Positions 1-64,000 of a stretch of DNA of 64,000 nucleotides are shown piece after piece. How positions within the stretch are numbered: the first letter of the stretch is position 1; every line of letters begins with the position of its first letter. The position numbers and the translations under genes were made by a program. The notes beneath the pieces are model-generated. The model saw only the letters and a list, made by a program, of their open reading frames with translations, made no database searches and was not told the origin of the DNA. Source of the DNA: Verrucomicrobiia bacterium (GTDB lineage: Bacteria; Verrucomicrobiota; Verrucomicrobiia; Palsa-1439); contig JBEKBH010000015.1 in NCBI GenBank assembly GCA_050015495.1, forward strand, positions 16,942-80,941, written 5' to 3'.

Positions 1-2
1 CC

Positions 3-467
3 ACCACCCTGATCGGGACCTCCTTCGTGTACAGCGGGCCGCCCGAAACCGGTGCCAGTGACGAGTTTGTCGTGGAAACTGTGCCCGAGTCTTCCACGAA
101 CCCCACCAACCTGGTTTCGTGCTCGTTCTCGAATGTCGTGCAGACCTGCAAGAGCAAGATGAAGATCGATAAGACGACTGAGACCACGAACACCACGACC
201 ACCTGCAAGCTCAGCCTTCAACTCGTGGCCATCAATCTCGGCGTCGCCAACAGCCCGGCGTTCGACGTTCTCATCTGGGCCGGCCAGGGCAGCAACTTCG
301 ACTCCAGCACGGGTTTCTCGCCCGCCACGAAGAAAATCAACGCCCTCAAGATCAACAAACTGGGCACGATCAAATTGAAGGACACTTTCGATAGCAACCA
401 GTCTGGCACGTTCATCTACTGCACCGATACCAACAACAACGTCATCACTTCCGTCCAAATTGAATAG
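3..467 (+). CDS. 5'-truncated CDS; C-terminal beta-rich domain of a probable secreted protein
   Basis: Frame is open from the window edge to TAG at 467. T/S/N-rich with several Cys. Confidence 0.7.
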   Translation, partial: TTLIGTSFVYSGPPETGASDEFVVETVPESSTNPTNLVSCSFSNVVQTCKSKMKIDKTTETTNTTTTCKLSLQLVAINLGVANSPAFDVLIWAGQGSNFDSSTGFSPATKKINALKINKLGTIKLKDTFDSNQSGTFIYCTDTNNNVITSVQIE

Positions 468-535
468 GCCGGGTTGTGCAGTTCGTTCGCATGCCAGCCG
501 CTGTGACGCCCACGCCGGGCTTGCGCGTCCGCCAA

Positions 536-763
536 TCACATTGGTGTCTTGATGCCGATGGCGCGAAGGGCGCACCAGCCGCGGGCCCCCTCGAAGATCA
601 TGAACGAGCCGGTCACGCCGAGAAACACCCCGGCGATGATCATCCCCGAAAAATGCGCGAACAAGCCGGTGACGAGCAACGCGACGCCACACAGGCCGAC
701 AATCACGCCCCCCACCAGCCGCGCCCGTTTGCCCCGCTGGTCGATGTTGCACGCCAGTTTCAT
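536..763 (-). CDS. Small two-TM protein, DUF2892/YgaP-like
   Basis: NID..R..R start, two hydrophobic helices, GWC..RAIG tail. ATG at 763 overlaps the upstream stop (ATGA). Confidence 0.7.
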   Translation of the reverse strand: MKLACNIDQRGKRARLVGGVIVGLCGVALLVTGLFAHFSGMIIAGVFLGVTGSFMIFEGARGWCALRAIGIKTPM

Positions 764-1290
764 TTCGTCGGCCGGCTGGCCCAGTTGCCGGTAAACACCG
801 CCGCCAGCGCGAGCAGGATCACCACCGCCCACCGAAGTGCCGATGGTGGCGGCCCGATCTTCAGCCAGCCCGGCCAGATCGCCCAGAGCAGGGCCGCCGC
901 GCCGAGGAACACGACCCCGATCCACCCGAGCAATACAAACGTCCGCCGTTCTTCCCGCAACGCCGTGCGCAATTGCCCGATTGTCTCCTTGTCCACCTTC
1001 AGCTTCTGGCCGGCCGCTTCCTCCAAAATCTGTTCGTCCGTCACCGTGCTCAGAAACTCCTTCACAAGGCTGCGCGCCTTGTCGGCTTCGTGCTCCAGCA
1101 CGTAGATGCCGTTTGCCTTATCCGTGCCGCTCAGGGACTCGACGCCATCGAGCGGCGGCATTGACGGCGGTTCTCGCAGGGTGGCTTCCACGCCGTTGTC
1201 GCGCAGGAACCCGACAATGATGCTGCCTTCCCATTCGTCGTGCGCGTGATGCACTTGGACCAGATTTTCCGACGGTTTGCCTTTGGCCAT
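760..1290 (-). CDS. DUF2007-like domain protein with two C-terminal TM helices
   Basis: EGSIIVGFLRDNGVEA...IYVLEHEADKARSLV pattern followed by two hydrophobic segments. Confidence 0.75.
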   Translation of the reverse strand: MAKGKPSENLVQVHHAHDEWEGSIIVGFLRDNGVEATLREPPSMPPLDGVESLSGTDKANGIYVLEHEADKARSLVKEFLSTVTDEQILEEAAGQKLKVDKETIGQLRTALREERRTFVLLGWIGVVFLGAAALLWAIWPGWLKIGPPPSALRWAVVILLALAAVFTGNWASRPTK

Positions 1291-1353
1291 GGCGCAATCT
1301 ACTCCGGCTTTTGTTGTTTTTCCAAGAATTTTGAGTTCCCGTCCCGCCGCCGC

Positions 1354-1743
1354 TCACGCCTGCGATAATTCATCGCGGACGCGTTGCGACAGGTCGTCGA
1401 TGTAGAACGGCTTCTGGATAAACCCGCGCAAGCCGGCGTCGAACATCCCACGGGCCACCCCGTCGTCGCACCCCGTCAGCAAAATCACGCGCACCTCGGG
1501 ATTGATCCGCTGGAGGCACTCCAACACCAGGTCCCCCGTCATCTCCGGCATCACGTAATCCAGCAGCACCAACCCGATCTCCGGCCAGCGTTTCTCGTAG
1601 GTATCCAGTCCGCTCTTGGCTCCCGGGGCGGCGAGCACGGGCAACCCTTCGCTTTCCAGGCATGCCCGGACAATCTCCAGGATCTCGGGTTCGTCATCGA
1701 TGGCGAGCACGTACTTCGGGGAGGTGGCGCGATTGTCGTTCAT
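1354..1743 (-). CDS. Single-domain response regulator (REC)
   Basis: VLAIDDE, LLDYVMPEMTG, LTG and KPF motifs. Confidence 0.9.
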   Translation of the reverse strand: MNDNRATSPKYVLAIDDEPEILEIVRACLESEGLPVLAAPGAKSGLDTYEKRWPEIGLVLLDYVMPEMTGDLVLECLQRINPEVRVILLTGCDDGVARGMFDAGLRGFIQKPFYIDDLSQRVRDELSQA

Positions 1744-1819
1744 GGCTCAAGCGTTGCCAACGTAACCATCGGCCATGTACCATAGTCTGGTTCGGCCAAG
1801 AAGAGAAATCGACATTACT

Positions 1820-2632
1820 ATGCGCACCCGTTTTCAAGACAGGGTCGTCATCGTCACCGGCGCCTCCAGCGGCATCGGGTTGGAAACCGCGCTCGCGTTC
1901 GCCCGGGAAGGCGCCCGCGTGGTCCTTGCCGCCCGAAACGAAACCAAGTTGCGCGAGATCGCCGACGCGCATCCCGAATGGCGCGACCGGCTCCTGCCAG
2001 TGCCCGCCGACGTGACGAACGACGACGATGTGCGGCGGCTCGTCGCGACAACCGTGGCGAAGTTTGGCCGCGTGGACATCCTCGTCAACAATGCCGGCGT
2101 CGGGATGCGCGCCACGTTCGAAGACACGCCCCTCGACGACGCGCGGGCGCTCATGGACGTGAATCTCTACGGACCCATCCGCTGTATCCAGGCCGTGTTG
2201 CCCCAGATGCGACGCCAGGGCGCGGGACAGATCGTCAATGTCGGCAGCGTGCTCAGTATGGTGGTGGCGGCGCGCAACAGTGTGTACTGCGCCAGCAAGT
2301 TCGCCCTGCTGGCATTGAGCGATACGCTCCGGATCGAATTGCACGGGACGGGAATCGAGGTCATCTCCGTCCTGCCGGCCTACACCGACACGCCGTTCTT
2401 CGACAACATGTACCACTACGGCGGCCCCGCGCGCCAGAGCCCGTTCGCGGGACAGCATCCTTCGCGGGTCGCCCAAGCTCTTCTTCGTGGCTGCGCCCGG
2501 CACAAACGCCAGGTCGTATTGACGGTTTCCGCGCGACTCGCCATCTGGCTCCGTCGGCTTTGCCCCGCGCTCCTCGATGCCGCTGTCCGTCGGTCGGCTC
2601 AGAGGCTGGAAAAGGCCAACCCGAAGACCTGA
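1820..2632 (+). CDS. SDR family NAD(P)-dependent oxidoreductase
   Basis: TGASSGIG, NNAG and YCASK motifs. Start placed at ATG 1820. Confidence 0.92.
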   Translation: MRTRFQDRVVIVTGASSGIGLETALAFAREGARVVLAARNETKLREIADAHPEWRDRLLPVPADVTNDDDVRRLVATTVAKFGRVDILVNNAGVGMRATFEDTPLDDARALMDVNLYGPIRCIQAVLPQMRRQGAGQIVNVGSVLSMVVAARNSVYCASKFALLALSDTLRIELHGTGIEVISVLPAYTDTPFFDNMYHYGGPARQSPFAGQHPSRVAQALLRGCARHKRQVVLTVSARLAIWLRRLCPALLDAAVRRSAQRLEKANPKT

Positions 2633-2668
2633 TTCGGTCTACATATCGAGTTCACTGGCACACTCCTC

Positions 2669-3340
2669 CTATTCGTGGCCGCCATTCTTGCGAATGAATC
2701 TTTGGAGCGTAGAGTCGTAAGGATTCTTCGCAAGTGTGTAGGGTGTCTCCCCAGACTTCGTCCGCGCATTAATATCGGCATGATACTTTAGCAAGAGCCT
2801 CACCATGTCTATATTCCCTTTCTCCACTGCAATATGCAACGGGGTCACACCGTCTTTGTCTTCGGCGTTCACATGAGCACCAGAGATAATAAGAAATTCG
2901 GCAACGTCTTTTTCCCCAAACCAGACCGCTGTATGAAGCGGAGTTACCTGAAAGTTGTTGGTGGCGACGACGAATTTCCGGTCCGATGAGACGAACAATT
3001 TGACAAAATCAATACCCGGTCTAACGGCATGATGAACGACAGAGTTGCCGTCGTTATCTCGCGCGTGAATGTCAGCATGACTTACCATCAGCAGGTCGAT
3101 GGTTTTCTTCAAGCCGTCACTATTATTGGCGTAGATGGTGTCAAGGGCGCATAGGAGTGGCGTTCGGCCCCGCGCGTCCTTGAGATTCACAAGCGATGGG
3201 TCTTCTTGAAGAATGTTATTGATGGCAGCGCAATTGAGACTCTCCGCAGCGCTGTGAATCGTGTCGGCTAGTGCACTGCTGCTAAACGCTACGGCAGTGA
3301 TCAAGTAACTCCCGAACAGAAGTGGCCCGCACGGATGCAT
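2669..3340 (-). CDS. Ankyrin-repeat protein with signal peptide (start uncertain)
   Basis: GRTPLL, VTPLHTAV, GVTPLHIAVEKGNIDMVRLLL and GETP repeats. AT-richer than its neighbours. Confidence 0.85.
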   Translation of the reverse strand: MHPCGPLLFGSYLITAVAFSSSALADTIHSAAESLNCAAINNILQEDPSLVNLKDARGRTPLLCALDTIYANNSDGLKKTIDLLMVSHADIHARDNDGNSVVHHAVRPGIDFVKLFVSSDRKFVVATNNFQVTPLHTAVWFGEKDVAEFLIISGAHVNAEDKDGVTPLHIAVEKGNIDMVRLLLKYHADINARTKSGETPYTLAKNPYDSTLQRFIRKNGGHE

Positions 3341-3620
3341 CGCGCCCGATGGTACTGCGGCTACAGAATCTTGCAAGCACCGTCGAGCCATCAAGAACGT
3401 CGCCGCGGCGCGCGTCTGATGTGGATTGGTTTCTCTGGCCGAATGCCTGTGGTCACGTAACAGTTTTGGCCGTGACTTTCGACCTATCCAAATCAGGCCA
3501 TTGGGGTCTGTTGGGTCCGACCTCAAAAAACTAGAGTAAGCGCGTTGGCTGGAAGCCGGCCGCGGGCCGGCCACCGGCAGGTGAAATCGGAAAACCGAAG
3601 ACACGAAGAAAGGAACAGAC

Positions 3621-4484
3621 ATGAGTAAACTGACATGGATATTGGTCGGTATCGGCGTGGTGGCAATCGCCGCCATTGCGACGGTCAAACGGCAAAATAA
3701 TCCGCCTTCGCCTCCCGCAGCGACAACGGCTCAATCGGCGGAAATTCCGGCCCCGAGCGCGAACCCGCCTCCGAGTGCGAACCCACTTCCACCTAGTTCG
3801 TCAGCGAGTGTGAGTGCGCCGGAACCGGCCGAAGAAGATCACAGCGGGACGGCACAGGCCGGCGAACCGGCGACAGCGTCTCTCGGCATTGTGGCTCCGG
3901 ATACGTCGGCGGCCAAGCCGTCTGTCACCGCGAACTTCAGTCAACCGCTGCAGACGCTGGTCTCGCCCCAGGCGAGCTTCGCGCAGAAGCAGGCGGCGTG
4001 GAAACAGATCCGCGATGCCGGCCAGTTGGATGAAGCGATTGCTCAACTGAAACAGGCCGTCAAGGATGACCCGTCGGTTGCCGCGTATTCTGCCGCGTTG
4101 GGTCAGGCCTATCTCCAGAAGCTGGGGACCACTCAGGACGTTCGCCAGCAAGCCATCCTCGCCATGGAAGCCGACCAAACGTTTGACCAGGCCTTGACGC
4201 TCGACCCCAACAACTGGGACGCGCGCTTCTCCAAAGCCTCCGCCCTGGCGCACTGGCCGGCCGAATTGAACAAGTCACAAGAGATCATGGAGAACCTCTC
4301 CACGCTGATCGATCAGCAGGAGGCTCGCGCGCCGCAGCCGGAATATGCCCAGTCCTACGTGTTGCTGGGCGACCAATATCTCAAGGCGGGCTACCCCGAC
4401 AATGCCCAACAAATGTGGCAGCGCGGCGCGGCGTTGTTTCCAAATAACGAGGCGCTTCAGAACAAGTTGGCCTCCTCCCGGTAA
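3621..4484 (+). CDS. Membrane-anchored TPR protein with Pro/Ser/Ala-rich linker
   Basis: N-terminal TM, low-complexity linker, helical repeats (ALTLDPNN, LLGDQYLKAG). AAGGA RBS. Confidence 0.85.
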   Translation: MSKLTWILVGIGVVAIAAIATVKRQNNPPSPPAATTAQSAEIPAPSANPPPSANPLPPSSSASVSAPEPAEEDHSGTAQAGEPATASLGIVAPDTSAAKPSVTANFSQPLQTLVSPQASFAQKQAAWKQIRDAGQLDEAIAQLKQAVKDDPSVAAYSAALGQAYLQKLGTTQDVRQQAILAMEADQTFDQALTLDPNNWDARFSKASALAHWPAELNKSQEIMENLSTLIDQQEARAPQPEYAQSYVLLGDQYLKAGYPDNAQQMWQRGAALFPNNEALQNKLASSR

Positions 4485-4527
4485 TCGCCACCAAAGAAAC
4501 GAACTTTAAGGAGGGTTAATTTAGGTT

Positions 4528-5757
4528 ATGATCAAACCAATGAATCCAAATTCAGGCACCTCGACGCCTGAGGTGAAACGACTCCTGGCGGGACCACAAA
4601 TCGCGGTTCATGTACTGGTGCTGGGATTGCTGGCCTACTTCTTGGGGTTAAGCCTTTACAAGAGTTGGCCGGAGTGGGGCCACCGCGAATTGCTGCTGGT
4701 TATTCTGGCGGCCATCCAGACGGGGCTCTATCTGAAACGGTGCGTTTTTACCCCGCGGGATGCGTCACCCCGATGGTGGTACATCTACTTTGTCGGCAGC
4801 CTGGCCTGCTGCGTTCCCGAGTCGCTGATCGCGCCGCATTTCTCATGGCTGGCCGCGCCCTATGTGGCGCAGATGTGTTCCATCCTGTCGCCGGGCGTTT
4901 CCGTTCCGGCCTCGATTCTCGCGCTCACGGGCATCGAGTTCGCCGCGTTCGGCTGGGCGCATCTCGCGAGCCGGCCTGTCTCCGACTGGGTGTTCCGTGT
5001 CGCCGTGTACGCCTCCTGGATGCTGATGGGCTTGTTGATGAACCGGGTTGCCGATATCAGCAAAGGGCGGGCGGAGCTGATTTGCGAACTGGTGGCGGCG
5101 AGACGCGAACTCAGACTGGCCCGTGATCGTGAGGTCGAACTCGCCACACTCCGCGAGCGCGAGCGCCTGGCACGGGATCTCCACGATAACCTCGGCCGCA
5201 CGCTCGTCACGTTGACCGTGCAATTGGAAGCCGTCCAGAGGTTGTTGCCCGCGGATCTCGATCGCGCGGGGCCGTTGTTGGAGGAAATGAAAACATTATC
5301 CCGCTCCAGCACGGAGGCCTTGCGCCGTTCGCTGGACAACCTGCGCGCCGCCGGCTTGGGTGACAAGTCGCTGACCCAGGCCCTGCCATCGTTGTGCGCC
5401 GATGTGAGCCGTCGCACCGGCCTGAAAATCGATTGCCAAATTGCCGCAGGCGTGGACGGCTTGCCGCCCGCCGTCGCCGAGGCTCTCTGGCACGTCGCCC
5501 AGGAGGGATTGACGAACGTGGAAAAACATGCGCAAGCTCACCAGGTTGTCGTCAATCTGAGTCTGCAGCCCCAGTTGGCTGTCTTGCGCGTCAGCGATGA
5601 TGGCGTCGGTCCGTCGCCGGATGCCGAGAGCAAGCCCGGTCACTATGGCCTGCGCGGTCTGCGGGAACGCGTCGAAGGCGTCGGCGGGACGTTCCGGTTG
5701 ACAACGGCGCACCCGAAGGGCGCCCTCATCGAGGCGCGCGTGCACTTGATCGCTTGA
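4528..5757 (+). CDS. Membrane sensor histidine kinase, HisKA_3 (NarX/DesK type)
   Basis: ERERLARDLHD, QEGLTNVEKHA, DDGVG and GLRGLRER motifs; multiple TM helices. Confidence 0.92.
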   Translation: MIKPMNPNSGTSTPEVKRLLAGPQIAVHVLVLGLLAYFLGLSLYKSWPEWGHRELLLVILAAIQTGLYLKRCVFTPRDASPRWWYIYFVGSLACCVPESLIAPHFSWLAAPYVAQMCSILSPGVSVPASILALTGIEFAAFGWAHLASRPVSDWVFRVAVYASWMLMGLLMNRVADISKGRAELICELVAARRELRLARDREVELATLRERERLARDLHDNLGRTLVTLTVQLEAVQRLLPADLDRAGPLLEEMKTLSRSSTEALRRSLDNLRAAGLGDKSLTQALPSLCADVSRRTGLKIDCQIAAGVDGLPPAVAEALWHVAQEGLTNVEKHAQAHQVVVNLSLQPQLAVLRVSDDGVGPSPDAESKPGHYGLRGLRERVEGVGGTFRLTTAHPKGALIEARVHLIA

Positions 5758-6390
5758 ATGAAACCGATCCGCATTCTTCTGGCCGAAGACCAGACGCTCA
5801 TGCGCCAGGGGTTGAAAACCATTCTCGATCTGGAGTCTGGTTTTCGTGTTGTGGGCGAAGCGAGTGACGGCGCGACCGCCGTCAAACTTGCGCTGGAACT
5901 GCGACCCGACATCATTCTCATGGATGTTCAGATGCCGGAACTAAACGGCGTGGAAGCCACCGCCGCCATCTGCCGGGCTTGGCCGGGTGCCAGGATCATC
6001 ATCCTGACCACGTTCGACCGTGACGACTACGTCTTTGCGGGCGTCCGGGCCGGGGCGGTCGGGTATCTCCTCAAGGACCAGCCGGCGCGGAAGCTCATCG
6101 AGACCATCCGCGCCGTGCAGGCCGGCGACGTGTTCATCCAACCGGAGATCGCCTCGCGCGCTCTCCGCGCCACATTGCATCCCACCGATGGATTGATCGA
6201 GCCGCTTTCCGACCGTGAACGCGAAGTGCTCGTGATGTTGGCCCAGGGAATCGCCAACAAGGAAATCGCTGACAAGCTTCACATCGCCGAAGGCACGGTG
6301 AAGAATCACGTCTCGAACATCCTCGGCAAACTCCAGGCTCAAAACCGCACCCAGGCCGCCGACATCGCTCGAAAACGAGGGTTGATCTAA
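5758..6390 (+). CDS. NarL/LuxR family response regulator
   Basis: REC domain plus LSDREREVL...NKEIA...TVKNHVSNILGKL. Abuts the kinase gene. Confidence 0.95.
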   Translation: MKPIRILLAEDQTLMRQGLKTILDLESGFRVVGEASDGATAVKLALELRPDIILMDVQMPELNGVEATAAICRAWPGARIIILTTFDRDDYVFAGVRAGAVGYLLKDQPARKLIETIRAVQAGDVFIQPEIASRALRATLHPTDGLIEPLSDREREVLVMLAQGIANKEIADKLHIAEGTVKNHVSNILGKLQAQNRTQAADIARKRGLI

Positions 6391-6406
6391 CACGGCCGAT
6401 GGCCGC

Positions 6407-6949
6407 TCAGAGACAGGCGAAGGCCAGTTCGAAGAGCCGATAGCTCGCCTCGTCGTACAGGCAGAACACCACGCGCTCCACGCCGGCTTTGCCTTCGAGG
6501 TGGCGTCTCGCTTCCCCGAGCAGCAACGGCGCGGCCCGCTCAATCGGGAACCCGTAAATGCCCGTGCTGATCGCCGGCAATGCGATGGATTTCAGTCCCT
6601 TCTCCTCGGCCAGCGTCAGGCTGCTCTTCACCGTCTGGCACAACAATCGGTCCGCCTCCAGCGGATCATGCCGGCTCCAGACCGGGCCGACGGTGTGAAT
6701 GACAAACTTCGCGGCCAATTTGCCGCCACCCGTGATCACCGCCTCGCCGGTCTTCAGCGGCCCGCGCGTCGAAATCAGGACATCCGATTCCTGTTGGATC
6801 TGCGGCCCGCCCTTGCGCGAAATGGCTGCGGCCACGCCCCCGCCGTGTTTGAGGTATTCATTCGCCGCGTTGACAATCGCATCCACATTCAGCGCGGTGA
6901 TGTCACCCCGCGCGATTTCGAGCACTGCGTTACCCACCGTCTTTTTCAT
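6407..6949 (-). CDS. Macrodomain protein (YmdB/MacroD-like ADP-ribose hydrolase)
   Basis: GDIT, DAIVNAAN, HGGGVAAAI, VIHTVGP and ISTGIYGFP motifs. Confidence 0.93.
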   Translation of the reverse strand: MKKTVGNAVLEIARGDITALNVDAIVNAANEYLKHGGGVAAAISRKGGPQIQQESDVLISTRGPLKTGEAVITGGGKLAAKFVIHTVGPVWSRHDPLEADRLLCQTVKSSLTLAEEKGLKSIALPAISTGIYGFPIERAAPLLLGEARRHLEGKAGVERVVFCLYDEASYRLFELAFACL

Positions 6950-6982
6950 CGCCGGAAACCTCCTACCACAATACCCGCGCCG

Positions 6983-7008
6983 CGCGCTTTTTTACATACC
7001 TTTTACTT
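6983..7008 (+). promoter_or_regulatory. Tandem TTTAC(A/T) repeat with 11-bp period; candidate OmpR-family operator
   Basis: cgcgcttttttacataccttttactt matches 9441-9466 at 21/26 positions and lies upstream of the OmpR-type gene. Confidence 0.6.
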
Positions 7009-7050
7009 TGCCCTGGCGACAGGACGGATTACACTGACATCGGGAACGCC

Positions 7051-7731
7051 ATGAAAATCCTTGTCGTCGAAGATGATCCCCTGCTGCGGGACGGGTTGGT
7101 GGACTTGCTCACGGGCGCGGGCCACGCCGTCGACGCGGTGGCCGACGGCCTCACCGCCACGAAGCGCGGCCTGGATCCGGACCTTGATCTCGTCGTGCTC
7201 GATGTGATGCTCCCGAGACTCGACGGCATCGAAGTCTGTCACCGGCTCCGCCAGGCCCGGCCGGACCTGCCCATCCTCATGTTGACCGCTCGGGGCTCCG
7301 AGGAAGACAAAGTCCGCGGCCTGAAAGTCGGCGCGGACGATTACGTCACCAAACCATTCGGGGCGCGCGAACTGCTCGCGCGGATCGTGGCCCTGGGCCG
7401 GCGCGCAAAATCCGCCCCGGCAGAACCGGAGATCATCGAGCTCGACGGCTGCCGGTTCGACCTCGGCCATTGCGAGGCGCGCCGCCAGGACAAAATCATT
7501 CCGCTGACACTCCGCGAAGTCGGCATCCTGCGCTGGCTCCATCGACACCGGGCGCGGGTGGTCTCCCGCAGCGAATTGCTCGAACAACTCTGGGGGGCGA
7601 ACGCGGACACGGAAACCCGCACGGTCGACGTGACCGTTGCCCATCTCCGCCAGAAGATCGAGCGCGATCACGCGGACCCGGCGATCGTCGTTTCCGTGAA
7701 GGGCATCGGCTACATCTGGGGCCGGCGATGA
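7051..7731 (+). CDS. OmpR/PhoB family response regulator
   Basis: REC domain, GADDYVTKPF, RTVDVTVAHLRQKIE, GIGY. Confidence 0.95.
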   Translation: MKILVVEDDPLLRDGLVDLLTGAGHAVDAVADGLTATKRGLDPDLDLVVLDVMLPRLDGIEVCHRLRQARPDLPILMLTARGSEEDKVRGLKVGADDYVTKPFGARELLARIVALGRRAKSAPAEPEIIELDGCRFDLGHCEARRQDKIIPLTLREVGILRWLHRHRARVVSRSELLEQLWGANADTETRTVDVTVAHLRQKIERDHADPAIVVSVKGIGYIWGRR

Positions 7732-9437
7732 GATTCTGGCGCAGTCGCACGACGCTGGCGCTCGTCTTGACGACTGCCGCGCTGGTCGTTCCCTGCGGCG
7801 CGTGGTACATCGTCGGTTCGCGCGAAGTGCAGCGCACGGTCGACCAGATCGAACTGCCTCCGCGGCAATTCGCCAGCAATACCGCCATCCAACTGGCGCA
7901 GCGCGTTCAGGATCGGCTCCAGACGCTGTTGGAATCGGAGTCCAACCGTCCCTTCTATCAGTATCAATCGCTCTATCATGACCCGAGAGGCGCGTCCGAA
8001 GGCCCGTCCGTCACACCCTCGCCCCTCGCCCAGGGACCGACGGACCCGCTCATCCGCGCGTACTTCCAAATCAACCCGGCGGGACGAGTCACCCTGCCCA
8101 CGCTGCCCGAGGCGAACCTGGAGGGCGAAAACCTTGGCCAGCTCGCGGCCCAACACGCGATCCAGAACGACTTGGAGGCCGCCGCGCATGGTTCGGCCTG
8201 TGTCGCGCACCTCCAAAAGGGGCCGCCACAACACCTCGAAGTCATGGAATCCGATGCGTGGGTCCAGAATGCGCAGGCGGCGAGGATTTACTCGGACATC
8301 AAATCCGGCACCAATGCGGCAACCCTGTTTGCCAATGACGAATTGCGCCTGACAAACGGGCAACGGAAGGTCACCATCGGCGTGGGCGAATTCCAGTGGT
8401 GCTCCATGCAGACCTCCAACGGGCCGTGCCTCGTCGCGTTGCGCAATGTCACCACGCCCGAGGGCGTCCTCGTGCAGGGATTTGTCATCTCCAGCGAAGC
8501 CGTTGCGGACACTCTCAAGAACGCCGCGTTGCCCGCCCGGTTCATGCCCAACGCCACCGCCGGCTCGTATGTGGCCGGCGCGCGGCTGAGAAACACCGGC
8601 TGGTACATCGTCGTCAGCGCCGCCAGGGAATTCGCCGCGGCGGATGCGCTGGCCCGCCACAACTGGATCAGTTTCCTGCAATTGTTTTGGGCCGGGGCCG
8701 GCGCCGCGAGCGTGGCCGGCCTCTGCGTCGTGGCGTTGGTCTGGCGCAGCGAACGGCTTGCGCGCCAGCGCTCGCAGTTCGCCGCATCGGCCGCGCACGA
8801 ACTGCGCACCCCGCTCGCCGGTCTGCGGATGTACAGCGAGATGCTCGCCGACGGGTTGGGCGACCCGACACGCACCCGGGACTACGCCCATCGCGTCGCC
8901 GAAGAAGCCGCGCGGCTGGGTCGCGTCGTCTCCAACGTCCTGGGCTTCACGCGCCTCGAACGCGGCACGCTCCAGATTCGCCCCGAACCCGGCGATCTGG
9001 CGGCCGCCGTCCGCGAGTGCGTCGAACGCCAGCGTCCCGCCCTCGAAGCCGCCGGGGCGCGCGTCGAACTTTCCATCCCGGACCAGTTCCCGGAAGTGCC
9101 CTTCGACCGCGATGCCATCGCCGGAATCGTCCAGAACCTGGTGGACAACGCCGAAAAATACACGCGCTCGGCCCGTGACCGGGAGATTCACATCGCGCTC
9201 TCGTCGGCCGATGATTCGGTGACGTTGTCGGTACGCGACCGTGGACCGGGCATCCCGGCGGACGTGCGGGAAAAACTCTTCCGTCCGTTCGTGCGCGGCA
9301 ACCGCGACGATGCGCCCGCGGGCCTCGGGCTCGGCTTGGTATTGGTGAAAGCCATGGCGGAAGCCCACGAGGGCCGCGTCAACTGCGCCGACGCGCCCGG
9401 CGGCGGCGCGCTCTTCACCGTCATCCTCCCGCGATAG
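7728..9437 (+). CDS. Sensor histidine kinase (HisKA/HATPase) with periplasmic domain
   Basis: AHELRTPL, NLVDNAEKY, DRGPGI, GLGLGL; two TM helices; ATGA overlap with the regulator. Confidence 0.93.
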   Translation: MRFWRSRTTLALVLTTAALVVPCGAWYIVGSREVQRTVDQIELPPRQFASNTAIQLAQRVQDRLQTLLESESNRPFYQYQSLYHDPRGASEGPSVTPSPLAQGPTDPLIRAYFQINPAGRVTLPTLPEANLEGENLGQLAAQHAIQNDLEAAAHGSACVAHLQKGPPQHLEVMESDAWVQNAQAARIYSDIKSGTNAATLFANDELRLTNGQRKVTIGVGEFQWCSMQTSNGPCLVALRNVTTPEGVLVQGFVISSEAVADTLKNAALPARFMPNATAGSYVAGARLRNTGWYIVVSAAREFAAADALARHNWISFLQLFWAGAGAASVAGLCVVALVWRSERLARQRSQFAASAAHELRTPLAGLRMYSEMLADGLGDPTRTRDYAHRVAEEAARLGRVVSNVLGFTRLERGTLQIRPEPGDLAAAVRECVERQRPALEAAGARVELSIPDQFPEVPFDRDAIAGIVQNLVDNAEKYTRSARDREIHIALSSADDSVTLSVRDRGPGIPADVREKLFRPFVRGNRDDAPAGLGLGLVLVKAMAEAHEGRVNCADAPGGGALFTVILPR

Positions 9438-9475
9438 CCTCGCGATTTTTTACAACTCTTTTACATGACAGGTCT
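9402..9475 (+). repeat. Direct repeat copy 1 (kinase 3' end plus downstream operator)
   Basis: 9402-9438 matches 10993-11029 at 36/37 bp. Ungapped similarity continues through ttaca and acaggtct. Confidence 0.85.
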
Positions 9476-9527
9476 CCGAACAGCCGTACACTCGTCTCGT
9501 GAGCACGAGCTCACACGGGAGGAGATC

Positions 9528-10991
9528 GTGAAACCGCGACTTGCGCTGTTGCTGGTTGGTCTACCACTGGGCTTGGCCGTTCTCAGCCTCACAATTCCCA
9601 ATGCCGCTTCACAAACCGTGACGGTTCTTTACGCCTTCGGCAGTTCCCCCAACAATGGATACGGTCCGTCCGCCGGGCTGGTGCAGGGCAGCGACGGTAA
9701 TTTCTACGGAACGACCTCCTCGGGCGGGGGGTACAACTACGGCACCGTATTTCGGATCACTCCCAGCGGCACTTACACGAACCTGTACTCCTTCGCCGCC
9801 TTCCCCGGCGATGGAAACTCTCCGGGAGCCGCGCTCGTGCAGGGCAGCGACGGAAACTTTTACGGGACGACGGTTTTCGGCGGGACGACCAATTACAATC
9901 CTTGGTGTGACTGCCACGGCTACGGCACAATATTTCGGATCAGCCCCAGTGGCACCTACACGAGTGTTTACTCCTTTGGCGGCTCCCCCAACGATGGGGA
10001 AAATCCGTATGCCGGGCTGGTGCAGGGCAGCGACAGCAATTTCTACGGGACAACCAAGTACGGCGGGACGAGCACCAATTGCCGCTCCTACGGATGCGGC
10101 ACCGTGTTTCGGATTAGTCCCAGCGGCAGCTACACGAATCTATACTCCTTTGCGAGCAAACCCACCGATGGGGCAGAGCCAATGGCCGGGCTGGTTCAGG
10201 GCGGTGACGGAAATTTCTATGGGACGACTTCTGCAGGCGGGGCGTACGGCAACGGCACCGTGTTTCGGATTAGCCCCAGCGGCAACGAAACGATTCTTTA
10301 CTCCTTTCGCGGTCCCCCCGCCGATGGGTCTTCTCCATGTGCCGGATTGGCGCAGGGCACCGACGGCAATTTCTACGGGACAACCTTCGGAGGCGGGACG
10401 ACCGACAATTGCGGCGACGAAGGATGCGGCATTGTGTTTCGGATCAGCCCTACCGGCAGCTACACGAGCCTGTACTCCTTCACCAGCCAACCCAACGATG
10501 AGTACCAAACAACAGCCGGTCTGGTTCAGGGCAGCGATGGCAGTTTCTATGGGACGAGCCAGTCCGGCGTATTTCGAATCAGCCCCAGCGGCAACGAAAC
10601 GAATCTTTGCCCCTTCAACTCGCATGTACAGGAATGCGTTGCCGGGCTGGTGCAAGGCAGCGACGGCAATTTCTACGGGACGTCCTTAATGGGCGGGATG
10701 GGCGACTTGGGCACCGTCTTCAAACTGACGGTTCCCCTCAGCCCACCGGCCAATCAGATCTCTGGAATCCAGTTCTTCAATGTTTCCGGGACCACAATCA
10801 CCATCGTTGCCCTCCCGATCCCATCCGTGGCCGGTGAGACGTATCAGTTGCAGTACAGTGACTCGATGTCCCCCGCCAACTGGATCAATACAGGCGATCC
10901 GTCCCTCAGCATCGGCGGCCAGTTGGTTTTGGTCGACATCGCGGAACCATTGCCACCGCAACGGTTCTACCGGGCCGTCATAACGCCATAG
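9528..10991 (+). CDS. Secreted GloVer-type tandem-repeat protein (probable 7-bladed beta-propeller) with C-terminal FYR-type tail
   Basis: Seven GLVQGSDGNFYGT-type repeats, signal peptide, ends QRFYRAVITP. GGGAGG RBS before GTG 9528. Confidence 0.9.
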   Translation: MKPRLALLLVGLPLGLAVLSLTIPNAASQTVTVLYAFGSSPNNGYGPSAGLVQGSDGNFYGTTSSGGGYNYGTVFRITPSGTYTNLYSFAAFPGDGNSPGAALVQGSDGNFYGTTVFGGTTNYNPWCDCHGYGTIFRISPSGTYTSVYSFGGSPNDGENPYAGLVQGSDSNFYGTTKYGGTSTNCRSYGCGTVFRISPSGSYTNLYSFASKPTDGAEPMAGLVQGGDGNFYGTTSAGGAYGNGTVFRISPSGNETILYSFRGPPADGSSPCAGLAQGTDGNFYGTTFGGGTTDNCGDEGCGIVFRISPTGSYTSLYSFTSQPNDEYQTTAGLVQGSDGSFYGTSQSGVFRISPSGNETNLCPFNSHVQECVAGLVQGSDGNFYGTSLMGGMGDLGTVFKLTVPLSPPANQISGIQFFNVSGTTITIVALPIPSVAGETYQLQYSDSMSPANWINTGDPSLSIGGQLVLVDIAEPLPPQRFYRAVITP

Positions 10992-10992
10992 G

Positions 10993-11066
10993 GGCGGCGC
11001 GCTCTTCACCGTCGTCCTCCCGCGATAGCAGCACGGAGTCTTACAGGCCCTCTACTTCACAGGTCT
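10993..11066 (+). repeat. Direct repeat copy 2
   Basis: Copy of 9402-9475 starting 1 bp after the GloVer stop codon. Confidence 0.85.
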
Positions 11067-11234
11067 TAGAAACCTGATTCGTCTTGACGGGGTCCTGTGT
11101 TTGTTGCAAATCTTGCCCGGGTGCTGACGCCAGGCTCGACTCACGCCGAGGTGAGCCGGGCGGCGACAGCGGTGCTGATCTGCCGTAGGGATCGCGGGTG
11201 ATTTTCGCCTTTCGAGGAAGGGATCAAGACGATT

Positions 11235-11537
11235 GTGAACCGGACCGATGCCGTCATGCTGCTGGTTTTTTTGGTGACCTTCGTCATCGTCCCGTCGGCC
11301 TTTTTTCTCATGGGACGCCGACGGAAACACGCCGACGAGCCGAATCTCCAGGAATGCCCGTCGTGCGGGGCGGAAAATTATCTGACAAAGGAACGCTGTT
11401 TTTGCTGTGGTTATGATTTGGCGGCCGGGCGGTCGGCCGGACCGGGCGAGGCGATACTCCAGCGGGTCAAACAGGCGGACGAGAGCCGAACGAAGTCACG
11501 AGCCGCAACGAAATCCCCGCAGACCGTCGACGAGTAG
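11235..11537 (+). CDS. Small membrane-anchored zinc-ribbon protein
   Basis: N-terminal TM followed by CPSC...CFCC. Confidence 0.75.
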   Translation: MNRTDAVMLLVFLVTFVIVPSAFFLMGRRRKHADEPNLQECPSCGAENYLTKERCFCCGYDLAAGRSAGPGEAILQRVKQADESRTKSRAATKSPQTVDE

Positions 11538-11547
11538 CCGCAATCCG

Positions 11548-12024
11548 CTAGGAAACAACGGAGCGGCCAGTGGGTTTGTTCATTACGTGGCGGATAATCC
11601 GGACGGCTTCCTGGACGCGGAATGGCTTGCGGATATAACCGTCAATCGGGTATTGGGCGAGAATCTGGCGGAGCCGCAGTTCTTCGCCGCCGGACACGAT
11701 GATAACTTTCACGTTCGGGTTGAGCTTCTTCAACCACTCGAACGTCTTGGCGCCGTCAAGCTGGGGCATGTAATAGTCGAGCAACACGAGGTGAAACGTA
11801 TCTTTTTCCTGGGTGAACTTTTCCAGCGCCTTCACGGGATTGGCCAGGGCATGAACGTCGAACCCGAGCGGCTGCAGCAGTTCGGTGATGAGAAAGCGGT
11901 ACTCTTCGTTGTCGTCGATGGCCAACACGCGGATGCGGGAACTGACAGCGGCTGCCTGGACGGCATCCTGGCCAGCCGCCGTGACCGCGTCCGTTTGCCC
12001 GATATTTTCGGCTGTCAGTGGCAT
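11548..12024 (-). CDS. Single-domain response regulator (REC)
   Basis: LAIDD, LLDYYMPQLDG and KPF motifs; GGGAGG RBS. Confidence 0.9.
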   Translation of the reverse strand: MPLTAENIGQTDAVTAAGQDAVQAAAVSSRIRVLAIDDNEEYRFLITELLQPLGFDVHALANPVKALEKFTQEKDTFHLVLLDYYMPQLDGAKTFEWLKKLNPNVKVIIVSGGEELRLRQILAQYPIDGYIRKPFRVQEAVRIIRHVMNKPTGRSVVS

Positions 12025-12088
12025 CTGAAAATCCTCCCAATCTCTTGTTTCCCACCCACTAATGATACGAGTATCGACCTCAAAAACA

Positions 12089-12103
12089 GCAGGCTCGGTG
12101 CCA
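12089..12103 (-). promoter_or_regulatory. Candidate sigma54 promoter of the REC gene
   Basis: TGGCAC-CGAGC-CTGC (GG-N10-GC). Confidence 0.6.
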
Positions 12104-12107
12104 AATC

Positions 12108-12136
12108 TTGACCGTTGCGGAGCGCGGCACTATCAT
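12108..12136 (+). promoter_or_regulatory. Candidate sigma70 promoter of tmk
   Basis: TTGACC-17 bp-TATCAT. Confidence 0.65.
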
Positions 12137-12157
12137 CGGTGAAAATCTCGTTCAAAA

Positions 12158-12784
12158 ATGGCTAAAACAGGCAAATTCATCACTTTTGAGGGCGGCGAAG
12201 GCTGCGGAAAGTCCACGCACATCGAGCGTTTGGTAACCCGCTTGCGGCAAGAGGGTTATCACGTGTTGATCGCCCGTGAACCGGGTGGCACAGAAGTGGG
12301 CGAACAAATCCGTCACATTCTCCAATACAGCAAACAGTCCGCGGCCATGGTTCCCGAGACCGAGTTGTTGCTGTTTTGCGCCAGCCGGGCCCAGCTGGTT
12401 CGGGAGGTGATCGCGCCGGCGTTGAACGACGGGATCATCGTTATCTGTGACCGGTTTCTCGATTCGACCACCGTGTACCAGGGCGTCGGGCGAAAGATCG
12501 ATCCCCAAGCCGTGGCCGCCATCAACCACTTTGCCGTGGGCGCTCATCTGCCCGACCTGACGCTGGTGATCGATCTCGACCCGCGCATCGGCTTGGACCG
12601 GGTCCGGGGCCGCGAGTTGTTCGACCGGATGGAAAGCCAGGCGCTGGAGTTTTACGAGCGTGTGCGGGAGGGATATCTGGACCTGGCCAAGCGTGAAAAT
12701 CGTCGCGTGAAAGTGGTCGATGGCAGCCAGGCCATTGACGTGATCGCGAAGCAAATTTGGAGTTTGGTGAACGATGTCCTTTAG
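12158..12784 (+). CDS. tmk: Thymidylate kinase
   Basis: FITFEGGEGCGKST, REPGGT and DRFLDST motifs. Confidence 0.97.
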   Translation: MAKTGKFITFEGGEGCGKSTHIERLVTRLRQEGYHVLIAREPGGTEVGEQIRHILQYSKQSAAMVPETELLLFCASRAQLVREVIAPALNDGIIVICDRFLDSTTVYQGVGRKIDPQAVAAINHFAVGAHLPDLTLVIDLDPRIGLDRVRGRELFDRMESQALEFYERVREGYLDLAKRENRRVKVVDGSQAIDVIAKQIWSLVNDVL

Positions 12785-13805
12785 CGACTTCCCGCAACAG
12801 AAGGAGATCGCCGCGCAACTGCGTCGCAGCCTGGAGCGCGGACGGTTGGCGCACGCCTATTTGTTTGCCGGGCCCCGCCGAAGCGGCAAGGAAGCCATGG
12901 CACGGACGCTGGCGAAAGCCCTGAACTGTTCGAAAAAGGATCATGATAGCTGCGACCGATGCGATTCCTGCCGGCGCGTCGACGAAGGAGTGCATCCCGA
13001 CGTCTACTGGGTGCGGCCGGAGTCGAAGAGCCGGCGCATCCAGATCGACCAGATGCGCGAGTTCATGAAGTCGGTCAACCTGCGGTCGTCGATGGGCGGG
13101 GTGAAAGTCGGGATCGTGGTCGACGCCGATTGTATGGGCGAGGAAGCGGCCAACGCGTTTCTCAAGACGCTCGAAGAGCCGCCCGCCCAGACCGTGATCC
13201 TCCTGTTGACCGCCGACCCGCAGCGTCTGCTGCCGACAATTCTGTCGCGGTGCCTGAAAATATCTTTCGGCCCGATCGCGGCGGGCGCCGTGTCTTCCTC
13301 CGTCGCGAAATTATTGCCGCTGCTGGCGGAGTTTTCCGCCACCACCGGGGAGCGAATTTCCCACAGTTACCAGTTGCTGTCGGAATTGACGGCCCTCCTC
13401 CAGGAAATTCGCAACGAGACGCGCGCCCGCGTGGAAGCGGAACTCGATCTCGACCGTTACGAGGAATTGGAGCCCCGGGTGCGGGAGCGCCTCGAAGAAC
13501 AGCGGGACGCGCGGGTCGAGGGGGAATACCGGGCGGCACGCGAGCAGGTGCTCGAAGAAATGTACAGTTGGTTTGGCGACCTGCTGCTGTGCGCCGAGGG
13601 AGCCGACGATCAATTGTTGGCCCATCCCGACCAGGCGACGACCACCCGGCGAATCGCGGACGGATTGACGAGTCCACAGGCCTGCCGTAACCTCGAGGCC
13701 ATCGAGCAAATCCGTGACGCGCTGTCGCGCAACATTTCGGAGACACTGGCGTTCGAGGTGGGACTGCTCAAGCTGACGCCGAGAGCGGCAACGGTGACAC
13801 GGTGA
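12774..13805 (+). CDS. holB: DNA polymerase III subunit delta'
   Basis: HAYLFAG, Zn-binding Cys cluster, HPD, ANAFLKTLEEPP, TILSRC. Follows tmk. Confidence 0.95.
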   Translation: MSFSDFPQQKEIAAQLRRSLERGRLAHAYLFAGPRRSGKEAMARTLAKALNCSKKDHDSCDRCDSCRRVDEGVHPDVYWVRPESKSRRIQIDQMREFMKSVNLRSSMGGVKVGIVVDADCMGEEAANAFLKTLEEPPAQTVILLLTADPQRLLPTILSRCLKISFGPIAAGAVSSSVAKLLPLLAEFSATTGERISHSYQLLSELTALLQEIRNETRARVEAELDLDRYEELEPRVRERLEEQRDARVEGEYRAAREQVLEEMYSWFGDLLLCAEGADDQLLAHPDQATTTRRIADGLTSPQACRNLEAIEQIRDALSRNISETLAFEVGLLKLTPRAATVTR

Positions 13806-13828
13806 TCCGACGGCGGGCGATCGATTGA

Positions 13829-15628
13829 ATGAAGGGGCTTGCGAACCGGTTCGTGTTGGGCCTGGCGGCGGTGGCGTTTCTGGCGCCGCTGAAATTCGGC
13901 GCGCCCACCATGGTGCAGTGGGCCGTCGCGCCGCCGACCAACGCCCTCGAGTGGTTCTATTTCACGTGGCCCAATGAACTCGCGATCATCCTCGTCTTCG
14001 CCGGCTTCGTCTGGCTCGTGCTCGATCGGGATCGGATGCTGGCGCGGGTGGATTGGCTGTTCGTGCTGCCGCTGTTCTTCCTGTTGACCCAGTTACTCGC
14101 TGCGCCTTGGACGATCTGCCCCCAAGTGACGATGGATACGGTCATGCTCTTCGCAGCGGGCGTCTTGCTGTTCTACGTTGGCGCCTGGTATGCGCGGGAT
14201 GGCGCGGCCACGGGGCGGATTTTCGGGGGGCTGGCCTTGGCGACGCTGTTCGCTTGTGTTCTGGCCATGCAACAACATTTCGGCGGCTTGGAAGAAACCC
14301 GCGCGTACGCGTCCACTCACGTGGATGCAGCGACAGCGCCCCGGGACCTCCTGGCGCGGATGACCAGTAACCGCGTGTTTGGCCCGTTCGTTTATCCCAA
14401 CGCGCTGGCGGGGTTTCTGGTCGTGGCCTTCGCCCCGGTGCTGGCGTGGATTTGGGTCCGCGCGCGCGGTTGGGATGTACGGGTGAAATGGGTCGCGTTG
14501 GTGTTTGCCGCGGGCGACATGCTGTTTTGTCTTCTGCTCACGGGTTCTCGGGGCGGGTTCGCGGCCTTCGGACTCATGACGTTGGCGGTTTTGTGGTGTC
14601 TGGTCCCGAAAGGCAGAGGCGGCGCGGCGAAAGCGATGGGTGCGCTGGTCCTGTTGCTGGGCGTGGTGGTGGCGCTCGCCCGGCATGGTGGGTTGCTCCA
14701 TTTTGGGACGGAGAGCCTCGAATCGCGGACGGATTATTGGCGGGGAGCCATCCGCATTATCAGGGATCATCCCTGGATCGGCACGGGGCCGGGCACATTC
14801 GGTTCGATTTATCCCATGTACAAGACGGCGTTGACCGAGGAGGCTGCGGCCGTCCACAACAATTTCCTGCAGATGTGGTCGGATTCGGGCGTCCTGGCGT
14901 TTGTCGCGTTTGCCGCGCTGTGGGTCATGGCGGTGCGAGACTCGATTCGGCTGGCGCGGAAACGGGCGGGTGACGTGGCAGCCGCCGCCATTTGCGGGGC
15001 GTTGGTGGGCTGGACGGTGCACGGACTGGTTGATTTCGACTTGTACGCACCGGGCGTCGCGCTGCCCGTGTTTGTTCTACTTGGCACGTTGCAAGGCTTG
15101 AAGGAATTGCCCAAGACCGACTCCGTGACGCCGCGTCGAGGGGAAAACTGGCTGGTCGCTGGAATGTGTGTGGCGCTGGTGGCCGCCATGCTCTGGATCG
15201 AATGTCGGGCACTGGCGGCGGCGTTCATGGGCGAGGAAGCCCGTCGAATCGAGGCCATCAATCCGGTGGCGGCTCTCGGCGAAAGCCAGCGGGCGGTGGA
15301 TTTGGTGCCCTGGAATTCGCGCCTTCAATCAGGCTTGGGGGATACGGCTCTCCGGGCGGGCAAAATCGAGGAAGCATTCGCCGCATACCGTCGTGCCATC
15401 GAGTGCGACCCGTACCGGGCTTCGGGCTGGTGGCAACTGGCGAGGGCGAAAATGGCCGCGCATGGCGTTGATGCGGAAGCCCTTCAGCTTCTCAGTAAGG
15501 CTGTCGAGTTGAACCCGACAAATCCTCGCTACAGCCAGGCTCTCGCCGCCGCCAAGGAAAGCGTTAGACAATCCACGGGCGCTTTGCTAGAGTCCGACCC
15601 CGCCAAGGAAACGCGATCCTCCAAATGA
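13829..15628 (+). CDS. O-antigen ligase-like (Wzy_C) membrane protein with C-terminal TPRs
   Basis: YPNALAG, TGSRGG, GTGPGTF and HNNFLQ motifs; TPR tail. Confidence 0.88.
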   Translation: MKGLANRFVLGLAAVAFLAPLKFGAPTMVQWAVAPPTNALEWFYFTWPNELAIILVFAGFVWLVLDRDRMLARVDWLFVLPLFFLLTQLLAAPWTICPQVTMDTVMLFAAGVLLFYVGAWYARDGAATGRIFGGLALATLFACVLAMQQHFGGLEETRAYASTHVDAATAPRDLLARMTSNRVFGPFVYPNALAGFLVVAFAPVLAWIWVRARGWDVRVKWVALVFAAGDMLFCLLLTGSRGGFAAFGLMTLAVLWCLVPKGRGGAAKAMGALVLLLGVVVALARHGGLLHFGTESLESRTDYWRGAIRIIRDHPWIGTGPGTFGSIYPMYKTALTEEAAAVHNNFLQMWSDSGVLAFVAFAALWVMAVRDSIRLARKRAGDVAAAAICGALVGWTVHGLVDFDLYAPGVALPVFVLLGTLQGLKELPKTDSVTPRRGENWLVAGMCVALVAAMLWIECRALAAAFMGEEARRIEAINPVAALGESQRAVDLVPWNSRLQSGLGDTALRAGKIEEAFAAYRRAIECDPYRASGWWQLARAKMAAHGVDAEALQLLSKAVELNPTNPRYSQALAAAKESVRQSTGALLESDPAKETRSSK

Positions 15629-15744
15629 TAGATGCACCTTGGCGGCGGCGAAACCTGCGGCGTGCGGAGACGCGGGCTTGGCAAATGGATGGCGAGCGGA
15701 TGGACGGACGCCCTTTTAAACTTCAATAGGACAAGGCCAGAACC

Positions 15745-16218
15745 ATGGAACTGGAGCAAATCAAGGCGATTATTGGGATGATGAAGGACAATGACCTTTC
15801 CGAGTTCTCGATGGAACAGGATGGGTTGAAAATCCGCATCAAGCGCGGCCCCGAAGGATTCCAACAGAGCGTGACACTGCCGCCGGCGGCGCCACCGCCG
15901 CCCGTCGCGGCCCCGGCTCCCGCGCCAGCACCCGCCCCGGCTCCTATGGCGCCCGCAGCCGCGCCGGTCACGGCGGATGCCAAGCACATTGTATCCCCCA
16001 TGGTAGGCACTTTTTACCGGGCCCCGGCACCGGACGCGCCCACGTATGTCGAGGTCGGTCAGGAGGTCGATCCTGAAACGGTCGTCTGTATTATCGAGGC
16101 GATGAAGGTCATGAACGAGATCAAGGCCGAAGTCAAAGGAACCATCACGGAGGTCCTCGCGGAGAACGCCAAGCCCGTGGAATTTGGCCAGAAGCTGTTT
16201 GCGGTGCGCGTTAAATAG
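15745..16218 (+). CDS. accB: Biotin carboxyl carrier protein
   Basis: [16 protein letters not shown] and a Pro/Ala linker. Confidence 0.97.
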
Positions 16219-16262
16219 GCGGACGCCGCTCTACGGCTACCGCCCCGGAAACACAGATCGCC

Positions 16263-17669
16263 ATGTTCGACAAAATCCTGATAGCCAACCGCGGTGAAAT
16301 CGCCGTGCGCATCATTCGCGCGTGCCGCGAACTGAGTATCCGGACCCTGGCGGTGTATTCCAAGGCGGATGCCGACTCGCTTCACGTTCAGTTGGCGGAC
16401 GAGGCCATCTGCATCGGCGACGCCCCCAGCCAGGAAAGCTACCTCAAGATTGACCGCATTATCAGTGCCGCCGAAGTGGGCGACGTCGAGGCGATCCACC
16501 CCGGCTACGGGTTTCTCTCTGAAAACGCCCATTTCGCCGAGGTTTGCGAGAACTGCAACATCAAATTCATCGGCCCGCCCAGTTCGGCCATCCGCGCGAT
16601 GGGCGACAAGGTCGCGGCCCGCGAGACCATGCGCAAAGCGGGCGTGCCCGTGGTGCCCGGCAGCGACGGTCCGGTCGAGAACGAGCAGGACGCTCTCAAG
16701 ATCGCCCGAAAAATCGGTTACCCCGTGATCGTCAAGGCCGCCGGCGGCGGCGGCGGACGCGGGATGCGAGTGGCACACAACGATCCCAGCCTCGTCAAGG
16801 GCTACCACACGGCCCGGTCGGAAGCGGAACGCGCGTTTTCCAATTCCGTCGTCTATCTCGAACGATACATCGATAGCCCCCGCCACATCGAATTCCAGAT
16901 TATGGCCGACCGCAAAGGCAAGACGCTACATCTCGGCGAACGCGACTGCAGTTTGCAGCGTCGCCATCAGAAACTTCTCGAAGAATCGCCTTCGCCGGCC
17001 TTCACCAACGACATCCGCAAGAAAATGGGCAAAGCGGCGATCAAGGCGGCGGAAGCGGTCCGGTATGTCAACGCCGGGACTGTCGAATTCCTGCTCGATG
17101 CCACCGGCCAGTTCTTCTTCATTGAGATGAATACCCGAATCCAGGTCGAACATCCCGTCACCGAGGAGGTCACGGGGATTGACATCGTGAAGGAGCAGAT
17201 CCGCATCGCCGCCGGTGAAGATCTCGGGTACGACCAAAAGGACATTCAATTTCAAAAGCACGCCATCGAATGTCGGATCAACGCCGAGGACCCGTTCAAC
17301 AACTTCCAGCCCTGCCCCGGCCGCATTGAGTTCCTGCATCTTCCCGGCGGGCACGGCGTCCGCGTGGACACCCACGTCTATGGCGGCTATGTTATCCCGC
17401 CGCATTACGACTCGATGATTGCCAAACTGATATGCTATGGTACGGATCGTCGCGTGGCGCTGGATCGCATGGCCCGCGCGTTGGATGAGCTGATCATCCG
17501 GGGGATCAAAACGACGATCCCCTTGCACAAACTGACATTGAAAGATCCGAATTTCCGTCGAGGCAGGTATTCGACGAATTTCGTGGACCGGCTTTTGGCG
17601 GCCAGCCAGCCGTTGGTGCCGCTTAAGCCGCAGGAATTGACCCCCGCACCCGCGGGCACCCCGGAATAA
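16263..17669 (+). CDS. accC: Biotin carboxylase
   Basis: [25 protein letters not shown] and [14 protein letters not shown] motifs. Confidence 0.97.
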
Positions 17670-17699
17670 ACATAATCGAGGGAGTTTAACGGTAACGAG

Positions 17700-18761
17700 A
17701 TGAAGAAGATTGCGACACTGACCGGCGGCGGCGACTGCCCCGGGTTGAACGCGGTAATTCGGGCGGTAACACGCAAAGCGTTGCTCGAAGGCTACGAGGT
17801 GTTCGGTTTCCGAAATGGCTGGGCCGGCGTCCTCAAAGGCGATTATTTCCCGCTCACGCGCGAGCGCGTCTCGGGCATCCTCCATCTGGGCGGCACGATC
17901 CTCGGCACGTCGCGCACCAATCCGACCGACGAGCAGTTGGATACGCTCGTCAAGCACATCAAGAGCATGGAACTGACGGCCCTTATCGCGATCGGCGGCG
18001 ATGATACGCTGAGCGTCGCGTCCCGCCTTCACAAACGCGGCATACCGGTGATCGGCGTCCCGAAGACCATCGACAACGACATCGATGGCACCGACCAGAC
18101 GTTCGGTTTCGACACGGCGATCAACATCGCCACGGAGGCCATCGACCGCCTGCATAGCACGGCGGAATCCCACAGCCGCGTGCTGGTGGTGGAGTTGATG
18201 GGACGCCAGGCGGGCTGGATCGCGCTTGAGGCCGGCATGGCGGGCGGCGCGGATCTGATATTGCTGCCCGAATTCTCGCTGTCGCTGGCTGAAATTTGCG
18301 GGATCATCAAACGCCGCCAGGCGGGTGGGAAGAGTTTTTCCATTGTCGCGGTCGCCGAAGGTTTCAAACTCGAGGGCGCGGAAGTTCTCTCGAGCAAGAC
18401 ACTCGATGCGTTCGGCCACGTGCGTCTCGGCGGCATCGGCGAAACGCTGTGCAAGGAGATTGAGAAAATTACCGGGATCGAGAGCCGCGGGGTGGTGCTG
18501 GGCCATATCCAGCGCGGAGGCACCCCCAGCGCCTACGACCGCGTGCTCGGAACGCGGTACGGCGTGAAGGCCGTCGAACTCGCCATGAACGGCGAATTTG
18601 GGAAAATGGTCGCGTTGCGCGGCCCCGACGTCATCGGCATCACCATTGACTCGGTCATCGTCGAGGTCACCGACAAGAAGACCGGCCAGCCGAAGCTGCG
18701 CGTGCGCAACCGCCGCGTGCCGAAGGAACTCTACGACGTCGCAAAGGTCTTTTTCGGTTGA
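17700..18761 (+). CDS. pfkA: 6-phosphofructokinase, PfkA family; residues suggest PPi dependence
   Basis: GGDCPGLN, GGDDT, PKTIDND and MGR motifs. Confidence 0.93.
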   Translation: MKKIATLTGGGDCPGLNAVIRAVTRKALLEGYEVFGFRNGWAGVLKGDYFPLTRERVSGILHLGGTILGTSRTNPTDEQLDTLVKHIKSMELTALIAIGGDDTLSVASRLHKRGIPVIGVPKTIDNDIDGTDQTFGFDTAINIATEAIDRLHSTAESHSRVLVVELMGRQAGWIALEAGMAGGADLILLPEFSLSLAEICGIIKRRQAGGKSFSIVAVAEGFKLEGAEVLSSKTLDAFGHVRLGGIGETLCKEIEKITGIESRGVVLGHIQRGGTPSAYDRVLGTRYGVKAVELAMNGEFGKMVALRGPDVIGITIDSVIVEVTDKKTGQPKLRVRNRRVPKELYDVAKVFFG

Positions 18762-19408
18762 TGTCCACAGCCCGACTTGCCCGGTGCCGGTTGTATGGGT
18801 TTATCGACACGATGTACATCGGGGGCCGCGACCCCGGCGAGCTCGCGCGCGATTTGGTTGCGGGCGGCGTGGATATTTTGCAGGTGCGCGCGAAGGAACG
18901 CACGCATGCTGAGCGGGTCGAGATCGGACTCCAGGTGGTTTCCGCGACATTCCCCTACCAGGTGCCCGTGATTATCAATGACGATATCGAGGCCGCATTC
19001 GAATCGGGCGCGGACGGCGTGCATCTCGGCCAGGAGGATTGGGCGGCGATCCCGCGCGAACAGCGCGCCAGTCGCCTCGCCAATATGCGCGTGGTCGGCA
19101 TCAGCACCCACTCCATCGAAGAGGCCCTGACGGCGGAACGTGACGGCGCCAGCTATATCGGGGTCGGCCCGGTTTTCCCGACGGCCACCAAACCCGCAGC
19201 CCGATCCGTCGGGACCGACTTGGTGCAGCAGGTGGCGGCCCGGGTCAAGGTCCCGTTCTTTGCCATCGGCGGGATCACGCTGGACAACATTGGCCAGGTT
19301 CTGGAGGCCGGGGCGACGCGCGTGGCGGTTGTTTCGGCGATCCTCAGGGCAGCGGATGTTACGGAAGCGTCCGCGGAATTCAAGAAACGTCTGGAGAGCG
19401 GGAAATGA
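18761..19408 (+). CDS. thiE: Thiamine phosphate synthase
   Basis: QVRAK, IIND, DGVHLGQED, GPVFPTATK and AIGGI motifs. Confidence 0.93.
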   Translation: MSTARLARCRLYGFIDTMYIGGRDPGELARDLVAGGVDILQVRAKERTHAERVEIGLQVVSATFPYQVPVIINDDIEAAFESGADGVHLGQEDWAAIPREQRASRLANMRVVGISTHSIEEALTAERDGASYIGVGPVFPTATKPAARSVGTDLVQQVAARVKVPFFAIGGITLDNIGQVLEAGATRVAVVSAILRAADVTEASAEFKKRLESGK

Positions 19409-20313
19409 GCCTTCTCATCACCGGTTCGGTGGCGCTGGACAGCGTGAAGACGCCGATCGAGGAACATCACGATTTGCTGGGCGGTTCGGCGAGCTACGCC
19501 TCGGTCGCCGCGAGCTTTTTTGCGCCGGTCAACATGGTCGCCATCGTCGGCACCGACTTTCCGAAAAAGTATATCGAGTTGTACCGCGCCCACGGGATCA
19601 ATCTCGACGGGTTGCAGGTGGCGGATGGCCGGACGTTTCGGTGGAGCGGCGAATACGAATGGGACCTCAACAAGCGGCGGACCTTGTCGGTCTGCTTGAA
19701 TGTGTTCGAAACGTTCCAGCCAACACTACCCGACGCGTACAAGGGGACGCCCTACGTGTTCCTCGCCAACATCTCGCCGCAACTCCAGATGCACGTGCTC
19801 GCGCAGGTCGCCGGGCCGAAGTTCGTCGTGGCCGATACGATGGATCTGTGGATCGAGACGCAACGCGACGCGCTCGTCGAGTTATTGCGCCACATCGATT
19901 GTCTCGTGCTCAATGAAGGCGAGGCGCGCGAGTTTACGAAACAGACCAACCTCATCAAAGCCGGGCGGCTCATCCTGAAACAGGGCCCGAGATTCGTGGT
20001 CATCAAGAAGGGCGAACACGGTTGCCTGCTGTTCGGGAACGACCTGTTCTTCAGCGCGCCCGCTTATCCGCTCGAGGACATCCACGATCCCACCGGCGCG
20101 GGCGACTGTTTTGCCGGCGCGTTTACGGGGTATCTCGCGCGCACCAACCGCATCGACCACAATTCGCTGCGCAACGCCGTCATTTACGGCAGCGTGATCG
20201 CCTCGTATTGCGTCGAGGATTTCAGTCTCACCCGGCTCCAGTCACTCACCCAACCGGAAATCAAAGAGCGCTACGATCTGTTCAAGGTAATGAGCCATTT
20301 CGACATGGCGTGA
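19405..20313 (+). CDS. PfkB family carbohydrate/nucleoside kinase
   Basis: GGSASY and DPTGAGDCFAG motifs. Confidence 0.92.
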   Translation: MSLLITGSVALDSVKTPIEEHHDLLGGSASYASVAASFFAPVNMVAIVGTDFPKKYIELYRAHGINLDGLQVADGRTFRWSGEYEWDLNKRRTLSVCLNVFETFQPTLPDAYKGTPYVFLANISPQLQMHVLAQVAGPKFVVADTMDLWIETQRDALVELLRHIDCLVLNEGEAREFTKQTNLIKAGRLILKQGPRFVVIKKGEHGCLLFGNDLFFSAPAYPLEDIHDPTGAGDCFAGAFTGYLARTNRIDHNSLRNAVIYGSVIASYCVEDFSLTRLQSLTQPEIKERYDLFKVMSHFDMA

Positions 20314-20591
20314 TCGCGTTCCCGCGAGAGGGGGGCGGCGATGGCGGGCTTGGATGGAACGCGCCGGACACGACCAAAACAGCCGTAAATGCCTGCCTTG
20401 CAAGCCACGACTTACAAGGGGCCGGTCGATGGGTGCGTAATTCGTGATCTTGGCCGGATTCTACTTGCCGAGAACGGAGCGGTGTGATATCTATAGCGCA
20501 TTGGTGGCGATGTAGAGTCTCGGTTTGGGTCACACACCCTGTGCCGATTCACGGCGAGTAAAATAAGCGGAAAAATCGCTAGGGGTGTATC

Positions 20592-21314
20592 GTGGAGACA
20601 TTTGCTTTTCAAGGGCGGGGTGGCTACCGGGGAGTTTCTCATCTTGGTTCAGGGCGATATCTTCTAATCATTTGCGCGGCGGTCGCGCTTGCCGTCGCCT
20701 ACGGCCCTGTCACCCGGGCGCAAACGTTTGGGCCGTCCTACAGTTTGACAAGCCTGACGAATGGCGGGACCATTCTGGTTGGCGACAAGCTCTTTTCTAA
20801 TTTCTTCACCGCTGGCGATCCGTTCGCCAATAATATCACCGTGACGGCACTTATATCGGACGGCAACTTTGGCCTTCAGTTCGGCGGTGGATTTGCGGCC
20901 AATAACAATGAGATGGATTTTCGGATTGGTTATATGGTCAACGTAACGAACTCGAACAATCTGATTTCCGGGGCGGATCTGTCCTTCAATGGAGTGACGC
21001 TGGGCAGTGGTTCAGCTCTGGCCGAAGTCACTGAGGATGTGGACACCAACATGGACGTCAATGTCCCCTACGGACAGATGTCCGTCTTCGTCACCCCAGC
21101 ATCGCAAGTGTTGTCAACGAATATGCCGATTAACCCGCCTCAGGCATATCTGAATCTCGAGAAAGACGTGCTCGTTGACTCGTTTACCATAACGGCTTTT
21201 TCGACCATTTCGACGATCAATCAGGACTACATGCAGATCCCCGAGCCGAGCACGATCGCTTTGGCGGCCGCAGGACTCACCGGGCTTCTTCTACTCCGCC
21301 GCCGCGAGCATTGA
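20592..21314 (+). CDS. PEP-CTERM sorting domain protein
   Basis: Signal peptide; C-terminal IPEPSTIALAAAGLTGLLLLRRR. Confidence 0.9.
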   Translation: METFAFQGRGGYRGVSHLGSGRYLLIICAAVALAVAYGPVTRAQTFGPSYSLTSLTNGGTILVGDKLFSNFFTAGDPFANNITVTALISDGNFGLQFGGGFAANNNEMDFRIGYMVNVTNSNNLISGADLSFNGVTLGSGSALAEVTEDVDTNMDVNVPYGQMSVFVTPASQVLSTNMPINPPQAYLNLEKDVLVDSFTITAFSTISTINQDYMQIPEPSTIALAAAGLTGLLLLRRREH

Positions 21315-21395
21315 CACGACCATTTGGGTCAATAGTCGTCGGTCCCGGAGCAATTCAACCTCCAGGCGGTCTGCTTCCGTCGAATCAATCGACGT

Positions 21396-21623
21396 TCAGA
21401 AGCCGGCGCGCTCAATTTCGCTTTCGCCGAAGAGGATGTCTTTGGCCTGATCGTATTCGCCTTCGGGGATGACGACGCGGGTGTCGCGGGCGAGGTCGTC
21501 GAGGTTCGGCGTGGCGGCCTTCTCTTCCATGGCGGGATGGAGCCCCCACTTCTCCAGGATCAGCACGACCATCTCGGACTTGATCGCCTGGCCCTCAAAG
21601 ATGGTCTTCAGGCTCATCGCCAT
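21396..21623 (-). CDS. Small hypothetical protein (DUF2007-like)
   Basis: Overlaps the upstream gene end; RVVIPEGEYDQAKDIL pattern. Confidence 0.65.
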   Translation of the reverse strand: MAMSLKTIFEGQAIKSEMVVLILEKWGLHPAMEEKAATPNLDDLARDTRVVIPEGEYDQAKDILFGESEIERAGF

Positions 21624-22113
21624 CGTCCAGTTCCACGAACAGGTGCAGGAGGTAGCCCAGCAGGTGAATGCGCAATGCCGCCATGTGCTTAGCGCTTTGC
21701 GGGTCGAAATCCGTTCGATTCATGTCCACTTCGTCGATCTTGTGAACTTCCCCGAGGATCAACCGCGCTTGGTTGAGGGCGTTCATCCACGCCGCCACGT
21801 GCTCGACGGGAAACGCCACCTGCCAGGCATCGCCGTTTTTCTTGTCCGCCGTCAACGCGGTCAGGTCCCGCGCCACGGTTTCACCGGCGGAGACGAACAA
21901 ATGGCGCAGTTCCGGCCGGGTCATTTGATGCCATTCCCGGTTGATCTTGTCGTTGCCGTTGGTCGGATTGGGGTAGAGCCGGGCGCGCGCGTCGGGCGAA
22001 TCACGGAGTTCGAGGATTTCGGGCAGCTCGCGCAGCATGGCCACCAGGACGGATGGGATGCCGCTGATCAGGATCCGCTTTTCATCGAGCGGTTGGACGG
22101 TCAGGTCGATCAC
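21595..22113 (-). CDS. DUF2017-like protein downstream of clpS
   Basis: RLYP and AWMNALNQARL motifs; GTGA overlap with the clpS stop. Confidence 0.8.
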   Translation of the reverse strand: MIDLTVQPLDEKRILISGIPSVLVAMLRELPEILELRDSPDARARLYPNPTNGNDKINREWHQMTRPELRHLFVSAGETVARDLTALTADKKNGDAWQVAFPVEHVAAWMNALNQARLILGEVHKIDEVDMNRTDFDPQSAKHMAALRIHLLGYLLHLFVELDDGDEPEDHL

Positions 22114-22418
22114 GCCGCTGATTTTTCCATGGTGGCCAGCAATTGATAGCTGTGAAGTTGGTGGACGTAATGCTCGGCCCGTTCGCGGCCGCCCGACCAC
22201 ACCAGCGACCGGCCCTGGTTGTGCACTTCCATCATCAACGTTTCCGCCCGGGGCCGCGGATATCCGAACACCCGCATGAACACCATCGTCACGTAGCTCA
22301 TCAGGTTGATCGGGTCGTTGTGGACGATCACGTTCCACGGTGAGGACAGTTCGTCTTTCGCCTCGGTCTCCCCGATGATGATGACGCCCGGTTGCCCCGT
22401 TTCGGTCGGTGGTGCCAT
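22110..22418 (-). CDS. clpS: Clp protease adaptor ClpS
   Basis: WNVIVHNDPINLMSYV and MMEVHNQGRS motifs. Confidence 0.92.
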   Translation of the reverse strand: MAPPTETGQPGVIIIGETEAKDELSSPWNVIVHNDPINLMSYVTMVFMRVFGYPRPRAETLMMEVHNQGRSLVWSGGRERAEHYVHQLHSYQLLATMEKSAA

Positions 22419-22503
22419 ACGTCCGTACCATACCAAACCCGGGCGGGTTTACCAACTTTGGCTTGATTTGGACGGCGAAACGGCGAGAATGAAGCAGTCT
22501 CGT

Positions 22504-22577
22504 GCGGGCGTAGCATAGTGGTAATGCACCGGCTTCCCAAGCCGGCGAGGTGGGTTCGATTCCCATCGCCCGCTCCA
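22504..22577 (+). tRNA. tRNA-Gly(CCC)
   Basis: GCGGGCG/CGCCCGC acceptor stem, ccggc-TTCCCAA-gccgg anticodon arm, GGTTCGATTCC T-arm, encoded CCA. Confidence 0.97.
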
Positions 22578-22885
22578 AATCCTCCTTGCTCTGCAATCAG
22601 GACTGGCGGTTTGTAAGGGGTAAGAGGATGGGGGGCAGGTAGGCTGGAACAGCCAGAAGAAGGCTTTGACCTTCAACGCCCCATGGTCAAATCTGCTGAA
22701 CCGTAGATGTTGGATTTCGATAATCAACGGCGTCATCCTGTCGTCATTCCAGTTTGTGCACGCCATATTGTCAGTGCTTTGAGCATGTTGACTCTTTTGA
22801 GAACTCCTTCTGAACCAGCGGGTTGAGGCGGATTTTCACAGAGCGGCATGATTGTTGCAGGGCTTCTTCTTTGGAGAATGAATGT

Positions 22886-23092
22886 ATGACCAGCGACACA
22901 ATCAGACGTCAAAGATGTTTTCCAGATTCGGAAGGATGTCGGACCAGGTACTTGGGGCAATCTCTCGGTTTGCCCCAGCAATGCCCTGAGGAGCCACACT
23001 GGGCAAGCATGTTGGTCGTTCCATTGGTCATTTCGGCTGATGCCCTGACCGTCGTTCTCCTGCTGCTGGCGATAGTTCATTGGCTTAAATGA
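22886..23092 (+). CDS. Possible small protein with C-terminal TM helix
   Basis: GGAG upstream and a hydrophobic C-terminus; competes with an antisense ORF. Confidence 0.35.
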   Translation: MTSDTIRRQRCFPDSEGCRTRYLGQSLGLPQQCPEEPHWASMLVVPLVISADALTVVLLLLAIVHWLK

Positions 23093-23269
23093 CGCAAGTT
23101 TTTGGCGACGGCCCCACTGCCATTATTTGAGGTGGGTGAGTGCCGGGGGGATGGTCTTTCGGGGGCGAGGATGGGGGAGAGATCAGGCGGCGAGAACTGG
23201 CAGGAGAAACGAAAAGGAGAGCCGAGTTTCCGAATGACACCGGTCAATTCTGGCAACTTGCACATTGCC

Positions 23270-23367
23270 CCCGACCCTCCGCTGCACCGTAAGCCCAATC
23301 GCAGGAATAGCAACCGATAGTTTCGTGGGGCGGTTTCAAGGGGAAGTGGCAACGGGATGCGGGCGGG
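23270..23367 (-). repeat. Intergenic module copy A
   Basis: Core ggaatagcaaccgat; ungapped 49-bp alignment with copies B and C. Confidence 0.8.
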
Positions 23368-23399
23368 TGGATACGGCGCGGGCGTACACCGATCTGCGA

Positions 23400-23639
23400 T
23401 TAGCGGTTCACTTTGGCGGAACGCGCTGCCTGCTGCCTCTGAGCAATCTTGATGCTGGCTGTCCTCATCATCGCTTCCAATCCCGCAATCTCCCTCGCGG
23501 CCTCACGTTTGTCAGTTCCCTGGGGCAACTGGCTTATAGATCGTTTCAAGAGCGACAGAATACGGCTCGAACGCCTGAGTCTCTTCATCGCATCAAGGGT
23601 CTTTTGCACGGGCAGACGGTAACGCACAAACTGCGGCAT
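23400..23639 (-). CDS. Small basic helical hypothetical protein
   Basis: 79-aa ORF bounded by repeat modules. Confidence 0.5.
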   Translation of the reverse strand: MPQFVRYRLPVQKTLDAMKRLRRSSRILSLLKRSISQLPQGTDKREAAREIAGLEAMMRTASIKIAQRQQAARSAKVNR

Positions 23640-23655
23640 TTCAATGGTTCGGATC

Positions 23656-23683
23656 GGGGAACTGGCCGCGGGATGCGGGCGGG
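23656..23683 (-). repeat. Partial intergenic module (G-rich half)
   Basis: 25/28 identical to 23340-23367. Confidence 0.7.
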
Positions 23684-23746
23684 GAGGCGGGGGCTGGATT
23701 CGGCACGACTTGCCACAGGGGGAATGCTAGTCGTTGCGTATCTCAA

Positions 23747-23941
23747 TCATTTCTTGCACTTCTTGTATCTTAATGCAGCACCTACAATAGCACCCACGGC
23801 TGTTCCAATGGCAATACCCATTGCTACGTTGTGCATGGCGGCTCCCATTCCTGCTCCAAGGGCAACGCCCACGCCGATGCCCAAGCCCATTGGCTGTCCG
23901 GACGAACATTTTGCATCCTTCTTATTCGGTTCTGGTTCCAT
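23747..23941 (-). CDS. Small glycine-zipper membrane protein
   Basis: GLGIGVGVALGAGMGAA...GIAIGTAVGAIVGAA followed by a basic tail. Confidence 0.75.
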   Translation of the reverse strand: MEPEPNKKDAKCSSGQPMGLGIGVGVALGAGMGAAMHNVAMGIAIGTAVGAIVGAALRYKKCKK

Positions 23942-23990
23942 AAATTGACGATGCCCTTGATGCTGCCTAATTGCTTCAACCTCACCCGCC

Positions 23991-24076
23991 CTTGACTCTC
24001 CACGGCATCGTAAACCCGGCTACGGGAATAGCAACCGATTTTGGTGGTAGTATGGCGGCGAGGAGGCAATGGCGGG
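23991..24076 (-). repeat. Intergenic module copy B
   Basis: cttgactctccacggcatcgtaaacccggctacgggaatagcaaccgat followed by gtatggcggc. Confidence 0.8.
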
Positions 24077-24165
24077 ACTACGGCGGTGGGAAGCGGTCGG
24101 GCGGCTGAGGCTTTTCCTGATTGCTTTTGGGCAGGAAAGTAGTATTCTCGGGAGCCGAGGTCAGT

Positions 24166-24423
24166 ATGCCCGACATCTTCTTCAAATGCGGGTCGTGCGG
24201 GAAACATCTTGTGGCTGATGACGCCGGAGCGGGGCAGACGATCAACTGCCCTGACTGTGATGCTGTCCTGGCCGTTCCCGAGAACGTCTTCGTTCGGGAA
24301 TGTCTGCTGTGCAAGACGAGCGTACAATTCTCTGATGACATGAAGGGCGAGATTATCTCCTGTCCTTTTTGCCAAAAGAGATTCTCTCTTTCCGGCGGAG
24401 AACCGGTCAATCTGGCCCGTTAG
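24166..24423 (+). CDS. Double zinc-ribbon protein
   Basis: Four CxxC pairs (CGSC, CPDC, CLLC, CPFC); GAGG RBS. Confidence 0.75.
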   Translation: MPDIFFKCGSCGKHLVADDAGAGQTINCPDCDAVLAVPENVFVRECLLCKTSVQFSDDMKGEIISCPFCQKRFSLSGGEPVNLAR

Positions 24424-24595
24424 GCTGCTCCGCCAGCTTGTTTGCGGCGATGCCCCGATGAACTCTGTCGATGTTGCTTGCCCTGCCGTTTGATGGCGGC
24501 AGAGTATGAGCCACAGTTGAACTCTGCATCCCTCGAAATCAAGTCGATGTTGGCAAGGGCGGCGGGACTTGTTAGGCAGCAAACCTCGTCACAAC

Positions 24596-24865
24596 TCAAT
24601 GTCCTCCAAACAATGAAAGCAACGTCGGGACGGCTGCACACAGCCACACGAACGCAAGTAAGCAAAATGCTGGTGTCAGTGAACGGCTGCGACTGCGGAA
24701 AGAGTCTGGATGAAAACAAAAACTGGTGGTGAACAAGATGGCCGCGCTGACTGAAAGCACTGGAAGGCTGCAAGACGACGTGACGCAGAGAAAGAAAACC
24801 AACATGACTGCCGAGAGAACATACAGCTTTGCTGACTCTATCTTTGGGGCTTCGGTTGCCCTCAT
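24596..24865 (-). CDS. Possible small membrane protein
   Basis: About three hydrophobic segments; no family recognised. Confidence 0.4.
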   Translation of the reverse strand: MRATEAPKIESAKLYVLSAVMLVFFLCVTSSCSLPVLSVSAAILFTTSFCFHPDSFRSRSRSLTPAFCLLAFVWLCAAVPTLLSLFGGH

Positions 24866-24940
24866 GACGTCCCAAACCTGAACCCGCCACGCCCGAAAAT
24901 CAAGGCAAGACGGCGGGGGGCAATGGCGGCGACAGCCGGG

Positions 24941-25129
24941 TCAACGGTTGGGGCGTTGTCCTAATTCCAGAATTTGGTCTTCTTGCTCTCCGTGCTGGTG
25001 TGCAGGCGACTTAGATTTCAGTAGTTGCACTATTGCCCCCGTGTTCTTTGCTATGTACAGGGCGGCGATAGCGATTATGCCCTGCACCATTAAAAACAGG
25101 GCTCCCGCGGTGAGAATAATCAAATCCAT
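24941..25129 (-). CDS. Small single-TM protein
   Basis: GGAAGG RBS; hydrophobic N-terminus and polar tail. Confidence 0.6.
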   Translation of the reverse strand: MDLIILTAGALFLMVQGIIAIAALYIAKNTGAIVQLLKSKSPAHQHGEQEDQILELGQRPNR

Positions 25130-25341
25130 GAATGCAGACCTTCCTTTCGCTTCGAGCGACTTTTCATTCCTATTTTATGTCTCGCCATCAGGAATGCAAC
25201 AGCCTGCAGAATCGGCAGGACAATTGCAGCTGGATGGCGGCAGAAAGGAGAGTCGAGGCTCTTCTCTCGTTTTTGAACCCACGAGCCGCTCCCAAGGGTG
25301 GGTATTTCTCCCTGAAACAATCTTGCTTGACGAGAGGGTCG

Positions 25342-25445
25342 CTCAACTCTCCACGGCAATGTAGGTCTGATCGCAGGAATAGCAACCGATAGTTTTGCGG
25401 CGTATGGCGGCAACGGCGGCAGAACTGGCAGGGAACAGCGGCGGG
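25342..25445 (-). repeat. Intergenic module copy C
   Basis: ctcaactctccacggcaatgtaggtctgatcgcaggaatagcaaccgatagttt followed by gtatggcggc and agaactggcagg. Confidence 0.8.
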
Positions 25446-25452
25446 CCAGCCG

Positions 25453-25701
25453 TTAATGCTTCGGTCTCTGGGATTGCCCATGACCCCAGCGTATCGCGCC
25501 ATAATTGGCACTGTATTGCTTCGCGTTGAATGGACGACGTTTTGACCCCTTGCCTGCCTGTCTATTCTCCGCCTTGCCTGCTGGTTTGGTCTCCGTCCCA
25601 TCAACTGGTTTGGTCTCGGCGCTAGCTGCCTGTTTGTTCTCCGCCTTGGCAACCGGTTTGATCTCTGTCTTGCCTGCGGGTTTGATCTCGGCGTCACTCA
25701 T
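25453..25701 (-). CDS. Small protein with six octapeptide repeats (A/T)ExKPxxK
   Basis: GGAGG RBS; 24-bp tandem repeats at 25549-25692. Confidence 0.65.
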   Translation of the reverse strand: MSDAEIKPAGKTEIKPVAKAENKQAASAETKPVDGTETKPAGKAENRQAGKGSKRRPFNAKQYSANYGAIRWGHGQSQRPKH

Positions 25702-26070
25702 GGTCTGCCTCCGGGCTAATCTTAACCTACAATCGGCTGATTGTCCCGACCGGTGATTCGCTCCGCCTTGGCTTTCTCCGGGATACTCAGTTTCGGCCTC
25801 ACTGCCCAACGCCGGGTCGGTCGGGCCGACTGCCTGTCGCACATCGATTCACCCGGACAACTTCGATGCAGGGAGTGACGTGGCTACCCTTTTATCCCCT
25901 TCCAAGACGGGAGGACGGCCAAGAATCGGTGGTTTGATTCGGCTTGAACTGCCGCCGCATCATGCATACAAACTGTGACCATCACCCCGTTTGGGGCCGG
26001 CTCCTCTGGCCCACGTGACTCTCTTTGTCGCCCGGGTTGCTGTGCCGGGTGAGGAACAGCGGGCGGAATC

Positions 26071-27582
26071 ATGATCTATCCGTTTTGGGACGAGCCGGTC
26101 GGTTATGGGATCTTGATGGCGATCATCGCCGTCCTGCACGTGTTCGTGTCGCATTTCGCCATCGGGGGCGGGTTGTACCTGGTCGTCACCGAACGCCGGG
26201 CGACAAAGGCCGGTGACCAGGCGACCCTCGAATTCCTGCAGCGACTGAGCCGGTTCTTTGTCCTGATCACATTGGTTTTCGGCGCGTTGAGCGGCGTGGG
26301 GATTTGGTTTGTCATCGGTCTGCTGAACCCGGCCGCCACCGAGGCGCTGATCCACAACTTCGTCTGGGGCTGGGCCATCGAGTGGACGTTCTTCGTCGTC
26401 GAGATCACCGCCGCGATCGTCTATTACTACGGGTGGAACAAACTGGCGGCGCGCGAACACCAAATCGTCGGCTGGATCTATTTCCTCTTCGCCTGGCTAT
26501 CGCTGGTCGTCATCAACGGCATCATCACGTTCATGTTGACGCCCGGCCGATGGCTGCAGACCGGGAATTTCTGGGACGGTTTCTTTAATCCGACCTATTG
26601 GCCGTCCCTGGTGATGCGCACGGGCGTATCGCTGATGCTCGCCGGCCTGTATGCGCTGCTCGTGGCGGCGCGGTATCCCGCCAGCGATTTCAAGGCGCGC
26701 ACGGTCCGCTACACGGCGACGTGGGGCATCGTCGGCCTCGCCGTAACCGCGCTGTCGCAATGGTGGTATTGGAAAGCCATCCCTGCGGCGATCACCACCA
26801 AGGCGGAACAGATCATGGCGACCCCGATGCACGCGATACAATATTCGATCTGGCTGGCTGCCGCCATCGGCGTGCTGTTGGTGGTGTTCGGGTGGCTGGC
26901 GGCGCGACGGCTGCCGATGGCGGTTGCGGCGGGATTGATGGCGCTCGGGCTGGCTTGGTTTGGCGCGTTCGAATCATTCCGTGAATCTGTCCGCAAACCC
27001 TACATCATCACCGGCTACATCTATGGCAACGGGGCGGAGGTGGCCCGCGCCGGGGCCTACACGAACGGCGGGTTCCTCGCCCAAATCCAGTACCCGACCG
27101 GCGATGACGGGGCGGATTTGTTCCGACATTCGTGCCGAAGCTGTCACACACTTACCGGGTACAAGGCGCTGAAACCGGCGTTCGACGGCACGGACCGCGC
27201 CTTCATCGCGGCGATCGTTCGTTCGACAAACTTGCTCAGGGGCAACATGCCGCCGTTCCTCGGCACGGGAGCCGAGGCCGACAAGATTGCGGATTACCTT
27301 TACCGGCGGATCGACCAGCGGCCTCTCGATCAGGTGTATGGTTTACAGGGCGAGGCGCTCGGTCGGAAGGCGTATGACATCCGCTGCGGTAAGTGCCACA
27401 TTCTCGGCGGGGTTAGCGACAAATCGAAGTCGTTCGCCGGGCAGGGCCCGGACGAACTCAACACCATGCTCGATATGAGCGCCGACCTCGGCAAGGGGAT
27501 GCCGGCCTACACGGGCAGCGGCGCGGAACGAGCCGCGCTGGTCTCCTACCTTCAGGAACTGGGCAAACAGGTCAAACGATGA
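26071..27582 (+). CDS. Cytochrome bd subunit I-like membrane protein fused to two c-type heme domains
   Basis: HVFVSHFAIGGG, WAIEWTFF, INGIITFMLTPG and RESVRKPY motifs; CRSCH and CGKCH. Confidence 0.85.
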   Translation: MIYPFWDEPVGYGILMAIIAVLHVFVSHFAIGGGLYLVVTERRATKAGDQATLEFLQRLSRFFVLITLVFGALSGVGIWFVIGLLNPAATEALIHNFVWGWAIEWTFFVVEITAAIVYYYGWNKLAAREHQIVGWIYFLFAWLSLVVINGIITFMLTPGRWLQTGNFWDGFFNPTYWPSLVMRTGVSLMLAGLYALLVAARYPASDFKARTVRYTATWGIVGLAVTALSQWWYWKAIPAAITTKAEQIMATPMHAIQYSIWLAAAIGVLLVVFGWLAARRLPMAVAAGLMALGLAWFGAFESFRESVRKPYIITGYIYGNGAEVARAGAYTNGGFLAQIQYPTGDDGADLFRHSCRSCHTLTGYKALKPAFDGTDRAFIAAIVRSTNLLRGNMPPFLGTGAEADKIADYLYRRIDQRPLDQVYGLQGEALGRKAYDIRCGKCHILGGVSDKSKSFAGQGPDELNTMLDMSADLGKGMPAYTGSGAERAALVSYLQELGKQVKR

Positions 27583-28604
27583 ACCTCCCCGATTACGAAT
27601 TTCTTTCCGCCCCGCTTTGGCTGATCACGGTCCTGCATCTGCTGACGCTGACACTGCACTTCGTCGCGATGAACTTTCTGTTCGGCGGCGTCATCATCAC
27701 GCTCTACGCCGCCGTCCGGCGACGCTGGGACGATCCGACGCTGGCCAAGTTTGCGCGGATGTTCCCCAGCGCGATGGCGGCGACGGTTACACTCGGCGTG
27801 GCGCCATTGCTGTTCCTGCAAATGGTTTATCCCAAGCAGATGTACGCGGCGGCGATTGTGAGCGGCTGGTTCTGGCTGTTGATCATCGCCGTGGCCATCG
27901 TCGCCTATTATGCGCTGTACCGCTCGGCGTTAACGGCCGAGCGCACGGGACGGATCAGCAAATCGGCCCTCGCGCTGGCGTTGCTCGGGCTGGTCTACAT
28001 CTCCGTCACATACAGTTCCGTGTTCTCGATGGCGGAACGGCCGGGCCAGATTCACAGCCTGTACGCGCAGGATCAATCGGGCTGGATGTGGAACCCCGCA
28101 GCGGGCGACTACGTCCTGCGCTGGCTGCATATGATGCTCGGCGCGGTCACCGTCGGCGGGTTCTTCGTGGGCCTGATTGGACGCGATCAGCCGGAGGCGT
28201 TTGCCCTGGGCAAACAATTCTTTGTTGGCGGCATGGTGCTGGCGATGTTGGCCGGGATGGCCTACCTGCTATCGTTGCTGCCGTATCTGGAGGCGTTCAT
28301 GCACACGCCGGCGATCTGGGGACTGACCGTGGGCGTGCTGCTCTCGTTCGGGTCCCTCCATTTCTTCTTCAAACGGAGATTCTGCGAGTCGGGCCTGATG
28401 TTGTTCGTGTCGATGTTGACGATGGTCTATGCCCGGCACACCGTCCGGTTGTTGAAACTGGCGGGCCGGTTCGACCCCGTGTCCTGGCGCGTCGCCCCGC
28501 AATGGTCCGTGTTTATCCTGTTTCTGGTTTGCTTTGTCGTGATGCTGGCCGTCGTCGGCTACATGGTCCGATTGGTCTTCGCCGCGAAACGCCGCGCATC
28601 GTAG
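27579..28604 (+). CDS. Polytopic membrane partner, CydA'-like
   Basis: LHFVAMN, GVAPLLFLQ and RWLH motifs; ATGA overlap. Confidence 0.75.
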   Translation: MNLPDYEFLSAPLWLITVLHLLTLTLHFVAMNFLFGGVIITLYAAVRRRWDDPTLAKFARMFPSAMAATVTLGVAPLLFLQMVYPKQMYAAAIVSGWFWLLIIAVAIVAYYALYRSALTAERTGRISKSALALALLGLVYISVTYSSVFSMAERPGQIHSLYAQDQSGWMWNPAAGDYVLRWLHMMLGAVTVGGFFVGLIGRDQPEAFALGKQFFVGGMVLAMLAGMAYLLSLLPYLEAFMHTPAIWGLTVGVLLSFGSLHFFFKRRFCESGLMLFVSMLTMVYARHTVRLLKLAGRFDPVSWRVAPQWSVFILFLVCFVVMLAVVGYMVRLVFAAKRRAS

Positions 28605-28646
28605 CGCGGGTGGCGAAGGATTGCGGAGAAGGGACGGATGGACGCT

Positions 28647-28955
28647 CTACTCGGCGAGTTGGGCATGCACGAGTTCGCACAGCTTCACGGCCAGTTTGTC
28701 TTTCACGGCATAGTACACGCACTGCCCGTTTTTGCGGCGGGCCAGAACGCCGCCGGCGGCCAGCAACGCCAGATGCTTCGAAACATTGGCCTGGGTGGAC
28801 CCGACGGCCGCCACAATCTCGTTCACGCTGTGGGGTTCCTGGCAAACGGCCTGCAGAATCCGCAGTCGCATCGGCTCCCCCAACACCTTGAATCGGCTGG
28901 CAACCCGCTCCAGCTCCTCCGCGGTGAGAAGACGCGTGTGTTTTTCCTTTGACAT
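28647..28955 (-). CDS. ArsR/SmtB family repressor
   Basis: FKVLGEPMRLRIL, QANVSKHL and VYY motifs; three Cys. Confidence 0.92.
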   Translation of the reverse strand: MSKEKHTRLLTAEELERVASRFKVLGEPMRLRILQAVCQEPHSVNEIVAAVGSTQANVSKHLALLAAGGVLARRKNGQCVYYAVKDKLAVKLCELVHAQLAE

Positions 28956-28980
28956 ATAGCTATATGGTTATATAATTATA
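28953..28980. promoter_or_regulatory. Candidate ArsR operator
   Basis: Perfect palindromes CATATAGCTATATG (28953-28966) and TATAATTATA (28971-28980) in a 27-bp divergent gap. Confidence 0.7.
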
Positions 28981-28982
28981 GC

Positions 28983-29570
28983 ATGAACTCGACGATTGTC
29001 CATTCCAAAAAGTCCATTACCCCGCGGGAACTGCACCGGCGGGCGACCGAACGGCTCCCCATCGAATTGATTGATGTCCGTACCCCCACCGAATACGCCG
29101 CTATCCACGTCCCGGGAGCGCGTCCGCTGCCGCTCGACAAGCTCGACGTGGCCGCGTTCCTGAGGGATCGGGGGACGGGCGACGCGCCGCTGTATGTCAT
29201 CTGCCAGTCCGGAACCCGGGCGGCGAAAGCGATTGAGAAATTCCGGCGAGCGGGTTCTGAATGTTGCGTGTTGGTCGAAGGCGGAATCGAAGCGTGGGTG
29301 CAAGCCAGTCTGCCGGTGGAGCGCGGCGAAAGCAAGGTATTGCCCCTGATGCGCCAGGTGCAGATTACCGTGGGCCTTGTGTCAGCCGTGGGCGCGGCGC
29401 TGGCGTTGACCGTGAATGTCTGGTTTGCCCTCATCCCGCTCGTCACGGGTTGCGGTTTGTTGTTTGCGGGACTCACCGGCACGTGCGGCCTGGCGTTGCT
29501 CCTCGCCAAGATGCCGTGGAATCGTCAAGCCAACTGTTCTTCAAGCTGCGGTTGTGAAGTGAACCATTGA
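28983..29570 (+). CDS. Rhodanese-DUF2892 (YgaP-like) membrane sulfurtransferase
   Basis: IDVRTPTEY, CQSGTR and GGIEAW; two TM helices; GTCG...MPWN. Confidence 0.9.
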   Translation: MNSTIVHSKKSITPRELHRRATERLPIELIDVRTPTEYAAIHVPGARPLPLDKLDVAAFLRDRGTGDAPLYVICQSGTRAAKAIEKFRRAGSECCVLVEGGIEAWVQASLPVERGESKVLPLMRQVQITVGLVSAVGAALALTVNVWFALIPLVTGCGLLFAGLTGTCGLALLLAKMPWNRQANCSSSCGCEVNH

Positions 29571-29582
29571 TTTGCGTGCATT

Positions 29583-31232
29583 ATGAATACTCCCCGTCGA
29601 ATCGTAATCATCGGTGGCGTCGCCGGAGGCGCTTCGGCCGCCGCCCGGGCCCGCCGTGTGGATGAAACCGCGGACATCGATGTTTTTGAACGCGGCCCGT
29701 ATATTTCCTTCGCGAATTGCGGTCTGCCGTATTACATCGCCGGCGAGATTGATGGCCGGGAGAAGCTGATCGTCATGACGCCCGAAACGTTTTGGGCGCG
29801 GTCGCGCGTGCGGGCGCACGTGAACCATGAAGTGTTGTCGATCGACCGCGTGGCGAAGACGATACGGGTCAAGGGACCGGATGGCAGCCAGCGCGACGTG
29901 CCCTATGACAAGCTGATTCTCAGCCAGGGAGCGAAACCGATTGTCCCGTCCATCCCCGGCGTCGACCTGCCGCACGTGTTTACGTTGCGCGACATTCCGG
30001 ATATGGACCGCATTGCGGCATTCCTCGACGAGCGCAAGCCGCAACGCGCGGTGGTGATCGGCGGCGGGTTCATCGGCCTGGAAATGGCCGAGGCGTTCCA
30101 CCGGCGCGGTCTGCACGTGACCATTGTGGAACGGAACCCGCAAGTCCTGCCCTTGCTGGATCGTGACATGGCCCGCCATCTGCAGGATAAAATCCGGCGA
30201 CCGGAATTCGATTTCAAACTCGATGTCGAAGCATCGGCATTCACGCCGGAAGGAGTGGAATTTGCCGACGGGAGCAGGCTGCCGGCGGACTTGATCCTGC
30301 TCAGTGTGGGCATAAAGGCCGAAGTTGAACTGGCCCGGGCGGCCGGGTTGGAGATCGGTGTAACGGGCGGCGTGAAAACCAACGGCCGCATGGAGTCGTC
30401 CGACCCGAACGTTTACGCCGTGGGGGATGCGGCGGAAACGATGCACGCGCTCACCGGCGCGCGGGCGCGGATTGCGCTGGCTGGACCGGCCAATCGGCAG
30501 GGACGGATCGCCGGAGCCAACGCGGCCGGTGCGCGAATGACCTATCCGGGCGCGCTCGGGACCTCGATTGTGCGGGTGCTGAACATGACGGTCGGTTTCA
30601 CGGGGATCAACAGCGCACAAGCCGCCAGGGCCGGGTTCAGTGTGTTCACCAGTCTCACGCGCGACCACAGCCACGCGCATTACTACCCGGGCGCGACCCC
30701 CGTGCTGATCAAGTTGATCGCGGAGGAAGGCACCGGCAGGCTTCTCGGCGCACAGGTGCTCGGCGAGAACGGCATCGACAAGCGGGTGGACGTGCTGGCG
30801 ACGGCCATTGCCGGCAAGATGAGCGTGTTCGATTTGGAAAACCTCGACCTCGCCTATTCGCCGCCGTTCGGCTCGGCCAACGACCCGGTAAACGTGGCCG
30901 GGTTTGTGGCGGGACACATCGCTCGTGGTGATATCGCCACGGTCGCGCCGGAAACGTGGCACCCCAACGGCGACTTCCTGCTCGATGTTCGCGACCCCGA
31001 TGAACTGGCGGATTTTGGCCGCCTGGCCAACGCGGTGAACATTCCGCTGACGCAACTGCGGGACCGGCTGGACGAACTGCCGCGCGGTCGGCGCATCGTG
31101 ACGTATTGCCAGAAAGGCCAACGCGGCTACCTCGCCGCGTGTTTGCTGCACGGGCGCGGTTTTGAAAACGTGGCCAATTTGCGCGGCGGGTTCCTGCAGG
31201 CGGCGCTCTGGGACCACGCGATTCTGAGGTGA
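29583..31232 (+). CDS. CoA-disulfide/persulfide reductase with C-terminal rhodanese (CoADR-RHD/Npsr type)
   Basis: GGVAGG, SFANCGLPY, GGGFIGLE, YSPPF and CQKGQRG motifs. Confidence 0.92.
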   Translation: MNTPRRIVIIGGVAGGASAAARARRVDETADIDVFERGPYISFANCGLPYYIAGEIDGREKLIVMTPETFWARSRVRAHVNHEVLSIDRVAKTIRVKGPDGSQRDVPYDKLILSQGAKPIVPSIPGVDLPHVFTLRDIPDMDRIAAFLDERKPQRAVVIGGGFIGLEMAEAFHRRGLHVTIVERNPQVLPLLDRDMARHLQDKIRRPEFDFKLDVEASAFTPEGVEFADGSRLPADLILLSVGIKAEVELARAAGLEIGVTGGVKTNGRMESSDPNVYAVGDAAETMHALTGARARIALAGPANRQGRIAGANAAGARMTYPGALGTSIVRVLNMTVGFTGINSAQAARAGFSVFTSLTRDHSHAHYYPGATPVLIKLIAEEGTGRLLGAQVLGENGIDKRVDVLATAIAGKMSVFDLENLDLAYSPPFGSANDPVNVAGFVAGHIARGDIATVAPETWHPNGDFLLDVRDPDELADFGRLANAVNIPLTQLRDRLDELPRGRRIVTYCQKGQRGYLAACLLHGRGFENVANLRGGFLQAALWDHAILR

Positions 31233-31290
31233 ACAGACCTCCGTACCCTGACGGCTCGGGCCTCCTTCAGAGAATGCGCGAACTTTGATC

Positions 31291-31311
31291 GCCAGACACG
31301 GCCAATTGCCG
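31291..31311 (+). repeat. 21-bp direct repeat left of the NACHT gene
   Basis: gccagacacggccaattgccg, identical to 33374-33394. Confidence 0.9.
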
Positions 31312-31372
31312 ACCCGACGCAACTGGGGAACTGCTGCTGAGGGCGTGGGCTGTCGAGGCCCACTCGGAGTGA

Positions 31373-33136
31373 TCAGAGCTGAAAGACGGATTTGGTATCC
31401 TCAGCATGTTTGACATACGCCTGGGCGTTCCTGAGTCTATCGCTCATCTTGGTGACTAACTTGCTCGGATTGGATAATATATCCTCAAAAACAGGGAACT
31501 GTGTCACCAGGTCCTTTAGCGATAGAACAACAAACTGGGCTGTTGGGGCCTCGCTAGGTTGTGCAAACAGTGTTGAAGTACATACGTCGGTAAGTGATTT
31601 TGCGGATACGTGATAAGGATTATAATGGCTTTGGTCCCGTACTGGCCATTTGCCAACCGAACGTATCGTGATCGAGTTGAATCCGGTGTGTCGGTTAAAA
31701 GTAAATTGATCCTCTCCGAAGATTTGCAGGATCAGTTCACGAGTGGGCGTCCAGTCGTTCGGGACGGGTCCGTCGATTCCTAAGATGCTTTGCAACTGGG
31801 GTATTGCAAAGTGCTTTATAAACCTGAGCTTGTCGATTGACTCTAGAAAGAGCAGTTCCTGTTGCCAGAGACCCCACTTGGACTGCACTGCTTGATAAAA
31901 TGCCAAAGCGGATTCGTCAGGATGCGTGCTGACGAATAACGCGGAGTGGTATTCTTGGACGCTCTTGTGAACAAATGTGCAATTGTCACCCTCGGTCAGG
32001 ATTAGGCATGTGATATGTATTATGTCATCTAGGACTTTGTCGACGTCACAGGGCTGGCCTACGATGCGAATCGCTTCTTTAGCGTGTGTGTTGAGCTGCT
32101 GCATTGTTAACGCACTGAGCCCGTTCTTTCGAGTGGTGAAGCAAATGGCATTGAAAATGTCTTGCAGGACAGAGTCACCTACGCCGGACTTCCTGGGACG
32201 GACGTACCCTCCTTTCGATTTATCGTGACGTTGGAGAAGGAGGGTGAAAAGAGCTTCGTAAAACGCGACCGCTGTTTCAGGTATACTTTGATCGACGCGA
32301 TAGCGCACAACCAAAAGGGCGACCATGAGCGGCGTCGTGAGAAGGTGGGCCACATTCGATTTGCCCCCTTTAATACCGCTGATAATACTAGCAGCTGTGG
32401 GGTCATCATTCGTGAGTTTGGTTACGACCGCTTCATACTCACCGGGTTGTAGAGGGGCCATATTGAAGACACGGAAAAACGCTGAAGAGGAGATGCCGCT
32501 GTCAGGACGCGATGTAATTACAACTCGAAGCTTGTCGTGCTTCTTAATCAGGTTTTCAATCTCTGCAATCAGGCTGGTCCTCTGCTCCTCGTTCACCTCG
32601 TCGAATGCATCGAGAAAGAGGGTGATCCTGCCGTTCTCTGCGAAGAAGTCAAAGGTTTGCTGATCCATTTCCAAGCCAAGGCAGGTTAACTCTTCAAGCA
32701 CGCTGGACACAAAGCTTTGGCCTGTCTTCAGTCGGCGAAGTTCGAGGAACACAGGTATGCCAACACCTTTCAAGAGTTCACGGGAGGCGAGGAATCGCAA
32801 GAAGATGGACTTGCCTTGGCCAACTGTTCCTTGAAGAAGAATGTTACCGTCATAACCGAGACTTGCCAGGTCGCTGATCTCCTTAGGCTGATTTCCGAGT
32901 ATCACCTTTGATGGGTAATAGAACGAAAGGAGGTCAACAGCTCTTTCGGGTTGTAGGATCGTCTTAACAGTTCTGATATTCTTGAGCTTTTTATAGAGGG
33001 AATCGATTTTCGCGGTGGTCTTCCATCGTTTAACCCGCTTGCCGAATTGAGACCTTGCAAGGTCGTACATATCTGGGACAACCTTTTCCAAAGCTCGTTT
33101 AGCTGCGAGTCCTGAGGCTAAAGCGGTAGTAGGCAT
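31373..33136 (-). CDS. NACHT (STAND) NTPase; candidate antiphage protein
   Basis: Walker A GTVGQGKS, Walker B LFLDAFDE, ITSRP, TPLM and FVHKSVQEY. Clearly AT-richer than the flanks. Start uncertain. Confidence 0.88.
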   Translation of the reverse strand: MPTTALASGLAAKRALEKVVPDMYDLARSQFGKRVKRWKTTAKIDSLYKKLKNIRTVKTILQPERAVDLLSFYYPSKVILGNQPKEISDLASLGYDGNILLQGTVGQGKSIFLRFLASRELLKGVGIPVFLELRRLKTGQSFVSSVLEELTCLGLEMDQQTFDFFAENGRITLFLDAFDEVNEEQRTSLIAEIENLIKKHDKLRVVITSRPDSGISSSAFFRVFNMAPLQPGEYEAVVTKLTNDDPTAASIISGIKGGKSNVAHLLTTPLMVALLVVRYRVDQSIPETAVAFYEALFTLLLQRHDKSKGGYVRPRKSGVGDSVLQDIFNAICFTTRKNGLSALTMQQLNTHAKEAIRIVGQPCDVDKVLDDIIHITCLILTEGDNCTFVHKSVQEYHSALFVSTHPDESALAFYQAVQSKWGLWQQELLFLESIDKLRFIKHFAIPQLQSILGIDGPVPNDWTPTRELILQIFGEDQFTFNRHTGFNSITIRSVGKWPVRDQSHYNPYHVSAKSLTDVCTSTLFAQPSEAPTAQFVVLSLKDLVTQFPVFEDILSNPSKLVTKMSDRLRNAQAYVKHAEDTKSVFQL

Positions 33137-33373
33137 GGGGCTTCCTTTGGTCGTAGAAGACTGAGGGTTGTGGTGTTTCGCCTCAGCAACTGCGGCGGTT
33201 TGAACAATTGAGCCGGCTTTGTCGAGAATCATTTCGGACTTGTAAAGACTGTCCGATGTGTGTGTTAAGGTCAATCCAATTCAAGGAGCGAACCGACCGG
33301 TGCGAGAGGTGCGACGCAGTTGGTCGACATGGGCGAAATGCGGCGGGCGTAGCGGTGGCACGAGCCTTCGGTT

Positions 33374-33394
33374 GCCAGACACGGCCAATTGCCG
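33374..33394 (+). repeat. 21-bp direct repeat right of the NACHT gene
   Basis: Identical to 31291-31311; 2 bp beyond the feoB stop. Confidence 0.9.
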
Positions 33395-33396
33395 TG

Positions 33397-35403
33397 CTAC
33401 GCCACCCCGAACACCCGCAGACCTTGGAAGACGATCAGCGAAGCGACGTAGGCCAGTACCGTCATGTACCCGAGTTGAAAGACGGGCCATTTGAGGCTGT
33501 TGGTTTCACGGCGCGTGATGGCTTGCGTCGCGAGACATTGCATCGCGAGGACGTAAAAAATCAACAGGCTCGCGCAGGTGGCGGTCGTGAACACTTTGGT
33601 GCCATTCGATCGTTGCGCGCGGCGCAGGGAATCGTAGAGTGATTCCGGGTTCTTCTCGGCGGCATCTTCACCCACTCCGTACACGACGGCCAGCGTCGAG
33701 ACCACGACTTCGCGCGCGGCGAACGAACTGACGATGCCGATCCCGATTTGCCAATCGAACCCCAGCGGGCGAATGGCAGGCTCGATCCAACGACCGAGAC
33801 GGCCCGCCGCCGAGTTCGCCAACGCGGAATGACTGATGAGCCGGCCCGCTTGTTCCTGCAATTCGTCGGCGGACGGCCCGGTCAACTTCGAGGCCTGTTC
33901 CTGCAACGCGATGGCTTCGGGAGGCGGCGCGCTCTTGGGATAGGTCGCCAGCGCCCATAACGCGATGGAAATGAACAAAATCACCGTCCCGGCTTTCCGG
34001 ATGAAAACCCACGCGCGATCCAGCATCATCAGCATCGCCGTCCGCAAGCTCGGCAACTTGTAACTCGGCAACTCCAGCACCAGGGGATGCGTTTCGCCTT
34101 TCAAGATCGTGTGTTTCAACGCCAACGCCGCGACAATCGCCGCCACCAGACCCAGGACGTACGCACCGCTAAACACGAGCGCCGCCTTCCACGCGTCGTG
34201 GGCGAACAACAGCGCCGCGAGCATGCTGTACACAGGGATTCGCGCGGAGCAGGACACGAGCGGCAGGACGAGAATCGTCACCAACCGGTCCCGTTTGTCT
34301 TCGATGACGCGGCTGGCCATGATTGCCGGAATGGCGCAGGCATGCGCCGAGAGCAACGGCACAAACGCCTTGCCGGGCAGGCCGACGCGGCGCATGAGCC
34401 GGTCCATCACGAAGGCCGCGCGCGCCAGATAACCCGTATCCTCCAGCAGCGACAGGCAGAAGAACAGAATGCAAATCTGCGGCAGAAACACCAGCATCCC
34501 GCCCAAGCCGCCAATGCCTCCCTTGACGAGCAGGCTGCGCAAATCGCCCGCCGGCATCCGTTGTTCGATCCACGAGCCGAGACCGCTGAACATCGCGTCG
34601 ATCAAATGCATGGGAATCTGCGCGATGCGGAAAATCAGGAAGAACACCCCGAGCATCACCCCGAAAAACACGAGCACCCCGATCACGGGATGGGTCAACA
34701 CGGCGTCCAGGCGCTCCGTCCACGGATGTGTCGCCTGCGGGGAACGCTCGACGCAGTGGGCGGCGATCGCGTCCGTCCACGCATAGCGGGTCTTGAACCG
34801 GCACCCACCGCACGCGGCGCACATCGCCGACGCCGGCACGGGCGGCGGCGACGTCTTCATGCGTTCGATGGCGCGGCGCAGTTCGCCAAGCCCGCGGCCG
34901 GTGCGCGCGACCAGCGGGATGACCGGGCAACCGAGTGCCCGCGTCAGTTTCGCGGCGTCGATGCGGACGCCGGCCGCCTCGGCGAGATCCATCATGTTGA
35001 GGGCGACCACGACCGGAAGTTTCATCTCGATAATCTGACTGACGAGGAACAGGCTCCGACTCAGGTTCATCGCGTCGGCCACGACAATCGCCGCGTCCGG
35101 CTTCCCCGTCTTCGGAGATCGGCCGGTGATCACGTCCACGGCGACGCGCTCTTCCTCCGAGATCGCCTGCAGATCGTAGCACCCCGGCAAATCAATGATC
35201 TCGACGGTCTCATCCTGCATCGAAAAGCGGCCGACGCGCCGCTCGACCGTGGTGCCGGGATAATTCGCCGTCTGCGCCCGCAATCCTGTCAGAGCATTGA
35301 ACAGCGTCGTCTTCCCGCCGTTCGGGTTGCCCGCCAGGACGAGCCGGTACATCTCCTGCGACACGGCTTCCGCCGGCGAACAACAGGTCGCGGTGGCACT
35401 CAT
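33397..35403 (-). CDS. feoB: Ferrous iron transporter B
   Basis: GNPNGGKT, NYPGTTVE, DLPG, NMMD, LEDTGYLAR and AREVVVSTL motifs. Confidence 0.96.
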   Translation of the reverse strand: MSATATCCSPAEAVSQEMYRLVLAGNPNGGKTTLFNALTGLRAQTANYPGTTVERRVGRFSMQDETVEIIDLPGCYDLQAISEEERVAVDVITGRSPKTGKPDAAIVVADAMNLSRSLFLVSQIIEMKLPVVVALNMMDLAEAAGVRIDAAKLTRALGCPVIPLVARTGRGLGELRRAIERMKTSPPPVPASAMCAACGGCRFKTRYAWTDAIAAHCVERSPQATHPWTERLDAVLTHPVIGVLVFFGVMLGVFFLIFRIAQIPMHLIDAMFSGLGSWIEQRMPAGDLRSLLVKGGIGGLGGMLVFLPQICILFFCLSLLEDTGYLARAAFVMDRLMRRVGLPGKAFVPLLSAHACAIPAIMASRVIEDKRDRLVTILVLPLVSCSARIPVYSMLAALLFAHDAWKAALVFSGAYVLGLVAAIVAALALKHTILKGETHPLVLELPSYKLPSLRTAMLMMLDRAWVFIRKAGTVILFISIALWALATYPKSAPPPEAIALQEQASKLTGPSADELQEQAGRLISHSALANSAAGRLGRWIEPAIRPLGFDWQIGIGIVSSFAAREVVVSTLAVVYGVGEDAAEKNPESLYDSLRRAQRSNGTKVFTTATCASLLIFYVLAMQCLATQAITRRETNSLKWPVFQLGYMTVLAYVASLIVFQGLRVFGVA

Positions 35404-35684
35404 GCGCACCGGTCCACGACCACGTGACGCGCCAGCCGACTCGACACACCGATGCGCGCCCCCAGCAGCCGGAGAATGAGTGGGTTGCCCTGGCGGACAA
35501 CTTCGACTTCACGTCCGACACACAACCCCATCGCCATCAGCCGTTGCATCGCCTCACCGGCGGGTTCGATGTGCTGGACAACGGCCCGCGAGCCGGACGG
35601 CAGTTCGTTCAAACCGCACCGGCCCCGGGCGGTCTCGGTGGCTGGTTTGGCCGGTGTGGTTGATTTTGTCGTCATGGTCGCCAT
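35400..35684 (-). CDS. feoA: Ferrous iron transport protein A (start uncertain)
   Basis: RLMAMGLCVGREVEVVRQGNP; stop overlaps the feoB ATG. Confidence 0.88.
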   Translation of the reverse strand: MATMTTKSTTPAKPATETARGRCGLNELPSGSRAVVQHIEPAGEAMQRLMAMGLCVGREVEVVRQGNPLILRLLGARIGVSSRLARHVVVDRCA

Positions 35685-35958
35685 CGTGTCACAATCGAGC
35701 CCGAGCGTCATCGCCACACCGCCTTGCCGGTCACGCCGTACCGGCCTGCCAGGAAATCGTGCGCCAACCTGCTCATTTGGGTCCACCCCCCAGGCGTTGC
35801 GCCCGGGGCAAGCAAATAGGTTGGCGCGAGGACCGTTCGTTGACTCTCCGCGATCGTAATGTCACACGCGGGAGCGAGCGGGATCTGAAATTTGTATGTG
35901 GTGCCGACCGAGCGGTCTTCGGTAGTGGCACAGTTATTTTCGTGGCCGTGCATCGTGG

Positions 35959-37329
35959 TCAATAGGCGAAGGTTTCCAGTTCATAACGGCTGATGTGCGG
36001 CCGACCGCGTCGGTCGTCGAATCGCAGGGCGTCGCGGATGGCCAGTTCCTGTTCGCGCATCTGCGCCGCCGATAACGGCGCGATCTGCAGCGCGCTGGTC
36101 TGTTCCGTGTACCGGCTGTTCGGGTACATCACCAGGGGCGAGAAGTAGATGAAATCGTCGCGGCCCAGCGGCAGGTTGTTGATCAACCGCGCCGTCTGCC
36201 GCACGTGGGCGTCGGCAAACTCGTGGCCGCCGGCGCCCAACAGCGCGATCACTCCCACCGTCAGCCCGGCTCGTTTCAGGTCCGTCACGCATTGCGCGAT
36301 GCCCGCGCTCGTGGACGGTTTGCACAACCACTTTAACAGCTTGTCGTCGCCCGTTTCCAGGCCGACATAGACGCGGCGCAAACCGAGCTCGCGTAACTCC
36401 TCAAAATCGGCCGTGGTGCGCCGGGGCCCTAGGAACGCGTCGAGGAACGTGCTCACGCCGTCGAAGCGCGTCGCGTGACCCAACCACCAACTGGCGGGAA
36501 CATGCTCTTTGGTGTCCGGTGGAAGCTCGAAACAGTCGCGGAGCACGCGAAATATTTTTACCAAATCCTCGTGCGGCAGGGTCAGCGCATTGGCTTCGCC
36601 AAGAAAAATGGAACGGCGTCCCCGCAACGCTTTCCCATGGTACGCAATCGCGTCGTTGACGTGCTCGGCAAACTGGGCGGGGGTCTTGCGTCCATAGAAC
36701 ACGCCGCGATACAACTCGCAGAACAGGCAGCACGAATACGCGCACCCTTCCGTCGCCTGGAGCACGAGCGCGTTGTACTGGTCGGGCGGAAGCACGGCGA
36801 CGCGCCCGTAAATCGAGTGAAACCGTTCCGCGTCGCGTCGCGCGGCCCGCTGGTCAAATGTCGCGGCGTGTTCCAACGACGGCAGGATCTCCGCGAGCGC
36901 CTGTCCGGGGCCCGGTTTCGCGTATTCCAATGCAATCGAGTTCCCATGTAATTCGTTCATCACACGGACAACCTTCTCGTGGGCTTCCGTCACCAGCGCA
37001 TCGGCGTCTTCGACGGGGAGGACGTGGCGTTCGATGCCGCCTCCCTGCTCGACGGAACGCCGGTGCGTCACGAGCAATTGATGCGACAGGCCGCGGCGAC
37101 GATACTGATCGGGTTTTGCGACCTTCGTCAGTCGTCCCTCGAGGTCGTAGTGCAACGCCAGGTCATTCTCGAAGTACAACGCCAGCTCAAACGCCGAGAG
37201 GGCGACGTAGACCCGTTCGCCGCTCGACAAGCGCGCCTGCAAACCCGCGGTGTAGCGCGGCACTTCCCCGAACGCCAGCGCCTGCTGGTACTGCAACAGG
37301 TTTGTCTTTTTTTCTGTTCCGACTTTCAT
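35959..37329 (-). CDS. Radical SAM protein of unknown function with N-terminal extension
   Basis: LQATEGCAYSCCLFC, IFLGEANAL and RVYVGLETG motifs. Confidence 0.85.
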   Translation of the reverse strand: MKVGTEKKTNLLQYQQALAFGEVPRYTAGLQARLSSGERVYVALSAFELALYFENDLALHYDLEGRLTKVAKPDQYRRRGLSHQLLVTHRRSVEQGGGIERHVLPVEDADALVTEAHEKVVRVMNELHGNSIALEYAKPGPGQALAEILPSLEHAATFDQRAARRDAERFHSIYGRVAVLPPDQYNALVLQATEGCAYSCCLFCELYRGVFYGRKTPAQFAEHVNDAIAYHGKALRGRRSIFLGEANALTLPHEDLVKIFRVLRDCFELPPDTKEHVPASWWLGHATRFDGVSTFLDAFLGPRRTTADFEELRELGLRRVYVGLETGDDKLLKWLCKPSTSAGIAQCVTDLKRAGLTVGVIALLGAGGHEFADAHVRQTARLINNLPLGRDDFIYFSPLVMYPNSRYTEQTSALQIAPLSAAQMREQELAIRDALRFDDRRGRPHISRYELETFAY

Positions 37330-37352
37330 GGCAAAATCTCCTCGTCGCTCCG

Positions 37353-38543
37353 TCAGGCGGTCAACGCTGTCGCCTCGGCAAACCCGATTTCCTCATTGGT
37401 CAGATAGCACCCCGGATCGGACGCCCACGGATCGCCGTGAACCTGCGCCGCCCGGACGCGGAAACTCCCACCACAAATCTCCTGAAACCGGCATTGCCCG
37501 CATCGCCCCTTGAGCAGCGGCAGACGATTACGCAATCCCGCCAGGAGCGGGATCGAGTTGTCGGACCAAATCTGGCTGAATGGCCGCTGCTTCACATTGC
37601 CCAGCGTGGCCGCCTGCCAGAACTGGTCCGGATGCACGTTGCCCTGCGTGTCGATATTGCCGATCCCGATGCCCGAGGAATTGGCGCCGCCGCCGTTCCA
37701 CTTCATCAACTGGTAAACCTGCTCGGCGCGTTCGGGTTCGCGCTCACCCAGCTTTAGGTAGACGTAGGCGTTGTCCGCGTGGTTGTCGACCGTCAGGATT
37801 TCCTTTTTCAATCCGCGCTGGTGAAACGACAGGGTGCGGTCGAGGATGATGTCCATCGCGCGGCGAATCTCCGCCGTTGTCAACTCGTCGGCGGCGTTGC
37901 CGCGGCCCGAATACACAAGATGATAAAAGCAGGCGCGCTGAATGCCCTCGGCCTCGATGAAATTGAAGATGTCGTGCAAATCCATGCAATTGCGGCGGGT
38001 GAGCGTCAGACGCAAGCCGACCTTCTGGCTGACCGCGCGGCAGTTGCGCATCCCGCGCACCGCCCCGTCGAATGCGCCCTTCTTGCCGCGGAAAATATCG
38101 TTGGTCTCGCCAATGCCATCCAGCGAAATGCCGACGTAGGTGGTGCCGAGTTCCTTGAGCTTCTTCGCCGCGGCTTCATCCAGCAGCGTGCCGTTCGTCG
38201 ACAGCGTGAGGCGGAGTCCCTTGCCGACGGCGTAGCCCATCAAATCGAATAAATCGGGTCGGGTGAGCGGTTCGCCGCCGGAAAACAAGACGGCCGGCAC
38301 CTGGAACGCCGCGAGGTCGTCGATCACTCGCAATGCTTCGTCGTGAGTCAGTTCACCGGGATACTTCTGGGCGTAACTGTCCGAGTAACAGTGCACGCAA
38401 CGCAGGTTGCAGGTGCGGGTGACGTTCCACACGACGATCGGCCGACGTTCCGCGGCGGATTTCGGGGCGCCGTGGCCATGGCCATATCGCAGCCCATCGG
38501 CGGGCTGCTCTTCACCACAGTAGAGCTTGGTAATGTTGACCAT
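37353..38543 (-). CDS. ahbC: Radical SAM/SPASM, AhbC/NirJ1-like
   Basis: ITKLYCG..LRYG, VVWNVTRTCNLRCVHCY, LTVDNHAD and HPDQFW motifs. Confidence 0.82.
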   Translation of the reverse strand: MVNITKLYCGEEQPADGLRYGHGHGAPKSAAERRPIVVWNVTRTCNLRCVHCYSDSYAQKYPGELTHDEALRVIDDLAAFQVPAVLFSGGEPLTRPDLFDLMGYAVGKGLRLTLSTNGTLLDEAAAKKLKELGTTYVGISLDGIGETNDIFRGKKGAFDGAVRGMRNCRAVSQKVGLRLTLTRRNCMDLHDIFNFIEAEGIQRACFYHLVYSGRGNAADELTTAEIRRAMDIILDRTLSFHQRGLKKEILTVDNHADNAYVYLKLGEREPERAEQVYQLMKWNGGGANSSGIGIGNIDTQGNVHPDQFWQAATLGNVKQRPFSQIWSDNSIPLLAGLRNRLPLLKGRCGQCRFQEICGGSFRVRAAQVHGDPWASDPGCYLTNEEIGFAEATALTA

Positions 38544-38568
38544 GACGCATCCTCCTGACGTTACCGGG

Positions 38569-39750
38569 CTACAGCGCTTCCTCCAAAATCTGTTGTTTCC
38601 TCATTCGTCGCGGCTCGTAAATGCAGTGGGGCTCCTCCGCCATGTAATTGCCACGTGTCGCGTAAAACGCCCGGGCGCGACAGCCGAGGCAGACCTTCTT
38701 GAATTCGCAGAGCCCGCACTTGCCTTCGAGTTGTTCGACATCGCGCAAGCGACCGAACACCTCCGAGTCCTCCCAAATCTCGCGCATCGTCTGGCGCTTC
38801 ACGTTACCGGCGCTGACGGGCAGATAACCGCACGGGAAAACCTCGCCCGTATGCGACACGAAACAAATGGCGCTGCCGGCCAGGCAACCCTTCGTCATCG
38901 CGGCCATGTTCGGACCGCCGCCATGGCCCGCGCTTCCCGGATGACCGTGACCATTGCCGTGAGCCTGCCCGTGCTCGGGTTTGCCATGGCTGTGCGAGGC
39001 CTCGATGTGCACGTGATCCGCCGCAGCACGCTGGCGCATCACGCGGAAGTAATGGGGTGCGCACGTCGCCTTGAGATGAAGAGCGCGCTCCTTGCTCTTG
39101 TCGTACATCCAGTTGAGCACCCGCTCGTATTCCTCGGCGGGCAGCATGTTCGACTCGGCAATCTGCACCCCGCAGCCGACGGGAACCAGCATGAACAGGT
39201 GCAACGCGTCCGCGCCGAGTTCCTGGGCCGTGGCGTAGAGCGTCTCGATCTGGTGCACATTGTGCCGGGTGACCGTGCAGTTGATCTGCATGCTCATCCC
39301 GAGGCGGCGCAGGTGACGAAAGCCCTTCAACGCCGCCGCCAGCGAGCCGGGTTGGCGGCGAAAACTGTCGTGCGTGGCCTCATCGGCGCCATCGATGCTG
39401 ATCGCGACGCGCTGGATGCCGCTCTCGACAATCGCGTGGGCGACGCGCTCGTCGATCAATGTGCCGTTGGTCGCCAGCGCGACCGTCAATCCCTGGTCGC
39501 GCGCGTGCATCGCGATTTGGAAAATGTCGGGGCGGAACAACGGTTCGCCACCGGACAGGACGAGGATGGGTTTGGCAAACGCCGCCAGTGCGCGGACAAA
39601 CAGCAGCGCCTCCTCGGTGGTCAGGTCGTTCTTCATGAGCTGCCGGCTCACGTCGAGACGGCGGCAATGAATGCACTCCAGGTTGCAACCCGCAGTTGTC
39701 TCCCAGAAAAGGAGCCTGAGCTCGTTGTGGTTTTTGGTTTCTGCGACCAT
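38569..39750 (-). CDS. ahbD: Radical SAM/SPASM, AhbD/NirJ2-like heme b synthase with His-rich insert
   Basis: FWETTAGCNLECIHCR, LFMLVPVGCG, KATCAPHYFR and GCLAG motifs. Confidence 0.82.
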   Translation of the reverse strand: MVAETKNHNELRLLFWETTAGCNLECIHCRRLDVSRQLMKNDLTTEEALLFVRALAAFAKPILVLSGGEPLFRPDIFQIAMHARDQGLTVALATNGTLIDERVAHAIVESGIQRVAISIDGADEATHDSFRRQPGSLAAALKGFRHLRRLGMSMQINCTVTRHNVHQIETLYATAQELGADALHLFMLVPVGCGVQIAESNMLPAEEYERVLNWMYDKSKERALHLKATCAPHYFRVMRQRAAADHVHIEASHSHGKPEHGQAHGNGHGHPGSAGHGGGPNMAAMTKGCLAGSAICFVSHTGEVFPCGYLPVSAGNVKRQTMREIWEDSEVFGRLRDVEQLEGKCGLCEFKKVCLGCRARAFYATRGNYMAEEPHCIYEPRRMRKQQILEEAL

Positions 39751-39767
39751 AGCCGCAGAATGGTTTA

Positions 39768-39782
39768 GCACTGGCGGTGCCA
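39768..39782 (-). promoter_or_regulatory. Candidate sigma54 promoter of the ahbD operon
   Basis: TGGCAC-CGCCA-GTGC; implies a nearly leaderless mRNA. Confidence 0.55.
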
Positions 39783-39861
39783 GCGCAAAGAGGTAAATTC
39801 CAACCATCTGTGCTACAATATGATACGGAGGAACGCCCGGTTGATCTCTGACCCAAGAACC

Positions 39862-39905
39862 TGACATTTTGGCAAGGCGGCGCGGGCCGTGTCGACAAGT
39901 TGTCG
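39862..39905. promoter_or_regulatory. Paired YGACA-N3-TG(G/T)CR sites (enhancer motif 2)
   Basis: tgacattttggca (39862) and cgacaagttgtcg (39893); an equivalent pair sits at 58689 and 58719. Confidence 0.55.
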
Positions 39906-39916
39906 GCTTGGTCCGC

Positions 39917-41113
39917 TCACTTCCCTTTGCACCACGCCCGGATGTCGTCCGCAGCCTGATGCGCGAGCGATGGGGTGCTCCGAATCGCCTCGCGCAATTC
40001 CGGGAAATAATGGACGGCCAGCCAGAGGAGGGCGGCGACAACCGCCAGCCAGACCACCGCATCCAGAAGAAACACGAAGGACCAGGCCCATCTCGGCCGG
40101 CCAAAACCCCAATAGCACGCGCGTCGGGCCGCTTTCAGCGGCGACACGAGAATGCCGTAGGCGATGAACAACAGCAGCGCCGCTGCCCACACCGGCACGT
40201 TCGCTGGCAGCGCCAGCCCAAACACGGTGCCGGTCGCCAGCAGCGAGATCAAGGCACAGATCCACAGGATCGTCGCCGCGCCGTGCAGCAACGAGAGCAC
40301 GGGCAGTGCGACGCCCATCCCGGGATGAACGGGGGCATGCTCCGCCCAATAGCGATACCAATTATGCCGCCACTGATCCGCGTTCGCGCGCATTTCCCGG
40401 TCAAACGACAGGCGCCACCCGCGCATTTCCCGCCTGAACCGGCGCTTCCATTCGCGGCGCGCCTTGCGGTCCGGGAAGCCCTTCATCGCCTCGTAATATC
40501 CTTCTTTCGCGCGCCGGATGAATTCCTGCGCCGTCGATGGGGCGCCGGACGCCGCCGCTTTTTCTTCCGGTGAACGCGCCTCGGGCACCACGATCGCCAT
40601 CACCACATAGACGAGCACCCCGGTGCCCCAAAACACCGTCAAAAGAACGAAGGCGAGCCGCACGAGGGTCGGATCGACATTCACATAGGCGGCGATCCCG
40701 TTGCAGACGCCGGCGATCATCGCGCCGTCGTGGATCCTATAGAGCCGCCTTGGCGTACCGCCGCGCCACGCCGCTCGTTCTTCTTCCGCTGTCCCGGGTC
40801 CGCACGCGCCGCCCGTGGTGCCGGGGTCGCTTGCGCCCGGGTCCACGGCTTCGCCCGAGTCCGCCTCGATCGGCCCCATCTCCGCAAGGACAGCGGCAAC
40901 CTCCTTCGTCACGACCACCGTCTTGTGACTCCCCAAAAACCCGCGGAACTTCTCCGCGATCGCCCGCTCGATGTCCGAGAGGATTTCATCCCGGTCCGGG
41001 TTGCCCTTCAGCCGCGCGGTCGCGGTCTCCAGATAGGCGCGCAGGGCATCATAGCCGCCTTCTTCGAGCTGATACGCGGTGCCCCCCAGATTGATCGTGA
41101 TAACCTTGTTCAT
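39917..41113 (-). CDS. PspC domain-containing membrane protein
   Basis: EILSDIERAIAE, RLYR...IAGVCNGIAAY...DPTLVRL; C-terminal TM helices. Confidence 0.9.
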   Translation of the reverse strand: MNKVITINLGGTAYQLEEGGYDALRAYLETATARLKGNPDRDEILSDIERAIAEKFRGFLGSHKTVVVTKEVAAVLAEMGPIEADSGEAVDPGASDPGTTGGACGPGTAEEERAAWRGGTPRRLYRIHDGAMIAGVCNGIAAYVNVDPTLVRLAFVLLTVFWGTGVLVYVVMAIVVPEARSPEEKAAASGAPSTAQEFIRRAKEGYYEAMKGFPDRKARREWKRRFRREMRGWRLSFDREMRANADQWRHNWYRYWAEHAPVHPGMGVALPVLSLLHGAATILWICALISLLATGTVFGLALPANVPVWAAALLLFIAYGILVSPLKAARRACYWGFGRPRWAWSFVFLLDAVVWLAVVAALLWLAVHYFPELREAIRSTPSLAHQAADDIRAWCKGK

Positions 41114-41132
41114 GGTAGGGATTACCTCCGGT

Positions 41133-41465
41133 TTATTTTTGTCCCAGTTTTTTCACCGTCCCGTTGATCTTGCCCCAATACTCGAGCGTTTCGCGCAACT
41201 GCTCCCGGCCTTTTGCGGTAAGCTCGTAATATTTGCGGGGCGGCCCGGCCTCGGATTCCTTCCATTCGTAATCCAGGAGCCCATCGCGGCGCATCTTGCT
41301 CAACAACGGATACAGCGTGCCTTCCTGGGTTGCGAATTCGGTCGCGCTCAACTGTTTCAATATGTCCGCCGCGTAGACCTTTTCCGTCGCAATGATCTGC
41401 AGCAAAAGGAACTCGAGGAGGCCCTTGCGGATCGCGGAAAATTTTTCGTTCACGCTCATCGTCAA
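41133..41465 (-). CDS. PadR family regulator
   Basis: RKGLLE, EGTLYPLL and GPPRKYYELT motifs. Confidence 0.93.
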   Translation of the reverse strand: MTMSVNEKFSAIRKGLLEFLLLQIIATEKVYAADILKQLSATEFATQEGTLYPLLSKMRRDGLLDYEWKESEAGPPRKYYELTAKGREQLRETLEYWGKINGTVKKLGQK

Positions 41466-41605
41466 ATACCGAGCAAGCTACCTTGCTATAAAAAGGTAGC
41501 TGGTCGTCCAAAAGAAATCAAGAGAAGAATTTGCCCGCAAACAGATGGGGAAGAATCGCGAATGATGGGGCTGGCGTTGGCCAGACGGAGGCCCGTCAGC
41601 CGATG

Positions 41606-43618
41606 CTAGAAGCGGACGTTGCAACTGGCGGTGACAAGATTCGCCATGTAGTTGTTGAAGCCGCCGGTGCTGGACTCGTCGTAGGAGTAGAACGCGTAGC
41701 GCAGGCGGGCAACCACATTCGTACTGATCTTGCGGCTGACGCCTGCCTGAACCGCGTGGCGCTGGAAATTCAATCCGAGCGGCAGACCGTTGGCGTCGTT
41801 GTTGTTGAAATTGTCCGCACACGAGTAGCTGTATTCGAGCGTGAGATCGGTCTTCTTATCGATCGCGTAGCCGGTCGTGGCCATAACCGTGTACACGTTG
41901 CCCCGGTACGGCTGGACGGCGGGGTTTTGATTGGCGGACGAGGTCGTCCGCGTGTCCTGCAACGAGAAGTAGCCGGTCAGATACCATCGGGACAGCGGCG
42001 TGACCGTGGCACTGACGCTGTAGATATTCAAATCGTAATCGCCCGACTGGAGCGTGCCGCCGGGCGTGATCACCGGAATCGCTTCCGTGCTGGTGCGGAT
42101 ATCGGTGGAGACGAGTTGGTAGGTGAACGCCACGTTGAAGCGCGAACACGGGCGCAAGGTCAGTTTGGCCATGACCTCGTCGGTGGTGAAATCCTGCGCG
42201 GTGATGAATCCGGGATAGCCCACCACCGTGTCGGTGGGGTAGTCGTAGTCATCGTGATCGATGTAATGCCGATAGCTGCCCGCCAGCGTCACGCGGGAGA
42301 GCGGCGCGGTGTTGAAGCCCACACGGTAATCCTGTCGCAAGGTCGTCTCGTCCGAGTCGAGGGCAAGGCTGGACGCGCCATCCTGCGTCTCCGTCTGATC
42401 CAAATCGATTTGCTCCTCGTTCCATCGGCCCTCGGCGTAGAGGGTGGTATACGGAATCTTCGTATAGCGCATGCCGAGAGTTTCCGAAAGGCTCTTGGTG
42501 TCTTCAAACGAACGAATCAAGTTGGTCGTGGCCGCGGGGGTGCTTTGCGTGAGAAGCGCGTCGGTCGAGCCGTGCGTGTCGGTTTTTTCCGCCTGCAATC
42601 CGCCGTAGAGAACGAGGCCCTTGAACGGCCCCAACATGCCATTCAGGTTGACCACGTCCGAATCCAACTCGACCCCGATCGCATTGGCCGTCCCGCTGAT
42701 ATCGAACGGCCCGAGCGGCGGCGGCGTATTCACCTGCATGTCCCCGTTACCGGACAGCGAGTTGTGCAGATAGCCGAGCGACCAATACACCTTGTCATTT
42801 ACGTGACAATCCATGTGAAACGTGTTGTAGAACGCGTCATGGTGGTAATCCTCGTGAACTGTTACCGTTTGACTGGAATCGGTATTCAGGTTTACCGACG
42901 TGTCGTCCCGCGTATCATCGCTGCTGAAATGTTCATAGCGGAAGTCGTCCAAGAGGTGGACTTTGCTGATATCGTAGTCCACGTTCAATTTGACGATGTC
43001 AGTGTGCTCTTTGATGCCATCGGACGAGGGATAAATCTTGCGCGTGTTCGCGCCCTGCGTGACGCCCCCCCACTCGACCAATGATTCGTCGCCATCCTGT
43101 GCTTGTCGCTCATAGCCGACGGTGACCTTGGGGAGATTGGGCAGGGTCAGTCCGGCTTCGAAGAAGATATCGCTATTATCGACCCGCAGATCTTGATCCA
43201 GCCGAAATGACGACGGCGTGAACGGGCCGTAGAATCCCCCCTGGCCGTCGTAGTACTCGCGATACTCGGTGTACCCGGCCCGAACAAAACCGAAGTCCCG
43301 CTTCGTCAATTGCAGCTGGAACTTGTAGTCGTGCTCATCAATGATAAACCGGCCTTCGCCATCGAGCGTTGTGTCCTTGTTGAGAACGTAATGCAGCGTC
43401 CCATCCTCGACGCCGCCGTTCCAGCCGGGCTGGATCCCCAGGTCTTCGCGGAATTTCTGGATATTGCCGGACACCTTCGCATACGTCACTTCCGGCGTGC
43501 CGGATAACTGGATCGGCGAATTGGTTTGCGAATCATCGCCCCGGGTGGTGGCGAGCGTCATCAGTCCCAAGGGGAGAGCGACGAGCAAAGCTTTGAAAAC
43601 GGTGTGTTTCATCACCAT
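41606..43618 (-). CDS. Outer-membrane beta-barrel porin, MtrB/PioB-like
   Basis: Signal peptide, amphipathic beta-strands, terminal Phe; 7 bp downstream of the MtrA-like gene. Confidence 0.85.
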   Translation of the reverse strand: MVMKHTVFKALLVALPLGLMTLATTRGDDSQTNSPIQLSGTPEVTYAKVSGNIQKFREDLGIQPGWNGGVEDGTLHYVLNKDTTLDGEGRFIIDEHDYKFQLQLTKRDFGFVRAGYTEYREYYDGQGGFYGPFTPSSFRLDQDLRVDNSDIFFEAGLTLPNLPKVTVGYERQAQDGDESLVEWGGVTQGANTRKIYPSSDGIKEHTDIVKLNVDYDISKVHLLDDFRYEHFSSDDTRDDTSVNLNTDSSQTVTVHEDYHHDAFYNTFHMDCHVNDKVYWSLGYLHNSLSGNGDMQVNTPPPLGPFDISGTANAIGVELDSDVVNLNGMLGPFKGLVLYGGLQAEKTDTHGSTDALLTQSTPAATTNLIRSFEDTKSLSETLGMRYTKIPYTTLYAEGRWNEEQIDLDQTETQDGASSLALDSDETTLRQDYRVGFNTAPLSRVTLAGSYRHYIDHDDYDYPTDTVVGYPGFITAQDFTTDEVMAKLTLRPCSRFNVAFTYQLVSTDIRTSTEAIPVITPGGTLQSGDYDLNIYSVSATVTPLSRWYLTGYFSLQDTRTTSSANQNPAVQPYRGNVYTVMATTGYAIDKKTDLTLEYSYSCADNFNNNDANGLPLGLNFQRHAVQAGVSRKISTNVVARLRYAFYSYDESSTGGFNNYMANLVTASCNVRF

Positions 43619-43625
43619 GGCTTCG

Positions 43626-44432
43626 TCAATACCGCAGGTGCGAGTTGATGTCCGAACCGTGAACGGCGGTGTGGCAACCCGCGCTGAAGCAGGTGCCCTG
43701 TTCCAGGAAGCTGGTGGGCGCAAACCCGGCGTGCGGCATGTTCCCGATCGACACGACGCCGGGCAGGGTCGGCGAGGCTACCTGTGCGTGGCACTTCAGA
43801 CACAGATTGTTGTCGCGCTCGGTCAACATCTTGGGGTTCATCGAGCCGTGCACGTTGTGGCAGGAGGTGCACCCTTCGCGCATCGCCTCATGCTCGTACA
43901 CGTGCGGCCGGGCCTGTTCGCGATGGCATTGCGCGCACTCCTCGTTCACGCGACCGACCAGCATGCCCTTCGGCTTGAGAATGTCTTCGCCATGCGGATC
44001 GTGACAGGAGATACAACTCATCCGCCCTTCCTTGACCGGATGATGGTATTGGAGGCTGAACTCGGCGTTCTTATCGAGATGGCACTGGAAACACGCGTCG
44101 GGACTCTTGCCGGGATTGACGATCAGCTTGGGATCCCCGCCCGAATCCACGTGCAAACTGCCGGGACCGTGGCAACTCTCGCACCCTTCACCTTCGACCC
44201 GCGGCCCTTCGCCGGGAATCTGGATGCGCGCGTGCTCCGTGAGTTTGAAGTTCTTCGCTTCCTTCTCGTGACACAACGCGCATTGGTCCATGCCGACGTA
44301 CTTGGCACCCGGAATCATCGGCGGGGCGAGGACCACCCGATCCACCGTGGCACAGGAGATGATCAATGCGGCCAACGCGGCGCCGCCGATGGCTGCGACT
44401 GTTACCGCGGTTGAGGATTGTGGTCTCTTCAC
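43626..44432 (-). CDS. MtrA/DmsE-like octaheme cytochrome c, probable lipoprotein
   Basis: 7 CxxCH plus CFSAGCH; CESCHGPGSLH and terminal CH..VHGS; IIS-C lipobox. Confidence 0.85.
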   Translation of the reverse strand: MKRPQSSTAVTVAAIGGAALAALIISCATVDRVVLAPPMIPGAKYVGMDQCALCHEKEAKNFKLTEHARIQIPGEGPRVEGEGCESCHGPGSLHVDSGGDPKLIVNPGKSPDACFQCHLDKNAEFSLQYHHPVKEGRMSCISCHDPHGEDILKPKGMLVGRVNEECAQCHREQARPHVYEHEAMREGCTSCHNVHGSMNPKMLTERDNNLCLKCHAQVASPTLPGVVSIGNMPHAGFAPTSFLEQGTCFSAGCHTAVHGSDINSHLRY

Positions 44433-44550
44433 AGATTTCCTCCGCTACCAATCTCCGCCGTCTGCCTGGAAAAAAACGGGCGACAGCACCCAACAACCTG
44501 CTTCCTCTGCGCTGCCGCCCGTGTCGAAACCGGCGCCATCGCGCCCACTC

Positions 44551-47247
44551 CTACCGGAGCACGGCGTGCGGATAGGCGTTCAGGAACGTCCTGGTCGGGT
44601 CACCGTAATAGTTCGTGCTCAGGTCGGTGTAGGTCGATTGCAGCAGGCGGATGGTGAACTGCGTGTTGTGCACGCCAAAGCTGCCTTCGAAATTCTCCAG
44701 ATTCCAATTCCAAGCGGCCTGGCGTTGCGCTGCCGCCAACGTCGCATTGGTGGAATAGCCGCCGCCGAAATAAATAGTGTCTCCATGGGCGATGGTATTG
44801 GAGAGACCCGTCGCGTACATCAGGGTCGCCAGATTACTCATCAATGTGTGCGTTTGCGTCTGGACGCCTTCGATCGCCCCATTCGTATTGCCGTCATAAT
44901 TCTGGAAGTTCGCCGGCGCGTAGTCGAAGGAACTGACCGTTGGCGCGAAGCTCGCGTGGCACTGGTTGCACGCGGCAATGTTCTGCACGTCGTTGGTGAC
45001 GCCATTCGCGCCCACGGATTGGTAGTCCACCTCGAACGTGTGGGAGCCCAACAAGTTCGCGTATTGGTCATACAGGGCCGTTGTGACGTTCGTCACAACA
45101 CCATTAATCGAGATCGCGGCCTGCGGGACGCCGGTGCTGCTGGGCGCGGGCAGTACATACATGTGGCACGTCTGGCAATCCGCCAGGTACGTGTGGAAGG
45201 AATTCCCCATTGTCTGACCATAATCGTAGGCGCCCAGACCCGCGAAGATTTCGCCGGCGGTGCTCATGTCCGGTGTCGTCGTCATATAGTACATCTTGTT
45301 GATGCTGCTGCCGCTGACCTGGATTTGCGTCGGCCATTCGCGCGCATTGTGGCAGACCATACAAGCCGCGGATAGACCGGCGTTGGTCACGGTGATGGTG
45401 CTGTTGGTCAACTGCAGATTCGCCGTGGTCAGGTCGTCGCCGAGGCCAACGTAGACCGTCGGGCTGTTCGTCAACAGCGGGTTGCCCAGTTGGACGGTGT
45501 CATAGACCCGCAACTGATGACGGTTTCCCGTGGTGTCCCCAAATGTGTTGTGTGGCTCGTGGCAGACCTGGCAGGTCAACGGCCCGGAGCCCATGGCCAC
45601 TGCGGTCAAGCCCGCCGCGTTGGTGATGGCTGCGGCGACTGCGGGGAACCGGTTCGTCACGACGCTGATAAAACCCGCGGGCGAATGGCACCGCGCGCAG
45701 CTTGCACTGAAACCCTCTGAATCGGAGATGCTTTCATACCCACCCGAGTGCGGGGAAACCTCCCACTGCTCGGGATACACATGGTGGGTGCCGTCCTGGT
45801 GGCAACTGGCGCAGACTTTCGCATCCAAGCTGACGGAGGGCGAACCCGGATGCCGGCTGCCGGGCCCGTGGCAGTTTTCGCACTGGATGTTGGCCAGATT
45901 CTGGAGCTGAGCGGGCATCGCCGCGTAGTTGCCTGCCTGCAAGACCTTGGGGAACGCCCAGCCGAGTTGTTGTTGGACAGCATAGAAGTTGTTGTTGGTC
46001 GCCGCCGGCGATTGGTTGAAGCCGACGGTATGGCATTGGAAGCAGGACTCGTTGTAAAACGAGCCGAGGACTCCATCCACCCCGCGTTCGGCCATTGTCG
46101 AATGCTCCGTCTGGCTCCACGGGGTAACAATATCGGGCTGATTGACGTTGTTGCCGGGGCCGTGACAGATCATGCAGAACTGCACACCGGTCCAGCTGGC
46201 CGCCGTGTTGGTGACAGTTTTGCCCGTGACATTGTCCTGAATCACGTACACGCCTTCGACATCAGGCCGCAACGCTGCGATCAAACCATTGGTGTGTGTA
46301 AGGGTGGTGACGGAACCAGCGGGCTGGGACACGAGTGACCAGTTCGTGCTACTGGTCGTCCCCTTGTAAAAGGCGGTTACGCCCACCGGAATGTTCGGTT
46401 GCGCGGGCGTCTGGAGGGAACACGCCACGGTGAAAACTCCGGTGCGTGTGACCGAGCCGTTGCTGACGAGAACTTTGAAGCCGTACGTGGCCTCGCTCGC
46501 CTGTTGGTTGTCGAGGGAAATACCGGCGAGACGACCAAAGCGGTGCTCGGGTTCGACGTATTGCTGATTCGTCACCCCGCCGGCGACGTACGAATAATAA
46601 ATCGAGTTCGAAGAGCCGGTCATCGTGACGAAGTTCGTCAGCGCATCGGTGACAAAACTGGTGGCGACAACGCCGTTGGTGCTGAGCGCGACGGTGTTGC
46701 CGCTGGTCTGGCTCCAGACATACGTCAGCGTCCCAGCCAGGCCGCTGGTGGGGACGATCGAGCCGTCCAGTGTCACCGAGTTTTCGAATCCCACATCGTA
46801 GAGGTTCGTCGAGACCGTGAGCGACGACGGGTTGGAGTTCGAGCTGGGGGCGGTGATGGCAACGTCAAGTATTTGCGAGCCGATCTTCTTCTTGCTGAAC
46901 GTCGCTGTCACGTGCATCACGGCGGCGCCGGTGAAGGTACTGGGGATCTGAACGGATGTGCCGGACACGTCGTTGCTGCCAACCAGCAGGGTGCTATTGG
47001 TGAGCACGGGGAACGTCGCCTTGAACTTCTTACCAACGATCGTGGCCTTCACGACCAGCGAACCCGCGTTGGTCAGAACATTCAAATCGAACTTGTAGCT
47101 GAGTTCGCTTCCAGACGTCAGGCTGCCGACAGCTTCGACAGTCCCAAGCTGTGCGCCAGCAGGCGCGGCGTGTGTTGGTAGTGCGATCAAGGTAGCCAGT
47201 GCGACGACCACCGCACCGACTCGTTTCAGAAGATGTGTTCCCGTCAT
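44551..47247 (-). CDS. Large secreted nonaheme cytochrome c with N-terminal beta-sandwich/PKD-like region
   Basis: Signal peptide, about 350 aa T/S/N-rich region, 9 CxxCH, C-terminal EGSFGVHN. GGAGG RBS. Confidence 0.88.
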   Translation of the reverse strand: MTGTHLLKRVGAVVVALATLIALPTHAAPAGAQLGTVEAVGSLTSGSELSYKFDLNVLTNAGSLVVKATIVGKKFKATFPVLTNSTLLVGSNDVSGTSVQIPSTFTGAAVMHVTATFSKKKIGSQILDVAITAPSSNSNPSSLTVSTNLYDVGFENSVTLDGSIVPTSGLAGTLTYVWSQTSGNTVALSTNGVVATSFVTDALTNFVTMTGSSNSIYYSYVAGGVTNQQYVEPEHRFGRLAGISLDNQQASEATYGFKVLVSNGSVTRTGVFTVACSLQTPAQPNIPVGVTAFYKGTTSSTNWSLVSQPAGSVTTLTHTNGLIAALRPDVEGVYVIQDNVTGKTVTNTAASWTGVQFCMICHGPGNNVNQPDIVTPWSQTEHSTMAERGVDGVLGSFYNESCFQCHTVGFNQSPAATNNNFYAVQQQLGWAFPKVLQAGNYAAMPAQLQNLANIQCENCHGPGSRHPGSPSVSLDAKVCASCHQDGTHHVYPEQWEVSPHSGGYESISDSEGFSASCARCHSPAGFISVVTNRFPAVAAAITNAAGLTAVAMGSGPLTCQVCHEPHNTFGDTTGNRHQLRVYDTVQLGNPLLTNSPTVYVGLGDDLTTANLQLTNSTITVTNAGLSAACMVCHNAREWPTQIQVSGSSINKMYYMTTTPDMSTAGEIFAGLGAYDYGQTMGNSFHTYLADCQTCHMYVLPAPSSTGVPQAAISINGVVTNVTTALYDQYANLLGSHTFEVDYQSVGANGVTNDVQNIAACNQCHASFAPTVSSFDYAPANFQNYDGNTNGAIEGVQTQTHTLMSNLATLMYATGLSNTIAHGDTIYFGGGYSTNATLAAAQRQAAWNWNLENFEGSFGVHNTQFTIRLLQSTYTDLSTNYYGDPTRTFLNAYPHAVLR

Positions 47248-47275
47248 ATTCGTTGTCCTCCACCCCTCTGCTATG

Positions 47276-47290
47276 GCAGTGGACGTGCCA
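47276..47290 (-). promoter_or_regulatory. Candidate sigma54 promoter of the surface cytochrome-MtrAB operon
   Basis: TGGCAC-GTCCA-CTGC. Confidence 0.65.
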
Positions 47291-47377
47291 AGACCATCAT
47301 CCCGTTCTGTAAGCCACGCCTGGGCAGTTACTTACCTGAAACAATACGCCAACACAAGACAATAAATCGTTGGAAGC

Positions 47378-47415
47378 TGCGCGGATTCGCTCAAAGAAAT
47401 GCGTGCTTCCGCGCA
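47378..47415. promoter_or_regulatory. Paired TGCG-N8-CGCA sites (enhancer motif 1)
   Basis: tgcgcggattcgctca and tgcgtgcttccgcgca, 22 bp apart. Confidence 0.6.
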
Positions 47416-47480
47416 AGAGGACGTGGACAAGCCAACCCAATGCCGCTGCTTTCAAGGGTTTTGGGGGCAGAATCGCTGTA

Positions 47481-47495
47481 CGGCACAAGCAGTGC
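47481..47495 (+). promoter_or_regulatory. Candidate divergent sigma54 promoter
   Basis: CGGCAC-AAGCA-GTGC. Confidence 0.5.
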
Positions 47496-47511
47496 TAGGC
47501 ACGATAGCGGT

Positions 47512-47613
47512 ATGCTCTCCGGTAAAATGCTGGGAATTGTGCTCGCACTGATCGGGCTGATTGTCATCACCCTGTCAGCCGCCGTGATCTACTTCAGCAC
47601 TTCACCGCGCTGA
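47512..47613 (+). CDS. Candidate 33-aa single-TM small protein
   Basis: MLSGKMLGIVLALIGLIVITLSAAVIYFSTSPR directly after a sigma54 motif. Confidence 0.45.
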   Translation: MLSGKMLGIVLALIGLIVITLSAAVIYFSTSPR

Positions 47614-48994
47614 CTTCGCCAGCCGTCGCCGCAAGATATCCATACTTGATCAATCGTCGGCGTAGCGCGTCTCTCTCGATCCCGAGCAATTCTGCCGCGT
47701 GACACTGGTTGCCACCGGCGCGTTCCATCGCCTGGTACACCAACTCGCGTTCCACCTCCGTCAGCGCCACGCCACCGGGAGGCAACTGAATGAGGGAGTG
47801 TCCATTCGATCGCGTGCCCAGCCGCAGTTCGGTTGGCAGGTGTTCGGGCATCACCACCTCGGCGTGTTCGAGGATGACCAGCCGCTCGATGACGTTGCGC
47901 AACTCGCGGACGTTGCCCGGCCACGCGTATTGCTGCAAGGCCTTCGCAGCCTCCGGGGAAAGCTTCTTGAGCGGCTTGTTGAACTCCTCGGCAAAACGAG
48001 CGAGGTAATGTTCCGCCAGCAACGGAATGTCTTCGGCTTGCTCGCGCAGGGCCGGCATCCGCAGAGAAATCACCTTGAGCCGATAGTACAAATCCTGCCG
48101 GAATTCGCCGTTGGCCACGGCCTCCTCCAGGTTTTTGTTGGTCGCGGCGATCACGCGCACGTCCACGGTGATGGATTGTGTGCCGCCGACGCGCTGAAAC
48201 TCGCGCGATTCCAGGACCCGCAACAATTTCGCCTGCAGCGCGGGTTTCATGTCGCCGACCTCATCGAGCAACACCGTGCCGCCATCGGCGAGTTCGAACA
48301 GCCCCTTCTTCGTGGTCTTCGCGTCGGTGAACGCGCCGCGCTCGTGCCCGAACAATTCGCTTTCGATGAGCGCGTCGGGAATCGCCGAGCAATTGATGCC
48401 CATAAACGGCTGGTTCGCCCGCGCGCTGCCCAAATGGATTGCGCGCGCCGCCAGTTCCTTGCCCGTCCCGTTTTCGCCATCGATCAGCACCGTCGTGGCA
48501 TCGCTCTCGCCGACCCGCGAGATCAATTCGCGCAACTGCCGCATCTGCGGACTCTGGCCGACAAGGTTCTCCAGCCCGAACTTGCGGCGTTGCGCCCGGC
48601 GAATCCGCGTGACTTCCCGGCGCAGCTTCAAGTCCTCCCGCGCTTTCTCCAGGGCCACGCGCACTTCCTCGAAGTCGAACGGCTTGCACAGGTAGTTGTG
48701 CGCCCCCAGCCTCACGCACTCGACCGCGCGGGAAATCGCCGTCTCCGCCGTCAGCATGATCACCGCGACCTCCTTTTCGAGCTTCCGGATCTCCTGCAAT
48801 ACCTGCACGCCGTCCATCCCCGGCAACCGCAGGTCGAGCAGCACGAGATCGTAGCCGTCCTCGCGAATCAGGTTGATTCCCTCCTCGCCCGTCGGCGCCG
48901 ATTCGACTTCGTAGCCTTCCTTCGAGAGTTTCTGCTGCAGCGACCAACGGACGAGTTTCTCGTCGTCAATGATTAAAACTTTAATTCGTGCCAT
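47594..48994 (-). CDS. Sigma54-dependent response regulator (NtrC/AtoC family)
   Basis: REC domain, GENGTGKE, ELFGHERGAFTDA, WPGNVREL and a Fis-type HTH. Confidence 0.96.
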   Translation of the reverse strand: MARIKVLIIDDEKLVRWSLQQKLSKEGYEVESAPTGEEGINLIREDGYDLVLLDLRLPGMDGVQVLQEIRKLEKEVAVIMLTAETAISRAVECVRLGAHNYLCKPFDFEEVRVALEKAREDLKLRREVTRIRRAQRRKFGLENLVGQSPQMRQLRELISRVGESDATTVLIDGENGTGKELAARAIHLGSARANQPFMGINCSAIPDALIESELFGHERGAFTDAKTTKKGLFELADGGTVLLDEVGDMKPALQAKLLRVLESREFQRVGGTQSITVDVRVIAATNKNLEEAVANGEFRQDLYYRLKVISLRMPALREQAEDIPLLAEHYLARFAEEFNKPLKKLSPEAAKALQQYAWPGNVRELRNVIERLVILEHAEVVMPEHLPTELRLGTRSNGHSLIQLPPGGVALTEVERELVYQAMERAGGNQCHAAELLGIERDALRRRLIKYGYLAATAGEVSAVKC

Positions 48995-50480
48995 GATGTG
49001 TGACCTCCCGCGGCGTGCCAGCCTCCGGCGTCGTACAGGCCGTAAATTGCAACGTAAACGTGGTTCCGCGCCCGGATTCGCTGTCGACGGTGATGGTCCC
49101 GGCGTGCTTGTCCACGATGCTGCGCGTGATCGCCAGCCCCAACCCGGTGCCGCGATGTTTGGTGGTGAAAAACGGCGAGAAAATCTTGTGGAGATTGTCG
49201 TGCGGAATGCCCCCGCCCGTGTCCGAAATGGCGACGCGCACGGCGCCGTCCACCGGCGTGGTTCGCAGGGTCAACGTACCCCCGTCGGGCATGGCCTGGA
49301 TGGCATTGAGCAACACGTTCAGCAACGCCTGTTGCAGCTGGCCCGGGTCGGCGAGGATCGGCGGCAATTCGCCCGCGCATTCCTCCACGATCGTAACATG
49401 GTATTTCTGCGCGTCGGGCCGCACGAGCGCCAGCATCGGCTTGATCAAATCGGCCACGTGGCACGGAGCAATCTCCGGTTCGCGCACGCGGGCGAAGTCG
49501 AGCAGATCCCGCAGCGTTGTGTTCAGGCGCTTGATCTGGCGACGGACTTCGCCGACGATCTCCGCGCGCTGGCCGTTGAGGTTGTTCTCCTCGGAAAGTA
49601 CTTCGACGGCCGCGCCAATACCGGCCAGCGGATTCCGAATCTCGTGGGCGATTCCCGAGGCCAGTTCGCCGATCGAAGCGAGCTTGCCCGCCTGCTGGAT
49701 CTGTTTTTCATGCGATGCCTCGAGTTCGTGGGTCGCGTCATCGAGGCTTTGCACCATGGCGTTGAATCCGCCGGCGAGTTCGCCGATCTCGTCCCGGGTT
49801 TCCGTTGAGGCCCGCGCCTTGAGGTTGCCTGCTTGCACGCGACGCATTTGCTCGAGCAGGTTGCTGACGGGTTGTGTCACGAACCGGACAATGAGCAGCC
49901 ACAACACCACGCTCACCAGGATGAGGATCACGAACCCGTACACGATCAGCAGGTTGCGATTGCTCGCCACGCTGGCCTCGGCGGGGGCGAGCGATTTCTC
50001 GACGATGATGGCGCCGATGACGGCGGATTTCGGATCGTGGCAACGCTGGCAACTCTCGCTATTAAACACCGGCCGCATCACCACGGAGAGCCGCTGGCCG
50101 TCCTCGACGCGGGTGCCCTGCAGCACCCGGTTTTCGGTGAACAACTCCGGCGGCACCGCCATCACCGCGCGCCGCACTTCCTGCGTGTCGGTCGAGAACA
50201 CCACCGCGCCGTCGGGTTTGATGAGGCGTCCGCGCCAGATTTCGTCCGAGTTCTTCAGTTTTTGCAGGAACCCCTGGACCTCGTCATGGCGGTCGCTGAG
50301 CATGACGCCGTTGAGATATTCGTGAATCAGCGACGCGGCGATCAGGTTTTGCGCCTGCGTGCGCTCGTGCCACCACGCGCTTTGCACGCGGATGACAAAG
50401 TACGTGTAGATCGCAATTACCACGGCAACCGTCACGCCGACGGCGACCAGCATCTTCGCGGTAAGGTTGCGGCTAAACAT
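48981..50480 (-). CDS. HAMP histidine kinase with periplasmic heme-c motif
   Basis: CQRCH between two TM helices; AHEIRNPL, NAIQAM, PFFTTK and GTGLGL motifs. Confidence 0.92.
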   Translation of the reverse strand: MFSRNLTAKMLVAVGVTVAVVIAIYTYFVIRVQSAWWHERTQAQNLIAASLIHEYLNGVMLSDRHDEVQGFLQKLKNSDEIWRGRLIKPDGAVVFSTDTQEVRRAVMAVPPELFTENRVLQGTRVEDGQRLSVVMRPVFNSESCQRCHDPKSAVIGAIIVEKSLAPAEASVASNRNLLIVYGFVILILVSVVLWLLIVRFVTQPVSNLLEQMRRVQAGNLKARASTETRDEIGELAGGFNAMVQSLDDATHELEASHEKQIQQAGKLASIGELASGIAHEIRNPLAGIGAAVEVLSEENNLNGQRAEIVGEVRRQIKRLNTTLRDLLDFARVREPEIAPCHVADLIKPMLALVRPDAQKYHVTIVEECAGELPPILADPGQLQQALLNVLLNAIQAMPDGGTLTLRTTPVDGAVRVAISDTGGGIPHDNLHKIFSPFFTTKHRGTGLGLAITRSIVDKHAGTITVDSESGRGTTFTLQFTACTTPEAGTPREVTHHGTN

Positions 50481-51762
50481 GGCCGCTCGCCTCCAGCGGG
50501 CTGATCGCCCTCACGTGGTCCATCCCCGCGGCGGCGCGTGAATGGCCGCTGATATCCGGATGCTCGAACAACGGCAGGTAGCGCGCCGCAATCCCGAAGA
50601 GCACGACGCCAAACGAAACCAGGTTCAGCACGACGGTGATTTCAATCCACGACGGGAAGTAGTTCGAGTGGGTGGCCGGCAACAGTCCGATCCAGGCGAC
50701 GTTGAGCCGGTTGAGGATGATTCCCAGGATGACGGGAATCGCCGCGGCAAACGCCCAGCGCCGCCGGCCCGACCATCGCGTCTTCAGCACCACAAACAAT
50801 GGCAGCGTCAAGAGAAGCATCTCCAGCGTGAACGTGAAGCCCTGGAGCGGACAACGGAATATGTACATCCACGCATTCCGCGCCGTGAGATCGGCGATGC
50901 GGAGAAAGAGATAGAGAAACAACAGCGGCGTCATCCCCTTGGCCAGCGACGTGAGCACGCGCGGCTCCAACGGTTTGTGGAATACCCAGAACGACAGGGC
51001 GGACACGAAGATCGCCATGGCAAATCCCGACACGAGTGCGCTCAGGAAAAACAGGATCGGCAACAATGGCGTATACCAGAGCGGCAGGAGTTTGGTGGGT
51101 ACGATGAGAAACAGCGAACCCAGCGACGATTGATGCAACGTCGAGAGAATCACGCCGCAAATCACAAACGGGACCGTGATCGTGTGCACCACGCGGGACA
51201 GTCGCAACCAGCCCAGTTTATCGAGCAGGATTGGCGCGAATTCCACGGACAGGACGCCCGTGTAGAGCATGACACACCAGGACACTTCAAACAGCACCGA
51301 GTGATGTTGCCAGTAGAAAATCGGCCGCCAGATTTGGTGGTACCGGCCGAGATCGACGAGCAGAGCACCGGAGGCCGACAGCATGTACCCGAGATAGGCA
51401 GCCAGGACAACGGGACGCAGAATCGGGTAGAACCTGCGGATGCGAAAAATATAGACCATGCACGCCGTGAGAAATCCGCCCGCGGCAAAGGCGATTCCAC
51501 AAACGACCAGCGCCTTCCAGATGCCCCAGGGAAATTGATCCGAAAGATTCGTCACCGCGCCGAGACCCAGGGCATACCGCGAGGTGAACGCGTAGCCTCC
51601 CAAGCCCCACAACACGATCAGCAGCAACCAGCCGAATATCCCCGACGTGTGTTTTGGCAATTGCCGGCCCGAGAGCACCCAGCACGCAAACACCGCCGCG
51701 CTCATCATGACGAGAACCCCGATGACGCGAAACAATGCCAGGATCCAGTTGAAATCGTTCAT
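50473..51762 (-). CDS. NrfD/PsrC family membrane protein, HybB/HmcC-like
   Basis: GLGAVTNLSDQFPWG, DLGR, SVLFEV and STLHQSSLGSL motifs. Confidence 0.9.
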   Translation of the reverse strand: MNDFNWILALFRVIGVLVMMSAAVFACWVLSGRQLPKHTSGIFGWLLLIVLWGLGGYAFTSRYALGLGAVTNLSDQFPWGIWKALVVCGIAFAAGGFLTACMVYIFRIRRFYPILRPVVLAAYLGYMLSASGALLVDLGRYHQIWRPIFYWQHHSVLFEVSWCVMLYTGVLSVEFAPILLDKLGWLRLSRVVHTITVPFVICGVILSTLHQSSLGSLFLIVPTKLLPLWYTPLLPILFFLSALVSGFAMAIFVSALSFWVFHKPLEPRVLTSLAKGMTPLLFLYLFLRIADLTARNAWMYIFRCPLQGFTFTLEMLLLTLPLFVVLKTRWSGRRRWAFAAAIPVILGIILNRLNVAWIGLLPATHSNYFPSWIEITVVLNLVSFGVVLFGIAARYLPLFEHPDISGHSRAAAGMDHVRAISPLEASGHV

Positions 51763-52616
51763 GGCCGCTCCGTCGCGTCACGCGTCCGCCAGCGAACCAC
51801 CGCTGCCAGAACCAACCCAACGCCGATGACCACAAACGGCACCTTCGATATCGCCCGCCACGTCAACGACGGCAGCGGCTCCTTCGGCAGTCCCTGCGGA
51901 AAACCGAGTTCCTCCGGTGGCCGGTCTGCGAGATAGATCCACGACGTGCCGCCCACAACGTCTTCGCCGTAGATGTACCGATAGCGGTCCGGCTGCGCGT
52001 CCATGCGTTCCCGCGCTTCCTGCAACAAGTCCGGCCGTTTGCCGAATTTCAGCGTCCCCGTCGGACACGCCGCGACGCACGCGGGCGACTGGCCTTTGGC
52101 CTGGCGATCGGCGCAGAAATCACACTTGCCGACACGCGGCATCAGCGCATTGTCCCATTCGTACTTCGGCACGCTGAAGGGACACGCCAGGAGACAGTAA
52201 CGGCAACCAATACAGATATTCTCGTGGTACACGACCGGGCCGGTCTTCGTCTTTTCCAGCGCCGCCACGGGACACACCGAGACGCACGCGGGATCCATGC
52301 AGTGCATGCACTGGCGCTTCACCGGTTGTTTCGGTTTCGAGTCTCCGTCGCGAAAATCGATAAACGTTCGCGTGCGAAAGCTGAGTTTGCCTTCGCCCGC
52401 GCCATACCCGATCGTCGCCACGGGGAGCGGCCCGAATCCGGCGCGCACCCGGCAGGCGTTCTCGCAGGCCCGGCAACCGATGCACCGCGTGAGATCCACC
52501 AGGACGCCGACGGATTCGGCCGGGTCCGCAGGCGATTCCGCGAACAGGCTGCGGGCCGTGAGAACGGTCAGGGCACCGGTCGCCGCGGATTGGAAGAATC
52601 GTCGCCGGGAAATCAT
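51759..52616 (-). CDS. Tat-exported 4x[4Fe-4S] protein, HybA/HmcB-like
   Basis: SRRRFF, CIGCRAC, CMHC..PACVSVCP, CIGCRYC, KCDFC; C-terminal TM. Confidence 0.92.
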   Translation of the reverse strand: MISRRRFFQSAATGALTVLTARSLFAESPADPAESVGVLVDLTRCIGCRACENACRVRAGFGPLPVATIGYGAGEGKLSFRTRTFIDFRDGDSKPKQPVKRQCMHCMDPACVSVCPVAALEKTKTGPVVYHENICIGCRYCLLACPFSVPKYEWDNALMPRVGKCDFCADRQAKGQSPACVAACPTGTLKFGKRPDLLQEARERMDAQPDRYRYIYGEDVVGGTSWIYLADRPPEELGFPQGLPKEPLPSLTWRAISKVPFVVIGVGLVLAAVVRWRTRDATERP

Positions 52617-53530
52617 TTTGGCGGCCCTCCCTGTTTCTTGCGGCGGAAATGCGGCAGCGCCACGCCGAGGAAGATTCCCAGCAGGAACGACAACCCGACG
52701 ACCGGCGGGAACACGCGGCGATTGGCCTGCAGTTCCTCCTTCATCTTGGCGCCTTCCGTTTCCAATTGATCGAGTTGTTCCTTCAGTTTCTCGGGAGTCG
52801 CCGCTTTTAATTGCTTCACTTCTTCATTCAGCGTGGCCCGTTCGTGACTGGCATGAACCATGTCGCGATGGCAATTGGCGCACGTCTCCGCGCCAACGCC
52901 GAACGTGTGTCCCCGCACCCCCAGACCGCGAATCTTCATACCCACGCCCTTCACCTCGGGCATGTGACAACTCAGGCAGTGCAGGCCTTCAATCGAATGG
53001 GTCGCGTGCGAGAAGTCCTTGAGGCGTTCCGTGTGGCAGGTGCCGCACATCTGGTCGGGATCGTCCTTGCGCAACTTCATCTCATGCATCTTGTGACAGT
53101 CAAAACAGCGGATGTTCTTCTGTCCGTGAGCGCTGACTCGCCACTCGCCATAGGTGATCGCGTGGCAGCCCTGGCAAACTTCGGAAGTGACCGGCAGCGC
53201 CATCTTCGATTTGTCGGGGTGATCTTCCTTCATCGTGCCATGGCAGGATTGGCAACTGATCCCGTCATGCGAGAATTTGCCTGTCTGCCGATCAAACTGG
53301 CTGGTATGGCACACGAGGCATTCCCATTTCTTGCCTTCGTTGGTCCACTCGTTGAGGAAGATGTCATTCATCGTCTGCGAATGCGGCGATGCCTGCCAAT
53401 CTTTTGTTTCCTGTTCATGGCACAGCACGCAACGGTCGGACTCTTTGTCCTCGTCGTCGGCACGGGCGACCGTCGCCACCGTGCAGGCAGCGGCGAGTAC
53501 CAAACAAATCATCATCCTAGGCGGCAGCAT
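52613..53530 (-). CDS. Octaheme cytochrome c with coiled coil and C-terminal membrane anchor
   Basis: 8 CxxCH, signal peptide, AGGAG RBS. Confidence 0.88.
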   Translation of the reverse strand: MLPPRMMICLVLAAACTVATVARADDEDKESDRCVLCHEQETKDWQASPHSQTMNDIFLNEWTNEGKKWECLVCHTSQFDRQTGKFSHDGISCQSCHGTMKEDHPDKSKMALPVTSEVCQGCHAITYGEWRVSAHGQKNIRCFDCHKMHEMKLRKDDPDQMCGTCHTERLKDFSHATHSIEGLHCLSCHMPEVKGVGMKIRGLGVRGHTFGVGAETCANCHRDMVHASHERATLNEEVKQLKAATPEKLKEQLDQLETEGAKMKEELQANRRVFPPVVGLSFLLGIFLGVALPHFRRKKQGGPPK

Positions 53531-55523
53531 TCGGTTTGTTCTCCTGTGAACCCGGGCCACCATCAGTTTCGGGTTTTTTCGTTGCGGTCGGTTCGGCGGG
53601 CGCACCGGCGTTGTCGGCGTGAACCTTACCCGGCGAATCCTGATGCGGGGCTTTCTTGCCAATGAGCCACGACGGATTCATCGGGTACTCCTTCGGATCG
53701 AAGATGACCCAATAGAAGTGCCACACCAGGATCGCCAGCGTCGCCAGCAGCGCCTCGTAGTAATGGATCACCTGAGCCACGTCATTCCAGACCTTCGGCC
53801 ACAAGCGCAACACGGTCTCGGTGAACACCAGCATCGCGCCGGTGACGATCATCACCACCGAACCCCAGACCAGTGCCCAATACTCGGCCTTCTCGGCGTA
53901 GTTCCAGCGACGGTGCGGCGGCGGCGTCTGGCGCAGTCCGAGGTTGAACGCCAACTGGGCCACGGCATCCTTGAAATCGTCCCACACAAACCACAGGGAC
54001 CGCACGCTCGCCCGCCCGCGCCTTGTACCAGCCAGGGTGGTCACATGAACCACGAAGAACACGGCAAACGTCCACCCGCAGATGCGATGGATCATCCCGC
54101 GCACGTACCCGCCGTTGGGCAACACGCGGAACGGCCAGCTCCACATCGCGTCGGGGAACTTGTGGACGAACCCCGTGTACGCCAGCGTGACGAACAACGC
54201 CATCAGCACGAAATGCTGGATGCGCGCCAGCCGGGTCAGCCGCAGTTCCGCGTTCTCGTCGGCCCGCACGGCGCGCATGTGCATCCGTGTCTTGCGCAGG
54301 TAGTCCAGGCCGTTGAACACCGCCATCCCGCCGATCGTCATCACAATCAGCGCGATGTAGAGACGGGAAATGAAATTCACGACCCACGGTTTGCCCTCCG
54401 CGGCGCCCGGTGGCGCGTGAATCCGGAAAAATTCGGCGCTCAACCGCGTGCCGATGCCGGGATGACACTTGCCGCAGGTCTCCGGCAGGTTCTTCGGATT
54501 GATGGTCGAGAGCGGATCGCTCGCGGGCAGGATGTCGTGGACTCCGTGACAGGACGCGCAATTGGCCGCGGTCAGGTTTCCCCCCTGCAGCGCCAAGCCG
54601 TGGAAGCTTTGGATATAGGTGGTGAAAACATTCGGCGGCAACCGGTATTGCGTGACGATGCGTTGCGCGGCATGACACTGGCCGCACGTCTCGGGAATGT
54701 TCGCCGGCGAAACCCGGGACGACGCCAGCTTCACCGCCTGAATCGTATGTTCGCCGTGGCAATCGGTGCAGACCGGCGCGTCGCGCACGCCGCTCTTGAC
54801 CGCCTGACCGTGAATGCTGCGGTTGTAGGTTGCCTCGACGTTTTCATGGCACTTCCCGCAGGTCGCGGGAATGTTCTGCCAGTACAACTTCGATTCCGGA
54901 TTCGTGGACCGGTGCAGATCGTGCGTCCCGTGGCAATCCGAGCAGACCGCCGCGTTGGCGACGCCATTGGAATGGGCCAGACCATGCACGCTGTTTTCAT
55001 AGCTGACGACGACCGCGCGCTGCCGCAAGTTGAACTTCTCCATCGCTTCCACGTTCGCGTGGCAGCGCCCGCAGGTCTCGGGAATGTGCGCGCGATTCAC
55101 CGGTGAGGCGGGATTGCGGTAATCGAGCAACTGGTGCGCGTTGCCGTGGCAGTCCTGACACGATGCGGCTTCCGCGACTCCCTTGTGGACCGCCAGGCCG
55201 TGATCGCTTTTCAGGTAGATGTCCGTCTCGATCCGGTGACACTGGCTGCAACTGACCGGCTTGAGGGTCTCGGCATGAGGCAAATCGGTGATGTCCGAGT
55301 GGCAACTCGTGCACAGGTTCTTGGCGTGGATCGATGCGTTGAACTTCTGCTCATCCACAAACAGCGAAACCGCCTGCCCGGCGGCGTTGGTCATGACCAG
55401 CGACTTGTCCGAGTGGCAGGCGAAGCAATCCGCGTTGTCGATGGCGCGGACGCGCGTCGCCGGCCAGAAACACAGACCCAGCAGGCACGCGCACACCGTC
55501 CGCCATTTGTCAGGACCTCGCAT
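53517..55523 (-). CDS. CbcL-like fusion: 11-heme cytochrome c plus FdnI/HyaC-type cytochrome b
   Basis: 11 CxxCH followed by RIQH, HRICG, EKAEYWALVWG, HYYEA and WHFY. Confidence 0.88.
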   Translation of the reverse strand: MRGPDKWRTVCACLLGLCFWPATRVRAIDNADCFACHSDKSLVMTNAAGQAVSLFVDEQKFNASIHAKNLCTSCHSDITDLPHAETLKPVSCSQCHRIETDIYLKSDHGLAVHKGVAEAASCQDCHGNAHQLLDYRNPASPVNRAHIPETCGRCHANVEAMEKFNLRQRAVVVSYENSVHGLAHSNGVANAAVCSDCHGTHDLHRSTNPESKLYWQNIPATCGKCHENVEATYNRSIHGQAVKSGVRDAPVCTDCHGEHTIQAVKLASSRVSPANIPETCGQCHAAQRIVTQYRLPPNVFTTYIQSFHGLALQGGNLTAANCASCHGVHDILPASDPLSTINPKNLPETCGKCHPGIGTRLSAEFFRIHAPPGAAEGKPWVVNFISRLYIALIVMTIGGMAVFNGLDYLRKTRMHMRAVRADENAELRLTRLARIQHFVLMALFVTLAYTGFVHKFPDAMWSWPFRVLPNGGYVRGMIHRICGWTFAVFFVVHVTTLAGTRRGRASVRSLWFVWDDFKDAVAQLAFNLGLRQTPPPHRRWNYAEKAEYWALVWGSVVMIVTGAMLVFTETVLRLWPKVWNDVAQVIHYYEALLATLAILVWHFYWVIFDPKEYPMNPSWLIGKKAPHQDSPGKVHADNAGAPAEPTATKKPETDGGPGSQENKPNAAA

Positions 55524-56307
55524 AACTGTGCAGACCACTCAGCAGGAAGTTCACGCCGTAATAAGTGAAGATGACCGAGGCAAACCCGAGGATCGAAATC
55601 CAGGCGGCGCGTTTGCCTTTCCAGCCCCGCATGAAGCGGCAGTGCAGGAATACGGCGTAGATAAACCACGTGATCAACGACCAGGTTTCCTTCGGGTCCC
55701 AACTCCAGTAGGTGCCCCACGCGGAATTCGCCCAGACCGCGCCCGAGATGATCCCGACCGTGAGAAACAGAAAACCGAACGAGATGGTCTTGGCCGTGGC
55801 GTCATCCAGCGCCGCGGTTACGTCGGCTTGCACCCGGCTGTTCGTGCGCGAGGCGATCAAATAGCCGGTGCCCGTCAGCGCCGCGACCGCAAACCCGCCG
55901 TAGCCGAGGAAGGCGGTAAACACGTGGAACGTCAGCCAGTTACTGCGCAACGCCGGCATCAGGGGCTGGATCTTCGTCTCGAACGTGCTGGCGTACGCCA
56001 GCGTGACCACCGCCAGCAACGCGGTCGCCGCCCCGAGCACGGGGACATGATGGCGAATCCGCAACGCGAGATACACGACCACGATCGCCCACGTGAACAG
56101 CACCATCGATTCAAACATGTTGCTGAACGGCGCCCGCCCGGCGATAAACCAGCGCAGGGCCATGTACGCCGTTTGCGCCGCCACCCCTGCCGCGAGAAAC
56201 ACGGTCGCGGTCGAGGCGAACCACCCTTTTTTCGAGAACAGGTTAGCTGCCGAGAACAGCAGCGCCGTGAGATACCCAGCGAGGCTGAGATTGAATGCCC
56301 ACGTCAT
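55510..56307 (-). CDS. ccsA: Cytochrome c biogenesis system II heme lyase CcsA/ResC
   Basis: WGTYWSWDPKETW and GLHSYA motifs. Confidence 0.95.
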   Translation of the reverse strand: MTWAFNLSLAGYLTALLFSAANLFSKKGWFASTATVFLAAGVAAQTAYMALRWFIAGRAPFSNMFESMVLFTWAIVVVYLALRIRHHVPVLGAATALLAVVTLAYASTFETKIQPLMPALRSNWLTFHVFTAFLGYGGFAVAALTGTGYLIASRTNSRVQADVTAALDDATAKTISFGFLFLTVGIISGAVWANSAWGTYWSWDPKETWSLITWFIYAVFLHCRFMRGWKGKRAAWISILGFASVIFTYYGVNFLLSGLHSYARS

Positions 56308-57328
56308 AAAGCCGCTCCTTTTCGAGGTTGAGTTTGGTCATCAAGGCCATCGCCCGCGCCTCGACGATCTGGTCGCAGGCGGCCAGTTCCTGCTCGCGCG
56401 AGCGCACGTTTTCACGCACGAGCGCTTCGAGATCGTCGATGTTGTAGAGGTATGCGCCGTCGATCCGTTGCACGTCGGGGTCGATGTTGCGCGGGACGGA
56501 AATATCGATGAGGAACAGCGGGCGGTTGCGCCGGTGTTTCATCAGCGCCTCGACGTCGGCCCGGTGCAACAGCGTCTTCGGGCAGCCCGTCGAGGCGACG
56601 ACGATGTCGGCATCGGCCATCGCGGCCAGGCAGGACTCGAACCGCACCGCCTGTCCGCCGAATTCGTTCGCCAGTTCGACGGCGCGGTCGAACGAACGAT
56701 TGGAGACGAGAATGGATCGGGCGCCCTTCTTGGCGAGGTGGCGAACACACGCTTCGCCCATCTGGCCCGCGCCGATGATGATGACCGTTTGCTTCGACAG
56801 GTCGCTACGGAAAATCTTTTCAGCCAATTCGACCGCCACGCTGCCGACGGAGGTTGCGCCGCGTCCGATGCTCGTGCGAGCGCGGATTTCCTTGACGGCC
56901 TGAAATGTTTTCTGGAAGACGCGGTTGAGCACGCGGCCCGTGAGCCGGGCGGCCTGGGCGGTGTCATAAGCCTTCTTCACCTGGCCGGTGATTTCCGTCT
57001 CACCGATCACCATCGAGTCGAGCCCGCCCGCCACGCGAAACAGATGGCGCAACGCCCCGACGTCTTCGTGCACATACACGTGCGAGCCGTAATCACGCGG
57101 TTCCGCGCTGAGCAATCGGAACAGTGAATCGATGCGGCCGGTCACCCGCGCCGTTGTGCCGTAGATCTCCACGCGGTTGCAGGTCGAGAGCAGGACGATT
57201 TCATCGAGGTCGCCGCAAATCTTCAGCCGGCACGCCTGGCAGACCAACTGGGACGGTTTGACGGCGAGTTGCTCGCGCAATTCGACCGGCGCCGTCTTGT
57301 AGCTCACGCCCGCCACGAACAGTGTCAT
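56243..57328 (-). CDS. hemA: Glutamyl-tRNA reductase (short form)
   Basis: LSTCNRVEIY, HLFRVAGGLDSMVIGE, GAGQMG and DISVPRNI motifs. Confidence 0.95.
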   Translation of the reverse strand: MTLFVAGVSYKTAPVELREQLAVKPSQLVCQACRLKICGDLDEIVLLSTCNRVEIYGTTARVTGRIDSLFRLLSAEPRDYGSHVYVHEDVGALRHLFRVAGGLDSMVIGETEITGQVKKAYDTAQAARLTGRVLNRVFQKTFQAVKEIRARTSIGRGATSVGSVAVELAEKIFRSDLSKQTVIIIGAGQMGEACVRHLAKKGARSILVSNRSFDRAVELANEFGGQAVRFESCLAAMADADIVVASTGCPKTLLHRADVEALMKHRRNRPLFLIDISVPRNIDPDVQRIDGAYLYNIDDLEALVRENVRSREQELAACDQIVEARAMALMTKLNLEKERLYDVGIQSQPRWVSHGAAVLGS

Positions 57329-58506
57329 GCCGCTTTCCTCCGGGCGTCGAGCCAGGGATTGAGGTAGAAGACGATGAACAATCCGGCGATCATGAACGCG
57401 AACCCGGAGTAGACGACCGCGACGCCGGGATCTTTCACCACTTGCAGCGACGTGTAGGACAAATCCTCGGGATTGTAGCCGGACTGGTAGAACGTGTAGC
57501 CCTTGTAGGAGAACGGGCTGTTGACCTCGACAACCCGCCGGCCGACGACCGACCCGCCGTCGATCAATTCCAGCGTGCTTTTGAACGATTTGATCGGTCC
57601 CGTGGGCATTGTCTTTGGCGCGGTCGCGCCGCGACTCTCGTACACCATTTGCAACGGGCTGGGACCGGAGGACTGGCTGTCCTTCGTGTGCATGTCGAAG
57701 TCCGGGAACCTGGCAAACAACCAGCGATGGTTCTGATAAGTCGGACCGTTGACCGCCACGAGGACCGCGGGGTTGCGGGGTTCGTTGGACCGGCTGGTGA
57801 CCTCGCGCGTCTGCATATCGACGACGAAATCGGGCAAATACTTCAGGATGGTGATCTTGAATTCGCCGAACGCCTGTTCGACGCCCACTGTGACCGGCAA
57901 CGCGGCCTTGAGATTTTTCTCCGGCCACGAAACCAGCACTTTGTCCCCGCCGTTGTCATTTCCCGCTGGCGCGTTGCGTCCAGCGACGGCGCCCGGTTGG
58001 TCGTAGGTCTCGATTTCAAATTTCGTCAGGTGAATCGCAAACGGCAGTGGCTTGATACTATTTTCCGTTACGACCTGCGCGTTCGTCTCGCCTTCGCGAA
58101 GTTCGATGTAGCCCTTTTCGCCCCAGACGCCCCGGATCACGCCGCCCGTCAGTATGAGGAGTATGCTGATATGCGTGAGCATCGAGCCGAAGGCGCGGTA
58201 TCGCGCGTAGCCGCTGGTGCGCCGCACGGTGGCAAACCGCCGCGTACTGCATACCGCCACACTCGCGGCAAGCGTCCCGAGCAAGCCGATAAACCAAACG
58301 GAATAGAAGACGTGGGTCAGGCCCAGTTTGCCGAACAAGTCCATGCGGCCCGCCCCGTCCGGATAGTGGCGAAGATATTTCGCCACGTCGGCTCCCTGTG
58401 GAATCAGCGTGCCGGCGATGCAGGCGACCGCGATGACGATCACCACGGTCACCGCGAATTTTACTGAAGCCAATCGATCAACGACCCGTGCGGTAAAAGG
58501 CTTCAT
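57325..58506 (-). CDS. Cytochrome c biogenesis protein ResB/Ccs1 (start uncertain)
   Basis: GTLIPQ, FYSVWF, THISILLILTGG, VNSPFSYKGYTFYQSGY and DPG motifs. Confidence 0.92.
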   Translation of the reverse strand: MKPFTARVVDRLASVKFAVTVVIVIAVACIAGTLIPQGADVAKYLRHYPDGAGRMDLFGKLGLTHVFYSVWFIGLLGTLAASVAVCSTRRFATVRRTSGYARYRAFGSMLTHISILLILTGGVIRGVWGEKGYIELREGETNAQVVTENSIKPLPFAIHLTKFEIETYDQPGAVAGRNAPAGNDNGGDKVLVSWPEKNLKAALPVTVGVEQAFGEFKITILKYLPDFVVDMQTREVTSRSNEPRNPAVLVAVNGPTYQNHRWLFARFPDFDMHTKDSQSSGPSPLQMVYESRGATAPKTMPTGPIKSFKSTLELIDGGSVVGRRVVEVNSPFSYKGYTFYQSGYNPEDLSYTSLQVVKDPGVAVVYSGFAFMIAGLFIVFYLNPWLDARRKAA

Positions 58507-58569
58507 CGGTGCATTCAACTTGTCTTTGGCTCTGACCATCGCGACACTTTTGGTACGGCCTGTCGGTTA

Positions 58570-58584
58570 GCAGTGGCCTTGCCA
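58570..58584 (-). promoter_or_regulatory. Candidate sigma54 promoter of the resB operon
   Basis: TGGCAA-GGCCA-CTGC. Confidence 0.6.
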
Positions 58585-58642
58585 GTGAGAGATGACGAAC
58601 GATCCGATAGTTTGCAACGAATTGATTGACAGGGTCTTGCAC

Positions 58643-58731
58643 TGCGCGAAATCACGCAGGTCATGAATTGGGCAAACCTGATGTCGAGCGACAGATTGGC
58701 GGGAAGCAACCGTTTCCTCGACAGCTTGTCA
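58643..58731. promoter_or_regulatory. One motif-1 site plus paired motif-2 sites
   Basis: tgcgcgaaatcacgca (58643), cgacagattggcg (58689), cgacagcttgtca (58719). Confidence 0.55.
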
Positions 58732-58804
58732 CCGTCACAGGAAACGAAAACGCCGCGCGAAGCTGTTGGCCTCACGCGGCGTCGGTGATTGAACCTGCAG
58801 TGAC

Positions 58805-59398
58805 CTAGTGCTTCACCTTGGGATCCGGATGCGCGATCTTCGCGAAGGCTTGCTCGTAATCGAAGCCGACCTTCTTACCGTCCTTGGTTGTGTAGAGATC
58901 CGGTTTCCAAGCCGGGTTCTGATCGTTGTGACACATCTCGCAGCTCTTTGACGCGGGATAAACCAATCCGGCGTCGATGGCTTTCGCATGGTCTTCCATC
59001 GTGCTCTTCGCCATGTATTTCTTCCCCGGGCCGTGGCACGATTCGCAGGTGACGCCATCTTCGGGTTTGATCTTTTCGGTGGCGACTGATTCGGTGAAGT
59101 TGTACGCGGTCGAGTGACATTTCAGGCATTTCCCGCTGGTCTGGGGATTGTCAACGCCGACTTTGGCGCCGACAGCCTTGGCCTCGGGCGTGCCAAGCAA
59201 TTCGAATGCTTTCGCGTGAGGGCTGGCCTGCCATTTGCCGTACGCGTTGCCGCTGTCATCGGACTTGTGGCAGATGCTGCACATTTTGGGGCCAATGTAG
59301 TTGGCCGGGTCGCGGTCGGCCGCGAACGAGCTGCGCGCGCTCACCAATGCTGCGGCGAACATGAATCCCGCCGCTAAAATGAATCGTTGTCTGATCAT
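58805..59398 (-). CDS. Periplasmic tetraheme cytochrome, c554 family
   Basis: YIG..CSICH, W..SPHAKAF, CLKCH, GVTCESCHGPG, CEMCH; signal peptide. Confidence 0.9.
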   Translation of the reverse strand: MIRQRFILAAGFMFAAALVSARSSFAADRDPANYIGPKMCSICHKSDDSGNAYGKWQASPHAKAFELLGTPEAKAVGAKVGVDNPQTSGKCLKCHSTAYNFTESVATEKIKPEDGVTCESCHGPGKKYMAKSTMEDHAKAIDAGLVYPASKSCEMCHNDQNPAWKPDLYTTKDGKKVGFDYEQAFAKIAHPDPKVKH

Positions 59399-59445
59399 CG
59401 TATCCCCCCTAGATTGTTGCACACTTGTTGCGCAGATACATGTTA

Positions 59446-59460
59446 ACAACTTACGTGCCA
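59446..59460 (-). promoter_or_regulatory. Candidate sigma54 promoter of the tetraheme gene
   Basis: TGGCAC-GTAAG-TTGT. Confidence 0.6.
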
Positions 59461-59548
59461 TTCATTGTGACCACAATCGCAACAATCTTCAACCAAGAAT
59501 GTTCGGTCACGCGCCGAACCGGGTCAGGGCTCGTGTCCCATCCATGGA

Positions 59549-59587
59549 TGCGCGATTTCGCGCCCCGCCGGTGCGCGATTTGGCGCA
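59549..59587. promoter_or_regulatory. Paired TGCG-N8-CGC(A/C) sites (enhancer motif 1)
   Basis: tgcgcgatttcgcgcc and tgcgcgatttggcgca, 23 bp apart. Confidence 0.6.
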
Positions 59588-59630
59588 GCGATCGTCGTTA
59601 GAAATCCTCCTGCCATTGCCCCACGCCACG

Positions 59631-60776
59631 TCAAGGCCGCGTCTGCGCCGGGAGTTCGTGTGGCGCGCCGTAAACGTCGAAGTGGTACTGACGACCGTGA
59701 AACGTGATGGTGCTCTCCGAGAGATGACCGACGACGCCAAACGCCACCGCCAACACCACGGCGACCACGCCAATCGTCACGGCGATGCGCCGCTTCTTCG
59801 GATGGCGCTCGGGGCTGCGGTCGAGGAACGGCCAGAGCAGCAGCAACACCTGGGGAATCAACGAGACAAACAACCCGAGCGTCTTCGGGAAGTATTTCAA
59901 CAACTGGTACGTCGGGAGAAAATACCATTCCGGCTTGATGCCTTCCGGTGTCGTGAATGGGTCGGCTTTCTCGCCGAGTTCGACGGGCCAAAGCACGACG
60001 AGCGTCACGAGGACGCCGATCAACGCGCAGAATACCACGCCCTCTTTGAGGACGTGGTTGGGGAAGAACGGGATGCCGTTCGATTGGTCGATGGGTTTTT
60101 CTTCGCCCACACGCTCCAGCGTGGCCAATCCCTGCGCCCGCATCAGAACCAGGTGCGTCGCCAGCAGCATCGTCAACACCCACGGCAGCACGACAACGTG
60201 CAACACGTAAAACCGCGCCAGCGTTTCACCGGTCACTCCTTCGCCGCCCCGCAACAGCGTCCGCAAGTACTGCCCGGCCACCGGAATCGCCCCGGTGATC
60301 TCGGTGCCGACGGTCGTGGCCCAGTAGGAGAGCTGGTTCCACGGCAGCAAGTAGCCGGTGAAGCCGAACGTCACCGTGCAGCCGATGATGAACACGCCGA
60401 GCACCCACGTCAGCTCCCGCGGCTTCTTGTACGCTCCCATGAAGAACGTGCGCATCATGTGCACCAGCACGCAGAGAATCATCAACGTGGCGCCCCAGGC
60501 GTGCAGTCCGCGGATCAGCCAGCCGAAGTGGGCCTTGGTCATGATGTAGCGCACGCTCTCGAACGCCGTGTTCGTGGTCGGCCGGTAATAAATCATCAGC
60601 AAAATGCCGGTGACCACCTGATTGAGGAACAGGAACAACGACAGACTGCCGAAAGTGTGCCAGAAACCGACGTGCCCGGGCAACGGCTTGTGCGCCTGTT
60701 TGTCCGCGAAATGCTCGATGTCGTCCACGTCGTAGCGCGCGGCCAACCAGGGACGAAGTTTGTGGTACAGGCTCAT
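59631..60776 (-). CDS. Cytochrome b of a Rieske/cyt b complex (unsplit)
   Basis: GWLIRGLHAWGA, HMMR, GYLLPWNQLSYWA and KPEWYF motifs. Confidence 0.95.
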   Translation of the reverse strand: MSLYHKLRPWLAARYDVDDIEHFADKQAHKPLPGHVGFWHTFGSLSLFLFLNQVVTGILLMIYYRPTTNTAFESVRYIMTKAHFGWLIRGLHAWGATLMILCVLVHMMRTFFMGAYKKPRELTWVLGVFIIGCTVTFGFTGYLLPWNQLSYWATTVGTEITGAIPVAGQYLRTLLRGGEGVTGETLARFYVLHVVVLPWVLTMLLATHLVLMRAQGLATLERVGEEKPIDQSNGIPFFPNHVLKEGVVFCALIGVLVTLVVLWPVELGEKADPFTTPEGIKPEWYFLPTYQLLKYFPKTLGLFVSLIPQVLLLLWPFLDRSPERHPKKRRIAVTIGVVAVVLAVAFGVVGHLSESTITFHGRQYHFDVYGAPHELPAQTRP

Positions 60777-61210
60777 GCCGATTTCACCAATACTTCGCCG
60801 TTCACCACGGCCACGTCATGTTCGGTCAACGGGCGCGGCGGCGGTCCGGAAACCACCCGCCCGCTGGTGTCGAATACGCCGGCGTGGCACGGGCACTCGA
60901 TCTGGTGCCGTTGGGCGTTCCATTGGACGATGCAACCCAGGTGCGTGCAAATCGCCGAGTAGGCCCGGAACCCCTGCGGCGTGCGAAAGACGACGACCGG
61001 CTGACCACCGATTGCCACCATCTTGTGGTCCCATTCCTTGAAATCGTCCACCTTGCCCGCGGACACGGTTTGCACGCTCGGCCCGCGTCGCTGCGCCGGC
61101 CAGACGTAGCTGAGCACGGGGGCGACAAAGGCGATTCCCCACGCGATCAGGCCGCCCGCGAGCAGCCAATCCAAAAACGTGCGACGCGATACTTTCTGGT
61201 CGCCGTTCAT
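60773..61210 (-). CDS. Rieske [2Fe-2S] protein
   Basis: SRRTFL Tat signal; CTHLGC and CPCHAGVF. Confidence 0.95.
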   Translation of the reverse strand: MNGDQKVSRRTFLDWLLAGGLIAWGIAFVAPVLSYVWPAQRRGPSVQTVSAGKVDDFKEWDHKMVAIGGQPVVVFRTPQGFRAYSAICTHLGCIVQWNAQRHQIECPCHAGVFDTSGRVVSGPPPRPLTEHDVAVVNGEVLVKSA

Positions 61211-62427
61211 CGTCCGCCCCGTTTCTCGATTTGCTGCCGCTTGAGCCAGAACAACACCCCCATCAACGCGAGGAAAATCCAGATCGGCGTCAACGCCAGC
61301 CGCTTCCAACGCTCCACCTGCTCCAGGCCCGCGATATTCGATTGCGTCAGCTTCACAATTTCCGCTGACTGCGCGGCAACGGGCTTCAATTGATCGAGTG
61401 CGAGCGTATGCTGCAACGCTTCCAACTGGGTGACCTGCGTATTCGCCTCCTGTAACAGCAGTTGCTCATCATCGGTCGCCAGGCCGCGCACGGTCGCTTC
61501 GTGCACGCGGGTTTCAGCGCGGTCATAATCCCTCCGGCTGTCGCGAATGAGCGTGGCGACGGCGTCGCGGACACCGAGTTCCTTCGGATCGTTGGCGTGG
61601 CACTGCACGCAGGATTTCGCAAACAACTCGACCGACGCCTTCTGGATCGCGTGATTGCCGTGGCAGCTCACACATTCACTGAACAAACCCGCCGCGGCTG
61701 CCTCGGCGTGGGGGCTTTTGGCAAACAGCTCGCGCTGGCGGACGTGACACTTCCCGCACACTTCGCCGACCTGCGCCGTTCCCGGCGGACTGGCTCCGTG
61801 ACTGCCGTGGCAGGTCACGCAGGTGGGCGCGCTCAAATCGCCCTTCTCGAACAGCATCGTCGCGTGGTAGCTCGTCTTGTACTGGGCGACGATGTCGCTG
61901 GGAAGTTTGTATTGATCCATCAGCGTCGCGTTGCCGTGGCAGTGGCCGCACGTTTCGGGAATGTTGGTTGGATAGACGCGGCTGCCCGGTGTCTTGGGAG
62001 AAAGGATGTCGTGAACGCCGTGGCAATCAATGCAGACGGCCACGTGTTGGTCGTTGTGCTCGAACAACTGTTCGCCGTGCTTGCTGGTCTTGTAGCGCGC
62101 GAACTGGTCCGTGGACAACCCGTAGGGGTTCATGCGTCGCACGTCGCTGTGGCAGGAGGCGCAGAGTTCCGCGATTCCCTGCTTGGTGTTCGGACTGCGA
62201 AAATTATCGGTGACGTGGGCGGTCTCGTCAGTGATTTTGGGATCGCCACCGTGACAATCCACGCAATTCAGTCCCGCCTGCGCATGCACGCTGGCGGAGA
62301 ATTGGTGCGTCTCGTTGGTGTGGCAGTTGAGACACGAGATGCCGGCCGCGCGGACAGCGCCGCTCGTCATCACCAGGCAACACCCGATGGCGATTACATG
62401 GGTCCGCCGTTGTGGCAGTCGCTGCAT
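61207..62427 (-). CDS. Nonaheme cytochrome c with C-terminal TM anchor (start uncertain)
   Basis: 9 CxxCH, helical stalk, TM; ATGA overlap with the Rieske gene. Confidence 0.88.
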   Translation of the reverse strand: MQRLPQRRTHVIAIGCCLVMTSGAVRAAGISCLNCHTNETHQFSASVHAQAGLNCVDCHGGDPKITDETAHVTDNFRSPNTKQGIAELCASCHSDVRRMNPYGLSTDQFARYKTSKHGEQLFEHNDQHVAVCIDCHGVHDILSPKTPGSRVYPTNIPETCGHCHGNATLMDQYKLPSDIVAQYKTSYHATMLFEKGDLSAPTCVTCHGSHGASPPGTAQVGEVCGKCHVRQRELFAKSPHAEAAAAGLFSECVSCHGNHAIQKASVELFAKSCVQCHANDPKELGVRDAVATLIRDSRRDYDRAETRVHEATVRGLATDDEQLLLQEANTQVTQLEALQHTLALDQLKPVAAQSAEIVKLTQSNIAGLEQVERWKRLALTPIWIFLALMGVLFWLKRQQIEKRGGR

Positions 62428-63908
62428 TTCATACCTTTCCAAGAATCACCGAGGTCGGGCGCGGGATGCTGGAATTCCAGTCCCTGGGCGCTCACGGTCG
62501 TCAACTCGGTGCCCCCGCCCTGGGCAATGATAGTGTGGCAACTGTTGCAGTTTGCCGAGATCTTTTTGCCGTCAGCGCTGACGTGTTGATCGTCGTGGCA
62601 GCGGAAACAGCCGGCCGATTTGAGATGACCGATGTTGTCCGGATACACTTTCCAACTCGATTTCATCTCCGGGAAGAAATTCTCGTCGTAAATTCGCTGG
62701 ACCTCCTGGATGGCGGAATCGACTCTGGCCCGCTCGTTGTCGTTCGTGTAGCCGGCCCGCAGCGCCGCGGCGATCTTTGTTTCCGCTTCCGCCGTGGTCG
62801 CATAATCGCCCGCGAGCGCCGCCACCGCGTTCTTCTTGATCGACGGCAACGATGGATCGATGCGGCCGAGCGCCAGTGACGTGTCCACCGCGTCGTCGGG
62901 CGCCCGGAAGACGTGCGTGGGTCGATTATGGCAATCGATGCAATCCATGCGGCGCGGCGCGGCCTTGGCCAGTTGATCGGGCGTCAGTTTTCCGTCCTTG
63001 GATTCGTACACGGTGACGTGGCCCTGGCGGTCCGTGATGCGCACCCACGGGATGACCTGTCGCGCTTCGTCCGTCGCGATGTACTCGACCTTGTTGGCGA
63101 CGTTCATGTGCCAGTGGATCCCGCCCACGGGGCCGTGCGTCGGGTCGCCGCCGCCAACTTTCAGCAGCATCTCGATCGTCCACGGGCTGTTCTTTTCGTC
63201 CGACATGAAATGCGTGCGCACTTTCTCGACGGCGCCATAAAATTTCTGGGGCCAATGGCACTGTTCGCACGTCTCCTGCGCCGGACGCAGGTTCTTAACG
63301 GGTGTCGGAATCGGACGCGGGTACTTGTGAAAGAGCGTGGCGTACACCTGATAGCTGCCCGAGAGCTTGGATTTCACAAACCACGTCGCCCCCGGCCCGA
63401 TGTGGCACTGGACACAGGCGACCCGCGCATGGGACGAATTGTGGTAGGCCGTGTACTCGGGCTTCATCACGGCGTGACAGGTCTGTCCGCAGAACTGGAC
63501 CGACTCGGTGAACTCGTACGTGCGATAACTGCCGAGCGCCGTAAACATCAGAAACACGAACGTGACGACCGCAACCGCGAGGAACGCATTGCGCTGGCGT
63601 GGCACGTTGAAATCAATGCGCGGGTGTCTCGGGATTTCCCCCGGAGCAAGCCGGCGGCGATGGCGTCGTTCCCGCAGCACGCCGAAAAGGACCAACAACA
63701 AGCCCGCCGAGAGGAACGACGGGGCGACGATGTACGTCAGGATCCCCATGTAGGGGCTGCTGAAACCGGCGTAGAAATCGATGCCGATCAGGCAGACGAC
63801 CGCGAAAAAACTGCATGAGGCAAGGATAATGCCGATCAAGCTGATCCAGTTTTGGATCAGCGATGGCATCTTCTCGGGCGCGTCAGCTCGTTGGCGAGAG
63901 TCGTCCAC
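62394..63908 (-). CDS. ImcH-like NapC/NirT family heptaheme cytochrome (alternative start 63869)
   Basis: Three N-terminal TM helices, FCGQTCH plus 6 CxxCH, 504 aa. Confidence 0.85.
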   Translation of the reverse strand: MDDSRQRADAPEKMPSLIQNWISLIGIILASCSFFAVVCLIGIDFYAGFSSPYMGILTYIVAPSFLSAGLLLVLFGVLRERRHRRRLAPGEIPRHPRIDFNVPRQRNAFLAVAVVTFVFLMFTALGSYRTYEFTESVQFCGQTCHAVMKPEYTAYHNSSHARVACVQCHIGPGATWFVKSKLSGSYQVYATLFHKYPRPIPTPVKNLRPAQETCEQCHWPQKFYGAVEKVRTHFMSDEKNSPWTIEMLLKVGGGDPTHGPVGGIHWHMNVANKVEYIATDEARQVIPWVRITDRQGHVTVYESKDGKLTPDQLAKAAPRRMDCIDCHNRPTHVFRAPDDAVDTSLALGRIDPSLPSIKKNAVAALAGDYATTAEAETKIAAALRAGYTNDNERARVDSAIQEVQRIYDENFFPEMKSSWKVYPDNIGHLKSAGCFRCHDDQHVSADGKKISANCNSCHTIIAQGGGTELTTVSAQGLEFQHPAPDLGDSWKGMKCSDCHNGGPM

Positions 63909-63929
63909 TTCGATAGCCGTGCAGTCCTA

Positions 63930-63944
63930 GCAGCGTTGGTGCCA
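63930..63944 (-). promoter_or_regulatory. Candidate sigma54 promoter of the imcH-like operon
   Basis: TGGCAC-CAACG-CTGC. Confidence 0.65.
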
Positions 63945-64000
63945 TGACATCAAGCTTGTTCGTCAACCGGTTCGCCGGCAACGGGTTCCCCGCGAACCTC

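Follow-up and report, generated by a model that had tools for sequence, protein, structure and literature searches.

Gene content of the locus

The window, a 64,000-nucleotide stretch of a metagenome-assembled genome (MAG), was examined using ORF lists, translations, Pfam and NCBIfam, and a row of 17 co-oriented genes was found at positions 41606–63944 of the minus strand (Table 1), including every gene named in a preliminary description of this DNA. Computation established which genes are present, their family signatures and conservation, the promoter motifs and a confident porin-cytochrome complex model. A motif count on the translations gave 55 CxxCH (6 in the ImcH-like protein, 9 in MHC9, 4 in MHC4, 11 in the CbcL-like protein, 8 in MHC8, 1 in the sensor kinase, 9 in OMC9 and 7 in Peri8). 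The 57 heme-c motifs counted earlier are reached only when these 55 are joined by a CX3CH at residue 140 of the ImcH-like protein and a CX4CH at residue 248 of Peri8, and two of the earlier per-gene figures were wrong, as the ImcH-like protein has six plus one rather than eight, and Peri8 seven plus one rather than seven.

Genome-wide (3.91 Mb, 95% complete), eight stop-to-stop frames have at least three CxxCH motifs, and seven of them lie in these 22 kb, a clustering far beyond chance. The eighth is on another contig, flanked by a heme-copper oxidase and a second Rieske/cytochrome b, thus an aerobic chain exists apart from the island. All named porin homologues with more than about 45% identity belong to MAGs whose labels read Verrucomicrobiia, Verrucomicrobiae or Verrucomicrobiota, in agreement with the initial assignment to a probable verrucomicrobium.

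Table 1. Features of the cytochrome locus and nearby heme synthesis genes, in order of transcription (positions in the window)
Feature	Position	Strand	Details
Sigma-54-type promoter motif, upstream of ImcH-like	63929..63944	-	TGGCAC-N5-CTGCT
ImcH-like inner-membrane heptaheme cytochrome	62394..63908	-	probable start 63869; 504 aa
MHC9, 9-heme cytochrome, C-terminal membrane anchor	61207..62442	-	9 CxxCH
Rieske 2Fe-2S protein	60773..61309	-	probable start 61210; PF00355 60.2 bits
Cytochrome b, b6 fused to subunit IV	59631..60776	-	PF00033 202.7, PF00032 60.2 bits
MHC4, soluble c554-like tetraheme cytochrome	58805..59461	-	probable start 59398; 4 CxxCH; PF13435 61.1 bits
Terminator-like hairpin after MHC4	58749..58783	-	15 pairs, 10 GC
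Sigma-54-type promoter motif, upstream of ResB	58569..58584	-	conserved in 11/12 loci
ResB, system II cytochrome c maturation	57325..58539	-	PF05140 166.5 bits
HemA, glutamyl-tRNA reductase	56243..57328	-	PF05201 150.8, PF01488 143.1 bits
CcsA, cytochrome c assembly	55510..56307	-	PF01578 175.3 bits
CbcL-type fusion, 11-heme c domain and HydC/FdnI-like cytochrome b membrane domain	53517..55538	-	11 CxxCH
MHC8, octaheme cytochrome, C-terminal anchor	52613..53662	-	probable start 53563 or 53530; 8 CxxCH
HmcB/HybA-like 4Fe-4S protein	51759..52616	-	PF13247 82.7 bits
NrfD/HmcC/HybB-like quinone-interacting membrane protein	50473..51762	-	PF03916 59.3 bits
Sensor histidine kinase, periplasmic c-heme sensor domain	48981..50480	-	HAMP, HisKA, HATPase, PF21563 32.9 bits
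NtrC-type sigma-54-dependent response regulator	47594..48994	-	PF00158 234.5, PF00072 109.4 bits, HTH_8
Sigma-54-type promoter motif, upstream of OMC9	47275..47290	-	conserved in 9/9 loci
OMC9, 898-aa 9-heme putative surface cytochrome	44551..47247	-	9 CxxCH
Peri8, MtrA-homologous octaheme lipoprotein	43626..44432	-	PDB 6r2q_A, E 7.7e-30
Outer-membrane porin, 670 aa	41606..43618	-	no Pfam family; ends ...VRF (C-terminal Phe)
Looser sigma-54-like motif before AhbD	39767-39782	-	strict form in 3/13 loci
AhbD, radical-SAM heme synthesis	38569-39750	-	TIGR04545 435.6 bits (cut-off 500)
AhbC/NirJ1-like, radical-SAM heme synthesis	37353-38543	-	TIGR04054 551.5, TIGR04546 495.1 bits (cut-offs 650)

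The outer membrane module

The PDB entry matched by Peri8 is the Shewanella baltica Mtr complex (PMC12133095), and Peri8 scored 156.4 bits on TIGR03508 (cut-off 192.2); by sequence, it is clearly a homologue of MtrA. Peri8 shares with each of the 19 related-locus orthologues that were scanned a set of seven CxxCH, one CX4CH and a Cys that follows the signal sequence and is invariant in the orthologue alignment.

The porin had no match in Pfam or NCBIfam, and a profile search of the PDB returned 0 matches. The MtrB_PioB family (PF11854) was not detected in the whole genome, even at E 10, and gave faint matches in 3 of 43 and 1 of 28 porin homologues. The porin includes 27 period-2 amphipathic segments, compared with 13.4 +/- 3.0 in 200 shuffles (maximum 22), and a Peri8 homologue was found directly upstream of it in all 58 loci with upstream room. 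Models of the porin-Peri8 complex, which used alignments built by the authors, gave ipSAE values of 0.91, 0.91 and 0.90 (best of three controls, 0.00), high scores that may reflect memory of the solved MtrAB complex; the ipSAE mark is reached by 58 of 80 solved complexes versus 2 of 110 mismatched pairs. Contact agreement between runs was at least 76% and partner pLDDT at least 78, and the 390–415 contacts fall on alternating residues of the porin between 56 and 618. The octaheme is placed, in a confident model, inside the adjoining porin, which is consistent with the Mtr-like outer membrane part proposed earlier.

OMC9 consists of a heme-free N-terminal region of ~340 aa followed by the heme domain. 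It matched MtrC/MtrF domain II/IV with 47 bits (cut-off 30) and in Atlas its structural neighbours, with TM up to 0.81, are multiheme cytochromes with MtrC domains, indicating that this is a member of a widespread class and not a wholly unfamiliar surface cytochrome, as had been supposed. An ordinary signal peptide without a lipobox is present, and no significant relative was found in the PDB. OMC9 is the least conserved gene product of the row (37–82%) and, because of this rapid divergence and by analogy, is likely to be located on the cell surface.

Inner membrane modules and periplasmic cytochrome

The product of the first gene shares all of the signatures listed for Geobacter-type ImcH in section 11 of Zhong & Shi 2018 (PMC6295460), namely three N-terminal hydrophobic segments (residues 17–51, 54–79 and 106–129 in a transmembrane scan), an adjoining CX3CH, six CxxCH and the length, and its NapC/NirT N-terminal region scored 48.9 bits in Pfam. 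It was assigned as a predicted ImcH-type protein by this published list. The putative CbcL-type assignment rests on architecture, with a PF01292 match of 54.3 bits (residues 434–613), five hydrophobic segments, and five His in the membrane part that are invariant among 18 sequences. Geobacter-type inner-membrane parts, as inferred in the preliminary description, appear to be present.

MHC9 has hydrophobic segments at residues 16–35 and 380–401, is 31% identical to the CbcL-like heme domain, and is a candidate subunit of the Rieske/cytochrome b complex, in which the Rieske protein scored 72–74 bits on the NCBIfam b6f iron-sulfur subunit models, under their cut-offs. The corresponding segments of MHC8 are at 45–69 and 316–340. 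In NCBIfam, the 4Fe-4S protein scored 251 bits on HmcB (cut-off 420) and 217 bits on HybA (cut-off 263), and the NrfD-like protein 284 bits on HmcC (cut-off 550). No hydrophobic segment of MHC4 passed the transmembrane scan; an N-terminal signal peptide was recognised by eye on the translation, and MHC4 is a candidate periplasmic shuttle.

Heme supply and regulation

The ResB gene is a second copy, the genome's other ResB/CcsA pair being on contig C14. A longer HemA ORF (56243-57928) was rejected as its extension is spurious, the start being at 57328. HemA, AhbC/D and a divergent AhbA/B-like gene are the only copies found in the genome and bracket the row, and AhbC/D come after the porin in most related loci. 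As sole copies, HemA and AhbC/D are housekeeping genes placed here rather than dedicated ones.

The dedicated two-component system noted earlier is also present. Kinase residues 43–165 match PDB 3b42_A (E 6.1e-7), with the CxxCH retained in 35 of 35 matches, and rpoN was found in the genome. Among related loci whose upstream sequence is complete, 8 of 10 carry the sigma-54-type motif 36–92 nt before the ImcH-like orthologue, and it was found before none of 11 internal genes (0 of 9–15 loci each). Such motifs are not enriched over the whole window (19 versus 13.08 +/- 3.70; 6 of 100 shuffles reached 19); what speaks for promoters is where the motifs lie and that they are conserved. A start at the OMC9 promoter (motif at 47275–47290) does not fit one RNA contig, whose end at 47303 lies upstream of it. 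Three sigma-54 transcription units are probably under the control of the heme-c kinase and the NtrC-type regulator. The right boundary drawn earlier, 63944, coincides with the first motif (63929–63944).

Distribution and relationship to known systems

The full row is kept in nine genomes of the same genus and three of the same family, and is reduced in a fourth family member. In more distant genomes, the octaheme-porin pair stands alone or is accompanied by differing selections of inner modules, and L091, a locus titled Planctomycetota, has the full set with its genes rearranged. As an ImcH-like gene adjoins the same octaheme-porin pair in L074 and L081, loci whose titles name Pelobacter sp. 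and Desulfuromonadales, it is doubtful that the locus should be called a hybrid, as first suggested.

A verrucomicrobial cluster of a porin, an eight-heme periplasmic and an extracellular multiheme cytochrome is reported in section 12 of He et al. 2017 (PMC5615132), where extracellular electron transfer (EET) to humics was proposed, so neither the outer cluster nor its suggested function is new. Conduits encoded at one locus are likewise in print, examples being mtoA/B/C/D and Rhodoferax cymA-mtrH-mtrABC (PMC6295460) and Geobacter extHIJKLMNOPQS, which combines a porin-like protein with cytochromes (PMC5877670). Only for the full arrangement in one island was no published description found.

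DNA of the island is present in runs from 16 studies labelled peat, wetland or soil metagenomes. RNA-library contigs matched OMC9 and Peri8 with 0 differing letters and MHC4 (58824–59365) with 0–2, though such Logan contigs neither prove transcription nor rank genes, and a DNA run from the same study covered 30 of 30 bins evenly.

Proposed function

The locus is best read as a conserved, co-regulated respiratory EET island of an uncultured peat or wetland verrucomicrobium (probability about 0.7), most likely a route by which electrons from respiration reach extracellular iron or humic matter. Up to four modules would work in parallel at the inner membrane to oxidise menaquinol, namely the ImcH-type heptaheme protein, the CbcL-type 11-heme/cytochrome b fusion, the Rieske/cytochrome b with its membrane-anchored 9-heme subunit, and the octaheme-FeS-NrfD module. 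Electrons would cross the periplasm, probably via MHC4, to the octaheme lipoprotein threaded through the porin, and leave through OMC9, with Fe(III) minerals or humic quinones as acceptors. The kinase, through its periplasmic c-heme sensor, and the activator would probably turn on the three units, and hemes would be supplied and attached by the extra ResB/CcsA together with HemA and the Ahb genes, of which no other copies were found in the genome. We infer the acceptor and outward direction, together with the surface site of OMC9, the shuttle role and the regulatory link.

Outward transfer is the likeliest direction, though, as stated from the outset, direction cannot be read with certainty from sequence. 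It is unlikely, but conceivable since the cell has a heme-copper oxidase, that the same conduit works inward as in MtoAB and PioAB, taking electrons from Fe(II) or reduced humics, the latter on offer at peat redox interfaces, to the quinone pool or, via periplasmic cytochromes, to that oxidase. MtrA/MtrB-type pairs and CbcL/MtoC homologues occur in both Fe(II) oxidisers and reducers and are deemed reversible (PMC6295460). However, section 11 of that paper has ImcH homologues implicated so far only in quinol oxidation, the oxidase is encoded on a different contig together with a Rieske/cytochrome b and an 8-heme protein of its own, and four quinol-type modules exceed the needs of an uptake route.

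Less probable still is that the row, instead of being one pathway, is an island for heme and cytochrome c in general, its genes co-located through shared cofactor supply and regulation; only the last three genes would then form the outer membrane conduit, and other periplasmic respirations would draw on the Rieske/cytochrome b, NrfD and CbcL-type modules. The single-copy heme synthesis genes bracketing the row mean that the clustering may partly reflect such an island, any multiheme function must map here given seven of the eight frames, and distant genomes combine the octaheme-porin pair with differing inner subsets or none. However, no catalytic reductase (molybdopterin enzyme, NrfA or similar) was found among the products scanned at 37353–63908, the three units share a conserved promoter type with the row's only regulator pair inside one of them, and the full set is syntenic family-wide and recurs reordered in L091.

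Reduction of a soluble or colloidal toxic oxyanion (selenite, tellurite) or other periplasm-accessible compound, as reported for the Geobacter ext cluster, is very improbable as the role of the conduit in place of energy-conserving mineral or humic respiration. In its favour are the porin-like protein and cytochromes combined in that cluster, and the NCBIfam scores of cytochrome b on ExtP of the 'selenite/tellurite reduction operon' (224.6 bits, cut-off 290), of its C-terminal part on ExtQ (25 bits) and of MHC9 on ExtN/ExtO (22–23 bits). However, these scores are all under the curated cut-offs, the row is without a rhodanese-like ExtH equivalent, and the porin and its cytochrome are of the MtrA-in-porin type. 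With regard to the favoured reading of respiration outside the cell, Fe(III) respiration has been demonstrated for Limisphaera, a cultured member of the Verrucomicrobiota (PMC13608581).

Gene content of the row

Examination of open reading frames, their translations and matches to Pfam and NCBIfam models revealed 17 co-oriented genes on the minus strand (63908 to 41606), listed below in order of transcription, in a genome of 3.91 Mb (85 contigs, 95% complete). The window corresponds to positions 16942-80941 of contig C15. The preliminary description had counted 57 heme-c motifs here; 55 strict CxxCH motifs were found, and 57 is reached only when one CX3CH and one CX4CH motif are included. Frames with at least three CxxCH motifs number eight in the entire genome, and seven of them are located inside the row. 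The eighth, a frame of 1231 aa with 8 CxxCH, is on contig C3, flanked by a second Rieske/cytochrome b on one side and by heme-copper oxidase subunit I (445 bits) on the other. These genes probably constitute an aerobic chain that is separate from the row. A match to [NiFe]-hydrogenase was also present in the genome.

Features of the cytochrome row and its surroundings (window coordinates unless a contig is named)
Feature	Position	Strand	Description
Gene 1		minus	ImcH-like cytochrome
Genes 2-4		minus	MHC9 (9-heme cytochrome with C-terminal anchor), Rieske protein, cytochrome b
Gene 5		minus	MHC4, soluble c554-like tetraheme cytochrome
Genes 6-8		minus	ResB, HemA, CcsA
Gene 9		minus	CbcL-like 11-heme/cytochrome b fusion
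Genes 10-12		minus	MHC8 (anchored octaheme cytochrome), HmcB/HybA-like FeS protein, NrfD/HmcC-like membrane protein
Genes 13-14		minus	sensor kinase, sigma-54-dependent response regulator
Gene 15		minus	OMC9, 898-aa, 9-heme putative surface cytochrome
Gene 16	43626-44432	minus	Peri8, 268-aa cytochrome
Gene 17	41606-43618	minus	porin, 670 aa
Beyond porin			PspC-domain gene, then AhbD, then AhbC
PspC gene	39917-41113	minus	
FeoB ferrous iron transporter and further radical-SAM protein	33397-35409, 35959-37329	minus	directly downstream of AhbC
Cytochrome bd/cytochrome c fusion	26071-27582	plus	503 aa
AhbA/B-like gene	C15:81081-82121 (= L116:282-1322)	plus	fused siroheme decarboxylase, about 140 nt past the right end of the window
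Sigma-54-type motifs (TGGYAN-N5-YTGCN)	63929-63944, 58569-58584, 47275-47290	minus	each 20-45 nt before a gene start
Terminator-like hairpin	44477-44492	minus	short, with T-run, in the OMC9/Peri8 gap
Stretch found in sequencing runs	41606-51600		10 kb
Eighth multiheme frame	C3:37948-41640		
Separate aerobic chain	C3:35688-44084		

Inner-membrane modules

The first gene of the row encodes a 504-aa product (491 aa from Met14), in agreement with the published ImcH length of about 495-519 aa, with three N-terminal hydrophobic segments (residues 17-51, 54-79 and 106-129). Transmembrane and beta-segments were predicted here and below using simple scripts, the former by a 19-residue Kyte-Doolittle scan. 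A CX3CH motif is found at residue 140 and CxxCH motifs at 165, 214, 323, 434, 454 and 495, and residues 105-196 include a NapC/NirT-like region (PF03264, 48.9 bits). When compared by feature list, the predicted protein has all of the sequence features given for Geobacter-type ImcH in the text of PMC6295460. It shares 52% identity with homologues in two loci titled Pelobacter sp. and Desulfuromonadales (L074 and L081).

The CbcL-like product includes 11 CxxCH within residues 38-359, a PF01292 match (54.3 bits) on residues 434-613 and five hydrophobic segments; on the FdnI model it scored 31 bits, below the cut-off of 115.85. In the text of PMC6295460, the CbcL/MtrH/MtoC family is described as having an N-terminal multiheme c domain (3-23 CX2CH) and a C-terminal HydC/FdnI-like cytochrome b of 4-6 helices, and the architecture predicted for the CbcL-like protein corresponds to this description. 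In the membrane part, His 442, 484, 498, 592 and 607 were invariant in 18 sequences of 30-96% identity and are candidate b-heme ligands.

MHC9, which shares 31% identity with the CbcL-like protein in the heme domain, precedes a Rieske protein and cytochrome b of bc1/b6f type (PF00355, PF00033 and PF00032). These two resemble b6f-type and ExtP-type proteins, and no named subfamily was assigned because every NCBIfam equivalog score was below its cut-off. The fourth module, MHC8-FeS-NrfD, combines a Tat-type 4Fe-4S protein (PF13247) with an NrfD-family neighbour (PF03916). Its scores were all below cut-off (HmcB, 251 against 420; HmcC, 284 against 550; HybA, 217 against 263; HybB, 269 against 450), and the module is predicted to be of a Nrf/Hmc/Hyb-like kind without being an equivalog of any named complex.

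Two genomes of the same genus carry additional copies. A second, diverged MHC8-FeS-NrfD set (52-60% identity) was found in G010 (L013/L014), and in both G010 and G014 (L015) a second CbcL-like gene (36-37% identity) is located inside the row. Duplication and reshuffling have affected the inner modules within the genus.

Outer-membrane module

Peri8 matched chain A of PDB entry 6r2q (E 7.7e-30) in two stretches spanning chain residues 62-324, and this entry is the Shewanella baltica Mtr complex according to the text of PMC12133095. On the DmsE/MtrA model TIGR03508, Peri8 scored 156.4 bits, under the cut-off of 192.2. Homology to MtrA was therefore detected, and ten CxxCH heme sites were not: seven CxxCH and one CX4CH motif were present in Peri8 and in each of the 19 orthologues examined from related loci. 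The CX4CH site has the form C-x-[SA]-A-G-C-H and aligns with the last heme site of MtrA. Peri8 thus appears to be a shortened relative of MtrA rather than a decaheme member. In an alignment of Peri8 orthologues, the Cys directly after the signal sequence was conserved, suggesting a lipobox. To our knowledge, MtrA has no lipoprotein Cys.

The porin has a signal peptide, a C-terminal ...VRF and no internal hydrophobic helix, and 27 period-2 amphipathic segments were predicted, compared with 13.4 +/- 3.0 (maximum 22) in 200 column shuffles. It matched no Pfam or NCBIfam model. A genome-wide search with the MtrB_PioB model (PF11854) at E up to 10 found nothing, so the porin does not belong with MtrB/PioB by this measure, and a profile of the porin family had no match among PDB sequences at the same limit. 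Faint PF11854 matches were seen in 3 of 43 close porin homologues (best 6e-5) and in 1 of 28 distant ones (0.0071), whereas OMP_b-brl matched 6 and 7 of these, respectively. In the top Atlas cluster for the porin, PF11854 was recorded on 10% of members.

A complex of porin residues 26-668 and Peri8 residues 28-268 was modelled using our own alignments. The ipSAE values were 0.91, 0.91 and 0.90, compared with 0.00 for the best of 3 controls, though memory of the solved MtrAB structure (6r2q) may have helped; the mark used is attained by 58 of 80 solved complexes and by 2 of 110 mismatched pairs. Contacts agreed by at least 76% between runs, with a pLDDT of at least 78 for the partner and 87-88 for the porin. 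The porin contact residues alternate (227, 229, 231, ...; 276, 278, 280, ...) and span 56 to 618, a pattern that would be expected from a cytochrome in the lumen of a barrel. With the same reservation about 6r2q, the model supports a porin that would work like MtrB and sheathe Peri8.

In OMC9, the N-terminal third (340 aa) is free of hemes and no lipobox was visible; on the MtrC/MtrF domain II/IV model it scored 47 bits, above the cut-off of 30. No significant PDB match was found (best 6i5b_A, E 0.053), and its Atlas neighbours, in features and predicted structure, were MtrC-domain multiheme cytochromes of Chloroflexota, Ignavibacteriota, Myxococcota, Acidobacteriota and Verrucomicrobiota. Among the genes of the row, conservation is lowest for OMC9 (41%, for example, against 85% for Peri8 and 73% for the porin), which fits an exposed protein. 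The terminator-like hairpin downstream of OMC9 could lead to more OMC9 message than Peri8-porin message.

Heme supply and maturation

As a second ResB/CcsA pair was found on contig C14, the pair in the row is an extra copy and was rejected as the sole maturation system. HemA, AhbC and AhbD were the only copies found in the genome. The AhbA/B-like gene (Pfam NirdL-like_HTH and AsnC_trans_reg2, with two AsnC-type ligand domains) runs in the opposite direction, away from the ImcH-like gene, and was kept at the same place in 6 of the 10 related loci with room for it. As the AhbA/B-like gene, HemA and AhbD/C bracket the row, the cytochrome genes are nested in the heme pathway cluster of this organism.

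Regulation and presence in environmental sequence data

The periplasmic domain of the sensor kinase matched PF21563 (32.9 bits) and PDB 3b42_A (E 6.1e-7), which we take to be the c-heme sensor domain of a Geobacter chemoreceptor. Its single CxxCH was kept in 35 of 35 tblastn matches from about 22 distinct genomes. Sigma-54-type motifs were found in related loci before the ImcH-like gene (8/10), ResB (11/12) and OMC9 (9/9), and rpoN is present in the genome. No such motif was found in the 9-15 loci inspected before MHC9, cytochrome b, HemA, CcsA, MHC8, FeS, NrfD, the kinase, the regulator, the porin or AhbC. One occurrence each was seen before the Rieske, MHC4 and CbcL-like genes, 3 of 21 before Peri8 (two of the three in loci with no OMC9 match) and 3 of 13 before AhbD. 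A looser sigma-54 pattern showed no enrichment across the whole window (19 matches, compared with 13.08 +/- 3.70). A 15-pair hairpin lies 3' of MHC4. One RNA-library contig terminates in adapter letters at 47303, a position 13 nt upstream of the motif before OMC9, which counts against a promoter at this site.

The 10-kb stretch at the porin end of the row was present in 20 of the 21 runs listed, from 16 studies. The DNA runs that carry it are labelled peat, wetland or soil metagenome, or plain metagenome, and two of the runs may be the source of the DNA of the window itself. Two metatranscriptome libraries from one study included contigs with no differing letters on OMC9 and Peri8 and 0-2 on MHC4. 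RNA contigs filled 11 of 30 bins in one library (X19) and 16 of 30 in the other (X20), the uncovered bins (19/30 and 14/30) being no sign of silence, and a DNA run of the same study filled 30 of 30 at even depth. The locus is present in RNA libraries with a coverage that is uneven, unlike that of the DNA; this falls short of proof of transcription, and the contigs are unfit for ranking genes. A joint of 47864 to 60286, seen in one RNA run and one DNA run, has a shorter side of only 21 letters and is probably foreign, repeat-derived or due to cross-matching of conserved domains.

Conservation and distribution

The porin was found in 28 of 41 genomes in a set of relatives and in 31 of 401 in an even sample of the phylum (both including the genome under study), and in 15 of 17 other genomes of the same genus. 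A survey of synteny by tblastn with the proteins of the window recovered the full row across the genus and family and reduced forms elsewhere. Among the regions fetched, the complete order from the ImcH-like gene to the porin and AhbD/C was present in nine same-genus and three same-family genomes, and a fourth family member has a shortened row comprising ImcH-like, MHC4, CbcL-like, kinase, regulator, Peri8, porin and AhbD/C genes. In other gene orders, Peri8 and the porin were kept together with varying neighbours.

A scan of named genome records for the porin yielded 65 loci. Those of 47-91% identity are titled Verrucomicrobiia, Verrucomicrobiae or Verrucomicrobiota, those of 36-44% (L072-L084 and L091) include Desulfobacteraceae, Pelobacter sp., Desulfuromonadales, Syntrophales and Planctomycetota, each with an octaheme partner, and those of 24-26% are from Opitutus, Opitutaceae and Nibricoccus. 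A Peri8 homologue was located immediately upstream of the porin in all 58 loci with room for it (7 had no room). The ImcH-like gene was found in 9 of the 65, including Pelobacter, Desulfuromonadales and three Opitutae-type loci, and L091, titled Planctomycetota, has nine of the genes of the row in a changed order. The hybrid make-up seen in the preliminary description is hence shared more widely, and a hybrid unique to Verrucomicrobia was rejected, as L074 and L081 also join an ImcH-like gene, an octaheme and the porin.

In a tree of 28 porins, an Opitutae clade was set against a clade with the window, other Verrucomicrobiota, the Planctomycetota row and a Thermodesulfobacteriota-dominated group, which was monophyletic (7 rows, one labelled Myxococcota; support 95/99). 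This suggests that the porin-octaheme pair may have been transferred between phyla. As the tree was rooted at the midpoint only, the donor cannot be named.

Relationship to known conduits

In the main text of He et al. 2017 (mSphere, PMC5615132), a verrucomicrobial cluster was described in which a porin of a new family (at least 20 strands) is adjacent to a periplasmic cytochrome that has eight conserved heme sites; several examples also include an extracellular multiheme cytochrome. The cluster came from humic, anoxic habitats and was proposed to mediate extracellular electron transfer to humics. The row likewise combines, in Verrucomicrobia, a new-family porin with an octaheme and a multiheme cytochrome, and its porin family extends to the Opitutus and Opitutaceae loci, a group named in that text. 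Matched by description, the trio OMC9-Peri8-porin is the cluster type of He et al., with the same role proposed there. The terms Rieske, NrfD, 'cytochrome b', quinol and NapC are absent from the main text of PMC5615132. The model in that text leaves 'ET in IM' open, whereas the row supplies inner modules. It also states non-homology with the Shewanella and Geobacter systems; however, the octaheme of the row is a clear MtrA homologue, and the published view of the verrucomicrobial conduit as unrelated to Mtr is therefore corrected. Relative to that text, the lipobox Cys, the CX4CH eighth site, the inner modules, the regulators, the promoters and the complex model are further additions.

The row resembles the Shewanella MtrCAB system in that an MtrA homologue is encoded beside a large porin, inside which it is modelled, with the gene for an outer multiheme cytochrome that matches MtrC/MtrF domain II/IV immediately upstream. 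It differs in that the octaheme has eight heme sites instead of ten, the last of them CX4CH, and a conserved lipoprotein Cys, the porin falls short of the MtrB_PioB model, the surface cytochrome carries 9 hemes and begins with 340 aa free of heme, with no lipobox seen, and the quinol oxidase is other than CymA.

Geobacter shares the ImcH signature and CbcL architecture (text of PMC6295460), an octaheme periplasmic cytochrome with porin and outer cytochrome in OmaB-OmbB-OmcB (PMC6344600) and, in extHIJKLMNOPQS, a b-type complex encoded beside an outer conduit (PMC5877670). However, the row holds all modules in one line under one regulator pair. The text of Zhong & Shi 2018 (PMC6295460) reports four CbcL-type homologues and one ImcH-type homologue in Verrucomicrobia, and no mtrAB or mtoAB beside any imcH. 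In contrast to that survey, an ImcH-like gene shares one locus with an MtrA-like/porin pair in the row and in 9 of the 65 loci scanned.

The preliminary description saw no known precedent for the one-locus architecture, but one-locus conduits are in print (PMC6295460 and PMC5877670). In PMC6295460, mtoA-mtoB-mtoC-mtoD is described from Dechloromonas and Gallionella and cymA-mtrH-mtrABC from Rhodoferax ferrireducens. As in the row, a quinol/quinone cytochrome (a CbcL homologue or CymA) and an MtrA/B-type pair provide a quinone-to-surface route. As described there, these clusters have one or two inner modules and neither maturation genes nor a regulator, whereas the row combines four inner modules with ResB/CcsA, genes for heme synthesis and a sensor/activator pair. 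Limisphaera, also of the Verrucomicrobiota, has multiheme cytochrome/porin loci with porins unrelated to MtrB, and in culture it respires Fe(III) citrate and ferrihydrite (text of PMC13608581). Its genes are in several small loci of 1-3 genes, whereas the row is a single locus.

In the text of the literature searched, no description was found of the full row with four quinol modules, an extra maturation pair and Ahb/HemA nesting, nor of a heme-sensor/sigma-54 regulon with conserved promoters, of the homology of the octaheme to MtrA, its lipobox and its CX4CH site, or of imcH-type genes sharing loci with MtrA-like/porin pairs. No new principle is involved, as all modules belong to familiar types and the outer trio has been published before.

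Proposed function and direction of electron flow

Judging from sequence, models and synteny, quinol would be oxidised at one of the four inner modules, and electrons would be relayed across the periplasm by MHC4, perhaps also by the anchored MHC8 and MHC9, and pass through Peri8 inside the porin to OMC9, which would deliver them to Fe(III) or humics. Such an outward conduit is favoured because quinol oxidation is the only role in which ImcH homologues have so far been implicated (text of PMC6295460), the aerobic chain is encoded separately, Fe(III) respiration has been shown in cultured Verrucomicrobiota (text of PMC13608581) and the habitat is humic and often anoxic. Inward electron flow through the row is possible, as MtrAB- and CbcL-type parts are described as reversible in the text of PMC6295460.

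The row can be read, tentatively and with a probability of about 0.3, as a single heme-sensing, sigma-54-driven regulon that includes a near-complete multiheme repertoire, in which four quinol-oxidising modules converge on one lipid-anchored, shortened MtrA relative in its own porin family, and which lies inside the only heme-synthesis cluster of the cell. By analogy with ImcH and CbcL in Geobacter, the four modules are possibly tuned to different acceptor potentials.

Carbon turnover in peat and wetland hinges on whether anaerobes respire humic substances and iron or ferment towards methane, and Verrucomicrobiia are common there yet uncultured. If the regulon reading is true, the abundant uncultured Verrucomicrobiia of peat would be dedicated humic or iron respirers. 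The ImcH-octaheme-porin trio, common in these scans to loci titled Thermodesulfobacteriota, Planctomycetota and Opitutae, would then be a widespread minimal conduit apart from the Mtr and Pcc types. For the whole route from quinol to the cell surface, the row provides a full set of parts open to testing, the likely sensor and promoters included.

Neighbouring genes

The PspC gene was rejected as a part of the system, as it occupies the same place only in the window and in one relative of the same genus (L017/L047); in the remaining loci, AhbD comes straight after the porin. The proximity of an Fe(II) uptake gene (feoB) to a putative island for Fe(III) reduction may not be coincidental. Elsewhere in the window, an unusual fusion protein resembles cytochrome bd subunit I over its N-terminal half (44.2 bits) and also has a mono-heme cytochrome c domain of the cbb3 type (58.5 bits).
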